From an uncultured Methanosarcinaceae archaeon (GTDB lineage Archaea > Halobacteriota > Methanosarcinia > Methanosarcinales > Methanosarcinaceae): DNA of 64,000 bases. Each line of letters starts with the position of its first letter. The first letter of the stretch is position 1. The notes under the pieces were generated by a model. That model ran no database searches. It was not told the DNA's origin and saw only the letters and a list, made by a program, of their open reading frames with translations. A program made the translations under genes and the position numbers. Where the stretch lies: contig CAVSHT010000011.1 of the NCBI GenBank assembly GCA_963727895.1, forward strand, positions 128,001 through 192,000. Reading direction: 5' to 3'. This document shows positions 1 to 64,000 of this stretch, one piece after another.

Positions 1-11053: not shown

Positions 11054-12178
11054 GTGGTTTTGATGGAAGAGTTTATTAAAACCAACCCGACTGAGCTTGC
11101 ATACTTCCTGAAGCTTCTAACAAAGGATAGAAAGGGCTATCAGCCATTTTTATTTCCCCTTGAAAGGCAGGGGAAAGATCCTCTTGCAGGAGTAAGTTGG
11201 AAGAATAACCGCAAGACCTACAATGAAGCTATGCACCTGATGAGACGAGGCTTCAATATTGGTATTGCTGCCAAACCCGACGACCCTTTAGTCATAATTG
11301 ACGTTGACGATATGGAGCAAGTACCAGAAATAAAGTCGACACTTCAATGTGTTTCAAGAAAAAGAATAGGTAGACACAATTTTTTCTTTGCAGCAGATGA
11401 GACGGCTAAACGAAATATTCCAGCTGATACTGCAGGTGAAATTAGAAGCTGTTGGCAATATGTGGTTGCACCGGGTTCTTATGTCACATGCAGTGACAAG
11501 GACATAGCTAGAATGCCAGACGATGAAAAAGTGAATGCTGGGCACTACAGCGTATTCAAAGAATTGCCTGTTAGCACAATTTCATATGAAGAGTTCCCGG
11601 AAGTCTATAAACAGGCCAACAATTCAAGGAAGATTGCTGACTCTAAAGCAGCTATCAGTACAGTAATAAAAAAATCTACTGCAACCACACAAACAGCATT
11701 CAAGGGAAAGAAAAGCGCCCTTTGGGATTTAACCATAGAGGATGTTTCAGGGCTTTCTGATACCCATGGAAAGCGTGTTCCTATCCCTTCGGAAATTCAC
11801 GAGTCAGGAACTTATAAAAATTGTTCCGTGTCTGAGGGGTTATTACATTGCTGGCGACATGAAGTGACGCACAATGCTTTCAGCTACCTCTGTGTGCTCG
11901 CTGGGGTCATGAACTGTGAGGATGCGGGTAAACAACACTGTGGAAGATTTTTTGGCGCCGATGCCAAAAATCCTGAAACTGTACTCAAAGTGTGGCAATA
12001 TGCTAAAAATAGAGGATTAATACCATACGATGACCCCTTTCCTTCTAGAGAGGTTATGATGGCGTTTGCGAAAGAAATGAAGATCGTTAACATAAGTGCC
12101 ACAAAGGAAACAAAATTAAGTGAGCTACAGTACAACTTAGTAAAAACTTGTGCAAAACTGGGAAGGAGGCATTGCTAA
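11054..12178 (+). CDS. Bifunctional DNA primase/polymerase (prim-pol)
   Basis: NIGIA...IIDVDD, GRHNFF and YVVAPGS motifs; HCWRHEVTH Cys/His region. Confidence 0.85.
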   Translation: MVLMEEFIKTNPTELAYFLKLLTKDRKGYQPFLFPLERQGKDPLAGVSWKNNRKTYNEAMHLMRRGFNIGIAAKPDDPLVIIDVDDMEQVPEIKSTLQCVSRKRIGRHNFFFAADETAKRNIPADTAGEIRSCWQYVVAPGSYVTCSDKDIARMPDDEKVNAGHYSVFKELPVSTISYEEFPEVYKQANNSRKIADSKAAISTVIKKSTATTQTAFKGKKSALWDLTIEDVSGLSDTHGKRVPIPSEIHESGTYKNCSVSEGLLHCWRHEVTHNAFSYLCVLAGVMNCEDAGKQHCGRFFGADAKNPETVLKVWQYAKNRGLIPYDDPFPSREVMMAFAKEMKIVNISATKETKLSELQYNLVKTCAKLGRRHC

Positions 12179-13917
12179 TGGAAACCCCTGAATTAAAAGA
12201 TATTGTTGAAATTGTCACGTATGCTGTTGAAAATTTATCTTCTAACCAAATTTCAGAATTCATTGAAAATGTAAATAATAAACTGACAGTAGATAAAAAA
12301 GTTCCTGAAAATGAGCTGCGTAAAATTATTGTAGAGGCTGTGAAAGCTGCAGATGAAAAAACCGACAGTATAGAGAGATATACAAAGCTATTACATGAAC
12401 AGGTTCACACAACCTCTACACAAAAAATAACTGATACTAAAAATTTCATCAAACAGTACATGTTAAACGAGGAAGAGGACTTCGTTGAAGCTTTCATACT
12501 GGAAAATATAAAAGAGTACCTTCAATTAACGGTAGTAGAAATCAGAAATGTCTGCAAGGGTTTTAGGGCTGCAAAAAAAGAACTTAAGAAAAAATCAGCT
12601 GAATCAGGTAGTCAAGACGCTGAAACAAGCGGAGATAAAGAAAAATTAGACTTTTTCGAAGATATAGACTTCGATGAGAAAACTTTTGACGAGGAAACTA
12701 TAAAAAAGGCTGACGTTGAGGCTGAACGTATTATGAGGGAAGGCGACCCTATAGCATACATTAAGAACAGTATTGCCACAGTACACGTAGGTGACGAAAA
12801 CACAATTGAGGGACTATGTGTTTCTGTTGCAGGCCAGTCAGTCCTTAATACTGCAGGTATCCAAATAGCTGTGAATGGTGAGAGCGGAAGTGGAAAAAGC
12901 CACGGTGCAAAGGCGTTTTTGCACAGAATGCCTAAAAGATTCAAAAGAGCCACTAGTCTTTCGTCAAAGGCTCTCTATTACATGAACTTGAGAGAGGGGA
13001 TGATAATATACTCAGACGATACAGACATGGATGAAGACCTTGCTACACTGTTCAAACAGTCCACAACTAACTATCAGGAAAAAACCTTCAGAACAACTGT
13101 TAAGGATGGGGAAACAAACGTTTTGTCAATCCCAGCAAGAACGAACCTCTTGTTAACCTGTGTTGAATCACATGTCTCTGATCAAGTTCTTAACAGGCAG
13201 CTTGTATTTGAAACTGATGCAAGTATTGAACAAAAGTTACGAATATACAATAAACAAAAAGAATTAGAAAAAAATAAAATGACAGATTTAACTGTTACAT
13301 TTGAAGTACTTGTCTGTCGACGAATATTTACAAAAATTAAAAGTAAAACATTCAATGTAGGAATACCATTTGCAGAAAGAATCAACTTGCAGGACTATTC
13401 AAATAGTAGAATTCAGCCTCTTCTGTTTGATATGATAAGAGGGTTTGCAGTGATGAATTTCATGCAAAGAGAAGTTGATTCTGACGGTTGGATAATGGCA
13501 ACTCAGGATGATTTCAATGCAGCAAAAAAGCTGTTCAAAACTAGAGAACAAAATACGATTACAAAGATGACTGGGAGAGAAACGGACATAATAAAATATA
13601 TTAAAAATCACCAAGGGCCGCAGGGTTGTTCTATCAATGAAATCGCAACTGGCACTAAAATGAGCGTCATCACAGTTCGAAGATTGCTGAATGGTAGAAC
13701 AGATCGACCTGACGAGGATGGGGGGTTACTGTCTAAAGTGAAGGGCCTTACGAAAGAACAATTGAACGATACAAATACTGTAAAAAGTGCTGACGGTAGC
13801 TCGAAAAGTAGGGGCAGACGCACTGAATACTATAAGTTGCATGACAGTTTCGACCCATGGCAGCTTTTTGAAAGCAACAGAGACTTCGTAACAATTGCAG
13901 GAGAGGTAGGGGTATAA
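12178..13917 (+). CDS. P-loop NTPase, putative replicative helicase with C-terminal winged helix
   Basis: Walker A GESGSGKS, IIYSDD Walker B, CSINEIATGTKMSVITVRRLL wHTH; coupled to prim-pol by TAATG overlap. Confidence 0.75.
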   Translation: METPELKDIVEIVTYAVENLSSNQISEFIENVNNKLTVDKKVPENELRKIIVEAVKAADEKTDSIERYTKLLHEQVHTTSTQKITDTKNFIKQYMLNEEEDFVEAFILENIKEYLQLTVVEIRNVCKGFRAAKKELKKKSAESGSQDAETSGDKEKLDFFEDIDFDEKTFDEETIKKADVEAERIMREGDPIAYIKNSIATVHVGDENTIEGLCVSVAGQSVLNTAGIQIAVNGESGSGKSHGAKAFLHRMPKRFKRATSLSSKALYYMNLREGMIIYSDDTDMDEDLATLFKQSTTNYQEKTFRTTVKDGETNVLSIPARTNLLLTCVESHVSDQVLNRQLVFETDASIEQKLRIYNKQKELEKNKMTDLTVTFEVLVCRRIFTKIKSKTFNVGIPFAERINLQDYSNSRIQPLLFDMIRGFAVMNFMQREVDSDGWIMATQDDFNAAKKLFKTREQNTITKMTGRETDIIKYIKNHQGPQGCSINEIATGTKMSVITVRRLLNGRTDRPDEDGGLLSKVKGLTKEQLNDTNTVKSADGSSKSRGRRTEYYKLHDSFDPWQLFESNRDFVTIAGEVGV

Positions 13918-13989
13918 CTCCCCTGCAGTTTCATTAGTAAATGTCATAGAAAACTTACTTGTTGTCTGCAATGCAGGCAACAAAACATT

Positions 13990-14445
13990 TCTTCCCAATC
14001 CACACCTCTCTTTGCTGCTACTATGTTGTAGTTGCGCTCAAGAATTTGTGCTATTACTTTTCTCTGATAGTCAGCGTCATGTGCTGCTAAGGCTTTTTTG
14101 TCAAGTTGTGTGCCATATATCTGTTTAGTGAGTATTGCAGATCTTGAAATTCCGGTGTTGGCTGTGATTTTGTCCAGTGCTTCGGAATATTCAGCTGCCC
14201 TTCGTACGGTTTTTTCTTCTATGTTAAACTGATCAGCTATTACTTTGGATGTTCTTATGGGTGGGACATTTTGTCCCACCCTATCTAGACTGTTATTTGT
14301 GAACTGATTTTCACCCAGAGCTTTCTTTTCTGCTAGATACCTTCTTCCAATCAAATCAGTCTTGGTGACATCGTTAATATTCCTTCTACCAAGCTGGTTT
14401 TCAATAATCCAAATGTAAGCCGCCGATCTTGAAGGGAAATCTTGT
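13990..14445 (-). pseudogene. Partial ParB-like HTH cassette B
   Basis: WIIENQLGRRNI...DLIGRRY...GQNVP...IADQFNIEEKTVRRAAE; lacks the N-terminus; palindrome 14259-14281. Confidence 0.8.
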
Positions 14446-14461
14446 TTAATTGTAACAAAGT

Positions 14462-14703
14462 GCTGTAATAGTGTCTATTGCTTCTGTTAATTCGGTTGCT
14501 CTTGATACTGTACCTGTACCAACTTTTAACTGGGCTGCAATTTTTTCTCTAGTTGATTTACTTTCGCTAACTTGCCCATTTTGGGCAAGTTTGTCTCTAG
14601 GTAATCCTGTTTTATTGCCTTCTTCCTTCTTTTCTACTTTGTATCTTCTTCCTATCAAATCATTTCTAGTGATACTGTTTATGTTTCTGCGTGCAAGTTG
14701 ATT
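14462..14703 (-). pseudogene. Partial ParB-like HTH cassette A
   Basis: Flanks nearly identical to 52727-52758 and 52877-52952 with a different middle; palindrome 14569-14591. Confidence 0.85.
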
Positions 14704-14844
14704 TTAAATTAGTACTGCTGCTTACCTAGATTGCTTAGTATACACAGACACACCATAGGTGTGTTTATCAATGCAGTAAAAAACAATATCCTTTTTATAC
14801 TGGATTAAAGACGTTTTAGACCTTTATTTTTAAAAACAAAATTA

Positions 14845-15162
14845 AATACCCAAAAGTCCCAAAAATCCCCAAATAATCCCATTTATTTCCAAAAGAATCA
14901 GTAGCGGTAGAATTGTTCTCCCAAAAATGCCCAAAAATGCGAGAACAAAAAAATACGCACACATTTTTCTTATGTATATAAGAAATATAACTTCTTCAAT
15001 TTTTTAAATGCACACACATTTTTTTTCTCTCCCTTTTTCCCATTTTTGGGTAAATAATTAGTTTGTATTTTTTTTAATGCCTCTAGTAGATTAATATGAG
15101 AATTTATGAATGGGTAAATAATGGGAAATAAATGGGATTATTTGGGGATTTTTGGGACTTAA
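14845..15162. other. Candidate replication origin
   Basis: Perfect 37-bp inverted repeat 14854-14890 / 15124-15160 built from CCCAAA-like units around an AT-rich core, near prim-pol/helicase. Confidence 0.55.
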
Positions 15163-15254
15163 TTTTTTTAAGGCTTGTTTTTTAAAATAGAGTTCTAATC
15201 TCCCTCGGAATAATTAGTAGACATTTCTGCAATTGATCTAATTTTAAAACATAT

Positions 15255-15722
15255 TCGTGAACAGGTAAGTCAGAAATTATTGCAGATAAGTTAAAAGTAG
15301 GCTCTAGAACAGTAGAGTGAGCAGCCGAATTACCCCTCGTAACAGATAAAATCGTAGCCACCACAGGCATAACCTGTAATGATATTCTCTCAGGGAAAAT
15401 AGACGGCATGCAAGACGAAATTAAAGACCTTGCTGAAAAGGATGAAAGATCACAAAAAAGAATAATTGATCTCATACTTAACGAAGGAGAAGTAAGTCTA
15501 GCAGTTGCTTTTGACAGGTTGTGGGATGAACAGCAGGAAGAAAGACGAAAAGAAACAGAAGAAAAAGAAAGAACTGAACAGAAACGGCTGCATACCGTGT
15601 TGGAGAAGGGATTTATTCCCCTCTCTTCGGCTAAATATATTTTTAATTTTCGTGTCCGTGTAGTAAATAATATATTTTACTGTGATATATACCTTATTAC
15701 ATTTAATTCATTTTTATATTAA
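15255..15722 (+). pseudogene. Partial ParB-like cassette E (HTH plus coiled coil), opposite orientation
   Basis: KSEIIADKLKVGSRTVE*AAE...DKIVATTGI aligns with the other copies; in-frame stop. Confidence 0.7.
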
Positions 15723-15988
15723 TTTGTGTTTATTTTAAACAGTTACACATTTTTCGGGCATTTAAGCTGTTTTTCGCTACAACGTAGAATTTTCGTCTCT
15801 TTTTGCAGGCATGGGCAAATATTCCAATCACACGAGAACTCCTCCGAGTTTGACGTGGTGGTATGTGGTTAATTGGAATCCAGCTGTTCTGAGAGCAAAA
15901 CTCTGTGTGCACAGAATAAAAATAGAGTAAAGGGTACTAGGGGTAAGAAATCTTCTCCTACCCCTTTTAGCCGTGTATTACCACTAAT

Positions 15989-16237
15989 TCATGGCATTAG
16001 TATTGTTGGTATACTGGCTTCTTCTTCACTACTTAACAGTGTGTGGCATGTTACCCGTGTGTTCACCAATTGGCTCACTGGGATTACATTTCTTCCCCTA
16101 CTATGCCACCAGTGAGGTATATTTGGGCAGTCGTGTAACTCTGGTAATCTGTGCTCTACGCAAAAATTTTCACCACATCGTTTGCATTTAAACGGCAATG
16201 ACTGGATCCTTTCACCACATGTTTCACATTTTGTCAT
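15989..16237 (-). CDS. AN1-type zinc-finger protein, possibly truncated
   Basis: CETC...LPFKCKRCGENFCVEHRLPELHDC. Confidence 0.75.
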   Translation of the reverse strand: MTKCETCGERIQSLPFKCKRCGENFCVEHRLPELHDCPNIPHWWHSRGRNVIPVSQLVNTRVTCHTLLSSEEEASIPTILMP

Positions 16238-16517
16238 ATTGATCCTCCCTTGAACTTCACAAGATTCTGTGATTACAAGTGGTATTAATAATCTAACTAG
16301 ACTATATATATTTTCAGATTATTATTCGCGGAGACGTTTGAATATATAGGAGGCATATATGCAAAAGCAAACCTTTAACTTGTGCTGCTATGATAAGAAA
16401 AAGAATTAGAAGACTAGATAAGATAAAACTCTATGAGAATGAGTTTTAAAACACGTTCTTAGAAAATGCGCCAATTAATGAAAATAGGTGTATAAGGAAG
16501 CAAAGAGGGTTTAGAAA

Positions 16518-16775
16518 ATGGGCATATTGAGAAAGATTTTAGGCAAAGAAGAAGAAACTGAAATCAAAAAGAAGTCTAAAAAAGCTAGAGATGATGCAAA
16601 TAGAGAAAAAATGAGAACCCCTTCACCGGAAAAGACATCAATTTTTGATAAAGTTAGATCACAGAAAGAACAAGGTGCAAAGAAGGCACCAAAGGTAAAA
16701 GCTGAGCGCGCAGCACAAAAAGCCGCTCAAAAATCAGCACAAAAATCAGCACAGAAAACAGTAAAGCGCAGATAA
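16518..16775 (+). CDS. Small Lys-rich basic protein
   Basis: AQKS/AQKA repeats; RBS upstream and T-rich tail downstream. Confidence 0.65.
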   Translation: MGILRKILGKEEETEIKKKSKKARDDANREKMRTPSPEKTSIFDKVRSQKEQGAKKAPKVKAERAAQKAAQKSAQKSAQKTVKRR

Positions 16776-16979
16776 TTTTGACCCATTCTTTATTTCAATC
16801 TTTTCCTTTTCATTTTTTTAAAGAGTATACGTTTATTTTAAGTATTTCATTCATAAGATGGACAAATATCAACCTTTTTACCGAGAAGTTTTTGAAATAA
16901 GCGTGGTCACGAGGAAAATTTCAGGCTGAATGGATGAACCTCATCCTTTGTTTAAATCGCTGCCTGATGATTTAAAGAT

Positions 16980-18697
16980 TCACATTTCTACTCTGGATTT
17001 AAAGAAATTTTCGGTATCCTTGTCCATAAAGTAAACGTAACAACCTTTCATTCCTCTTGATAATAAAACCCTATAAGTATTTTTTACTAAATCAGTAAAT
17101 TTATCTTTTGACTTTTTTACGACAGTATCTTCTGAATACTCGGGATGCCCTTCCCATCTTTGAGTCTCAAAATTATATACCAAATCTTTCCCAAATATAA
17201 CCCCAACATAATCAAACTCAAATCCTTGTATAGTGTATACACATCCAACTTGGTTCACACCGCGTGGATCATAAGCCCAAAGAGAAGCTTTTGGGATATC
17301 TTTTGCAAGCTTTTTGGCATCTTGTTTTGCATTCCAAGGTCTCTCAAAATTTCCTATGACCACATCATCCATTAATGTTCCATTTTTATTTGGTTGAGAC
17401 CAAGACCAGCAGAACCCAGCAGTCAATCTTCCAGTAAATCCTTCTTCAATTTTTCCAACTATTTCAGCTTCAAGTTCTTCCGGACTGCTCAGAATCCTGA
17501 AATCAAACTCTTCCTGCTGAGTCCATATAACATTAGCAGTTTTTTTTATTCCCAGTGTATTATTTATCCAATTTACGAATCCATCTGATCCACTACATCT
17601 GAATTGAGCTTCCAATTCGTACTCGAAAACCTGACAATTATTTTTAATTGCATATTCCTTTATAAACTCAACAGATCCTATTTCATCAGGTCTTACAACT
17701 TGATCATCGTCTATAAATAAAACCAAAACTTTTGCAACATTAATTAATTCTTCGATTTGTGGTATTTTTGACTTTCTCTCACGAGAAGTATACCGATTAT
17801 TGCTGGTTTTTCTTATTCTGTGTGCTTCATCAGCGATCAATACATCTATTGAATTCTCGTCTGCACCCATATAACTGTTGAAATACTTAAACTGAGCAGA
17901 ACCACGCATTCCAACTATTTTTCTTAAAGTTTCAGTAAACGCACGTGAGCCGGTAGCGTAATGTGCATTATAACCATCTAAGAGAAGATTAGCCATCAAG
18001 TTAATTGCAATAACAGACTTTCCAGTTCCTGGCCCACCCTTTACAATGATCACGTTCTTTTGATCATCAAAGAAACCGTTTTTGACACAAGAAAGCACTT
18101 TATCAAATACCACCAGCTGTTCATCAAGGAGGGTGTATTCTGGCTTTCCTTTAATCAACTTTCCAACGTGATCCATCAATTTCTTACTTGGCTTATATTT
18201 TCCATTCTCTATTTTCGTAAGGACTTCTAACCCTTTTCCGCTATCTAATTTATTTAGCAAGAACCTTTCAAGTCCACTCACATTATCAGCTGTGAATAAA
18301 GGATAATCTTTGATTACCTCTGAGAATTTATCAGAAAATATAACATCGTGAGAGTCATAACTGTAATTGTGCAGGAAAGTGCAAGAGTTCAGACAAACCG
18401 GATTATCGCCTTCATAGAAAGATGTATGGGTATCTTGTAAATACATTGTGTACTGAGCAACTTGTACAGATGGATGGAGTACTTCTCTTTCATTCCCCCC
18501 AACCCATGTAAGTACTTCATTATCTCCAGAGGCTTCCCTGCATTTGCTCCACTGCTTCAACTCAATAATTACTGCATTATCGACGTTATTTTTATCTCTA
18601 CCAGTTATTAAGCAATCCAATCTCTTAGAAGTAAGTGGTAACTGATACTCAAGAATTACTCCGTGATCTATAAGATTTGCTTCTTCAAACACACTAG
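16980..18697 (-). CDS. DUF2075 / Schlafen-type helicase with N-terminal nuclease-like domain, 5'-truncated by MITEs
   Basis: RLD...IIELKQW, GGPGTGKS, DEAHR, QFRC, TIQGFEFDYVGV, YRVLLSRG. Confidence 0.8.
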
Positions 18698-18886
18698 TGT
18701 CTTGGCAATTTAATTGTTGAGCATAATATTGGTAGCTTCTAGTCAGCATATAACGATTTTGAGCTCATTAGATTACTAATAAATAAATTTTCATGACACT
18801 AGTGTCGAGTCAACAGTAAAATGTCGTATAAAATCGATTTTATTTATTCGTAATCGTTGAATTCTTGAGAATTGACGCGACACTAG
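18694..18886. mobile_element. Two tandem MITE-like elements (101 and 80 bp) between CTAG sites
   Basis: CTAG at 18694, 18799 and 18883; each unit has imperfect TGTC...GACA terminal inverted repeats. Confidence 0.7.
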
Positions 18887-19473
18887 ATGGATAAAATAGA
18901 ATTTAGGACTTTTCCAAAAGCCTGAATATTGTAAATAAGGTTGAATCCCCTATTTTCTCAGTTTGCCAAATTGTGATGGTTGCATTCAAAGGCGCCAGAT
19001 TCAGAGTCTAACATAGTAGGATATATTTTACTAAGAACTAGATAAGTCAAGACTTCATAATTAAGATACATACTTTGGGGAGTTGACAGCTTAATTATAC
19101 CGCATTAGTCATCGGTTAAGAAATTTTCTTGCCTGAAAGCTATTGATTTTACATTAGAAGCTGGCCTTAAATTTTAGCTTATTTACATGAAATCGATACC
19201 CTATTACAGCTCAGGATCTATTAACATATTTAACAAATGTTAAATAAATTGATGCAATTTGTCACGATTCCTCACTTAACCTAAAACGCATGAATTATAC
19301 CGTTTTTCTGTTCAAATTCATAACTTCGGTCTCAATTGTATGATTGGTTTGAATTTTAAGACACGCTCTCAGGTTATTAATCTTATAAAAAATTATATTT
19401 TTAAAAGTCGCATATTAATTTTTACTTGAAACACTGGGCACGAGTTTCAGTAAGAACTGAGGTAGAAGAGAAC

Positions 19474-20265
19474 TCATCTCTTTCTGGAGCTGTTAAGTTC
19501 AATCAATTCAGGTTCTTCACCCTGTTTTGTATACTCCATGGTATAATCATTCATCTTACATTCAATTATTATTGCCCCACTCATAGGAGTTGTTCCACCT
19601 GTAACGTCCCAAATAACTTCTTCTTTATTTAATTCATTAACTTTAAATTCGGTTGGATATCTTTCGCTAATTTCGTCACGTATTTTTATGAAATCTGTAG
19701 GGTCTTGTATAAAAATATCTATCGGATTAACAATCGGAACAAATTTCTTGATAAAATGTTTAACAATTTTCATCTCTTCTTTTGACTGATCAGTATATAG
19801 CAACCAACATACTTCAAGATGGTCACGATGATAATAGATAGCTCTAAATGTTTGACCTATTCCCCATACATTTTTGAAAAACTCATGTAATAATTTTTCA
19901 GGGTTTTCATGTGCTTTTATTTTATCGAGTAAAGAATCGATTTCTTGAATTAGATTTTCTTTTTTCGATGCTTTGCTAATGGAAACTATGAGACCTTTGT
20001 AAATTTTACTTGGTTTTGGAGCATTAAGTACTTCAATTTTATTTTTCTCCAAGAAACTAAAATGAAGGTTACCTATGATATGGATCAAAATAACAATTAC
20101 GAGAATAATTAATCCCCATTTAAAGATAATATTAAAATTAATATCTGATGTTAAGAAACTACAGAGTAAGCCTCCAAATACACCACCTACTAAAAAATCA
20201 CTGATAGTGTTGTAAATTGGATACATTCTGGATATCCTCTTATATCGATTGTGAATTCCTTTCAT
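19474..20265 (-). CDS. Membrane-anchored CARF effector (Cam1-like)
   Basis: Two N-terminal hydrophobic helices, then a CARF domain (KGLIVSIS...DVTGGT); last gene of the type III operon. Confidence 0.7.
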   Translation of the reverse strand: MKGIHNRYKRISRMYPIYNTISDFLVGGVFGGLLCSFLTSDINFNIIFKWGLIILVIVILIHIIGNLHFSFLEKNKIEVLNAPKPSKIYKGLIVSISKASKKENLIQEIDSLLDKIKAHENPEKLLHEFFKNVWGIGQTFRAIYYHRDHLEVCWLLYTDQSKEEMKIVKHFIKKFVPIVNPIDIFIQDPTDFIKIRDEISERYPTEFKVNELNKEEVIWDVTGGTTPMSGAIIIECKMNDYTMEYTKQGEEPELIELNSSRKR

Positions 20266-20284
20266 TTTAATACCTCATTAGAAG

Positions 20285-20410
20285 TCAGCATTTAAAAACT
20301 GAGCCAATTTGGTAAGTTAAATATGTGACTCTATGACTACAGCCCCTTCCAGCTTTGAACCATCTGTAGCTATGAACTTTGTTGGGTGTTGAAGTATTAA
20401 AATACAAAAC
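20285..20410 (-). pseudogene. csx3: Csx3 (Crn3) ring nuclease C-terminal remnant
   Basis: Hand translation HPTKFIATDGSKLEGAVVIESH, frameshift, YQIGSVFKC*; resembles the Csx3 H..F.A.YDP.L.GAVV..SH motif. Confidence 0.6.
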
Positions 20411-20521
20411 TCGGGGTTACATAAGGTAACCATTTACTAAAAATCTAATTTCCAAGCCTTAAAGGAACGATATATTAGAAGATCAAGCTATGACAAAATT
20501 TTTGGATCTAATTTGCATCTT

Positions 20522-22537
20522 TTAAGGTGGGCTGATATTAAATGGATCAGGTAACACTGGACGTTCTTTATATTCATTATCGGGATTGATCTGAAGATAC
20601 CTGGTTAAATCAGTGTTAGGTCCCATCCATTCCATCATCTTAAGAAGCATTTTTATCCTCTCAACTTCATATAGCTGGTCTTTTTTTTCACCAATTTTTT
20701 CTAATATGTGCTTTTCAAAACTATTAATTAACTTAGTTTTAGATTCATAAGGCAGCTTGTGCACAGCTTCATACCATGAATCACCTTCAAACAACTTGTG
20801 ATATCTCTCGTCCCTTTTAGATTCATAAAGTTCAGGTTTCATCTTAATTGCACCCATCCCAAAGGGTTTTCCCATTCCTAGCGAATGGCGATATTCTTTA
20901 CCTTCTTCCCCAGGAAGTGTCAAAACCCACAATAAAGCGCCCAATTCAAAATCTCTTAAGTTTTCAAAATAGATGCGGAATGAAAAAGTAACTCCTGATT
21001 TTATCGGTTTAATTCTCGTATACTGTGTAGGCGACTTTTCAATATTTCTCATATCTAGTTCTTTTATATCTTCTAATTTAACTTCGCCTTTATGCCAATA
21101 CATCTTATGCCCACGAATTACAGTATCATATGGTGAAGGAGTGGCATAGTGAGCTAAATTTACCTTTTGATCAGGATCATGGGATTTATGTAGATCCTGA
21201 ACTAGATAATGTTGAAATGTTGTAGGCTTGGGGGATGCAAGGATTTTCGGAATAATCGTTTTCTGCTTTTCGATTAGCCATATGTCTTCAAATGGAGACT
21301 CAAGTTTTGCATCAGTGAAGAATACACGTCCTGCGCATGAAGTTTTGTGACTATTTTTTGATTCATAGCCAAAAATAGCTTCAGAAATGTCAATTTCATC
21401 TTTCTCTCTCAATTTTTCAGGAACAAAGTGAATTACCGATTCATCATAAGGCAATCGAAACATCATTGTTGGGCCCAAAAAAACAAGTTCTTCCTTGTCA
21501 TCCACAAGATAAAACAATGGATCTCCATCTTCACAGAGAGGACGGCTTGAAATTCCACGAGAGATACCCCGGTCATCTGAATAAAGTGACCATATGTGAT
21601 TAGGGATCAAAATTGGTTTTTCCTTAGTATCTGGCTCATAAATGGCACAATGCATGTGCTTTTCTGTTCTCCCACCCATATGCCCACTACGTACAATAAC
21701 AGCCTTTTCAAACCCATCTTCTTTTCCTTCAGAAATTTGTCTTATATCTGATTTGTTTTGAACAACAGCAAGATTTAATGCCAAATCACGACTTGATCTT
21801 TGTGGAATCGTTCTTTCTTTTGGAGGACGAATATAAACCTCAATTATATCTTTTGCAGTATAATCTTCCTTTGGATAATGTTTATCACATTTAACCGCTT
21901 GTGCTGCATTGTATTCAATATGAACAAATGTTTCCCCATATATTTCACGAGCTGGCTGTATAGACCAATGTGATCCCTCTTTTTTTAAATACCCTCCACG
22001 AACATTTGATGAAGGATATTCAAAAAAATACTTTTGATTCATATTATTTTGCTGATTATTACCTAACAACTTGTTCCGATAAGATGCGCCCAAACTGCTT
22101 GAATCACCAACAGCACGATAAACAAGTTTTTTGTCTGTTACCCATTGTATTTTTCCATAACTTGCAATCTCCACCAAAGATCTAATCATTCCTCGTAGAG
22201 TGCTACCTGGAATTACTGGAATATCTACATTATCTCTATAAAAAAACTGGGCACATTTGTATTTCTGATCTGGATTCAGTTCATGAAATTTTTTATCCCC
22301 ATGTTCACTAAAAAAAGAAGGAGTCATTGAGCAACGGACGTACAATGTGGATTCGGTTTTCATGGTGCATTCTATATAGCCGGTGTTATTAGTGTAAGTG
22401 TCTTGGTCCGGTACTTTATCGATAACAGTTACCAATTTATCTGGCAAGGGTATAAAGTTGTAAGGAGCATATGCCCAAAAAGACTTATTTCTTCTGTCAA
22501 AGCGTTTCCTTGTAGGATTTGAATGCTTTGGTAACAT
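20522..22537 (-). CDS. cas7: Type III-D large Cas7 with insertion (TIGR03986-like)
   Basis: APYNFIPLP, IPGSTLRGMIRS, RGHKMYWH, LGMGKPFGMG. Confidence 0.9.
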   Translation of the reverse strand: MLPKHSNPTRKRFDRRNKSFWAYAPYNFIPLPDKLVTVIDKVPDQDTYTNNTGYIECTMKTESTLYVRCSMTPSFFSEHGDKKFHELNPDQKYKCAQFFYRDNVDIPVIPGSTLRGMIRSLVEIASYGKIQWVTDKKLVYRAVGDSSSLGASYRNKLLGNNQQNNMNQKYFFEYPSSNVRGGYLKKEGSHWSIQPAREIYGETFVHIEYNAAQAVKCDKHYPKEDYTAKDIIEVYIRPPKERTIPQRSSRDLALNLAVVQNKSDIRQISEGKEDGFEKAVIVRSGHMGGRTEKHMHCAIYEPDTKEKPILIPNHIWSLYSDDRGISRGISSRPLCEDGDPLFYLVDDKEELVFLGPTMMFRLPYDESVIHFVPEKLREKDEIDISEAIFGYESKNSHKTSCAGRVFFTDAKLESPFEDIWLIEKQKTIIPKILASPKPTTFQHYLVQDLHKSHDPDQKVNLAHYATPSPYDTVIRGHKMYWHKGEVKLEDIKELDMRNIEKSPTQYTRIKPIKSGVTFSFRIYFENLRDFELGALLWVLTLPGEEGKEYRHSLGMGKPFGMGAIKMKPELYESKRDERYHKLFEGDSWYEAVHKLPYESKTKLINSFEKHILEKIGEKKDQLYEVERIKMLLKMMEWMGPNTDLTRYLQINPDNEYKERPVLPDPFNISPP

Positions 22538-23103
22538 TAAACCACCCCTTTTATAATATCCGCTCTAATAAATACCAGTCGACTGAATTTTATATATGCC
22601 TGGCCATCTTTGTCATAATCTAGATAGTGTCGTACCTTAAGTTTCAAGTCCCTGTTTGAATCAACCGGTGGAGCATGTCGTAATCCTTCAGATCCATGTT
22701 CCCACAGAAAAAAACCATTATTGCTATTTTCCTGTCTGGTACCCCATAAAAGCATAGTTTCATCAAAATATTCTATATCTTGTCCTTGATTATCAATCAC
22801 CAAGCGGGCTTGCCAGCTACAAGAATCAGTTCTCCAAATGAATAACTCACCATTAGTACCAAATAACCTTGCCATCTGAAGAGTTTTTGATCTCAATGAA
22901 GGTCCAAATAAGTTAGACGACAGGTGAATCCTATCATCTCTCAATTCACCCCATATTACTCCATCGTCAGCATGAACTAATAACCACTTGAGATCATAAG
23001 CTTTAGCCTGTTCCTCAAACCATACTGCTATATTGCCTCCAAAATCGGCTGGAACACTTAGCGGGAGGATTTTATACTTCAGATTCAGGACCTTTGGTTT
23101 CAT
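22537..23103 (-). CDS. csx19: Type III-D Csx19
   Basis: HADDGVIWG, ARLFG..GEL and LWGT motifs; position in operon. Confidence 0.85.
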   Translation of the reverse strand: MKPKVLNLKYKILPLSVPADFGGNIAVWFEEQAKAYDLKWLLVHADDGVIWGELRDDRIHLSSNLFGPSLRSKTLQMARLFGTNGELFIWRTDSCSWQARLVIDNQGQDIEYFDETMLLWGTRQENSNNGFFLWEHGSEGLRHAPPVDSNRDLKLKVRHYLDYDKDGQAYIKFSRLVFIRADIIKGVV

Positions 23104-24527
23104 GCTACAATACCTCCAATAAAATCACTTACATAATTTTCAAGCCTATCCCTGTCACCTACAATTTCTATCTTTCCGTTATTTTTTTTATTGATTTCCC
23201 ATACATGTTGTGTGTCAAAACTTTCTTTATATGTTATTTTTGCATTTAGTCCACGCAAACGTCCTCTTCCCACACTTGCTTCACCACCTAATGGTAAATC
23301 ACCGGTCCATAAATCTTTCAGCAGGAGTAGTAAGAGTCCTATTTGGGCACTTTCTGGTTTTTGGATCTGTACTTTAAATTTAACGTTTGTTCCCTTCTGC
23401 TCAAAAATTGGTTGTTCATTAAAAAGTGCTGTAGGGAGAGAGCTACCAGTGAAACGGTCAATCTTGATACGTTGTTGCACAAGGTTCAAGGGATTTGTGA
23501 TTTCGTTTTCAGTTGTTATTAGCTGACTTGCAGAAGCTTTATCTGAAGGAGATTTGATTTCTGGACCAAATAATCTGTTTATCATTTCGCTGGCTTTTTC
23601 TTCGCTCCCAATAGTTTTTGCAATACGAAATGCTCTTGCTCTTAATGAACCCGCCAAGCTGGTACCACTTAAAACAGGAATTGACTCTCCGTTTCGGTTT
23701 GAATGAAGATGAACCATATCTGGAGCATCGGCTTTATCATACCCTGACCTAATGATCATGGAACCATCAAGAGAAAAAGTGGCATTCATTGTGAAAAGGT
23801 GTCTTTTATCAATTAGGTTACTTTCATTAATGCCTAATAAAGTAAAAATGTTCTGACCACGCTTTTCCTCCTTCAGATCCTCATCCAGCCAATTAATTAG
23901 CCCTTTAGGAGTTGTTAAGTTGTAGCGGCAGACATTCCATTCTTTTATCTTACAGCTACCAAATCCTCTCCTCTTACGAAAACCTAAAGATATTTCTCCT
24001 TTTTCCAATCCTTTTAAAGCAATAGCCAGACCAAGAAGTAGTTTTTCTTTTCTTGTATCTTCTTTCGGGGTCAATAATTCCATTTCGATGGAGAAACAAG
24101 TACCTGCTTCAATCAGTTCAAAATCAAATTTGTGTTTATCTTCTGCTGTTCGAGTCTTGTTATCGATTTTTACTCCGTCTCTCAATTCTACCTTTGGTTT
24201 TTCACCCAATGAATCGTTAACAATAAGCAGACTTTGTTCACCTTCATCGTCTTCCTGGTTACCAAATAGATTCATATATAGTGATTTTTTGTCACCTTGT
24301 TGTCCGTAACCGTGTTCATATTCCCTCAAATAACTTCGCAAAGCACCAGCTAAAGACGCGCCAGTCAAAAGAGTCTTACCTTCTAATGGATCTAATGCTA
24401 ATGGGATATCCACCAGCTCATCGTGGTCACCTGCGCCAAAATATGTTGGTGTTTCCAAAACAAGGCTTCCAAGGATAGTGATTCTCTCTACAATCTCTCG
24501 ACTTTTCAACCAATGAGAATTATCCAT
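23100..24527 (-). CDS. cas7: Tandem Cas7-Cas7 (Csm3-group) RAMP
   Basis: Two RAMP repeats: GASLAGALRS/RRGFG and GTSLAGSLR/GGEASVGRG. Confidence 0.85.
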   Translation of the reverse strand: MDNSHWLKSREIVERITILGSLVLETPTYFGAGDHDELVDIPLALDPLEGKTLLTGASLAGALRSYLREYEHGYGQQGDKKSLYMNLFGNQEDDEGEQSLLIVNDSLGEKPKVELRDGVKIDNKTRTAEDKHKFDFELIEAGTCFSIEMELLTPKEDTRKEKLLLGLAIALKGLEKGEISLGFRKRRGFGSCKIKEWNVCRYNLTTPKGLINWLDEDLKEEKRGQNIFTLLGINESNLIDKRHLFTMNATFSLDGSMIIRSGYDKADAPDMVHLHSNRNGESIPVLSGTSLAGSLRARAFRIAKTIGSEEKASEMINRLFGPEIKSPSDKASASQLITTENEITNPLNLVQQRIKIDRFTGSSLPTALFNEQPIFEQKGTNVKFKVQIQKPESAQIGLLLLLLKDLWTGDLPLGGEASVGRGRLRGLNAKITYKESFDTQHVWEINKKNNGKIEIVGDRDRLENYVSDFIGGIVA

Positions 24528-26082
24528 TGTTTACCTCCTTGGATGCTTTGTGAAGAACTGCATCAATCAGACGAGCAGTGTATTCACGAGCCAGATTATC
24601 ATTTAAATCTGATTTTATATTTCCTAACGAGGGTAAGTTATTTTTATTAACTTGAAGTATATCCCAAACACTTTGTGGATTTGCTGCAAATTCCTTAATC
24701 CACTGTTCCAGTGATTTTCCTTCAATCTGGGCATTTTGAAACTGATCACTTGCAGTTTTTTTCATTTTATCCAGGTGACTTGTAACTATGGACAAATCAT
24801 CCTCACTCAAAGATCGACGAACTATCACGCGCATGCGGGACAGCTGAGATTTCTTTGGAATGGATTCTTTTGTTATTTCCAATTTGTTAACTGCCTTGAT
24901 TAAATCTCGATCCAGCTTTTCTTTAGTCATCCTGCTAACAATTCTTTTAGCCAAGCACAAGCTATCCGGATCTTTTATTTCGTAAGGTAAAGTAGATTCT
25001 TTAAACTCCCACTTTTCTGCTTTAATTCCATTTACTTGGTGCCAGTTGACAGCAATTCGTCCATAACCTTCTTCTCTTTTTTCTCCAATCCCAGTGATCT
25101 TGAGTGTTTCTAACCGATCAAGCAATTCTGAACTTTTTTCGTAAACAAATACGCTGCCTGCTCGAATAGCTAAAACCTGAGGAAGGGGAAGATTCCAGGT
25201 ATTATTGAAGCCTCCTCTTATCCGCGTGCTTACAAAGGCTTTTTTAAGAGACTTTGACTCCACACCTAAAACGGAATTGATGTTTGTGCTGTAAGCGCCA
25301 GTATTCTTGTCGCAGATAAGAGTATCACTTAAAAGAGTAACTACTATTGTGTTGTCTTCTTCATCGCCAACAGTAAAATATTCTTCCCAATTATCACAAA
25401 TGTTTATGTTATTGATCTTTACATGTCCGTAGCCTGCAAGATGTGATTTCCCTAAATTAAAGATCGCTCCGTCTGTTAATAAATCTTTAATCTTTTTAAA
25501 GCATAATTCATTCTCAGCTAATATAACACCGGAGAAATCTTGACCTGCTTCCAATGCTTGATAACGAAAAATTGTACTTTCTCCAGCAGTCTCTCTTTGT
25601 CTATTCGCACGAAAGATATGTATTTGGACTTGATTAGAAGGTTGATATAAAATGATTCCTTCTCCCTCATCGTTTTCAAACAAATAACAAAAAGGTTCAG
25701 AAACTTTTTTCCAATTTCTTTCAGGGTCATTCTCTCCGTTGTCTGAAAAATCCCCTGTCGCAAAGTCATATATTATGTTATCAGGATCACCTTTTTCTAC
25801 ATGCCATGAAAGAGGAGTAGGTAAAGACCGGCTATAATCTTTATTTGAAGGATATGCATTTAAGAAGCGTACAGCTCCATCAAAAAAAAGCTCTCTAAAT
25901 TCAGCGTCTTCCGCATCGATTGAGCTCTTCGGTTTTCCTTGGAGATACTTGCCTATCAATGCCCCTCTAATTACACTGCTAGGAATAAATTCAAATCCAA
26001 TCGCACTGTTTGGATCCCCTCCACTTATATCGTTTACCAATAAGGGTTCTAATAAATGTATATTGAAAGTCAATGCTTTCAT
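24520..26082 (-). CDS. csx10: Csx10 (Cas5 group) with C-terminal small-subunit-like helical region
   Basis: IPSSVIRGA, LGKSHLAGYG, AGSVFVY, GIGEKREEGYG; SQLSRMR helical tail. Confidence 0.8.
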   Translation of the reverse strand: MKALTFNIHLLEPLLVNDISGGDPNSAIGFEFIPSSVIRGALIGKYLQGKPKSSIDAEDAEFRELFFDGAVRFLNAYPSNKDYSRSLPTPLSWHVEKGDPDNIIYDFATGDFSDNGENDPERNWKKVSEPFCYLFENDEGEGIILYQPSNQVQIHIFRANRQRETAGESTIFRYQALEAGQDFSGVILAENELCFKKIKDLLTDGAIFNLGKSHLAGYGHVKINNINICDNWEEYFTVGDEEDNTIVVTLLSDTLICDKNTGAYSTNINSVLGVESKSLKKAFVSTRIRGGFNNTWNLPLPQVLAIRAGSVFVYEKSSELLDRLETLKITGIGEKREEGYGRIAVNWHQVNGIKAEKWEFKESTLPYEIKDPDSLCLAKRIVSRMTKEKLDRDLIKAVNKLEITKESIPKKSQLSRMRVIVRRSLSEDDLSIVTSHLDKMKKTASDQFQNAQIEGKSLEQWIKEFAANPQSVWDILQVNKNNLPSLGNIKSDLNDNLAREYTARLIDAVLHKASKEVNNG

Positions 26083-26768
26083 GGCATCACCTTTTCACAA
26101 AATACAGTAAAATAATTTTCAGTAACGTTTATTCCGTTTTCATCACAAAGAACAGCAACAAGTTTACCCCTCCCACGATTACGACCCGTACCAGCTCTCC
26201 TGAAAGCTTTTATGCAAGCTGCTAACAAAGGTAGATCCAAACCAGATGGATCTTTTGTAAACGATAATTTCGCCTCAAATGATGTTTCCCTAAGCACTAC
26301 CCTCATTGAACGTAGAGATCTTTTTTTAGGTGCTCCTGATTTTTCGTCAATCGAAGTTTGACGACGAATAGAAGTCAGAGAATTCAGTATATCTTCACTA
26401 CTTAATCTCATTGAGCTGCGAGATTTTTCAAGCTCGTATGCGACAGTTTTTCTCAAATCCGCTGGCAAAGTGGCATTACTTATGTGAAGTATAGCTTTAT
26501 CTGAATCACTGCTTCCGGGATTTCCAAAAAGGTGTTGGGAAGATTCATAGAATTCTTCTTGGAATTTCACGTCATGATTTTGTTCATTTAAGGAAAAAAG
26601 GATGTTTGCACACTCTTCTTCAAGCAAGCCTTTCAGAGTTCTCCCGTTCAAAAAAGGTAATCCACATTTGTCATGCATTACTTCTACATCGACCAGACCC
26701 GCTAAACCGTCTCCCCTACCAAAAGTTGAGTCACTTTTTATAGTAAATTTTAACCAGAATGTTTTCAT
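26079..26768 (-). CDS. csm3: Cas7 (Csm3-like) RAMP
   Basis: GLPFLNGRTLKGLL; GTGRNRGRG Gly loop. Confidence 0.85.
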   Translation of the reverse strand: MKTFWLKFTIKSDSTFGRGDGLAGLVDVEVMHDKCGLPFLNGRTLKGLLEEECANILFSLNEQNHDVKFQEEFYESSQHLFGNPGSSDSDKAILHISNATLPADLRKTVAYELEKSRSSMRLSSEDILNSLTSIRRQTSIDEKSGAPKKRSLRSMRVVLRETSFEAKLSFTKDPSGLDLPLLAACIKAFRRAGTGRNRGRGKLVAVLCDENGINVTENYFTVFCEKVMP

Positions 26769-28454
26769 TTTCTGCCCCCTTCAAGCTGAACAAAAAAATC
26801 GAGAGCTTCAATTGCATCAAAGCAAGTACAAGTATTATCAACCCAGCCTGTTTTGTCAGATTCTTCGTTGTTTTTTATTTTAGGGAGTGGCTGTTCTTTT
26901 GGAAGCGAGTCATTATATATTTTTATGAATTTTTCAACTTCATGGGGTCCATTACGTAAAACCTCTCTAAGGCGCATGATTTTGTTATGTTTACCCTCCC
27001 ATTCTTCACCCTTGAATTTTGAAATAATTTCTTCAAAAGTGTTCCAGGAGCACCAGTCTGTTCCTACGGATTCTCCAAGGCGTAATGGACGCATGTTTAA
27101 ATTGCCACATATTTCTGATGAGCCTTCTTTCCATTTGATTGTATATTCACGCTTTCTAATGTTCTCAATACTTTCAATTACTCCACTAGAAGCAAAGTGC
27201 CAATCTATGGCAGAAATTTTTCCTTCTTCAGAAGGAGATGCTTTTTCAATTCCTTTTATACGTGATTTCGCGGATTCTGCCAAGTTGTTTGCCAGTTTTA
27301 AAGCTTGGTAAAATGGATAATGAGTTTTTACAATAGCTATTCCAGCTCTAGCAGAGATCGGATGTCCATCGCTCAACTTCTTGTCCTTGGATGTCAATTG
27401 GCGTAACAGTAATTCAGAAAGAGTTAATCCCAATCGTCCGTCGCAAACAAAAGTTATATCATCGCCACCGAAGACAATTGGTCGGAAAGGTAATTTATTT
27501 TGGAATTCTACTAACCCCCCCAATTTTGCATATTCCTTCTTCGTCTTTTTGAGATTCAAGCAACCTAACTATGGCATTTCTGATTGCCTTACTACTTGCT
27601 TCTTCAATTGAATCCGAAAGAGCACGAATAGAATTTATGTATTCACGGTTGTCTTTCCAATGTCTTTTTGAATATTCTGAAATTCTTTTTCCCATTCCAT
27701 TTCCATCGATATGAACAACAGCAATGTAACTAGACTCATTTTTGGAACCGATTTCATTGAAATCATATACAAAATCTATACCACGATCTTTTTCATCCTT
27801 ATTTAGAAATTTGTTGCAAAGTCTGTCATTAGATGAACGGAAAAAATCCAATTTTGTAGATATCTCTCTCGAAACCCTAATTTCTGTTCCATCATCTTTT
27901 CTAGTCTCATCTTTTCTAGTCTCGGAAGCTGGAAGACCCGTATACTGACAAGAAGCATTCACCCCAATTCCAAGAAGAGGGGATGAGTGAATATAGTTGT
28001 ATTTTTTTTGTGTTATTTTTTTATGGAGAGTTTCCCTTACTGTTTTTTCAAGGGTATCTAGGTTATCTTTATCCCATATGAAGTTGTTATGAGCGATAAT
28101 TAACTGTAAGCCTGGTGCTTTTAAAAGAACTTTTTTAGTATATTCTCGTGTAAATTTTTTGGCAAGATCCTGGTTCTTGAATAAAATTACATTGTTTCCT
28201 CCCCCAGAATAAACAAGCTCGGAATCCAAATCATCTTTCTCAATCTTTTTATTGTTTAATGTTCTAGAGTTTAAATCCAGATTAGTTTTTTCTATATTAG
28301 TCGTTCCAATTTTTTTCAATTCCTCATAGACCATTTCATGGGTTACAAAATTAACCAGTCCAGAGGCCCCAACGTTCTGTTTCAGGTTGTTGCTTCCAAA
28401 AATATAATCTTGGATCCCAACAGTATCTATGACTGTGACTGTGAATTCTGTCAT
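26765..28454 (-). CDS. cas10: Cas10, HD-less, GGDD intact; frameshift near 27500-27560
   Basis: DTVGIQDYIF, YSGGGN, HIDGNGMG, FGGDD. Confidence 0.9.
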
Positions 28455-28470
28455 AAAAAACCTTCTTATA

Positions 28471-29676
28471 TCAAGATGTCAACCATTCCTTCAGATAAAT
28501 GGAAAGATTTTGGATCTGTTCCGCACCAAATACTCTAAACTTGTTTTCTAAATGCCACTCTTCCTTAATTTCTTTTTTAATTATTTCAGGGCTAGCGTCA
28601 GAACTTCTGTCTGATGCAAAACATACTACTCCTATTTTTGCTTCATCCCCACCTAACTGCTGACCGCGGACATAAGCTTCAAATAACTTTTGCTTTACAA
28701 TACTTTTTTTACTTGCAGTTGTACAAGAAACTACGAATAATTCATATCCTCTTAAAATAGCCACATCTAACTCAAATTTGTTATAGTTGAATTTTGCTCC
28801 TAAAACATGATCATGGATTTTACATTCCTCAGCTACCTCTTGAAACATTAATAGTGTATAGTCTTCCAACCAATTACCATCAAACCAACTAGCCAAATTC
28901 TCAACTTTTATTCCCCATTTTTTTGCTAGATCCTCTAAGGTGCTGCAATCTTCCCAAAAATTAGCCAAATTTTCAAATGGCGGATCAATAGGCAAAATTA
29001 CATTTTTCAGTTCAGGTTTGTTCAATATTTTACCCAAGTTTTCGGACCTTAATTTTTTGTCACACCATTTCCGAAATTCTGTAAACAGATCATTTGCCAA
29101 AACTTCACAAATTTCGGGTATAAATACTTCTCTTTTATTATCTATTTCGTATCCATGCAAAGAAAAAAGTTCTTCAATTGATGGTTTGACAGATAAGCTT
29201 ACAGGAATTCTTTTTGATGATGAATCCCTCGTATCTATTACTAATTCCAGGCTACGAGCATCGAGATAACTAAAAACAGAATCTTGATCTGCATCTAGAA
29301 CGGCCTTATATGCATTTACTGCCATAGCCTTTGTTCCACCAGTATAGTTTAGCCCAAGTTTTTGTTTCCCTTTTGAGTATTCAGTTATTTTTTTGTATAT
29401 ATCTCTGGAGTCTGATTCATTCACAAGAATTTTAGTCCACCTTTCTGAAGGAATATTAAGTACTGTGATAAGATCATTTGCGATTTTGTTTGTTTTAGAA
29501 GTATGGATAAAGATAATATGGGAAGATGGCTTTGCGAGTAAGTGATAAACAACATAATTTGGTAAAGGATTTGTACCGATCAGCAGAAACAGGTAGTCAC
29601 TTCTATACTCAGCAAATTTGTCAGACTCATTTTTTGTTGCAATTTTTTCACCCAAAGTTTGAATCCTCCTTTTCAA
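28471..29676 (-). CDS. CARF + PD-(D/E)xK nuclease effector (Card1/Can2, DUF1887-like)
   Basis: LLIGTNPLPNY, NYTGGTKAM, GNWLE, ELDVA...VVSCTT. Confidence 0.8.
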   Translation of the reverse strand: MKRRIQTLGEKIATKNESDKFAEYRSDYLFLLIGTNPLPNYVVYHLLAKPSSHIIFIHTSKTNKIANDLITVLNIPSERWTKILVNESDSRDIYKKITEYSKGKQKLGLNYTGGTKAMAVNAYKAVLDADQDSVFSYLDARSLELVIDTRDSSSKRIPVSLSVKPSIEELFSLHGYEIDNKREVFIPEICEVLANDLFTEFRKWCDKKLRSENLGKILNKPELKNVILPIDPPFENLANFWEDCSTLEDLAKKWGIKVENLASWFDGNWLEDYTLLMFQEVAEECKIHDHVLGAKFNYNKFELDVAILRGYELFVVSCTTASKKSIVKQKLFEAYVRGQQLGGDEAKIGVVCFASDRSSDASPEIIKKEIKEEWHLENKFRVFGAEQIQNLSIYLKEWLTS

Positions 29677-29686
29677 AGCTATGTAT

Positions 29687-30370
29687 TTAAATAATCAGAA
29701 TCGTATTTTCTTCACAGTTCCAAACCCCTTCGCAACCCCTTTCCCCATCTCCCATAAAATCCGGAATCAAAAAATTGGCTATAAAACCGCCTGTAAAAGA
29801 AGTAAAATCCATTTGTTTGTACTTTGAACATCTGAGTTCCACATCAACATCGCATTTTATGGTATCAGGAACAGTATATCCAAAAGCTTTTGACATGGAA
29901 AGCAGGTTTCCTATGAGCGTTTTCCTGAGGATTTCCTTTTTTTCTTCAGGGTTTCTGGTCTCAAAGAATTTCTCTTCGTTTTCTTTATTAAGGGCAAGCC
30001 AGGGAGTGAGAAATTCGTAAAAGTAGAGGTTTTTTGTAAGGCCAAAATCATGTTTTTTAAGCCTCAGAGACCTTTCAGTGATTTCAAAGTCCTCATAAGG
30101 AAGAGTAACCGTATCAAATTTATCAAATATATCTTTTAATATTTCTGCTCCTTCATTTATACCAACCACTAAAGGTATCCTATCAAGAACTTTGTATTGC
30201 ACCAGAGGGTACCGGTAATAAAACCTGTCAGTATTATGATTGTGGAGCTGGTCGTATTCATTGAATTTTGACGCAAAGAACCCACGGATCTGATTTGCAT
30301 CCCCTCTGAACTCTTCTGAGCCTTCAAAAGTCATTTCAAGAGTTTTGAGTTTAATATTTTCAGGAATCAT
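29687..30370 (-). CDS. cas6: Cas6 (Cas6b-like); Gly-rich loop shifted out of frame near 29750
   Basis: YRYPLVQYK, TPWLALN; alternate frame gives MGKGVAKGFGTV. Confidence 0.85.
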   Translation of the reverse strand: MIPENIKLKTLEMTFEGSEEFRGDANQIRGFFASKFNEYDQLHNHNTDRFYYRYPLVQYKVLDRIPLVVGINEGAEILKDIFDKFDTVTLPYEDFEITERSLRLKKHDFGLTKNLYFYEFLTPWLALNKENEEKFFETRNPEEKKEILRKTLIGNLLSMSKAFGYTVPDTIKCDVDVELRCSKYKQMDFTSFTGGFIANFLIPDFMGDGERGCEGVWNCEENTILII

Positions 30371-30491
30371 GAGAAATACAACAAATTTTTTAACAATAGT
30401 TTTTCTAATTTTGTCTAAATTGGTTTTAGCATAAATAACTTTTGATATTTATCGATAAATATTTCTCCAAAGATAAAAAATTTAAATATAT

Positions 30492-31682
30492 TTAAATGAA
30501 CGCTTTGATCTTTTTATTAAAACTTTGCTCAATTATTTCAAGCCCAGCCGCACAATCCGTATGTTTGTAATAGTTTACCCACGGGTCAACAACTTGGTAG
30601 ATATTTTTAATTACACTATTAATAGACTTAATTTTATTTATATCGTCGTTTCTTACTTTTTCTGTGCGTCTTATACTCTCTATGCTCTTTATTACATTTT
30701 CAATAGACCCTTCAGTGGGTACAACTTTTATGCCATTCCCTGTCCCGTTGTTCTGTTCAATTTCCTGAAAATAGAAGCCTACGAACTCAAAACCATTTGT
30801 GACAGTCCCAACATAGGTCTTTTCTTTGTTTAATTTGAGCCCCAGTACAGCCAGTACAGCCCTAACTCTGTTAGGATTGATCCATTCTTTTGAAAGGATC
30901 ACAAAATCATCTGAAAAACGCACAAGATGCTCAACTGAGTCCCCTTCAACATTCTTCAACCCTATTTCAGTCCACTGATTGTCAAACTGGTCAAGATAGA
31001 AGTTTAAAAGAAGAGGCGAGATAATTCCGCCCTGAAGCAATCCTTTTCCTGAATCTTTTCCGGAACTGTTTCCAACTGAACCTTTTTTAAGCCAGGACTT
31101 GATCAGAGAAAGTATCAATTTATCTTCGATTCTTATTTTAAGAGCCTTCATGAGCTTATCATGAGGAATGCTATCAAAACAGTCCTCAATATCCCCTTTC
31201 AAATAATGGATGCTCCCGGTTTCAAGCCATTTGTAAACTTCAAGGCTGGCGAGTTTTGCAGACCTGTAAGCACGGTAGCCATAGGAACAGTTTTCAAAAT
31301 CAGCTTCAAAAATCGGCTCAAGAATAAGTTTTACAGCTCCTTGGACAAGCCGGTCTTTTAAGGTAAGAATTCCGAGCTGCCTTGTTTCCCCATTCTTTTT
31401 TGGGACTTTGACTCTTTTTACTTCGCCAGCCTCGTACTTTTCACTTTTAAGCTCCTTCTTTACTGAGCGAATGAAGTTTTCAACCCCTGAAGTCTCTACC
31501 TGCTGGATAGTCAGAAAATCAAAACCAGTTCCTTTTGTATTTCGGTTCAGCTTCTTCCAGGCAGTGTAAAGGACTTCGTCTTTCAAAAGCAGCTTTTTAA
31601 GATTTTTAAACCGTTTTTTAGGATTGCTCTTAGCGTTATTGTACAGTTTCAGTTGAATTTTGGCTATTTTTTGCTTCTGGAT
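30492..31682 (-). CDS. CRISPR-associated group II intron-like reverse transcriptase
   Basis: RQLGILTLKDRLVQ, SYGYR, GDIEDCFDSI, LQGGIISPLL, RFSDDF; frame stays open upstream of 31586 to an ATC 7 nt after a GGAGGT RBS. Confidence 0.9.
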   Translation of the reverse strand: MQKQKIAKIQLKLYNNAKSNPKKRFKNLKKLLLKDEVLYTAWKKLNRNTKGTGFDFLTIQQVETSGVENFIRSVKKELKSEKYEAGEVKRVKVPKKNGETRQLGILTLKDRLVQGAVKLILEPIFEADFENCSYGYRAYRSAKLASLEVYKWLETGSIHYLKGDIEDCFDSIPHDKLMKALKIRIEDKLILSLIKSWLKKGSVGNSSGKDSGKGLLQGGIISPLLLNFYLDQFDNQWTEIGLKNVEGDSVEHLVRFSDDFVILSKEWINPNRVRAVLAVLGLKLNKEKTYVGTVTNGFEFVGFYFQEIEQNNGTGNGIKVVPTEGSIENVIKSIESIRRTEKVRNDDINKIKSINSVIKNIYQVVDPWVNYYKHTDCAAGLEIIEQSFNKKIKAFI

Positions 31683-31845
31683 TTCAGATACCTCCGTAAA
31701 TGATTCTTAATTTTCAATCATCTACGGAACCTGATATATTTAGCCACGAAGAATTCGGATTTTTTCCGAATTAAAGGTCTTGACAATTGTTTTCTTGGAA
31801 CTGTTTCTCAATAAAAATGGAAGTATTAGATAAACAAAAAGAGGA

Positions 31846-32557
31846 ATTTCAATCCTTGTTTTAGTGGAAACTACTTCTTGACAACAAAATCAGACGGGAG
31901 CTTGATTTTGCCGGGGGAGCAAGTTTCAATCTTTGTTTTAGTGGAAACTACTTCTTGACCCGCTAACGACCCCATGATAATATTCGATCTCGCAGTTTCA
32001 ATCCTTGTTTTAGTGGAAACTACTTCTTGACAAAAAAAATAGAGAGGTTACAAAAGTGGATGACATTCTGAAGTTTCAATCCTTGTTTTAGTGGAAACTA
32101 CTTCTTGACAAATAGCGGAAGTGATACCACGAAAACCAATAATACTAAGTTTCAATCCTTGTTTTAGTGGAAACTACTTCTTGACATGAAGATTGCTGAA
32201 TTGAAGAATCAGCGGAATGAGACGTTTCAATCCTTGTTTTAGTGGAAATTACTTCTTGACAGTAGTGACCGATGACAAAAGCGATAATTGAAAAGTTTCA
32301 ATCCTTGTTTTAGTGGAAACTACTTCTTGACACTTAAACAGTGGCAATGTCCCAGGAATAATCACAAGTTTCAATCCTTGTTTTAGTGGAAACTACTTCT
32401 TGACGATTTTATGGAAGAGCTTAAACTCTTATTTGAGGAGTTTCAATCCTTGTTTTAGTGGAAACTACTTCTTGACTTTCAAATGAATCGTATGATTATG
32501 GAAATGAGACAATACGGACGGTTTCAATCCTTGTTTTAGTGGAAACTACTTCTTGAC
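31846..32557 (-). CRISPR. Leader-distal segment: 10 repeats of GTCAAGAAGTAGTTTCCACTAAAACAAGGATTGAAAC
   Basis: 37-bp repeats with unique 34-44 nt spacers; terminal repeat degenerate. Confidence 0.97.
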
Positions 32558-32596
32558 GAAGCAAAATGGAAGAAACAAAAGAAGCGAAGCATACAG

Positions 32597-35500
32597 GTTT
32601 CAATCCTTGTTTTAGTGGATCTTGCTCACGAATCCTTCACTTTTTCCCATTGTCAACGGACTTTGTAGGTTTCAATCCTTGTTTTAGTGGATCTTGCTCA
32701 CGAATTGTTAACGAAACTATCATGCACAAAATATACCCTGTATGTTTCAATCCTTGTTTTAGTGGATCTTGCTCACGAATATGTAAAAGGGCAGATAATA
32801 TCCAGACTATACGTCCTCGTTTCAATCCTTGTTTTAGTGGATCTTGCTCACGAATTATAAGTTTGTGCGTTAGCTATTGAAATCAATGAAAGTTTCAATC
32901 CTTGTTTTAGTGGATCTTGCTCACGAATCCAATCTTGTGAGGTTTAATTCCCACATATTGTAGGTGTTTCAATCCTTGTTTTAGTGGATCTTGCTCACGA
33001 ATACAAATTTTACATATTTTGTTTTGGAAGATTTTAAAGTTTCAATCCTTGTTTTAGTGGATCTTGCTCACGAATTAATATTAGGAGTTACGATCCCGTG
33101 TGCTGACAAGTGTTTCAATCCTTGTTTTAGTGGATCTTGCTCACGAATATTGCTACCCCTTACCAAAGGTCTAGCAAAAAATGTTTCAATCCTTGTTTTA
33201 GTGGATCTTGCTCACGAATAACTGCTAAACTTGCTATAGATGCTATTAGAAATGGTTTCAATCCTTGTTTTAGTGGATCTTGCTCACGAATAAATGAGAA
33301 GTTCGGTTCGGGCTTATATATTTTATAGTTTCAATCCTTGTTTTAGTGGATCTTGCTCACGAATCTACAAATCCCCAACTTGCGCAAGGGCTTCCAGATT
33401 TGTTTCAATCCTTGTTTTAGTGGATCTTGCTCACGAATCGTTTTTTGTTCAAAAGAGTTATCTAATTTATTTGTAGTTTCAATCCTTGTTTTAGTGGATC
33501 TTGCTCACGAATAGATGTTTGAAAAGTAGCTGTTTCCTTGTGGGATGTGTTTCAATCCTTGTTTTAGTGGATCTTGCTCACGAATACTTAGCCATCTGCT
33601 CTTGTGTTTTGCCCTCTGCAATGTTTCAATCCTTGTTTTAGTGGATCTTGCTCACGAATGGTGACGGTTTCGTTGAGGGATGATGGCACAGTCTGAGGTT
33701 TCAATCCTTGTTTTAGTGGATCTTGCTCACGAATTCCGAAATCACCATCTGGATCATCTACCCATACTTCAGTTTCAATCCTTGTTTTAGTGGATCTTGC
33801 TCACGAATTCCGAAATCACCATCTGGATCATCTACCCATACTTCAGTTTCAATCCTTGTTTTAGTGGATCTTGCTCACGAATTCCGAAATCACCATCTGG
33901 ATCATCTACCCATACTTCAGTTTCAATCCTTGTTTTAGTGGATCTTGCTCACGAATTAAGTAAATGAAATCATCAAATGGCATTCTAGAACTATGTTTCA
34001 ATCCTTGTTTTAGTGGATCTTGCTCACGAATATGCTAAAGAAATCATGGCAGTAATGCAGGTTTACGGGTTTCAATCCTTGTTTTAGTGGATCTTGCTCA
34101 CGAATGCTTCTACAATTATTCCCTCTTTGGTTCTATAGCGTTTCAATCCTTGTTTTAGTGGATCTTGCTCACGAATCAGTGCATAACCATAATTGTTTAC
34201 AAAAGTGTTATTGGTTTCAATCCTTGTTTTAGTGGATCTTGCTCACGAATAAAGAATATCCAGCCTCATGTAGCTATTACATGGAAGTAATGTTTCAATC
34301 CTTGTTTTAGTGGATCTTGCTCACGAATTGACGGCATGTTTTTTGTTGAGTTAACAGGATCTAAGTTTCAATCCTTGTTTTAGTGGATCTTGCTCACGAA
34401 TATATTCCGATGATTGGGGGGATACATGGTATTTGGGTTTCAATCCTTGTTTTAGTGGATCTTGCTCACGAATATATAATATTCAAAATTAAAAATTGTG
34501 ATATCTATATGTTTCAATCCTTGTTTTAGTGGATCTTGCTCACGAATAGTGAAATGTCCGAGGGTGGCAGCGAAATAGTTTAGTTTCAATCCTTGTTTTA
34601 GTGGATCTTGCTCACGAATTATAAAAAATACTTCAGGCGGTGTAGACATCTGTCCAATGTTTCAATCCTTGTTTTAGTGGATCTTGCTCACGAATTCAAC
34701 ATATAACAAAGATATTGTTGAGGCATTTGGGTAGTTTCAATCCTTGTTTTAGTGGATCTTGCTCACGAATGGATGTTAGCCAGAAACTTGCGGTCTCGTG
34801 GAATAAGTTTCAATCCTTGTTTTAGTGGATCTTGCTCACGAATGGATGTTAGCCAGAAACTTGCGGTCTCGTGGAATAAGTTTCAATCCTTGTTTTAGTG
34901 GATCTTGCTCACGAATCATTGAATGGACATGAATCTCAGAAGGGGTATTGGTTTCAATCCTTGTTTTAGTGGATCTTGCTCACGAATACATGCACATCTA
35001 GGATACAAACAATCCGTACACAACTGTTTCAATCCTTGTTTTAGTGGATCTTGCTCACGAATATCATCCCAATCCAGTTCCCAATTTCAGTTTTGTTTCA
35101 ATCCTTGTTTTAGTGGATCTTGCTCACGAATAATATGCTCCATAATACAATATTCTTTTAATCATGTGTTTCAATCCTTGTTTTAGTGGATCTTGCTCAC
35201 GAATAAAAAGGGTATGCGTTTACCTTTCTGGAAACCCGATGTGTTTCAATCCTTGTTTTAGTGGATCTTGCTCACGAATATGCAAGAGCCACCTAGGATT
35301 AATTGATAAGTTGGTTTCAATCCTTGTTTTAGTGGATCTTGCTCACGAATAGGTGCCCTTGCTATTACCGCGATGGGCTTTTTTATGTTTCAATCCTTGT
35401 TTTAGTGGATCTTGCTCACGAATGATTATTCATGGACTTCTGAAGGAGTTGATAAATTTGAGTTTCAATCCTTGTTTTAGTGGATCTTGCTCACGAATTC

Positions 35501-38500
35501 TGCGAGTACCCATTGCCCTAGAATATATCTTTTGGTTTCAATCCTTGTTTTAGTGGATCTTGCTCACGAATCGCAAAAAGATAGGAGATTAACGACTATG
35601 CAGAGAAGTTTCAATCCTTGTTTTAGTGGATCTTGCTCACGAATCAAAATAAGAAAAGACACTGTAATTGTAGAAATGAGGTTTCAATCCTTGTTTTAGT
35701 GGATCTTGCTCACGAATTAATTGAAAGCGAAAACTATACCATTTCAATCCAAGAGTTTCAATCCTTGTTTTAGTGGATCTTGCTCACGAATCTCTCCTTT
35801 AAGAAATTCCGGCATAACATTTTTTACATAAAACTGTTTCAATCCTTGTTTTAGTGGATCTTGCTCACGAATAAGTCTGTTAATTATTGTTTCAAGTGTC
35901 ATTTGTTGTTTCAATCCTTGTTTTAGTGGATCTTGCTCACGAATGTTACTGGGTTTGTTGCATTTGAGGTTGGCTGTAGGTGTTTCAATCCTTGTTTTAG
36001 TGGATCTTGCTCACGAATTCTATTAGGATACTCTCATTCATATGCAATAGAGCGAGACATGTTTCAATCCTTGTTTTAGTGGATCTTGCTCACGAATCAA
36101 TCGTTCCAAACATCATACAATATTGTAAAACAAAGTTTCAATCCTTGTTTTAGTGGATCTTGCTCACGAATCAGATTATAGTTTTTGAATCAGAGGGAAG
36201 TATATTGTTTCAATCCTTGTTTTAGTGGATCTTGCTCACGAATACATAGAACCATATTGGTTTTGCGTTCCGATAACTGGTTTCAATCCTTGTTTTAGTG
36301 GATCTTGCTCACGAATTTGTATACATTTGTATTTGTGTGTAACAGAACGGTGCAGTTTCAATCCTTGTTTTAGTGGATCTTGCTCACGAATCTTTGCTCG
36401 TTCTTCTAGTCTACCCTTTAGTTCTGAGTTTCAATCCTTGTTTTAGTGGATCTTGCTCACGAATAATATCAAGGTTCCTGGAAAGAAGGTCCACTTCCAA
36501 TGTTTCAATCCTTGTTTTAGTGGATCTTGCTCACGAATAATTAAAGCGTTTATGTATCTGGCTCCGTTGATTGATAGTTTCAATCCTTGTTTTAGTGGAT
36601 CTTGCTCACGAATGCAGAAAATTATTTGATGAACAAAAATATCCTGGGTTTCAATCCTTGTTTTAGTGGATCTTGCTCACGAATTGTTTATCAGGTCACA
36701 AAAGAAGAGTGTATGACGTTAGTTTCAATCCTTGTTTTAGTGGATCTTGCTCACGAATGTAAATTAGGAGGAAAACAAAAGATGGAAACTTTAAGTTTCA
36801 ATCCTTGTTTTAGTGGATCTTGCTCACGAATGTTGCGTCGTAATCTCCGGCTGCAATGCCATAACCGTTTCAATCCTTGTTTTAGTGGATCTTGCTCACG
36901 AATAATAAGTCCAGTCGTCCTATTCCAATAACATCTTCTGTTTCAATCCTTGTTTTAGTGGATCTTGCTCACGAATCAGGCTTCAGCATGTGGGGTATCG
37001 TTCCATTCGGGGTTTCAATCCTTGTTTTAGTGGATCTTGCTCACGAATAAGTAATTATTATGCATCTAGATATGGAGTGAAAGTCGTTTCAATCCTTGTT
37101 TTAGTGGATCTTGCTCACGAATCCAATGACGACGATTTACCCACATTGATGTTAAAACTATGTTTCAATCCTTGTTTTAGTGGATCTTGCTCACGAATAA
37201 TAGAACCTGAATGTATTCAGGAATACCAACATCGGAAGTTTCAATCCTTGTTTTAGTGGATCTTGCTCACGAATAAGATGAAAAATTGAGACCGACTTCG
37301 AATGCATTGTTTCAATCCTTGTTTTAGTGGATCTTGCTCACGAATAACATGTGCTGATACCTCATCGGGGTCATCCATCTCAAGTTTCAATCCTTGTTTT
37401 AGTGGATCTTGCTCACGAATGCTCATATGAAATTGAGACAAAACGCAGAGGTTGGTTTCAATCCTTGTTTTAGTGGATCTTGCTCACGAATTGCACATTT
37501 ACCCTGTATGGGAGTTATAATTCTAATTGTTTCAATCCTTGTTTTAGTGGATCTTGCTCACGAATTCATGCATTGTGGCTAGAAAACGCAAAAGAAGCAA
37601 GTTTCAATCCTTGTTTTAGTGGATCTTGCTCACGAATTAGCTCAAAAAATCACAAAACGTTGTCCTTCTTGTAAGTTTCAATCCTTGTTTTAGTGGATCT
37701 TGCTCACGAATACTTCAATTTTCATTTTCAACATCTCCTTTCCTGTTTCAATCCTTGTTTTAGTGGATCTTGCTCACGAATTAGGTGCCCTTGCTATTAC
37801 CGCGATGGGCTTTTTTATGTTTCAATCCTTGTTTTAGTGGATCTTGCTCACGAATATTATCTTCAAAATTCGCTCGAAATGAAATTCCTAGTTTCAATCC
37901 TTGTTTTAGTGGATCTTGCTCACGAATACACTTTTTCAATGCTATTAATATTTCCTCATCTGGTTTCAATCCTTGTTTTAGTGGATCTTGCTCACGAATT
38001 AAGTAAATGAAATCATCAAATGGCATTCTAGAACTATGTTTCAATCCTTGTTTTAGTGGATCTTGCTCACGAATTATCATATTGGCGTTTGAATAGTTTC
38101 CAATGCAGATGTTTCAATCCTTGTTTTAGTGGATCTTGCTCACGAATCAGGATTCTAGTTTAAGATACAGATCTGCGGCGGTTGGGGTTTCAATCCTTGT
38201 TTTAGTGGATCTTGCTCACGAATTTCTATTTTCTATAATCCGTATTATAGTTTCTAGTTTCAATCCTTGTTTTAGTGGATCTTGCTCACGAATAGATGCA
38301 TATAACTCCTTATGTTTCGGTGGATCTTTTGTTTCAATCCTTGTTTTAGTGGATCTTGCTCACGAATACTTTGTCCTCTTTTAATAGTACCATCACTATC
38401 CATGTTTCAATCCTTGTTTTAGTGGATCTTGCTCACGAATAAGATTTCAAGCGGAAGGAATAAGAAACGATTGTAGTTTCAATCCTTGTTTTAGTGGATC

Positions 38501-41500
38501 TTGCTCACGAATTTGAAGTATTTAATACGTATAGACAGTCTCTAATTGCGTTTCAATCCTTGTTTTAGTGGATCTTGCTCACGAATGGATCTTGGACGTT
38601 TAAGACTGCTACCGTAAAATCTTAGTTTCAATCCTTGTTTTAGTGGATCTTGCTCACGAATATGTCCGCATTAGGAGATAATAGACTCAATCAGTCTAAG
38701 TTTCAATCCTTGTTTTAGTGGATCTTGCTCACGAATTAGGATCCTTCAGAACGAAGGTGTTAATGCAACAATGTTTCAATCCTTGTTTTAGTGGATCTTG
38801 CTCACGAATTATTTTAGTACCTTTAAACAAATCTCTAATTGATTTGTGTTTCAATCCTTGTTTTAGTGGATCTTGCTCACGAATTGTGAGCGTTTTTTTC
38901 AAATTCAGGGACTGAGTAGGTTTCAATCCTTGTTTTAGTGGATCTTGCTCACGAATACAAACACCCTAATTGCTGTTATTGATACTTATAAACTGTTTCA
39001 ATCCTTGTTTTAGTGGATCTTGCTCACGAATCGAAGTTAAAAGAATTGATGAAGAAATATCCCGAAATCGGTTTCAATCCTTGTTTTAGTGGATCTTGCT
39101 CACGAATCATGATGTGTGGAATGTTGACCCTTGACAGTGCAAGTTCGTTTCAATCCTTGTTTTAGTGGATCTTGCTCACGAATCAATTACTCTGTTTCCA
39201 GCTCCAGTATTACTCACCGCGGTTTCAATCCTTGTTTTAGTGGATCTTGCTCACGAATCCAGCAGCGTACAGTGTCATAGATGATGCCTGCAAGAGTTTC
39301 AATCCTTGTTTTAGTGGATCTTGCTCACGAATACGTATGAGTTGGATATTGACACGCAAACCTAGGTTTCAATCCTTGTTTTAGTGGATCTTGCTCACGA
39401 ATTTATTAGAAAAATCCATTAACTCTTCAAAGCTCAAGGTTTCAATCCTTGTTTTAGTGGATCTTGCTCACGAATCTCTTTTGTAGTCGAAATGAGCTTA
39501 CCATATGCATTAGGTTTCAATCCTTGTTTTAGTGGATCTTGCTCACGAATGATTGGACTGGGACAGCAGCAGGAACTATTTGGGTGTTTCAATCCTTGTT
39601 TTAGTGGATCTTGCTCACGAATTGAATACGGTACTTTCAACATTCAGTATGCTCTGTCGTTTCAATCCTTGTTTTAGTGGATCTTGCTCACGAATCCAAT
39701 GTAACTTTATATTTGATTTAGAGAGATTATGTTTCAATCCTTGTTTTAGTGGATCTTGCTCACGAATCCAGCAGCGTACAGTGTCATAGATGATGCCTGC
39801 AAGAGTTTCAATCCTTGTTTTAGTGGATCTTGCTCACGAATAGGACGAACGAAAATTAATGAAAGATATTGAAATGTTTCAATCCTTGTTTTAGTGGATC
39901 TTGCTCACGAATGAAGCCGATGGGTTAGAAGAAACTATTCAAAAAAGTTTCAATCCTTGTTTTAGTGGATCTTGCTCACGAATTATTAGAAGAATGTTTA
40001 GGATCAACCTGTTGAAATATGTTTCAATCCTTGTTTTAGTGGATCTTGCTCACGAATATGAAAGTACAGGAGCGAGGTCTACACTTCGCAGGAGTTTCAA
40101 TCCTTGTTTTAGTGGATCTTGCTCACGAATTATCAACGATATGTTGAACTTCTGGAACAATCTTGTTTCAATCCTTGTTTTAGTGGATCTTGCTCACGAA
40201 TTTTGTTGGCAGCAAATGATAGCGCGTCGTCAATTGGTTTCAATCCTTGTTTTAGTGGATCTTGCTCACGAATGAATCAAATCAGAATTTGAGTCTCTTG
40301 TTAAATTTGAAGTTTCAATCCTTGTTTTAGTGGATCTTGCTCACGAATATTTCTTGCTATATACTACAATAACACTAATAGTGTTTCAATCCTTGTTTTA
40401 GTGGATCTTGCTCACGAATTCCGTACTCCGTGGTAAAACGGATGCTGAGTTAGTGTTTCAATCCTTGTTTTAGTGGATCTTGCTCACGAATTCCAATGGA
40501 ACGATGACGTTTTAAAAGAAATCCCTGATGTTTCAATCCTTGTTTTAGTGGATCTTGCTCACGAATTTTTTGATAAGCCTCTTGAATTCAAAGAATGGTT
40601 TGAATATCGTTTCAATCCTTGTTTTAGTGGATCTTGCTCACGAATAGACATTTACAGCCTCCTTAGATCCCTGATGCAGCGGTTTCAATCCTTGTTTTAG
40701 TGGATCTTGCTCACGAATTTAAAACATGGAATTAACTCTCAACGATAATGTAACGTGTTTCAATCCTTGTTTTAGTGGATCTTGCTCACGAATCAGGATA
40801 CCCGTTGCTTTAGCTGCGGGAGGAATGCGGTTTCAATCCTTGTTTTAGTGGATCTTGCTCACGAATACTCTAAAATAGAAGATATCAAAGCCATGAATGA
40901 GTTTCAATCCTTGTTTTAGTGGATCTTGCTCACGAATCTTAGATCCGTGATTGATATATTGGTTGTAGGAGTAGTTTCAATCCTTGTTTTAGTGGATCTT
41001 GCTCACGAATAAGACACAAGCTGAATTATGGAATCAGAGGGCATTGTGTTTCAATCCTTGTTTTAGTGGATCTTGCTCACGAATTTCACTGGACTTGAGG
41101 GAATTGACGACAAGGGACATAGTTTCAATCCTTGTTTTAGTGGATCTTGCTCACGAATTTGTATTTAGATTGCGTAGGATTTTGAAGGTGAAGTTTCAAT
41201 CCTTGTTTTAGTGGATCTTGCTCACGAATTGGATACCTCAAGTATTAGTACAGAAGGGGAATCTGGTTTCAATCCTTGTTTTAGTGGATCTTGCTCACGA
41301 ATTTGCGGCTTTAACAATTGAAATTATCCCATTGATAGGTTTCAATCCTTGTTTTAGTGGATCTTGCTCACGAATCTCTCAAAATTGAAACAATTGTGTT
41401 TAGAATTTGATTGTTTCAATCCTTGTTTTAGTGGATCTTGCTCACGAATCCGGTTCAATCCCGGATGACCAGACCTATAGTTACTGTTTCAATCCTTGTT

Positions 41501-41522
41501 TTAGTGGATCTTGCTCACGAAT
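32597..41522 (-). CRISPR. Main segment: ~120 repeats of ATTCGTGAGCAAGATCCACTAAAACAAGGATTGAAAC
   Basis: Invariant 37-bp repeats, ~73-bp period (count estimated from span); orientation from the ATTGAAAC 3' handle and leader position. Confidence 0.98.
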
Positions 41523-41635
41523 AGGGCAAAATTTTCCGTCATTTGGCCAGAAAAAGCCTGAAATAAGCCCTTTTTTTGGGCTAAAATTCTTGCTGGAAAA
41601 TTATCAAACCCTTTATAAATACAAGAAAAATCTCT
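41523..41635 (-). promoter_or_regulatory. CRISPR leader
   Basis: Non-repeat AT-rich stretch between cas4 and the first repeat, with TTTATAAA at ~41612. Confidence 0.75.
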
Positions 41636-42367
41636 TCATACGCAGATATTCCTGTAACAGCAATCTACGCATTTTCTAGAAGACTTAGCGGTTTTGGGAT
41701 ATAAACCTTTTTGAACAATATCGAGTATTTCCCCAATAATTTTCTCAGCCTTTTTGAAATCAGAAGTAGTAATCTCCATTTCTTTAACCAGGCTGTTGCT
41801 TCTGGTAAAACATATGTAAGCACGATTTACTTCAATATCGTAATTTTCTCTAATCAAAAGAGCCTGCAAAACCAGCTGAAATTTATAGGTTTTAAAAATC
41901 TTGTCTTTATACTCGGCAAATTTGTATTCAAGAGGAGCAGCAGTTCCATCTTCAAGAAAAAGCACCTCATCAACTATTCCCTTTATATGATGTTGTTTTG
42001 AAGCAATGAAAACGTCACTCTCTTTCCTTATGCAGTTTAGTTTTTTTCTCACATAATCCCTGTTGGTTAGTTTCCTTGTTTCATGGACCTCGCGGCCTTT
42101 GATAACCTTAAACCTTTTCTCTTCATACTGGGGAATATCGAGGCAATACATATAGTAGATAAAACGAGAACAGAAAAGGTATTCAAGAACATCTGAAATT
42201 CGGATTATTGTTCCGGAATCTTTATCAAAATCAGGCTCAGTGTATATCCCTTCTTCATTATCAGGATCACTTTCAGGAGCTATATCTTTTTCACAATCTA
42301 TTGCAGCTTGCTGATCACTTCCCGCACAAGCAGAAGAGCTACCTTCTTTGAGAGAAAAATTCGTCAT
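41636..42367 (-). CDS. cas4: Cas4 with acidic N-terminal extension
   Basis: YLFCSR, GIVDEV, PLEYK, CVDCCYRNIC. Confidence 0.92.
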   Translation of the reverse strand: MTNFSLKEGSSSACAGSDQQAAIDCEKDIAPESDPDNEEGIYTEPDFDKDSGTIIRISDVLEYLFCSRFIYYMYCLDIPQYEEKRFKVIKGREVHETRKLTNRDYVRKKLNCIRKESDVFIASKQHHIKGIVDEVLFLEDGTAAPLEYKFAEYKDKIFKTYKFQLVLQALLIRENYDIEVNRAYICFTRSNSLVKEMEITTSDFKKAEKIIGEILDIVQKGLYPKTAKSSRKCVDCCYRNICV

Positions 42368-42381
42368 ACTTACCTCAAAAC

Positions 42382-42688
<307 letters not shown>

Positions 42689-42758
42689 TCTTATTTTATC
42701 AAATTATTACTTTCGAATTATTACTTTACCTTTTCACAAACTTATCGCGTTAAAAGTT

Positions 42759-43731
42759 TTATTTCCCGATCAGGCTGTTTGCAATCCTGTGACAGTCAAA
42801 CTGGATTGTATTTCCAATTTTTATTTTCCTTCCCTTGTAGCTTATTTCTTTATCAAAAGTTTCATTGACAGCCTGAATAAGGACGGCTTTACCTTCTTTG
42901 TTAAGAGTCATTCCATTAGGAATTTCATCAAAAAAGCTGTTTGAAACCTGTTTTTTCGAGAAAAGATTGAAAACGGTCCTGTCAATGTGGATGCGGTACA
43001 TTTCAATCAGGTCAAACACAAAAGATTTTTTGTTGTAGTCATCCGTATGGTTGAAGCCGACATAAGGATCAAGTCCTGCTATAATGCACGCTTTTTCCAC
43101 CTTTGAATACAAAACCCCATATCCGTAATTCAAAAGGCAGTTGAATCCGTCCTTTGCAGGATTCCGGCTTCTGCCATTGAATTTCCATCTGTCCGGTAAA
43201 AGAAAACTCAAAGCTTCAAAATAGTATCTGGAAGCCATTCCCTCAAGCCCCATGATTTTTCCCCGCATCTCATCAAGTTTTCCTTCAAGGACTTCAAGCT
43301 GGGATTTCATGTCTTCCATTCCAGAAATGTAGTCGTCAAGTTCGTCCTTCTGGTCAGGCCTGTTCTTTTTAAGGTCTTTCAAAAAAAGAATCTGGCTGTC
43401 AATCTTCTGCTCAATCCAGCCTTTTGCAAGCCTGAACCCTTCAGGCTCTTCCGAAATTTCAAGCTGCCTTCTTCTTATGTAAGTCGTGCTCCCAAGTTTT
43501 GAGTGCCATACTCTGCCGTAAGGGTCCCCGAAATTATCCAGAAAAACGATGTCAATATTGTTTTCTACTGCAAATTTAATGGCATCGGTTGTTATGGTTG
43601 CAGAAGTTGTAATCAGGATGCTGTCAACTTTCTTTTCAGAGACTTCGAAAGTCTTGTCGTCAACTTTTACAAGAAAAGCAGTTGTTCTGTTTTTTTAGAA
43701 ATGAACCGCGGGTGTTGATTACAAGCTGCAT
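42759..43731 (-). CDS. cas1: Cas1 (frameshifted 5' part)
   Basis: MQLVINTRGS start; MGLEG, NCLLNYGYG, GLDPYVGFNH, DLIEMYR. Confidence 0.9.
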
Positions 43732-44387
43732 TTTCTCACCGTTCCAAAACCGCGAGATACGGATTTTCCAAGACCGAAATAGTCGGGGATAAGGAAATTT
43801 ACCATAAACTCCCCTTTGAACGTAGCAATTTCCACTCCTTTCATTTTACTAGAACCTGGGTTCATATTAATCTCGCATTTGATCTGTCCCGGAACAGTAT
43901 ATCCAAGAGACTTGGACATCGAAAGAATGTTTCCAACCAGAGTTTTTCGAAGGAGTTCTTTTTGTGCTGTAGAGTCCATCTTCTTGTATTTGCCAGTGAA
44001 GTTTTCTTGGTTGAGGGCAAACCAGGGAGTTTCAAATCTGTAGGTATGGATTTTGTCTGAAATGCCAAAATCTTGTTCTTTAAAAGAGATTTTCTTTTCC
44101 AGAATTTCATATGTGGATTCACCTAGTTCGATTTTTTCATATTTATTGAAAATTTCCTGCAAGACTTCTACACCCTCATTTATCCCGAAAACTAGAGGAA
44201 TCCCTTTCAAAATTTGATATTGAACCAAAGGATACATATAGATAACTTTATCACAATTGTGTTGGTGCAAAAGTGTATACTCATTAAACCGGGTAGCGAA
44301 AAAACCTCGAAGTTTTGAGGCGTTTGTTCCTACTTTTCGGTCAGGAACAAGAGTTAGAGTTAGCGTTTTGACTTTCATGTCAATCAC
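43719..44387 (-). CDS. cas6: Cas6 (Cas6b-like), paralog of the 29687 gene
   Basis: YPLVQY, TPWFALN, GLGKSVSRGFG. Confidence 0.9.
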   Translation of the reverse strand: MIDMKVKTLTLTLVPDRKVGTNASKLRGFFATRFNEYTLLHQHNCDKVIYMYPLVQYQILKGIPLVFGINEGVEVLQEIFNKYEKIELGESTYEILEKKISFKEQDFGISDKIHTYRFETPWFALNQENFTGKYKKMDSTAQKELLRKTLVGNILSMSKSLGYTVPGQIKCEINMNPGSSKMKGVEIATFKGEFMVNFLIPDYFGLGKSVSRGFGTVRKCSL

Positions 44388-46822
44388 ATATCATGCTGGA
44401 CTTTAATTCAAAAACAAAACCGGTTTCAGGATCATAATAATGTTTTATTTGTTCAAAAGGAATATATCCTATATTGAGATCCTCTAGTTCTTCACAGGAA
44501 AAGTCTTTTTTAGGCACCGAGATGATGTATTCATTGAATTTTTTCCTGATGGACAGGAATTTCTCTTTTCGATCCAGTGGATTTTTAAGAGATTTCATTA
44601 CAATGTATTCTTTCCATATTTCAGCCGCTTCGTTATCATTTTCTACAAATACATCTATTTTTTCGTATCCTGTTTTGTCATCTATTAACCTGAAATCGGA
44701 TGTAAGAGTTTTAAATTTAAGCTCATTTATGTATGAGAGTAGCTCTTTGGACTCATCTTCACTTGAAGTATCTTTAACTTTCCTGAAATAGTTGTTATTT
44801 AAAAAGAGCAGGTCTTTTTCATAAATTTCAGAGGGGAGGTCTTTCAACACTTCTTTTGTTTTGTCAATTAGAAAACTCGAATATATATATCGATGAAACT
44901 CTTTCCTTTCATCTTTCAGAACCACAATGTTTACTTGTCCTCGAGAACTCTTGGAAGAATTCCTGTTACATCTCCCTGAAACCTGATTTATTGAATCAAT
45001 TGTGGCAAAATCCCTGTAAACAACATCTACGTCGATATCTACTCCGGCTTCTATAAGCTGAGTGCTAACAATAATTTTTCTTTTTTCCGACTTTTCTTTG
45101 ATTTCCTTAATTTTTGTAAGCCTTTCTTTTGGAATAATGTTAGTAGAAAGATAATAATAATCACTATTTTCAAGTTCTAAATTCTTTAAATGATTAAATA
45201 CCTCAAGCGAAGATTTAAGAGTGTTCAATACAAACAAAAAATCTTTTTCGGAATTATTTTTTACTTCAGATTCAATTATTTCCTTGAAATGATCCATATC
45301 CATCGGATTCAGGTTTATATTCAGCTTAACTCGATCAAATTCCCTGAAATACGTATCTTTATTTTTTACCAGCTCAACAATTTCTCCCTTTTCAGGATCA
45401 AAAATGAGAGGTTGAGTTGCTGTTACAAAAATGAAGTACGTATTAAAATATTCTGCAAAACCCGAAATGATCTGTTTTAACAGTAGCCAGTACTTATGAG
45501 GAATTGACTGGATCTCATCAAGTATTACAATCGAATTTGCAATTGTATGAAATTTTCTGAGTGAGCGATTTTTATTAGACACAATTGTGTGGAAAAACTG
45601 GACAAATGTAGTTACGATTATCTCAGAGTTCCACCCCTCAATTAAAAATAAACCTTTAAGCCCTTCAAATTCTTCATCGTCTTGCGTTCTATAAAATATA
45701 TCTGCAAGGTGATGATGTTTAAGTAGCACTTCCTCAGAAGGATTTGCGGTCTCAACTGTTTTAAAAACATCTTCAAAAACATCGTAGTTCTGGTCTATTA
45801 TACTCAAAAAAGGTAGAGAATAAATTATTTTTGCTTTGATTCTCTTTTCCTCTCTTAATCTTGCTTTCAATTTTAATGCAAACGAAAGTGATGTGAGAGT
45901 TTTTCCCGAACCTGTAGGGACACTTATTGAATATATTTTATTATTAAGATCAAGTTTCTCAATACTTTCTGTAACTTCCTCATAAATCTCGTTACGTACT
46001 TTATTCATTATACCTTCACTATTTTGGAAACCCTTTTCTACCTTATACTTATCCACAAGTTCAGGTGAAATTTCGATTTCACTGGAAACATCAATAGAAG
46101 ACGCATCTATCTTATCAGAGTTTATAAGAATTGAGTATAGAGTTAATGTAATTAAATAATAGCCTGTAAATTGCTCCTTCTTGAGCAATTTTATGAATTT
46201 CCTTCTATTTTTTAAAATTTCGTTAGCTATGGAACGGTATTCATTGCAGAAAGTGTCGATGTCAAAAGAAATATCATACCCATCTAGTAACTTTTCATAT
46301 ATTGTTTTTAATTCACTTGTATCTAATGACTTTATTTGAAGATCAATAATTTCAAGAGTATCTTCATCTATAATTCTCGTATTTCATCCTCAGCATCTTT
46401 CAGGTTTCCATGATGCCTTTTTACAATGAGATATCCTATGATAGGAGTATATTCCAGAATATTTTTATCGTTAAGCGAATCTACATACTTTTTTAATATG
46501 TAATAGGTAAAAATAGCTGATATCAAGGCCATGATGATATTCTTTTTTATTTTTTAAGCCCCTCTGTATGGAAGGATCTAGTCTCAAAAAGATATCTTTG
46601 AAAATACCTTGTGCCTTTCCCAAAATCGTGACAAACACCTATAAGAAATGTTATTTTTGAAAAAGTATTTTCATCAATTCCAAACTTTTCCAGTGATAAT
46701 CTTTTCTCCCTGCTTGTCGAGATAGATTTGTTTCCTACATTGGATAAATGTTTAAATAGTATTTTATCGGGATGGGAATAAAGATGGAAATCACATGAAG
46801 ACAATTCCTTCTCCATTCTCAA
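44380..46822 (-). CDS. cas3: Cas3 (HD nuclease + SF2 helicase), frameshifted in the HD part
   Basis: SHP...HL, CHDFGK, PTGSGKT, DEIQ, STQLIEAGVDID, GRCNR. Confidence 0.92.
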
Positions 46823-47493
46823 GCCTCCAGAGATTATTTACATTCGCAAGAATGCATTTTGCATTTTTTTCAAACAAAACTTTGCCGTATTCTGTAACTT
46901 CCCTATTAGGAAGCATTTCTATTGGAATAGTCTCTGAAAAATACTCTTTTCCTTCTTCAAAATTGATTTTTATTAGCTCTTTTTCGGGAATTACAGAATG
47001 AATTTCCCTTTCAGAGTCTGAAAGTTCACTGACAGCCTCCATTTCTCCTATAAATTCATAATTGGCAATGTGTTCACTCAGACCGAGGCACAGAGTATAC
47101 ACCGACTTGTGCTCTTTTAACATAGAGTAAAGTTTGTTATATACTTCTTCCGAAGAATGAGAAAAATAAATCCTGTATCTTACATCTTTTAATACCTCGA
47201 ATCTTATCTGAGTTCTGGTCTTTATTCTGCTCATCATGGGAGCAATTTTGGTGTCGATTAAATTTTCTGCAATTCTGGTCTTTTTGATAGGACAGACCTA
47301 TTTTTACTGCAATATTTGCATCTTCTTTAGATAAATACTGCAGATACTCATCTTTTCCAAACCCCTCTATAGCACCAATCATTCCAGCAATAGCTGTTCG
47401 AGGAGGAATAGAATATGTAAGGGGAGAAGTTGTAGTATAGTGTTTTCGGAAATGACCGAATTCTCCCCATACATCGAACACTAATACTTTCAT
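46791..47493 (-). CDS. cas5: Type I-B Cas5 (frameshifted)
   Basis: FDVWGEFGHFRK...PPRTAIAGMIGAI; YTLCLGLSE. Confidence 0.9.
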
Positions 47494-47502
47494 GTTCTTA
47501 GC

Positions 47503-48487
47503 TCACATTGATAATTTTTCAGTATTAATCCCGGCTTCATTAAGGCTCTTTTCGAAGTCAGTCTCTTCTCCGCCATATGTGAACATAAGAGACCCGTCCA
47601 GACAAATCTGGATATTTTCAATCTTGTCTTTGTTTTTAGCCAGTATCATCAACCAATCTCTGGACATCAATCCTCTACCTGTGAGATATCCCGAATCTCT
47701 TCATCAATCAAATCAGACTTTAAGACTGAAAAGGTTGTTCAGATCCCCAATGTGATAATTTCCCTCTTTGTAGTTTACTTTCAACAGGAGACGGGGAACC
47801 TGGCCGACTTTTGACCTGGAAATCAGGTTCTTAGTTCCATTCCACATTCCATCAAGAAGCAGATCTACATCTTCCTCTGAAAGTTTCGTATCCTTTGCCG
47901 CATTTTCATTAATAATTCCGTAAAAACTTATCAAAGAATAGGGTAAGAAATCCTCTTCACGGAACGTTTTCTGACTGGCTCCTTCCTTTGAAGCAAAAGC
48001 TCCTGTTCCACGGAAATGTTTCATGAAGACTTTATGCATTGATCTACCGATCTTAAACTGTACAGGACCAGTATGAGTTATTGAACCTGTTTCTTTTTCC
48101 CCTTTCTTGACTTTAAGTTCAAGTGGAACAGTTCCACCAAATAAACGAACGTCAATACAATCAGCCAGAAGATTTCTCATTTATGGCACTTTTACCAGTT
48201 TCGAATGAATCAAGAGTCTCTTCAGTTGTCAAAAAATCTCTTGCTCTCATTTTTGCATCTTGAATAGAACCATTTTCATCTGAGATTTCTCTAACAAAAA
48301 TCTCTTTACCTCTAAACTTGTAGAGATGATCACGTATTGTTCTCTTAAGCCTGACATCTGTTACAAGGTTTATTCCTGTCTCTTCGTCAATCCGTGGTTT
48401 GTTTTCATCAAGTGGATCTCCGTTTGGATTTCCATCTTTTATATCATACAAAAATACAATTTCAGATCTTCTGTTTACTTCAGTCAT
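47503..48487 (-). CDS. cas7: Type I-B Cas7/Csh2 (frameshifted)
   Basis: NPNGDP..ENKPRID, TDVRLKRTIRD, DVRLFG, TGPVQF, SRSKVGQ. Confidence 0.92.
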
Positions 48488-50350
48488 TTTTAATCTCCTT
48501 TTCAGATTTAGGTGACTTTAAAAGGTTTGACAAATTCATACCAAGAACAAAATAGAAACTGATTTCATCGTTTGACATTTTCCAATTATTGCCAGATTGA
48601 ATCATGTATTTTGAGATCAGAGTATTCAAGTTCTTTATAATAATTAGCATCATACTCTTCGAGTTTATTTATGGTTTCAGGGAAGATTCTTTTTACATAA
48701 CGCTCATCAAGATTCAGGCCTCGAAGTTTAGTTCTAAAAGGAGTACTTCCACGCTGAAATTTTTGAATATTTAGTAAATACTGAACAAGTGCGCCTTCTA
48801 AAAAAATAGCCTTCTTTGCATCGGTATTGAAGAAATGTTCAAATTCCGAAAAGATAACATTTGTTCGTTCCTCATAACCATTGTTTTCCTTTGGTTCCAT
48901 GTCACTTAATAAAGTTGATAAATTCGTAGAATTCACACATTTACCTCCTGTATAATTTCCAAGCAAACATAAATTGACTTAAAAAATCTAACATTTGGAA
49001 TCCCAAAAACAGAGAATATCTTGTTGAATTTTCATTTCTGAAATCTTTTCTAATACGCTGCATAATATACTTTAACAGAAAATTATAATCAATGGAAGTT
49101 CCTGTAAATATCCCGTTTGTGATTTCTAAAAAGTACTTGTTTAAATCAGGGTCATCTAGAGTATTTGGGAAGAACCATCTTAAATTACCTAATGTGAATT
49201 GAATGGATTTTACTTCGGTATCATTAGAAAAATAGTTACTGAATATTTTTCTTTTGTCAACGATTTCTTTGGATTTGAAAAGCTCTCTTAACCTTGAAGG
49301 AAGAATGTCCTCGATATACAAAAGAATTCGATATGCCGAATTGGATTTTTCATAAAATTGGAAATTAAAATTAAGATAATTATCCTCTTCACTTAGAATT
49401 TCAAGGATATCGTTTTCATTAGTTGTTAAAAATCTTTTATAGTCCTTATTAAATGTAAATTTTTTCTCATTAAATTTCTCAAAAGTATCGAAAAGGTCCT
49501 CGTTAGTACTATTATTAAATAGCTTAGGGATAATGAGGAAATTGAACCCATAAAAACCAAAGGACATGTATTTTTCGATATATTCTTTTCCCGCTGTAAT
49601 TTTCAAGGCACATTCAAGGCAAATAGGATTATTTCTCCATGCCTTACTTTGGTCAAATCCTCCGCTAACAAATCCTCTTTTATCTACTGTATAGAATTCA
49701 TAAGGCGTAACGAAACCATAAACTTCATTATGTTTTTTACAAACCGAGCATAATTTATCATCGGCTTTAGAGATAATATCATATTTATTGTAAAACTTGG
49801 AAGCCCCATTGTTCTTAAGGATCTTACGAAATACTTCAAAATCTCCGACATATCTGATGAAGTCATTTTCTTCAAAAACTAAGGTTAATATCGAGTTCTC
49901 CTTTGAATCGATGGAATTAACTTTAGGTTCCAGATCTAAGAGTATTTTCTCTTCATTCTCTTTTATACACTTTCCAAGAAGCTCCAAAAATTGGACTTCT
50001 CCACTATCTAATATAGGCTTTGCTTCTTTCAAAGGCTTTGAGAACCAGCCTATAATCTTGTTAGAGAATGTTTTTTTGATTTCTGTGACTCGTGCAGTAG
50101 GAGTAATGTCTGGTCCATTAGAAGATCCTCTCTTATAGAGATATTTTATAATTTTCTCCTTTGAGTACTCCTGATGCTCAATTTCTTTAAACTCAAAATA
50201 ATCTTTGCAAGAAACTAACTTAATGCAAAATACATGTTTATAAGTTTCATTGCTCGCAGGGTTTTCAACTAGAATTGACACAAAATCATTTAAATCCTTA
50301 TTATCTTTTTCGAGTGCATACTCACCAATTTCTTTCATTGCTTCAATCAC
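48480..50350 (-). CDS. cas8b: Type I-B Cas8b/Csh1 (frameshifted)
   Basis: CSVC...FYTVDK.GF...PICLEC; C-terminal FLEGALV..LL..Q and NKLEEY. Confidence 0.85.
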
Positions 50351-50775
50351 AGAAATTACACCCTCTTAAAATAGTGAAATAGGTCCTATGTTTAATTTAG
50401 CGCACTTGTGTATCTTTGAAATATAGTCCATTATATACAAGTCATAAAATTGGATAGTTAACATATTTTATATATATTCCTAAAATTAATTATAAAAATA
50501 AATAAATTAATCAAAAACTCAAGTAGATCTGTTATTGTGACATATTTAATAAAAATAAACAATTGAGTAACTATAAGTTCAAATTTGCTTTGATTTATAC
50601 AAGAGATTCATTTAATTATGTCGTTATCTACTTGACTAGGATTTTCCCTTCAAAAATTATACTGCTGTCAGAGGAAGAGGCACCTGAAAAAAGGTTCAGT
50701 CTGAGGAAATGATCGAAAAAACATTTTACGATTATATAAAGAGGTCCTCTCGTAGTAGATGAAGATAAATTCAGA

Positions 50776-50893
50776 TAGGACTTACGCGATTGAACTGAAA
50801 AATCAATAGCATTAAACCTATAACTGTCTAAAACGTATTTTTAACTATAACGTCTATTGTGCTTGATTTTAGATTTCAACTGTGTAAGTCCTA
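50776..50893. mobile_element. 118-bp MITE with 5-bp target duplication TCAGA
   Basis: Ends TAGGACTTACGC and GTGTAAGTCCTA; TCAGA at 50771 and 50894. Confidence 0.8.
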
Positions 50894-51305
50894 TCAGATT
50901 TGATACTTTCATAATTCTCATTGAGGAATGGCTTAGAAAAAAGTTAAGGGTTAGGTTAGTGGTGGAGTGTATGAGGTAGATGAATAGGAGGAAATATGGG
51001 ATGAGGAATTTTAGCGAAGTACTGAGCGTATATATGTCAGCAGAGCCATATAAGCAAAAATATCATTTTGATGTTTATGACCGACTTCCCCTAGTAAAGG
51101 ACGAAAACTTTCAAACACTTTCTTTTCGAAATTTAGCTGTTACTGATTACCATTATATTTTGGAAATATATTTTATTTATTGTCCTTTTGGCTTTCAAAG
51201 TGGGACAAACAAATTTATTTAGCCCAATGTCTCTAAAGATCGAAAGGTTTAAATATTTTGACGGCGTATATACTGTTAGTAATCGAAGATTCGGAGTTTT
51301 AAAAA

Positions 51306-51461
51306 ATGCTTAAAAAAGTTTTAAAATTAAATAGGGACGGCAGTATTGGTATTGGCGTTCCAGCAAAATTAGCAAGAGAACTTGCTCTAACTAGCGAAAG
51401 TTGCGTCAATATTGAAAAAGTCGGAAACAGTTTACATATTACTAAAATAAAAATTGATTAA
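51306..51461 (+). CDS. AbrB/MazE-type DNA-binding protein, 51 aa, not in the ORF track
   Basis: MLKKVLKLNRDGSIGIGVPAKLARELALTSESCVNIEKVGNSLHITKIKID. Confidence 0.75.
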   Translation: MLKKVLKLNRDGSIGIGVPAKLARELALTSESCVNIEKVGNSLHITKIKID

Positions 51462-51471
51462 GGCGATTAAA

Positions 51472-51780
51472 ATGACAACTACAAAAACGAAACTATTACA
51501 GACAGTTAGAAAACACTGTTTAAACTGCTGCGGCGGTTCATACCTCGATGTGGAAAACTGTGCAGCGGGTTCAAATGCTGAAACTTACTCGCAATGTGCA
51601 CTATGGCCGTTTCGATTAGGTAAAGATCCTGAGGAACCCTCAGTTGCTATGAGGGAAAAGGGACGAAAAATTTCCGAAAAACAAAAAGTTTTGAAGCAAG
51701 TACCCACAGGAAATAAAATCGCCAAAATTAGAGCAACAAGTCAGCGTCATGACATGGCTGAAAAAGTGTTTCTAGAGTAA
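51472..51780 (+). CDS. Cys-rich hypothetical mobile-element protein
   Basis: HCLNCCGG...C...CALWPFRLG. Confidence 0.65.
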   Translation: MTTTKTKLLQTVRKHCLNCCGGSYLDVENCAAGSNAETYSQCALWPFRLGKDPEEPSVAMREKGRKISEKQKVLKQVPTGNKIAKIRATSQRHDMAEKVFLE

Positions 51781-51818
51781 ACTCACAACTTATAACATAA
51801 TTTGACAGGGGATTAAAA

Positions 51819-52154
51819 GTGGAGTACCCAAAAAAGCTTATCTCACAGACGGAAGTTAAAAAAAGAGGGTGGACTGTTGAAATAATGAAGGAGCTTGGTT
51901 TAGAGTGCACAACTTTTGTCACAAACAGGCACAGACCAGACAGACCTGTAAAATTATTCTCAATTGAAGAAGTCACCAGCCTTGAAAAAACCGAGCAGTT
52001 CAAAAAAGCTTTTGAGCTGAACGAGGAAAAGAAAAAAGAGCGTCGTGCAAAGTCGGAAAAGAGCAAAGAGAAAAAGGCTGCACAATTGCAGAAACAGTGG
52101 GAAAAACTCAGGGTTAAACTTAGTACAGAAGGGCACATCCTTTTTCATGGATGA
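51819..52154 (+). CDS. Basic hypothetical protein
   Basis: RGWT motif and charged helix; in operon with AbrB. Confidence 0.55.
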   Translation: MEYPKKLISQTEVKKRGWTVEIMKELGLECTTFVTNRHRPDRPVKLFSIEEVTSLEKTEQFKKAFELNEEKKKERRAKSEKSKEKKAAQLQKQWEKLRVKLSTEGHILFHG

Positions 52155-52164
52155 GACAAAGTGT

Positions 52165-52305
52165 TGAAATTCAGCTGTCCTCCAAACTGTTATTTGATTA
52201 ACTCCTGCTTGCTTTGCAATTTTTTCACTTGTCTTTACCAAGTTATCATTTTGATAACTTGGAGAATTTGTTCTTTCCCACCCACCATGAGCTTTCTTTT
52301 CTGAT
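52165..52305 (-). pseudogene. Partial ParB-like HTH cassette D, out of frame at the 3' end of the full gene
   Basis: EKKAHGGWERTNSPSYQNDNLVKTSEKIAKQAGVNQITVWRTAEF; palindrome 52238-52262. Confidence 0.8.
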
Positions 52306-53592
52306 TTTTGCTTGTTCTGCAGCTGTTCTTGCTTTTTCTTCTGCTACTTTACGGGCATGTTCTATTAGCTCTAAACGCATTTCTTCTTCTTCTATGCGTT
52401 CTTTTTCAAGACGTGCTTTTTCAAGTTTTTCTTTTTCTTCTCGTTCTTTTTTTAGCCTTTCGCGTTCTGAGGCTAAGTTTTTTTCACGATTGAGCCTTGC
52501 TTCTTCTTCAAGCTGCTTTCTTTTTGCTTCCAGTTCTTCCATTCGCTTGGCAGTGTCTTCACGTTCAGTTTTTATTATTGCAGACTCAATGTCGTCTTTA
52601 TCTTGGATTACTTTTTCCATTGCCCTGATTTGAAATTCTTTGTCATGCTTTGCAAGGGCTGTTAAGTCTTCTTGATGATAGTTAATTTTTCTTGCAAGAA
52701 TTGTAGCTCTTGATATACCTGTGTTGGCTGTAATAGTGTCTATTGCTTCTGTTAATTCTTCTGCATAACGTACTTGTCGAGCGCTGATATTCATTTGATC
52801 TGCGAGTTTTTCATCTGTTTTAATCGAGTGGCAATTTTTGCCACTCGATAGTTTATACTCCAAACCTCCCCAAGCTTTCTTTTCTACTTTATACCTTCTT
52901 CCTATCAAATCATTTCTTGTGATACTGTTTATGTTTCTGCGCGCAAGTTGATTGTCAATAATCCATGCATATGCTTCATCTCTTGAAGCAAAGTTCTGCT
53001 CAATAGTTGTAAATTCAACGTTGTGCTTTTGGCATATATGATAACGGTTATGCCCGTCGATAAGGGTATTATTCCAAATGACTATCGGAAAGGCGGGGTT
53101 GAAGCCGTTTTCTACTATATTTTTCTCTAATCCCTCGTACTCTTCCTGAGTCAATGGAGGACGTAACGCTTCAAACTCAACATCTATTTTAAGCTCGGTT
53201 GATGCACTCCTAAACTGACGTGTGGAAAATCTCACTTGTTGTATATTCAATAGTTTTGTGGTGCTGTGTGTAAATAGCCTAAAAAGAATCATGTTGTTTG
53301 ATTCGTCAGGATAGGCTCTAATATCTTGCACTCTCTTGAATACATCAGATGAGACTCTAATTACCTTGTTCACAGGAGTGAACATAGGAATTTCAATCTC
53401 TTTTTCATCTATAAGTAGTATGAATTTTCCAGAACTTTTGATAATAGAGTCATTTGGTTTGTACTCGTCTAACATTGATGCAACAGTTGAGGATATTGAC
53501 ACAGCATCACTTTTGCAACTCATTAACATTTGTAGTACTTCATTTGAAACTCTAATTGTTTTGTCTTTATTCATATGATCCCTCGTATACAT
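52246..53592 (-). CDS. ParB-like protein: two RHH-like repeats, ParB N-terminal domain, HTH, coiled coil
   Basis: KTIRVS/KVIRVS repeats; PPLTQEEY..LE..I...G, LIDGHNRY; HTH LADQMNISARQVRYA; palindrome 52823-52849. Confidence 0.8.
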   Translation of the reverse strand: MYTRDHMNKDKTIRVSNEVLQMLMSCKSDAVSISSTVASMLDEYKPNDSIIKSSGKFILLIDEKEIEIPMFTPVNKVIRVSSDVFKRVQDIRAYPDESNNMILFRLFTHSTTKLLNIQQVRFSTRQFRSASTELKIDVEFEALRPPLTQEEYEGLEKNIVENGFNPAFPIVIWNNTLIDGHNRYHICQKHNVEFTTIEQNFASRDEAYAWIIDNQLARRNINSITRNDLIGRRYKVEKKAWGGLEYKLSSGKNCHSIKTDEKLADQMNISARQVRYAEELTEAIDTITANTGISRATILARKINYHQEDLTALAKHDKEFQIRAMEKVIQDKDDIESAIIKTEREDTAKRMEELEAKRKQLEEEARLNREKNLASERERLKKEREEKEKLEKARLEKERIEEEEMRLELIEHARKVAEEKARTAAEQAKIRKESSWWVGKNKFSKLSK

Positions 53593-53690
53593 ATGTATAC
53601 AACACTAAGGATATAAATTTTTGTATACACATGTATACACCTAGAATGATTAAAAATGTGTACACATATGTATACATATAAATGTATAGG
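53580..53690. promoter_or_regulatory. GTATAC/GTACAC-rich operator-like region upstream of the ParB-like gene
   Basis: About six GTATAC/GTACAC hexamers around TATA-like motifs. Confidence 0.5.
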
Positions 53691-53769
53691 CTCAAAAATG
53701 CGGTAAAAATTTCGCCATTTTGGCGGAGTTTTTGTCTATGTTTTGCCCACGTGGCCCACATTCTGACTT

Positions 53770-54035
53770 TTTGATCAGCTATTATATCTGCATTCTCAGA
53801 GGATCCCTCATTTTGAGGGATCCTATTTAGACTGTTTGCAGCAAATTGATTTGTCCCCCAAACATTCTTTGTTTCATTATACCACCTGCCAAGCAAATCA
53901 TTTCTTATGATATTGTTTATATTTCTCCTGCCAAGTTGGTTTTCTATGATCCACATCTTAGCTGCAGATCTTGAAGCAAAGTCCTGCTCGTAATCTTCCT
54001 GAGTCAGTGGCGGAATTAACTCTTCAAACTCTTGA
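53770..54035 (-). pseudogene. Partial ParB-like cassette C (internal deletion, cut in the HTH)
   Basis: EFEELIPPLTQEDY joined directly to QDFASRSAAKMWIIENQLGRRN; palindrome 53800-53824. Confidence 0.8.
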
Positions 54036-54235
54036 ATTTCTTTTTTTCGTTCTATTTCGTTTTGGCATATAACCTTCTAGAGAAACGAAAGATTTTTGGA
54101 GGAGCCTTTTAGTTAAATATATAGGGACTTGCGCGCGGGCGCTTTCTTCGTTTTGACCTTTTTAGTGGCAACTGATACGTGCTGTATTTTTATAATATTT
54201 CGTTTCAGGCATTTTTTGTTTCGTTTTATTTCGTT

Positions 54236-54412
54236 AGTCTAGACCGACCAGTCTATATAATGTCCAGTTTAGTGTACTAGACTGACTGGTCTAGATAGAC
54301 TGATCTACATAATACGTGACTAGCATACTAGACCAATTGATACAGGTAGACTTGTCTACATAACGCTTAGTTTAGTGTACTAGACCAACTGGTCTAGACC
54401 GATTGGTCTAGG
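54236..54412. repeat. Cluster of palindromic TAGAC-N6-GTCTA repeats
   Basis: Units at ~54240, 54278, 54292, 54329, 54380, 54394; AGTTTAGTGTACTAGAC duplicated. Confidence 0.85.
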
Positions 54413-54559
54413 TGTTTGAAGTATATATTTAAAAATTAAAGTATATACTATGATAGTTTATATAATTTTATGGATAAAAAGACATATCGTTATATAGTTT
54501 GAAGAACATATATAGATATGTAAAGCATTTATGCAATGAAAAACGAAAAGCAGGACGTT

Positions 54560-54900
54560 AAAAACGGTATCGGTTTCTGCTCCGATACGCCCATACAAAA
54601 GGAGGCATTGGGCGATGCCTCCAACTCCCTTTATGCTAAATGCACGTTTACTCTTTGGCGTGCTCCAAAAATCACCTTGCAGGGTCTTTAAACATTCTCC
54701 CTGCAAAAAGCGAACAGTCAATCCATTCCCTTTTGTTGCCTCGGGCTGTTCGCAATATAATTATTATCAAGAACGGCAAGCCAAGATCCAACTACACAGC
54801 CTGTTTAGTCAGGCCACACGTCACCACTTCGGTGAGCCACTGTTGCAATGTTACCCACATATTTTTTGCGGCTGCCGTTCCTTAAAAACGGTTTCTCTTT
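54560..54900 (+). ncRNA. Putative structured RNA or ssDNA element (six consecutive stem-loops)
   Basis: Hairpins read by eye; G-T extensions favour the + strand; TATA-like motif at ~54490, T-rich tail at ~54890. Confidence 0.45.
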
Positions 54901-55611
54901 TCTGTAAATAGTCCATTTTTAAAAACTAGATTATTTTAATATGGAGTTCCAATACTTAACAAGGCTTACTATATAATTGCTTTCTTTATTTCTTTTAAAT
55001 ATGTTAGTTTAAAAGAAGTCAGGTTTGATTATCTTCTATCATATAGGGGTCTCCCTTATGAAATATTCTAGAGTGAAAACGTGGTCAGTGCAAATTCTTA
55101 TTATGCAATTACCCAATAAGTGCTAGCAAAATTACTAACCGATGAATACTGTAAACTCCGATATCGGCTGTTTATATTATGGAATTTTAATCATACGTCT
55201 GATAAAGTATCCATTTTTAGAAGCAGACATTCACCTGCTCGAAAGAGAAACGGCTCTTTCTCATGTCAATCAGTTTATTCAGTAAATACTGTACTCAATT
55301 TAAGCTTTGTTATGATATTAATAGAAAAATCATTTTTTTAGTTTTTTACTGTATGAATTTGTATTAGTTATTTGCACTATTTTTATTATTTACTTTTTAT
55401 ATAGTACATAAATCCAAGAATTTAAGATTAGAACTTGAAGAAAAAGATTATCGTAAAAAAAGTCAAAATACGCTGTATATACACTTATACACATGGAAAA
55501 CAAGCAGTAAGGTATTAAATTGAAACTCTAATTTCAATTTTTTTTCATTAGCCAATTAATTCTCAAATTTTCTGAAATATATACCTATAGCTTACATAAC
55601 AATTAGAGAGT

Positions 55612-56347
55612 TTGGAAGTTAACTATAGTTATTTATTATGAGAACCTCTATTTCTTCATTAACTGCCCCAGATGCAATAGTTCCAGTCACAAAAAGAATG
55701 GTATAGTTGGTGGGCGTCAACGGTACAAATGCTCTGATTGTGGATATAACTATACAGTAGAGCTAAAATCAACTGCTTTTTCCGCTTTTGTAAAAAGACA
55801 GGCTTTACAACTCTATCTTGAAGGATTGGGCTTTCGCTCAATAGGAAGAGTTTTAGGGGTGAGTCATGTTTCTGTCCAAAGATGGATAAAGAAATTTGGT
55901 CAAGAGTGAGAGAACCTAAAAAGTGAAAGTGAGATATCTATTGTTGAAATGGATGAAATGCACACTTACATCGGTAACAAAAAAAATATTGCTGGATCTG
56001 GATTGCTGTTGATAGAGTTGGGAAAAAGTTCATCAACTGCTCTTTTGGTAGCAGAGGAACAGAAACTGGAAAACTACTCTGAAAAAAATTGAAGAAAAAA
56101 GAGATTGGAGAAGTGATGACCGATCACTGGAGGGCATATGCAGAGTTTCTTTCTGAAACGATTAATACTCAATCAAAAGCAGAAACGTATACTGTTGAAG
56201 GATATAACAGCATATTGAGGCACTTTTTGGCAAGATTGAGAAGAAAGACAAAGTGTTATATAAAAAGTCTTGAAATGCTAAAGTACTCGGTTATTCTATT
56301 AATGAAATACAGAAATAAAGAGCTAAATATATTTAGTTAACAATTAT
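55612..56347 (+). mobile_element. Degenerate IS1-family copy
   Basis: Near-identical to 458-1197, but start codon mutated (ATT), in-frame stops and decayed ends. Confidence 0.9.
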
Positions 56348-56966
56348 TAAGCATCATATATTTCTAAATTAGATACACTTTCTTATATTCTCTATATCTT
56401 ATGATAACAATTGGTTATATAATAATTTAATAAGATAATAATGTACAAATATAAATACAGTTGGAATATTATATGAAAAAGACGCATCAGTAAATGGACA
56501 TTATCTCTTGAGTAAAACGTCAGAATAAATAGAATAAAGATCTTTTTAAGACAAATTATTGTTCTCGTCCTGAAGAAACAAAGAATGTAATAAGGACGTA
56601 TAACCAGCATTATGAGTGGGTACAGTAGATAAAGAGCAAAAGAGTTTTAATTTAAAATAAAACTCAATTATAAACAATTTTATAGTATAAATGATATTAT
56701 TCAACTGCTCCAATTGCAGATGACGACCTATTTTTACTTGGCTTTGTCCTTGAGATCTTCATGTAGCAAGTTTTTATTTAATGATATATTTAAATAAGAA
56801 TCAAACTCTTTAAGACTTATGAAATTACCTCGATGTAGAGGCAACCTCTGTTACTCATAAGGTAGTAAGTTTCATTCACATATAATGTTAGAAGTTTCTA
56901 ATCGCTTGACATGATAAACTTCTCAAAAACAATTTCACCAACGGCCTTAAATAATAGTGATTTTTC

Positions 56967-57536
56967 ATGGGTAGTGCGAAAATTTATATTCTCCCATCTA
57001 GATATTTTATGAGTTTTAAAAGTCTGCTGAACTACACCGTTGGCAGTCAATTGGTAAAAAAATGGAAATCGATAGAGAAAGAAGATATTGTCTCTATAGA
57101 GGACTCTATACTTCCTGATGTTCTCAGAATCCAAGAAGAAGGATTTAAAAATATAAACCCGGAAATAATGGTAAAGTATTCAAAGAATTTCAGAGATATT
57201 TTTTTTGTTATTAAAAGCAAGGGTAAAATCGTGGGTTACTGTATCTACTATCTGAAACCTTCAATTTCCCTCAGAGGCTTTGCGAAACAATCCGTAATAT
57301 CTTCAATTGCAACTGACAGTAATTTCAGAGGCAAGGGGTTTGCTGAAAAATTATTAAGGAACAGTATAGAAGAGATGAAAGTAAACGGGATATCATCCGT
57401 TCTCCTATATGTCAATGTAAATAACCTCCCTGCAATAAAATTATACAAAAAAATAGGCTTTAAAGAAACTAAAGAAGTAGAAAATATATGTGGACAGAAC
57501 GAGAAATGTTATGAGATGAAATTAAGGCTTTTTTGA
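56967..57536 (+). CDS. GNAT N-acetyltransferase (RimI-like)
   Basis: SIATDSNFRGKGFA; NLPAIKLYKKIGF. Confidence 0.85.
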   Translation: MGSAKIYILPSRYFMSFKSLLNYTVGSQLVKKWKSIEKEDIVSIEDSILPDVLRIQEEGFKNINPEIMVKYSKNFRDIFFVIKSKGKIVGYCIYYLKPSISLRGFAKQSVISSIATDSNFRGKGFAEKLLRNSIEEMKVNGISSVLLYVNVNNLPAIKLYKKIGFKETKEVENICGQNEKCYEMKLRLF

Positions 57537-57746
57537 AGTTTTTCCATCTTTACATGACTTATTTTTCTTTTCCACCTTAAATGATTTATTTTTTTTTCTA
57601 CCTTTACATGACTTATATTCTCTTTCACCTTAAATGATCTATTTTTCTTTATTTAGAAACTTTTTTCAGACCATTTTTTGCTTTTCAGGGTAATTTTATG
57701 TGTTAAGATATATTTAAATAAACATGGATTTCACATTTCAATGTGA

Positions 57747-58958
57747 TTGCAATTAATGTCCTTATATTTCTTGGTGGACTCTTACGACTCGTTAAAAGGA
57801 GCAGATCTTTTTGTATTAGCCTCTTCCATGATTGCAAAAAGACTTGGAGTATCTGAATTTGTAATAGGATTGACTCTTGTGTCCATTGGCACCTCAGTAC
57901 CGGAGCTTGCATCTGCTCTGACAGTATCTTTCCAGCAAGAAAGCAAAATAGTTATAGGCAATATACTAGGATCAAACATTGCCAACATAGGACTAATTGC
58001 AAGTACGGCGGCTATTCTTGCAAATATTAATACTGAAAAAGTTATTTTGAGAAGGAACGGCTATATAATGCTCTTCTCCTCATTTCTCCTTTTTCTTTTT
58101 ATGCTTGACTTTAAAATATCAAGAGTAGAAACTTTAGTATTCATTTTGTTATATATAGTCTATCTTTTATTCTTACTCAATAAAGTGAATAAAGATGAGG
58201 AAGAACTTTATTTCAAAGATTTTATTATTTATTTATTAAAATTCGAGTACTTCTTTGATTTAAAATCAAGAATAAATCTCCAAACTGGAAAATATATAAA
58301 ACAAATTCAGGTATACAGAAAAAGAAACGGAAAATATGAAGGTTTAATAAAATATGTCCTGAATAAAGAAGAGATTAACGAAAAGAAAACCGAGGAAGGA
58401 CTTAATACTGAAAAAAAGATATGGAACGAAACAAAAGTCCAACCTGTAGTTGAATATAAACATGAAGATATTGACGTTGACATTCCAGAAAAAATTATTT
58501 TTGAAACTAGCCTTTTAATAGAATTTTTCAAGTTAATTACAAGTGGAATTGCAATAATAATTGGTGCTAAGTATTTTGTTGAACAGGCAGTATTCTTTGC
58601 CTCACTATTACAAGTTCCAGAGACACTTATTGGAGTCAGCCTTGTTGCAATTGGGACTTCAGTTCCTGAACTCATGGTAACTATCTCAGCAGCCAGGAAT
58701 GACTATGCTGCTATAGCTCTTGGTAATGCTATAGGGTCAAATATAACTAATATACTTTTAATACTGGGCTGCTCAGGGCTTGTACATCCCATTACAATAA
58801 CATATCTTGCTATTTATTACATAGCGCCTTTCATGATGATAATAACCACTTTATTTCTCCTATTTCTTCGAACAGGTTGGAGAATAAAAAAAATAGAGGG
58901 ATTTATTTTGCTTTTCTTCTATCTCGGTTTTATGCTATCGCTTCTTCAAATGGAGTAA
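57747..58958 (+). CDS. Calcium/sodium antiporter (YrbG/CaCA family)
   Basis: Two alpha repeats GTSVPEL...GN..GSNI.N. Confidence 0.9.
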   Translation: MQLMSLYFLVDSYDSLKGADLFVLASSMIAKRLGVSEFVIGLTLVSIGTSVPELASALTVSFQQESKIVIGNILGSNIANIGLIASTAAILANINTEKVILRRNGYIMLFSSFLLFLFMLDFKISRVETLVFILLYIVYLLFLLNKVNKDEEELYFKDFIIYLLKFEYFFDLKSRINLQTGKYIKQIQVYRKRNGKYEGLIKYVLNKEEINEKKTEEGLNTEKKIWNETKVQPVVEYKHEDIDVDIPEKIIFETSLLIEFFKLITSGIAIIIGAKYFVEQAVFFASLLQVPETLIGVSLVAIGTSVPELMVTISAARNDYAAIALGNAIGSNITNILLILGCSGLVHPITITYLAIYYIAPFMMIITTLFLLFLRTGWRIKKIEGFILLFFYLGFMLSLLQME

Positions 58959-59219
58959 AGAGACCTCATAAAGATTAATGGAAGTGAAGAGACCTTATAA
59001 AGTCAATGACGATTTTTTAATATATATGCAAAAACCAGAAACTATCGATTTATGTTTCAATCAAAATAAAAAAGGTAAAATCAAAGTTTTGCGCTGGCAC
59101 ACCCCGCTGAAAGCTAGCTAGGGTATTTGACTGAATAAGATATAAAAAGAAGGAATAATTATGTAAGAGAACAAATTATATGTACAAGTGAGAGAGATTA
59201 AGAAGACAGGAGTAAAAAA

Positions 59220-59870
59220 ATGATAAGTGAGATGATAACTGAAAACATCGGGTTTTTCATCTACACATTCACATCTGTCTTTGTCGTTGTCAGCCCTGTC
59301 AGTGCAGTAGTGACTTTTATTTCTCTGACCAGCAAGATGACACATGAAGAAAAAAATCACATTGCAAAGAAATCAGTCACATTAGCATGTTTAATAGCTA
59401 TTTTTTTTGCAATTGCAGGAAACATTATACTTAATCTATTTAGCATTAATGTGGATTCACTTAGAGTTGCAGGAGGGATCCTGCTTTTCAGCATTGCCTT
59501 TGATATGATGCATGCAAAAATCTCAGGAGAAAGTATTACTGAAGAAGAAATATCGCAATCTCAAGAACGTGAAGATATTTGGGTATTTCCTATAGGTTTA
59601 CCTCTTCTTACAGGTCCAGGCGCGATTAGTACGGTAATTGTCCTTATGGGAAGTACAGATCATATTGAACAGAAAATAATAATCCTCGTATCGATAATAC
59701 TGACATTCGTTCTCTGCTTGTACACTTTTCTCTTCTCAAGAAGGATCCATAAATTAATTGGGTACAACGGAATGTTAGTCTTTACAAGGCTGATGGGACT
59801 TTTGTTAGCAGCTCTTGCAGTAGACCTGACTTCAACAGGTATAATAAATATATTCCGTATAACCGGTTAA
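59220..59870 (+). CDS. MarC family membrane protein
   Basis: RVAGGILL, FPIGLPLLTGPGAI, TRLMGLLL. Confidence 0.9.
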   Translation: MISEMITENIGFFIYTFTSVFVVVSPVSAVVTFISLTSKMTHEEKNHIAKKSVTLACLIAIFFAIAGNIILNLFSINVDSLRVAGGILLFSIAFDMMHAKISGESITEEEISQSQEREDIWVFPIGLPLLTGPGAISTVIVLMGSTDHIEQKIIILVSIILTFVLCLYTFLFSRRIHKLIGYNGMLVFTRLMGLLLAALAVDLTSTGIINIFRITG

Positions 59871-60041
59871 AACATTTAATGGGTTCATCACAAAAATTTT
59901 TATTTTTAAAATCAATAAAATCGGTTATATGAACATACCTAACGCAAATTGAAAGGTATTAGACTGAAATAAATGAGAGAAATGTTATTTATTAAAAAAG
60001 TGTATAAATATAATTTAATGGAACTTTAAAAAACCGATATT

Positions 60042-60587
60042 TCACTTTTTCAAGCCACGGAGTATATTCTGTAAAAATCCTTTCTTTTCGAAATACTGCT
60101 GGTGATATTCCTCAGCCATATAAAACTCGGAAACCGGTATAATCTCAGTCACGACCGGATTTTTAAAGGTCCTGGATTTTTCAAGTTTCTCCTTCGAGGC
60201 TAAAGCAGCGGCTTTTTGATCTTCGTAATGGAAAAAGATAACTGAACGATATTGTTTCCCGATATCAGGACCTTGCCTGTTTTTTGTAGTGGGATCATGA
60301 ATATTCCAGAAGACATCAAGTAAGGATTCATAAGATACAAATTTCGGATCAAAAATGACCCTAACTGCCTCTGCATGACCTGTATCATGAGAACAGACCT
60401 GTTCGTAGCTAGGGCTTTTAAAATGCCCACCACTAAAGCCGACTGCAGTTGCAACAACTCCCTCAACGTTCCTAAAAGCTTCTTCAACTCCCCAGAAACA
60501 GCCTGCAGCAAATGTTGCTTTTTCCAGACCCTTCCCAGGATTTTCGAAGAAATCAGGATCCAATTCAGCTGTTTGGCTTTCTTCCAC
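60042..60587 (-). CDS. msrA: Peptide-methionine (S)-S-oxide reductase
   Basis: [31 protein letters not shown]. Confidence 0.97.
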
Positions 60588-60611
60588 TCATTTCCCCCCA
60601 TATATATTATT

Positions 60612-61351
60612 GGTATTGTTAACTAAACATAGTTAACTCTTTCTTTCTGTATTTCATCAATAGAAGAACCGAGTACTTTAGCATTTCAAGACTCTTCGTA
60701 TAACACTTTGTCTTTCTTCTCAACCTTGCTAAAAAGTGCCTCAATATGCTGTTATATCCCTCAACTGTAAATGTTTCTGCTTTTGATTGAGTATGGATCT
60801 TTTCTGGAATAAACTCTGCATATGCCCTCCAGTGATCGGTCATCACTTCTCCAATCTCTTTTTTCTTCAATTTTTCCCAGAGTAGTTTTCCAGTTTCCGT
60901 TCCTCTGCTGCCAAAAGAGCAGTTGATGAACTTTTTCCCAACTCTATCAACAGCAATCCAGATCCAGCAATATTTTTTTTGTTACCGATGTAAGTGTGCA
61001 TCTCATCCATTTCAACAATAGATATCTCATTTTCACTTTTTAGGTTCTCTAACTCTTGACCAAATTTCTTGATCCATCTTTGGACAGAAACATGACTCAC
61101 CCCTAAAACTCTTCCTATTGAGCGAAAGCCCAATCCTTCAAGGTAAAGTTGTAAAGCCTGTCTTTTTACAAAAGCGGAAAAAGCAGTTGATTTTAGCTCT
61201 ACTGTATAGTTATAGCCACAATCAGAGCATTTGTACCGTTGACAACCACCAACTATACCGTTCTTTTTGTGACTGGAACTATTACATTTTGGGCAGTTCA
61301 TGAAGAAATATACTTTCTAATAGTATATAACTATGTTTAAGTATCAAAGCC
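60612..61351 (-). mobile_element. IS1-family copy with intact InsA/InsB and no matching target duplication
   Basis: Ends GGTATTGTTAAC and TATCAAAGCC; ORFs 60619-60870 and 60867-61301. Confidence 0.92.
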
Positions 61352-62214
61352 AAAAATTTTTGTCATCTATACCTTCTGAAACACATAGATCATAAAACTT
61401 ATTGTATGAAATCCAGTACTCATTTAATATTTCAAGTCTTTCTCGGACTCTATGCCAAGAATCTACCCTCGGTGTTCTCATTAAAGGAAGTTTCCAGGTT
61501 GTTTCACTGATACATTCTTTTAAACGTTGAATTCCTTTTCCATCTTTACTATCGATTTTTAAAGAACCTACAATTTGAGGGAACCTACTTTTTAGTTCTT
61601 TCAGGTTAAGATCATCATTTTCATTCATATTACTCATCACAAGAATTATTGGACTATCTCCTCCAGAAGCTTCAATCGTGTGCAACCAAGTGAATATGTT
61701 GTCAAAATCTTTTGCCTTCCGTGCATTCCATATAAGTAAATATACCGAACGCTCAGTTAGAAAAAACTGGTGAGTAGCGTGGTATATTTCCTGCCCTCCA
61801 AAATCCCAGATATTCAGTTTGATTATACTATTTTTGGAATCTGGCGCAAAAGTAATCCACTCAGAGATCTTAATTCCTTCAGTGATCACATCTCTATAAA
61901 TTTGCCATTAATTAGCCTGTTATAACTAAACATGTTTTTCCAACTTCCCCATTACCAACAAGTATTAACTTAGCCTCATTATTTTCTGCAGTTTTTGTTT
62001 GTCTCAGAAAGATGAAGACCGCTTCCAATCCCATTGAAACAATTTCAGGAGGAGGTGAGGTTAAAGGATTCTCTGACAAATTAAGCGTTGTAAGGGTTTT
62101 AAGTTCTGTAATTTCAGGTGGCAGTTGTGTCAGCTGATTTCCGGATAAATTAAGCGTTGTAAGGTTTCTTTCATAAGCTTTTCTGATAAGCTGCATCACC
62201 CTTTCACTTGTCAT
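61352..62214 (-). pseudogene. Roco (LRR-Roc-COR) protein remnant truncated by IS1
   Basis: LRR LNLSGNQLT, GNGEVGKT, WDFGGQEIYHATHQFFLT. Confidence 0.85.
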
Positions 62215-62563
62215 TGATATAATCTCATTTACATATCAGCTATGAGAAAGTTTCAATTTATTTACTTTCCCTCTACACTTTAACTCTAAAAGCTTTTTCT
62301 TTTTATTCAAATATTTTTATCATTACACAAATTTTTCCAGTCGTTTTGAAAAATGAGTTCTGGTTTTTAGGTCGTGAATTATTAGTTATTTGATGTTATC
62401 TCTAAAACATTTTTAGTGGTGCATAATATCTTTTTTCCAATTTGGTATGGTTAATAGCATGCTTGATACAAGAAACATAAGGCATTTCTAGCACGGGAAA
62501 ATTAATAATGAAAACATCAACTGCATAATAATTGACAACACAAAACTTAAATCAAAGCTTAAA

Positions 62564-63256
62564 TCAAAGATCTATAGATTCTCCAGGTTTCATGATAGTA
62601 ACTTTTGTATTTGTTTTTGATTCAACGGCTCTTTTAAACTCTTCAGGATCCTGGCTGATTACGTCAAAGGTGTTATAATGCATAGGGATTGCGATTTTTG
62701 GTCGGAGAAGTTCTACGGCTTTTATGGCTTCTTTTATCCCCATTGTAAATAGATCTCCTATTGGCAGGAGAGCTACTTCGGGGTTGTAGAGTTCGCCTAT
62801 AAGCTGCATGTCCCCAAAAACTCCGGTGTCTCCGGCGTGGTAAATGGAATGACCATTGATTTGTATAACAAAACCTGCTGGGGAACCGCCGTCAAAACTG
62901 AAACCCGATGCATCAATGGAAGAAGAATGAAGTGCTTCAGTCATGGTCAGTTTTATTCTCTCTATGTTTACTGTACCGCCTTTTCCCATGCCTTCTGCAA
63001 AAACCCCTTTTGATTTGATATAATTTGCAACCTCATGAACAGATATTATCCGGCAGCCGGTACGTTTCCCAATTTCTATTGTATCTCCAAGGTGGTCGCG
63101 GTGTCCGTGAGTTACGGCTATTATGTCAGGGTTCAGTTCATCAGGGTTGCACGGAGCCAGTGGATTCCCTGAAATAAAAGGATCAATTAATAATTTCTTA
63201 TTAGCTTCAAACAAAAAAGCCGAATGCCCAAGCCATGTAATCTTCACGCCAGCCAT
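62564..63256 (-). CDS. UPF0173 metal-dependent hydrolase (metallo-beta-lactamase fold)
   Basis: [20 protein letters not shown]. Confidence 0.9.
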
Positions 63257-63297
63257 CTTTTTGCCTCATAATCTTGTTTTGTCAAAATTTAATAAAT

Positions 63298-63480
63298 TGT
63301 AGTTTAACAATCGTATTTAGTTATCAGTAATTTAAGTATCAGTAGTTTAGCCATCAGTAATTTAAGTATCAGTAGTTTAGCTATCAGTAGTTTAACAATC
63401 GTATTTAGCGATCAGTAGTTTAACAATCGTATTTAGCTATCAGTAATTTAAGTATCAGTAGTTTAGCTATCAGTAATTTA
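63298..63480. repeat. Composite short tandem repeat
   Basis: Shuffled units TTTAACAATCGTA, TTTAGCTATCAGTA and TTTAAGTATCAGTAG. Confidence 0.85.
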
Positions 63481-63621
63481 ATTTTCGATAATTTCGGATA
63501 ATAATGAATTTCAATAAAAGAAATGAAAAAAATGAAAAATAGACAAAAAAGAAACGAAAAAGATAAAATGAGTTGTACTGAGGATTATGTTAATATGTTT
63601 CTTCTGTCAAACGGACTGAAA

Positions 63622-64000
63622 ATGAAGATAGGTATGGTTATCCACGGACCCGAAGTAATTGACTCGGGAGAAGCAAAAAACGTCCTTGAAAAGCTTTTCT
63701 GTCTTGGCAAAATTGAAGCAAAGCTTGGAGGGACTATGGGAAAAGTAGCTGTTCTGGATGCAGGATTTGAAGACGTTATAGATATAACCAGACATCAGAA
63801 GCCAAGCTCCTGCATTGATTCACTTCTCGAAACCTCATACCTTGTATGCCTCCTGAATAAAGGAAAAACAATTGAAACAGGAAAAGCATTTGGAGAAATA
63901 GTTGCTTCACGGATTTGAGAACCGGAGATAAAACCTCTTATCCAGATCGAAAGTCCTGAAAGTACCAATGGAATCTTGATATCTCTTAATAAAAAGACCA
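63622..64000 (+). CDS. DUF2117-family protein, partial (stop at 63918; homology may continue to the window edge)
   Basis: MKIGMVIHGPEVIDSG...GGTMGKVAVLDA. Confidence 0.7.

Follow-up and report, generated by a model that had tools for sequence, protein, structure and literature searches.

Results

Copies of a ParB-like gene and their palindromes

The window analyzed here comprises 64,000 nucleotides of DNA from an uncultured archaeon of the Methanosarcinaceae. The original prediction, which was made from the sequence alone, described one full ParB-like gene and five partial copies, and the same six copies were counted in the present analysis. The copies, and the region of the intact gene that encodes its helix-turn-helix (HTH), are the following:

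13944–14440, minus strand, fragment A, without the ParB N-domain, from about 'FPSRSAAYIW' to a C-terminal end
14446–14700, minus strand, fragment B, from NQLARRN to AIDTITA, 62% identical to the intact gene
about 15250–15722, plus strand, sixth copy, starting a few codons past the palindrome position, with an internal stop in the HTH
52160–52300, minus strand, fragment C, EKKAHGGW...SYQNDNL...GVNQITVWRTAEF, an out-of-frame fusion behind the intact gene
52246–53592, minus strand, intact ParB-like gene, an ORF of 448 amino acids
52753–52821, minus strand, HTH of the intact gene, KTDEKLADQM NISARQVRYAEEL, directly 3' of palindrome 4
53771–54031, minus strand, fragment D, upstream of the intact gene, with the end of the N-domain, the linker and a palindrome, the HTH being cut off

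The intact gene and the four lettered fragments each contain a palindrome in the DNA coding for a disordered linker just upstream of the HTH:

14259–14281, palindrome 1, arms of 10 nt, fragment A, core GGACA-AAA-TGTCC, HTH NIEEKTVRR
14569–14591, palindrome 2, arms of 10 nt, fragment B, HTH KVGTGTVSR
52238–52262, palindrome 3, arms of 11 nt, fragment C, reading S-Y-Q-N-D-N-L in the frame of that fragment
52823–52849, palindrome 4, arms of 12 nt and a 3-nt centre, intact gene, encoding the linker peptide S-S-G-K-N-C-H-S-I
53800–53824, palindrome 5, arms of 11 nt, fragment D

The whole window was scanned for perfect palindromes using two cut-offs. Eleven had arms of at least 9 nt and a loop of at most 7 nt, and six had arms of at least 10 nt; in both sets, five belonged to the ParB-like gene copies. 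The scan confirmed the predicted positions and symmetry: all five are perfect, and each is centred on TTT on the plus strand, i.e. on AAA on the coding (minus) strand. The quoted HTH strings were also correct, as was the DGHNR motif of the intact gene. For palindrome 3 the predicted site is perfect, and the stop codon of the intact gene falls inside it; the reading frame had to be corrected, because that of fragment C differs from the tail of the intact gene. The sixth copy has no palindrome, its sequence beginning just after the palindrome position. Throughout the 3.67-Mb assembly, 13 perfect palindromes with arms of at least 9 nt and an AAA or TTT centre were found. Six of these lie inside copies of the ParB-like gene, the sixth being within a 65%-identical copy on another contig.

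The 40-kb span that had been treated as one feature consists of two separate clusters of copies, and the region between them (19.4–50.4 kb) is a CRISPR-Cas locus unrelated to the ParB-like gene. The two clusters are mobile-element remnants that flank this locus. We propose that one copy is an intact allele and that the others are what mobile elements left behind of further alleles. The truncated copies had been viewed as 'site + reader' cassettes; they look like young pseudogenes and not like working cassettes, which is the simpler reading. In an older remnant at another place in the genome, the palindrome has decayed, with three mismatches. A solo palindrome remnant without a gene (G000:C5:178915) still has perfect arms.

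The encoded protein

The intact protein consists of an N-terminal domain of no assigned type (residues about 1–130), a ParB N-terminal (CTPase-fold) domain with DGHNR, the disordered linker, the HTH, and a charged, coiled-coil-like C-terminal tail rich in Glu, Lys and Arg. Sequence profiles were uninformative: Pfam yielded no family at E ≤ 10, its ParB model included, NCBIfam gave no relevant match, and a profile search of PDB sequences gave a coiled-coil match only. Close relatives are named 'ParB N-terminal domain-containing protein' in the source records. An AF2 model of residues 130–345 reached a pLDDT of 87.5. The best Foldseek matches were Spo0J (1vz0), the ParB-N domain of pNOB8 (5k5d), Noc, the ParB proteins of M. 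xanthus (MxParB) and C. crescentus, and KorB, with a probability of 1.00, about 205–240 alignment columns, and E values of 1e-5 to 1e-3 (1vz0, 5k5d, 7ng0, 7o0n, 6t1f, 8qa8). In the model, the HTH follows the N-domain (helices 130–138 and 142–162), and the DNA-binding domain of Noc on its site (6y93_B) matched with a TMt of 0.62. The phosphate-binding GxxR motif (box II) is present as DGHNR at residues 179–183, and G180, H181, N182 and R183 are conserved in at least 90% of 32 aligned sequences; the family also has an ENxxR-like box, DNQLxRRN. Judged by its predicted structure, the intact gene product is a ParB/Noc/KorB-fold protein.

The palindrome codons fall within the only segment of the model with a pLDDT below 50, a disordered insertion that splits the DNA-binding region. 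Palindrome 4 corresponds to codons of about 249–257, or residues 120–128 of the modelled fragment, and overlaps the low-confidence segment 116–127.

Linker palindromes among relatives

For 220 distinct genes from phages, metagenomes, bacteria and archaea, a linker window of 240 nt was compared with control windows of the same size from the same loci. Perfect palindromes with arms of at least 10 nt were found in 54 of the 220 linkers, but in only 36 of 2027 control windows, and at least 12 of 13 positions were paired in 63 linkers versus 43 controls. In the initial viral set alone, the counts were 29 of 72 linkers and 11 of 742 controls. The position beside the HTH is thus conserved across phages, bacteria and archaea with a 14-fold enrichment, as had been claimed for the window copies. 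Nevertheless, the palindrome is present in only a quarter to two fifths of the relatives: 166 of the 220 genes have no perfect arm of at least 10 nt, and 128 fall below 11 of 13 paired positions. Because a strong linker palindrome occurs in only 54 of the 220 relatives, the expectation that homologs would generally carry it held only halfway. At loci lacking a linker palindrome, the 1.5-kb flanks showed no excess of palindromes (0.074 versus 0.099 per kb).

Arm length was quantified at sites chosen solely by a perfect inner 6+3+6 arrangement. Positions 7–12 were still paired in 66–84% of 94 linker sites, versus 27–31% of 289 control sites. Pairing in the linker sites forms a plateau that ends sharply at about 12–13 nt and reaches background by position 14. 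The longest perfect arms extend to 17 nt.

Coupling of the site and the recognition helix

Site similarity correlated with the HTH (partial correlation 0.32, a value reached in 0 of 2000 permutations) more than with the upstream flank, which is physically closer (0.13), or with the downstream flank (–0.02). Bootstrapping the difference between the HTH and the upstream flank gave a 95% interval of 0.02–0.38. In the initial test, site similarity followed the HTH 'scaffold' (r 0.41) more than the chosen recognition positions (r 0.17). In a further test, 39 independent pairs of close relatives were scored for at least two changes at four recognition positions. Such changes were present in 1 of 16 pairs with the same inner 4 nt and in 18 of 23 pairs with different ones (Fisher p about 1e-5, with a 4-nt core definition that was picked after seeing the same rows). 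With a 7-nt core, the same test fell short of significance (Fisher p 0.08), and divergence was a confounder. All p-values are liberal, because the relatives are not independent. The rate of change per position in the independent pairs was 0.67 for recognition and 0.29 for scaffold positions. Six gut-phage genes (L053, L058, L067, L088, L093 and L110) have near-identical flanks and differ in linker and HTH.

These results support in silico a variable cassette, set within conserved flanks, in which site and recognition helix change in concert. The predicted covariation of palindrome arms and helix stood for the inner half-site, which co-varies with the recognition residues, but was not significant for the 7-nt core and did not amount to a simple universal code: rule R1, fixed in advance, was obeyed by 14 of 24 new genes, belonging to 2 of about 6 lineages, and failed in the other 10.

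Conservation at the DNA level

Twelve new close relatives share the common HTH V[DN]EKTIRR and have the core GGACA-nnn-TGTCC in two reading frames: it encodes G-Q-N-V in seven of them and, in the other frame, D-K-M-S in five. Together with the enrichment, the use of two frames supports in silico the earlier claim that the symmetry is selected or maintained in the DNA and not only in the peptide. Moreover, the arms can remain constant while the centre flips between AAA and TTT or changes (L215 versus L036, L079 versus L081).

Discussion

The palindrome as a probable cognate binding site

The explanation that we favour, which rests on sequence and modelling, is that the palindrome is probably the cognate double-stranded DNA site of the surrounding ParB-fold/HTH protein, bound by a dimer and acting as a parS-like loading site or as an operator. 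The protein dimer would bind its own palindrome, matching its symmetry to that of the site, and CTP-dependent clamping may follow loading. The complex could serve in partition, spreading, or self-repression by a roadblock. The site is embedded between the CTPase-fold domain and the HTH in a disordered linker, where almost any codons would be tolerated, and therefore site and reader would travel and diversify together. Additional copies are rare. Of 58 sites, only that of L257 has a second copy in the examined flanks, which speaks for a binding site: its half-sites recur, around another 3-nt spacer, at a distance of 345 nt upstream from the start codon and outside any copy of the gene. The sites are unique in the genome of the window and in the complete 37-kb Blf4 virus, and, being single-copy, they lend no regulon-like support.

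An unlikely alternative is that the palindrome acts as a folded structure, a DNA cruciform or hairpin or an mRNA stem-loop, that is recognised by its shape and not by the adjacent HTH, and that could function as a signal for replication or priming, as a pause site in transcription or translation, or as a processing site. This would suit the long perfect arms of up to 17 nt, the pairing to about position 12, which exceeds the typical 8-bp ParB half-site, and the location of the relatives' genes in replication and recombination modules, beside DnaB-like helicases, primase, RecT or Erf. Among close relatives whose HTHs are identical, furthermore, the outer arms vary in sequence and stay complementary, which is as compatible with a structural requirement or templated correction as with protein contact; the aligned set, which had been chosen for being palindromic, has changes on both sides in 330 cells. 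However, wobble pairing is not preferred. The 25 single internal mismatches comprised 4 G.T, 6 A.C and 15 that are not wobble-capable on either strand, with no wobble excess on either strand, and 11 of the 75 non-Watson-Crick cells of the aligned set were G.U. Centres of 0–2 nt, which make poor hairpin loops, occur in 18 of 58 perfect sites, the inner bases follow the recognition helix, and the strand flips of the centre and the extra-genic copy at L257 likewise argue against recognition by shape.

It is also rather improbable, and slightly more so, that some other protein has its site in the palindrome, i.e. a host factor, the second ParB-like protein that many phages encode directly downstream, or a DNA methyltransferase or restriction system that is fused to the protein or encoded next to it. 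A scan of 58 neighbouring ORFs revealed a second ParB-like gene (phrog_1033) directly downstream in 15 loci, fusions to DNA methyltransferases (PF01555, PF05063, PF05869) are frequent among the relatives, and one subgroup, including the ParB-HTH-methylase of Blf4, has a GAATTC-containing centre. Yet the intact gene of the window has neither a downstream ParB gene nor a methylase domain, the coupling is to the protein's own HTH, and the arms are much longer and more varied than methylase targets.

That a short ancestral inverted repeat without function was kept perfect and lengthened by template-switch (quasi-palindrome) correction and inherited along with the HTH by mere linkage would agree with the tolerant, disordered linker, the perfect arms in fragments and in the gene-less remnant, and the partial correlation with the adjacent flank, but is very improbable in view of the enriched position across phages, bacteria and archaea, a pairing plateau with a sharp end in place of gradual decay, a core kept across reading frames with the HTH unchanged, a coupling to the HTH that exceeds that to the closer flank, and the decay of the older remnant.

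Comparison with known systems

In ParABS systems, both chromosomal and plasmid, ParB is a CTP-dependent clamp loaded at the palindromic centromere site parS, and one parS of B. subtilis lies inside spo0J. In phage lambda, ori-lambda lies in the linker-coding part of gene O, and lambdoid phages have matched O/ori pairs. The ParB-like family resembles ParB-parS in its two-domain fold, the GxxR motif, the ENxxR-like box, the HTH and a candidate palindromic site. It differs in the disordered insertion that splits its DNA-binding region, in having no match to the ParB model of Pfam, in a candidate site of about 27 bp that lies within the protein's own coding sequence, and in that ParA is rare: Pfam found no ParA-type family among the 53 ORFs of the window, and a single ParA-like gene, directly upstream of L223, was present among the 58 ORFs neighbouring relatives. 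KorB-OB and Noc-NBS, both of which were Foldseek matches, are likewise ParB-family readers of short palindromes with jobs other than partition; they have many dispersed sites, whereas the ParB-like family has one copy per element.

The original prediction knew of no description of such an arrangement. This has to be softened, as parts of the idea have precedents. BisD of ICEclc, likewise encoded by a mobile element, is a ParB-like protein that binds CTP and plays no part in partition; it differs from the present family in having an activator domain and a partner protein, BisC. Its bisS sites, palindromes of 23 bp in which an odd centre separates 11-bp arms, lie inside the genes inrR and ssb, not bisD (PMC12409273). 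These intragenic sites are a precedent for the size of the linker palindromes; a family-wide coupling of site and helix is not described for BisD-bisS in the available part of that report. ParZ of Borrelia burgdorferi, a centromere-binding and possibly phage-derived protein, was located by ChIP-seq at its own coding region and shares just a ParB-like N-terminal peptide with ParB (PMC9712426); compared by description only, it differs from our family in that the available part of the source gives neither a palindrome nor a linker position. Gene O and repC, too, contain the cis site of the DNA-binding protein that they encode, namely ori-lambda (PMC6022878) and oriV (PMC9040568), respectively. 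Unlike the ParB-like family, Lambda O and RepC are replication initiators of other folds, with iterons and not one palindrome.

Implications

More broadly, and tentatively, since we hold it to be somewhat doubtful, these genes may follow a widespread and old design rule, by which an orphan ParB-fold protein, whether of a phage, a plasmid or an archaeal element, has its single loading site of about 27 bp in the DNA for its own disordered linker, adjacent to the recognition helix. Site and protein would make up a self-contained, portable 'site plus reader' module that diversifies by coupled changes into many orthogonal specificities, perhaps so that elements residing together do not cross-talk. 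The family would in that case provide hundreds of natural protein-site pairs from which the ParB-type recognition code could be read. Should the palindrome be the cognate site, the targets of most orphan ParB-like proteins in this family are already annotated, and an uncharacterised, very common gene of phages and mobile elements becomes a directly testable protein-DNA pair. Helix and half-site variants, matched by nature, would then form a library for studies of switches in ParB-type specificity, and coding sequences would be seen to serve systematically as carriers of a protein's cis site, placed in the part that encodes a disordered linker. The long perfect palindromes inside ParB-like genes would also be accounted for in genome annotation. 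Finally, several of the window fragments begin or end close to palindromes, which may therefore be breakpoints.

Perfect palindromes within copies of a ParB-like gene

The five perfect palindromes of the original prediction were present in the sequence at exactly the claimed places (numbered 1 to 5 along the + strand of the window: 14259-14281, 14569-14591, 52238-52262, 52823-52849, and 53800-53824). The window contains six copies of the ParB-like gene, one intact and five fragmentary:

52246-53592, - strand: intact ParB-like gene (448 aa), with palindrome 4
13.9-14.7 kb: fragments A and B, with palindromes 1 and 2
One on each side of the intact gene: fragments C and D, with palindromes 3 and 5
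About 15.25-15.72 kb, + strand: sixth copy, a fragment starting just past the palindrome position, without palindrome

When the 64 kb were scanned for perfect palindromes with arms of at least 9 nt and a loop of at most 7 nt, this set accounted for five of the 11 hits, and for five of six when arms of at least 10 nt were required. The centre of all five is TTT on the + strand and AAA on the coding strand, where it lies within CAA-AAT or AAA-AAT codons. Across all 19 contigs of the assembly (3.67 Mb), 13 perfect palindromes have arms of at least 9 nt and an AAA or TTT centre, and six of these are within copies of the ParB-like gene. The one outside the window, with arms of 13 nt, is located inside a 65%-identical gene copy on another contig, C9.

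Dispersed copies of the sites were looked for and rejected, as each window palindrome is single in the 3.67-Mb assembly, apart from two related sequences:

Contig C9, 162207-162231: decayed copy of window palindrome 5, with 3 mismatches and the central bases inverted relative to the flanking coding sequence
Contig C5, 178915-178943: solo perfect palindrome (29 bp, arms of 13 nt), with a 17-nt core in common with window palindrome 3

In the C9 remnant, P-Q-N-E is replaced by P-Y-F-E, which looks like a flip of the centre; a flip of this kind was also found at the locus L215 of a relative, where the arms are intact. No recognisable ParB-like gene was found in the surroundings of the solo palindrome on C5. 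Single occurrences were also observed for the site of the cultured Methanoculleus virus Blf4 in its 37-kb genome and for the site of locus L094 in its 26-kb record.

The palindrome encodes a disordered insertion

Sequence searches of Pfam, NCBIfam, and the PDB with the protein yielded no useful match. An AlphaFold2 model of residues 130-345, which was built with 13 relatives, reached a pLDDT of 87.5 and a pTM of 0.80. Foldseek grouped the model with Spo0J/ParB, the pNOB8 ParB N-domain, Noc, and KorB, across the CTPase-fold domain and the HTH, and the GxxR motif (DGHNR) is nearly invariant among the relatives. Low confidence is confined to residues 116-127 of the model. The palindrome encodes these residues, which places it in the DNA for a disordered insertion just ahead of HTH helix 2. 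Residues 1-130 of the intact gene (window 53200-53592) are missing from most relatives; in other genomes of the genus, proteins of 210-214 aa match them with 25-29% identity.

The palindrome is enriched in the linkers of relatives

Phages and mobile elements commonly carry relatives of the protein, and fusions to DNA methyltransferases are frequent. Their DNA was drawn from viral contigs, metagenomes, species genomes, sister genomes, and two named viruses. The 220 genes with distinct linker DNA that were analyzed are among the matches listed; the scans reported about 1,600 further relatives (565, 431, and 593 candidates). For each gene, the 240 nt that follow the conserved QLxRRN box, which precedes the linker between the CTPase-fold domain and the HTH, were compared with control windows of equal size, 2027 in all, taken from the same loci. 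Perfect palindromes with arms of at least 10 nt occurred in 54 of 220 linker windows and in 36 of 2027 controls, and at least 12 of 13 positions were paired in 63 of 220 genes versus 43 of 2027 controls. The distribution in the linkers was bimodal, with values either at background (4-7) or at 9-17. The symmetry axis is 36-57 codons past the QLxRRN box (median 41), and 47 of 58 sites share one codon phase. In Blf4, a 20-bp palindrome occupies the same place in a ParB-HTH-methylase gene.

Despite the excess over the controls, 128 of the 220 genes score below 11 of 13 paired positions. Many "negative" relatives, e.g., Dulem virus 33, carry the palindrome with one mismatch. Relocation of the site was rejected, as loci without a linker palindrome showed no palindrome excess in their 1.5-kb flanks.

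The DNA word is retained, with a defined length

A peptide is unable to enforce symmetry at synonymous positions. Selection on the DNA site and not just on the peptide, as had been proposed, was supported by 12 new close relatives with one HTH (V[DN]EKTIRR), in which the core GGACA-nnn-TGTCC is read as G-Q-N-V in seven genes and as D-K-M-S in five. Thus, the DNA word is kept under one HTH, and not the Q-N peptide. The arms can stay unchanged while the coding strand has either AAA or TTT as its central triplet, or a centre of 1 nt.

An RNA hairpin was tested by wobble counts and loop sizes and was not favoured: a centre of 0-2 nt was found in 18 of the 58 perfect sites, and the single internal mismatches of 25 sites (four G.T, six A.C, 15 neither) gave no sign of an RNA-type tolerance on either strand. 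In the aligned set, only the types of pairs were used, because its rows had been picked as palindromic and the percentage paired would be circular.

For the length of the element, sites were picked only by a perfect inner 6+3+6, together with 289 control sites. Pairing beyond this inner part was 66-84% through position 12 and fell to background by position 14, whereas the controls showed 27-31% at all these positions. The element thus has a defined length, about 27-29 bp.

Site and HTH change together, with lineage-specific pairing rules

Several site-HTH pairs recur. GGACA is found with x[DE][KR], including window copy 1 (NIEEKTVRR), CCCA with S[KR]N, and G(G/T)(G/C)AA with SAR, the latter in the intact window gene, L125, L223, and the Methanosarcina relative L008.

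The covariation of palindrome and recognition helix that had been predicted was found in part. A first, Mantel-type matrix test was statistically weak: the correlation of site similarity was higher for HTH "scaffold" positions (r 0.41; partial 0.37) than for five hand-picked recognition positions (r 0.17; partial 0.15), and the N-domain made no independent contribution (partial 0.007). In a second matrix test, the partial correlation of site similarity was 0.32 for the HTH, 0.13 for the physically closer upstream flank, and -0.02 for the downstream flank (permutation p <=0.0005; bootstrap 95% interval of the HTH-minus-upstream difference 0.02-0.38). For independent pairs of close relatives, comparison of a 7-nt core gave no significant result (Fisher p 0.08), with divergence as a confounder. 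With an inner 4-nt core, a definition picked post hoc after viewing the rows of the 7-nt test, 15 of 16 "same" pairs had fewer than two changes at four recognition positions and 18 of 23 "different" pairs had at least two (p ~1e-5). The change rate per site in the independent pairs was 0.67 at recognition positions versus 0.29 in the scaffold.

In six gut-phage genes, nearly the same flanks enclose a linker-plus-HTH cassette that is hypervariable, and the sites of L058 and L088 are one base apart per half-site, with all four recognition positions different.

Three pairing rules, R1 to R3, were fixed ahead of an out-of-sample test. R1 takes [DE][KR] at helix positions 2-3 as the predictor of GGACA. 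It was correct for 14 of the 24 new genes, confined to two lineages (12 of 12 genes of one and 2 of 3 of another), and for none of the SEK, SDR-TVKN, and [KG]ER-TL groups. After correction by eye of five mis-parsed rows, the core was absent from every gene without the antecedent. R2 held in its single case, and R3 had zero test cases. This mixed outcome indicates that the pairing rules are lineage-specific, and a universal recognition code was rejected.

At L257, two sites (1102-1128 and 1833-1859) have the same 12-nt half-sites and different 3-nt spacers; one is located in linker-coding DNA and the other 345 nt upstream of the start codon. No second copy was found in the available flanks of the other 57 sites.

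A candidate binding or loading site

Taken with moderate confidence, the palindrome is probably a double-stranded site at which the protein encoded around it binds or is loaded. It would have been placed where the protein tolerates it, and site and reader would thus be inherited and diversify together. This main idea of the original prediction is supported in silico but unproven. A structural role, as a cruciform or hairpin, or templated correction is kept in play, because the outer arms vary among relatives with identical HTHs and yet remain complementary, which is no simple consequence of HTH contact.

Replication and recombination genes are the usual neighbours of the relatives, and ParA adjoins only one scanned relative. 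In Dulem virus 33, the gene directly follows a repressor/cro pair. Directly downstream, 15 loci have another ParB-like gene, which is shorter (phrog_1033, about 260 aa) and often overlaps the end of the palindrome-bearing gene:

L036, L039, L045, L046, L049, L053, L058, L063, L072, L088, L094, L110, L136, L152, L251: loci with phrog_1033 downstream

For a binding or loading site, both clamp loading once per genome and self-repression by roadblock are compatible with these neighbours. A MazF-like gene is often present upstream in the phrog_1033-bearing phage loci.

Sites inside genes have been described in other systems: the ParB-like clamp BisD has a site, bisS, with arms of 11 bp that lies inside genes (PMC12409273), in Borrelia, ParZ binds the region that encodes it (PMC9712426), ori-lambda is within gene O (PMC6022878), and oriV is within repC (PMC9040568). 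A survey of the ParB-CTPase fold from 2025 (PMC12704722) includes the methylase fusions of phages and the HTH forms of archaea; "palindrom" does not occur in its main text, and its supplements may bear on the point. Our literature search found no account of a palindrome conserved throughout this family in the DNA that encodes the linker; PMC13229309, PMC4442127, and the HerB preprint have no bearing on the point.

Two separate clusters and their surroundings

The range 13990..54035 had been proposed as one feature, but it is not; the stretch between the two ParB-like clusters, which holds an array and cas genes of types III and I-B, is no part of it, and the left cluster is the end of an integrase/primase-polymerase/helicase element at 9.0-13.9 kb.

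19474-50350: CRISPR-Cas locus between the two clusters
32597-41522: CRISPR array, 122 repeats of 37 nt

The type III genes comprise RAMPs, Cas10 pieces, and a Card1-like CARF nuclease, and the type I-B genes Cas3, Cas5, Cas7, and Cas8b; Cas4/Cas1 and a reverse transcriptase next to Cas6b are also present. CRISPR targeting of the ParB-like genes was rejected, as none of the 121 spacers matched the window copies or any retrieved locus beyond chance hits of 16-21 nt.

The retention of palindromes in the truncated copies A to D had been put forward as well. The palindromes of fragments A to D are indeed perfect, but they need no separate selection, because the fragments keep open reading frames and high identity. 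Several fragment ends are near the palindrome position, which would fit fragility of the palindrome.

The 8-nt palindrome TGTATACA occurs eight times in the window, compared with 0.67 expected. Four copies are within 83 bp (53594-53676) directly upstream of the intact ParB-like gene, and two (10216, 10914) are in the left element, where they lie between its integrase gene and its primase-polymerase gene. These copies are candidate operators of another regulator, common to both elements. In addition, several genes appear to be split into adjacent ORFs (5791-8970, 46547-50350, and 26765-28454), namely cas7, cas8b, cas5, cas10, and the gene for a class I tRNA synthetase (three ORFs), which suggests frameshifts, either by decay or by assembly errors.

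Follow-up and report, generated by a model that had tools for sequence, protein, structure and literature searches.

A CRISPR array that switches between two repeat families in a Methanosarcinaceae archaeon, probably the deletion product of two neighbouring arrays

A single CRISPR array of 132 repeats of 37 nt occupies positions 31846-41522 of the window (the whole stretch of DNA analysed, 64,000 nucleotides from an uncultured, methane-producing Methanosarcinaceae archaeon) and passes from ten repeats of one family (type A) to 122 of another (type B). The array is very likely the deletion product of two neighbouring, co-oriented arrays with related but distinct repeat families, a reading that rests on sequence comparison, and the A/B arrangement is in all likelihood a real and recurrent product of recombination between arrays. 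The crRNAs are read from the minus strand, on which the repeats end in ATTGAAAC and on which all of the cas genes lie. In the following, G000 is the window's own assembly, the other G numbers are genomes of relatives, and L072 and L073 are metagenome contigs. The array and its flanks are composed as follows.

31587..31845, minus strand: trailer between the array and the RT gene, conserved in G118, G116, L072 and L073
31846..32557, minus strand: A section, ten type A repeats with the nine spacers between them; oldest end
32558..32596, minus strand: junction spacer of 39 nt, an ordinary length
32597..41522, minus strand: B section, 122 identical type B repeats with 121 spacers
41523..41635, minus strand: B-type leader, with a TATA-like TTTATAAA at 41612-41619

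On the plus strand the first 23 nt, GTTTCAATCCTTGTTTTAGTGGA, are common to both repeat types; type A repeats then end in AACTACTTCTTGAC and type B repeats in TCTTGCTCACGAAT. Read off the sequence, these 14-nt ends agree at four positions and differ at ten. Seven of the ten type A repeats are identical and three (starting at 31846, 31923 and 32224) carry one substitution each. With up to one mismatch allowed, the A 14-mer was found ten times and the B 14-mer 122 times on the plus strand, neither on the minus strand and all inside the array; this partition is far beyond chance. The start-to-start distance is 71-81 nt across the array, and the 131 spacers are of similar lengths (32-44 nt), with no clear difference between A and B spacers in length (38.1 versus 36.5 nt, p = 0.098) or GC content (0.379 versus 0.367, p = 0.72). 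Four spacer sequences recur, some of the duplicates lying within the B section, and the rest of G000 contains no full-length match to any spacer. Stable hairpins are not formed by either repeat (-2.4 and -3.1 kcal/mol, no better than shuffles). The regular direct repeats, flanked by a conserved leader on one side and closing with a degenerate repeat on the other, identify the tract as a CRISPR array with unstructured repeats of the Cas6b type. The sequence-only reading had described ten repeats running through one normal spacer into about 120 of another type, with some 22 nt shared and no leader. The counts agree with this description (ten, a 39-nt spacer and 122) and the sharing is real, at a length of 23 nt; there is indeed no leader at the switch, but the array does have one at its right end.

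That leader is the array's only one and adjoins the I-B genes. Together with the 3' end of cas4 it is 93.7% identical over 300 nt to the flank of the G116 I-B array, the leader region is 85% identical to the B leader region of G138, and the B leader is conserved in ten loci. Since the crRNA strand is minus and the only leader is on the right, the A units form the old trailer end of the array, where they adjoin the RT and a probable type III-D module. Degenerate terminal repeats at the trailer end of CRISPR arrays are described in PMC12839519, and the trailer end differs here too, the outermost A repeat (31846) having its last base changed in the crRNA sense. Judged by its sequence, however, the A block as a whole is distinct from decay by point mutation, because the same difference at ten of 14 nt is present in all ten A repeats, seven of which are identical.

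The RT and type III-D side of the locus comprises the following genes.

20522..22537, minus strand: type III RAMP protein, TIGR03986 family (414 bits against a cut-off of 161)
22537..23103, minus strand: csx19, type III-D signature gene (TIGR03984, 129 bits against a cut-off of 35)
23100..24527, minus strand: double Cas7-like RAMP protein (Csx7, Cmr4 and Csm3 models, all below cut-offs), 96% amino-acid identity to G118
24520..26082, minus strand: csx10-like gene, the Cas5 of type III-D (TIGR02674, 153.5 bits, below the cut-off of 177)
26079..26768, minus strand: RAMP protein (Pfam RAMPs, 35.7 bits)
26765..28454, minus strand: small cas10, two ORFs through an extra base near 27513 (weak Cas10 palm matches, below cut-offs)
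28471..29676, minus strand: Card1-like CARF nuclease (CARF_Card1, 35.6 bits; Card1_endonuc, 25.1 bits, just under its cut-off)
29687..30370, minus strand: Cas6b paralogue of the RT/type III side, 'Cas6A' (Cas6b_N and Cas6b_C)
30492..31586, minus strand: stand-alone group-II-intron-like RT (TIGR04416, 293.8 bits against a cut-off of 300; RVT_1)

Of the genes expected in a type III-D module (cas10, csx10, csx19 and several Cas7-like RAMP proteins), csx19 and the TIGR03986 protein score above their cut-offs, and csx10 and the cas10 pieces below theirs. The small cas10 has a 1-nt insertion relative to G118, and its G138 counterpart is a single ORF of 555 amino acids. The RT is 74-82% identical to the RTs adjoining A arrays in relatives. 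On the other side of the array lie the I-B genes.

41636..42367, minus strand: cas4 (TIGR00372, 168 bits)
42382..42688, minus strand: cas2, two ORFs through an extra base at 42521 (Pfam CRISPR_Cas2)
42753..43697, minus strand: cas1, interrupted, with an extra base at 43673 and two internal stops (335 bits)
43719..44387, minus strand: Cas6b of the I-B module, 'Cas6B' (profile match)
44380..46188, minus strand: cas3 helicase (TIGR01587, 136 bits)
46791..47493, minus strand: cas5b, two ORFs (extra base at 47294)
47713..48487, minus strand: cas7b (Csh2), two ORFs (extra base at 48172)
48586..50350, minus strand: cas8b, two ORFs (extra base at 48976)

The I-B set is complete (cas8b, cas7, cas5, cas3, cas6b, cas4, cas1 and cas2 in one operon), and its cas1 is the only one in the G000 assembly. 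Cas6A is 46% identical to the I-B Cas6b, and its C-terminus is distorted by an extra base at 29748. Single extra bases interrupt cas8b, cas7, cas5, cas1 and cas2 of the operon. The small indels almost all consist of one extra base on the window's side, with 13 such insertions across the 9.2 kb of I-B genes, four in the III-D region, and three in a 3.2 kb conserved stretch compared with four relatives. The pattern points to consensus errors, errors or decay both being possible for the cas genes. The 132 repeats carry no indel and the insertion rate differs between regions, observations that sit against pure consensus error.

The origin of the two sections was approached through relatives; the locus comparison took in all 13 orthologous loci with a Cas6 83-94% identical to the RT-side Cas6 of the window. 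Two leader families were distinguished, each found in the loci compared only beside its own repeat family, and no alignment of A leaders to B leaders was obtained. The B leader adjoins B repeats in the window, G116 (two loci), G138, G013, G028, G104, G144, G112 and G071; the A leader adjoins A repeats in G138, G078, G013, G118, G116 and G144 and stands beside relics in G146 and G116. At the RT loci of G118, G116 and G144 a full RT is followed by an A array (12, ten and 32 repeats, respectively), an A leader, a gap (3.2, 4.2 and 2.8 kb) and a B array (102, 54 and 56 repeats), with the two arrays co-oriented. These are the homologous loci with two separate arrays for which the sequence-only reading had proposed a search. 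The same tandem order of A array, A leader, gap and B array is present in G138, G013 and G078. The gap of G144 contains cas1, cas2 and a csa3-like gene, which share 88-89% identity with their counterparts next to the G138 A leader; G118 retains a 23-amino-acid stump of this cas1. Window positions 22134-31817 align to G118 at 91% and 41524-50726 to the I-B locus of G116, likewise at 91%, so that each half of the window has a separate homologue. In the G000 assembly (84% complete, 19 contigs) the A leader motif and a second cas1 are absent, A-linked cas1 and cas2 queries match only the I-B copies (38% and 50%), and no A or B repeat lies outside the window's array.

The proposed ancestor would have carried on its minus strand, from right to left, the I-B cas genes, B leader, B array, a gap of a few kilobases, A leader, A array, trailer, RT, cas6 and type III-D genes, the gap presumably holding cas1, cas2 and a csa3-like gene as a unit transcribed divergently. 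A B repeat and an A repeat would then have recombined within the shared 23 nt, by crossover or replication slippage, with loss of everything between them: the B array would lose its trailer end and the A array its leader-side part, and the gap and the A leader would disappear entirely. The hybrid repeat left behind would resemble a normal B repeat. As a homology, 23 bp is short, which counts against fusion by homology. The earlier proposal of a fusion, by recombination in the shared part, between an RT/type III array and the I-B array receives indirect and partial support from the separate leader families and the relatives with two arrays. The window has no spacer in common with G013, G028, G037, G078, G116 (two loci), G118, G120 or G128, nor with G136, G138, G146, L072 or L073, so that neither the parental arrays nor the point of crossover can be mapped; the junction spacer has no match in metagenome contigs. 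That a leader and adaptation genes were lost, as also claimed, agrees with the missing A leader and second cas1 in G000 and with the cas1-cas2 pair in the G144 gap. The exact loss in the window's lineage is uncertain, as the gaps of G118 and G116, the closest relatives of its RT/III-D side, hold no adaptation genes.

The join is not confined to the window. In G028 three A repeats run into 52 B repeats on a complete 4.2-Mb contig, and in its relative G013, with flanks 96-97% identical, eight A repeats and 20 B repeats are separated by 603 bp holding an A leader. Two metagenome contigs show the join as well (L072, three A and at least 21 B repeats; L073, six A and at least two B repeats), in each case with the RT on the trailer side. 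In the window, G028, L072 and L073 alike, the repeats stay exactly in register across the join, where no repeat is cut short and the spacer is as long as usual. In the RT tree the window groups with the unfused loci of G144, G118 and G116, apart from L072 and L073 (support 84/97), a hint at independent fusions from a tree whose remainder lacks resolution. B-to-A junctions in G078, G146 and G116 were considered as reciprocal duplication products and rejected, their flanking gaps being dissimilar.

Three other explanations were weighed against deletion between resident arrays. Replacement is unlikely. On that view an A array was resident and a I-B module, bringing its leader and B repeats, came in by transfer and recombined with the leader end of that array, the B section being imported or added later and never a resident neighbour. 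Replacement would suit the window's flanks beyond 20397 and 50726, which match the surroundings of neither G118 nor G116 and indicate that such modules move between genomic contexts, and also the closest affinities of the I-B side with G116 and of the III-D side with G118. The tandem order already present at the RT locus in G118, G116 and G144, and also in G138, G013 and G078, nevertheless makes deletion sufficient, and the I-B-linked array of G116 has A relics and an A leader relic on its trailer side.

Misassembly, with the assembler joining two separate arrays of the same genome through the shared 23 nt, is very improbable. The residual single-base insertions, the incompleteness and fragmentation of the assembly and the duplicated spacers inside the B section speak for it, and neither a public read nor an independent assembly crosses the junction: no sequencing run contains more than 0.10 of the sampled words, those in the best run being repeat words, and reads of X24, X21, X22 and X1 match the locus only at repeats and run into other spacers, which marks them as coming from other strains. 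Against it, the array lies deep inside a 350-kb contig, no other contig carries an A or B repeat or an A leader, so that the supposed missing ends are nowhere in the assembly, and the same join is present on the complete G028 contig and both metagenome contigs. Assemblers, moreover, normally need overlaps longer than 23 nt. A join by integrase or illegitimate recombination instead of homology in the shared 23 nt is equally improbable: B arrays do abut RTs cut at varied residues at the same locus (amino acid 138 in G146, 176 in G104 and 181 in G140, and a remnant of only about 54 amino acids in G128), where repeat homology is impossible, but the perfect register of the window, G028, L072 and L073 is that given by repeat-to-repeat exchange.

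If the array arose by deletion between neighbours, one pre-crRNA from the B leader promoter would pass through 122 B units before reaching the ten A units. Every unit has the Cas6b cleavage region and the 8-nt tag AUUGAAAC in common, so that in principle any unit could be loaded by the I-B and the III-D effectors alike. The ATTGAAAC tag is common to the A and B repeats as a fact of sequence; cross-loading of crRNAs between effectors may follow from it. Sorting of crRNAs from one transcript by the two Cas6 paralogues is not favoured, since the clade of the window's RT-side Cas6 also directly adjoins pure B arrays in G104, G128 and G146; in G140 a member adjoins one B repeat where the contig ends. 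Nor does the Cas6 paralogue go with the type of repeat, the RT-side clade occurring next to A arrays, next to pure B arrays and next to repeats of a third type. Acquisition of new spacers would be confined to the B leader and carried out by the I-B Cas1-Cas2-Cas4, leaving the A units as a probable frozen remnant and the RT without a cognate leader and integrase. The differing 14 nt form the leader-facing end of the repeat in the crRNA sense and are therefore read as a putative adaptation half (leader and integrase specificity), with the shared 23 nt as the likely expression and interference half.

Reshaping of arrays by repeat-mediated exchange and deletion, beyond acquisition at the leader, is described by Kupczok et al. 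(2015; PMC4524480) and in a preprint (bioRxiv 10.1101/2022.05.19.492656). The window resembles these cases in kind. What sets it apart is that the partners belong to two repeat families, whose leaders differ and which in relatives have separate cas1-cas2 genes, and that the outcome is a visible change of repeat type together with the loss of one leader. The combination of two effector types with two Cas6 paralogues, a common 8-nt tag and an expected cross-use of crRNAs has parallels in the I-B and III-C systems of Methanosarcina mazei (PMC7465815) and in the Cas6 cross-cleavage of Thermus thermophilus (PMC12102369). The two M. mazei leaders are reported to share their last 108 nt (Ulbricht et al., 2020; PMC7465815), whereas the A and B leaders compared here do not align and both repeat types would lie on one transcript. 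RT-CRISPR clade 1 of Methanosarcinaceae, as outlined by Toro et al. (2017; PMC5541045), has a stand-alone group-II-like RT, a type III module and an array. By gene order the window is alike, its RT being unfused to Cas1 and beside a type III module and an array, but this RT lacks cognate cas1-cas2 genes and a leader. No natural array switching between two repeat families was found in full-text literature, with subscription journals mostly beyond the reach of the search. The fusion is an ordinary kind of DNA rearrangement and its novelty is modest.

A more far-reaching reading, which is doubtful, is that the 37-nt repeat has two modules and that selection drives the fusions. Which leader and integrase (I-B or RT-linked) are able to lengthen an array would depend on the leader-facing 14 nt, and Cas6 cutting and effector loading on the other 23 nt. 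As these 23 nt are identical in both families, one crossover could hand over entire spacer libraries between the I-B and RT/III-D systems. If this were true, the fusions and RT truncations would reflect selection for type III memory under I-B adaptation, and RT-dependent acquisition would have been shut down by the same selection. 

For annotation, one array may hold two repeat families, and a differing trailer block is not always decay. A division of labour within the repeat is suggested, with the leader-side half tracking the leader and the far half common to both families. Across genomes, this one locus occurs with two separate arrays, with a fused array, and with the A array lost and the RT truncated. 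Such a natural series illustrates how a type III/RT system can be deprived of its own means of adaptation and become dependent on its I-B neighbour; the fusion would have cost one of two immune systems its own starting region for new memories.

Positions 31846–41522 of the window hold one CRISPR array, in which 132 direct repeats of 37 nt, as read on the + strand, are spaced at 71–81 nt. The change of repeat type within one array that the sequence-only reading had claimed was borne out, ten type A repeats being followed by one 39 nt spacer and 122 type B repeats. The features are as follows.

Features of the array and its flanks
31846–32557, + strand reading: type A repeats, 10 copies, GTTTCAATCCTTGTTTTAGTGGA then AACTACTTCTTGAC
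32558–32596: junction spacer, 39 nt, between the A and B sections
32597–41522, + strand reading: type B repeats, 122 copies, the same first 23 nt as A, then TCTTGCTCACGAAT
41523–41635: leader, 113 nt, right of the array, with a TTTATAAA box (distance to the first repeat about 90 nt)
Right of the leader, − strand: type I-B operon (cas4, cas2, cas1, Cas6b, cas3, cas5, cas7, cas8b)
Left of the array: trailer, 259 nt
Left of the trailer, − strand: reverse transcriptase (RT), stand-alone, group-II-intron-like
Left side, − strand: second Cas6b, 46% identical to that of the I-B operon
Left side, − strand: CARF nuclease, Card1-like
Left side, − strand: cas10, small
Left side, − strand: csx10-like, csx19 and RAMP genes, a type III-D-like module

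There is no variation among the 122 B repeats. Of the ten A repeats, seven share one sequence and each of the other three, among them the outermost (31846), has a single substitution. The 14 nt ends of the two types match at only four of 14 positions, and neither has a copy in the window outside the array. In the window's own assembly (G000; 19 contigs, 84% complete) the 23 nt core gave 132 matches, all within this array. As RNA, both repeats were unstructured, folding no better than shuffles. Since each repeat terminates in ATTGAAAC on the minus strand and the cas genes flanking the array on both sides all lie on that strand, it was taken as the crRNA strand. The only leader of the array is the I-B one, and the A repeats are therefore the leader-distal, oldest end.

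Four spacers of the B section are duplicated (33735–33920; 33957 and 38000; 34771 and 34844; 39259 and 39768), one of them being present three times in tandem, and the repeat-spacer-repeat unit 33920–34031 recurs 4 kb away at 37963–38074 with 100% identity; these copies arose either by duplication within the array or as an artefact of assembly. Next to the type III module lies a Schlafen group 3-like helicase gene (16980–18749; Pfam SLFN-g3_helicase, 300 bits), an arrangement resembling a defence island. An element of about 750 bp (448–1204 and 55620–56344), encoding a 144-residue protein whose zinc-ribbon and HTH domains are IS1 InsA-like, has copies of 93–95% identity on at least six G000 contigs and many in relatives.

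Among 150 other genomes sampled from the same family (G numbers), 39 have the B-type end, including 32 of the 34 of the same genus, and eight have the A-type end. Two unrelated leader families lie past the leader-side end of the array blocks. The B leader, which contains TATTTATAAAGGGTTTGATAA and ends in TTTTGCCCT, adjoins B repeats in the window, G116 (two loci), G138, G013, G028, G104, G144, G112 and G071. The A leader, ending in TTGCTGAAAATAAGGGAAAACGACCCT, adjoins A repeats in G138, G078, G013, G118, G116 and G144 and also lies next to relics in G146 and G116. No leader was paired with the opposite repeat family among the loci examined. The B section of G028 (locus L033, 9978–13757) is layered: near the trailer, units ending in ..CTCACGAAT alternate with units ending in ..CTAACGAAT; the 46 leader-nearest units all end in ..CTCAAGAAT. 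This layering records how single-base changes in the repeat next to the leader were copied forward.

All 13 same-genus genomes with a Cas6 83–94% identical to that beside the window RT were compared, and homologous loci with two separate arrays were found in three. G118, G116 and G144 have, in order, a full RT, an A array (12, 10 and 32 repeats, respectively), the A leader, a gap (3.2, 4.2 and 2.8 kb) and a B array (102, 54 and 56 repeats). In the G144 gap lie cas1, cas2 and a csa3-like gene, 88–89% identical to the set beside the A leader of G138; in G118 a 23-residue stump is all that remains of this cas1, and the G118 and G116 gaps otherwise contain non-cas genes. The trailer separating the RT from the array is conserved across the window, G118 and G116. 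Window positions 22134–31817 align with G118 at 91%, and 41524–50726 align with the separate I-B locus of G116, also at 91%.

In G146, G104, G140 and G128 the RT, truncated at residues 138, 176 and 181 and to about 54 remaining residues, respectively, directly abuts a B array or a single B repeat at a contig end. It is also truncated in G136, G148 and G153, which have relics or contig ends, and is lacking in G112 and G071. The RT is cut back from its array-facing end in seven loci (L065, L079, L075, L063, L064, L074 and L077 of G146, G104, G140, G128, G136, G148 and G153; residues 121, 138, 176, 181, 200 or 208, or about 54 residues remaining), with a B repeat directly next to the stump in four of the seven genomes. 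The locus looks like a deletion hot spot, repeatedly removing the A array and disabling the RT. The remaining genome, G120, has a third repeat type: 25 copies beside the orthologous RT and Cas6 (L066, 11845–13700), with the same 22 nt start and the end ..GGCTGTTGCTGTTTTAG.

The A leader motif is absent from the 84% complete G000 assembly, in which cas1 is single-copy; a search with the A-linked cas1 and cas2 of G138 matched only the I-B copies (38 and 50% identity). In the simplest reading, A and B repeats were exchanged inside the common 23 nt and all DNA between them was deleted. The proposed fusion of a type III/RT array with the I-B array is thus supported by the two-array relatives, the missing A leader and the single cas1; the accompanying loss of leader and adaptation genes is not proven at 84% completeness.

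Of the 177 family genomes, two had the exact A-then-B junction pattern: G000 and G028 (A3–B52, on a complete 4.2 Mb contig). G013, with flanks 96–97% identical to those of G028, has A8, 603 bp with the A leader, and B20. A scan of metagenome contigs gave two further fused arrays, A3–B21+ and A6–B2+, both with an RT on the trailer side (75 and 82% identical). These fused and related loci have no spacers in common, and in the RT tree the window groups with unfused loci with a support of only 84/97. The fused arrays are likely, though not proven, to have arisen in several independent events. In five of the 177 genomes the junction is reversed, with B on the trailer side of an A array, and on testing it was not explained as a reciprocal duplication product. 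One spacer at this junction is common to L057 (G136) and L060 (G116), from different species; this relic junction was therefore inherited, not formed twice.

Compared with relatives, the window carries single extra bases, by which cas8b, cas7, cas5, cas1, cas2 and cas10 are split and the RT-side cas6 is distorted at its end. These bases lie outside homopolymer runs, and none falls within the 132 repeats.

Single extra bases
I-B genes (13 in total): 42521, 43673, 46369–46578, 47294, 47646–47719, 48172, 48623, 48976
III-D region (4 in total): 27513 and 29748 among them
Conserved stretch outside the CRISPR–Cas locus (3): 6360, 6430, 6882

Because the small indels are nearly all insertions and also occur outside the CRISPR–Cas locus, the probable cause is long-read consensus error, and this would also account for 84% completeness in just 19 contigs; those in the I-B genes may instead be real decay. 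That the A–B junction is itself a misassembly is unlikely: no covering read or independent contig was found in sequencing runs and metagenome contigs, but the array is internal to a 350 kb contig, the ends expected of a misassembly are nowhere in G000 and the join is present in other assemblies.

Recombination between arrays is established (PMC4524480; bioRxiv 10.1101/2022.05.19.492656), and Methanosarcinaceae are described as having an RT next to type III systems (PMC5541045). A full-text literature search, with partial coverage of the Methanosarcina papers, gave no description of a natural array that changes from one repeat family to another with a different leader.

The variable 14 nt form the leader-facing repeat end and always accompany their own leader, and in G138 and G144 also their own cas1–cas2; for these reasons we propose, from sequence comparison, that they carry adaptation specificity and that the role of the common 23 nt is in processing and loading. 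Sorting of crRNAs by the two Cas6 paralogues, as had been suggested, is not favoured, since the RT-side Cas6 clade adjoins pure B arrays in several relatives. The region cut by Cas6b and the 8 nt tag are common to all units, so that either effector could use any crRNA. In the fused array, transcription would start from the B leader and reach the A units only after some 9 kb of B units, and spacers would enter at the B leader only. The ten A units would then be a frozen remnant, and the RT would be deprived of its own leader and integrase.
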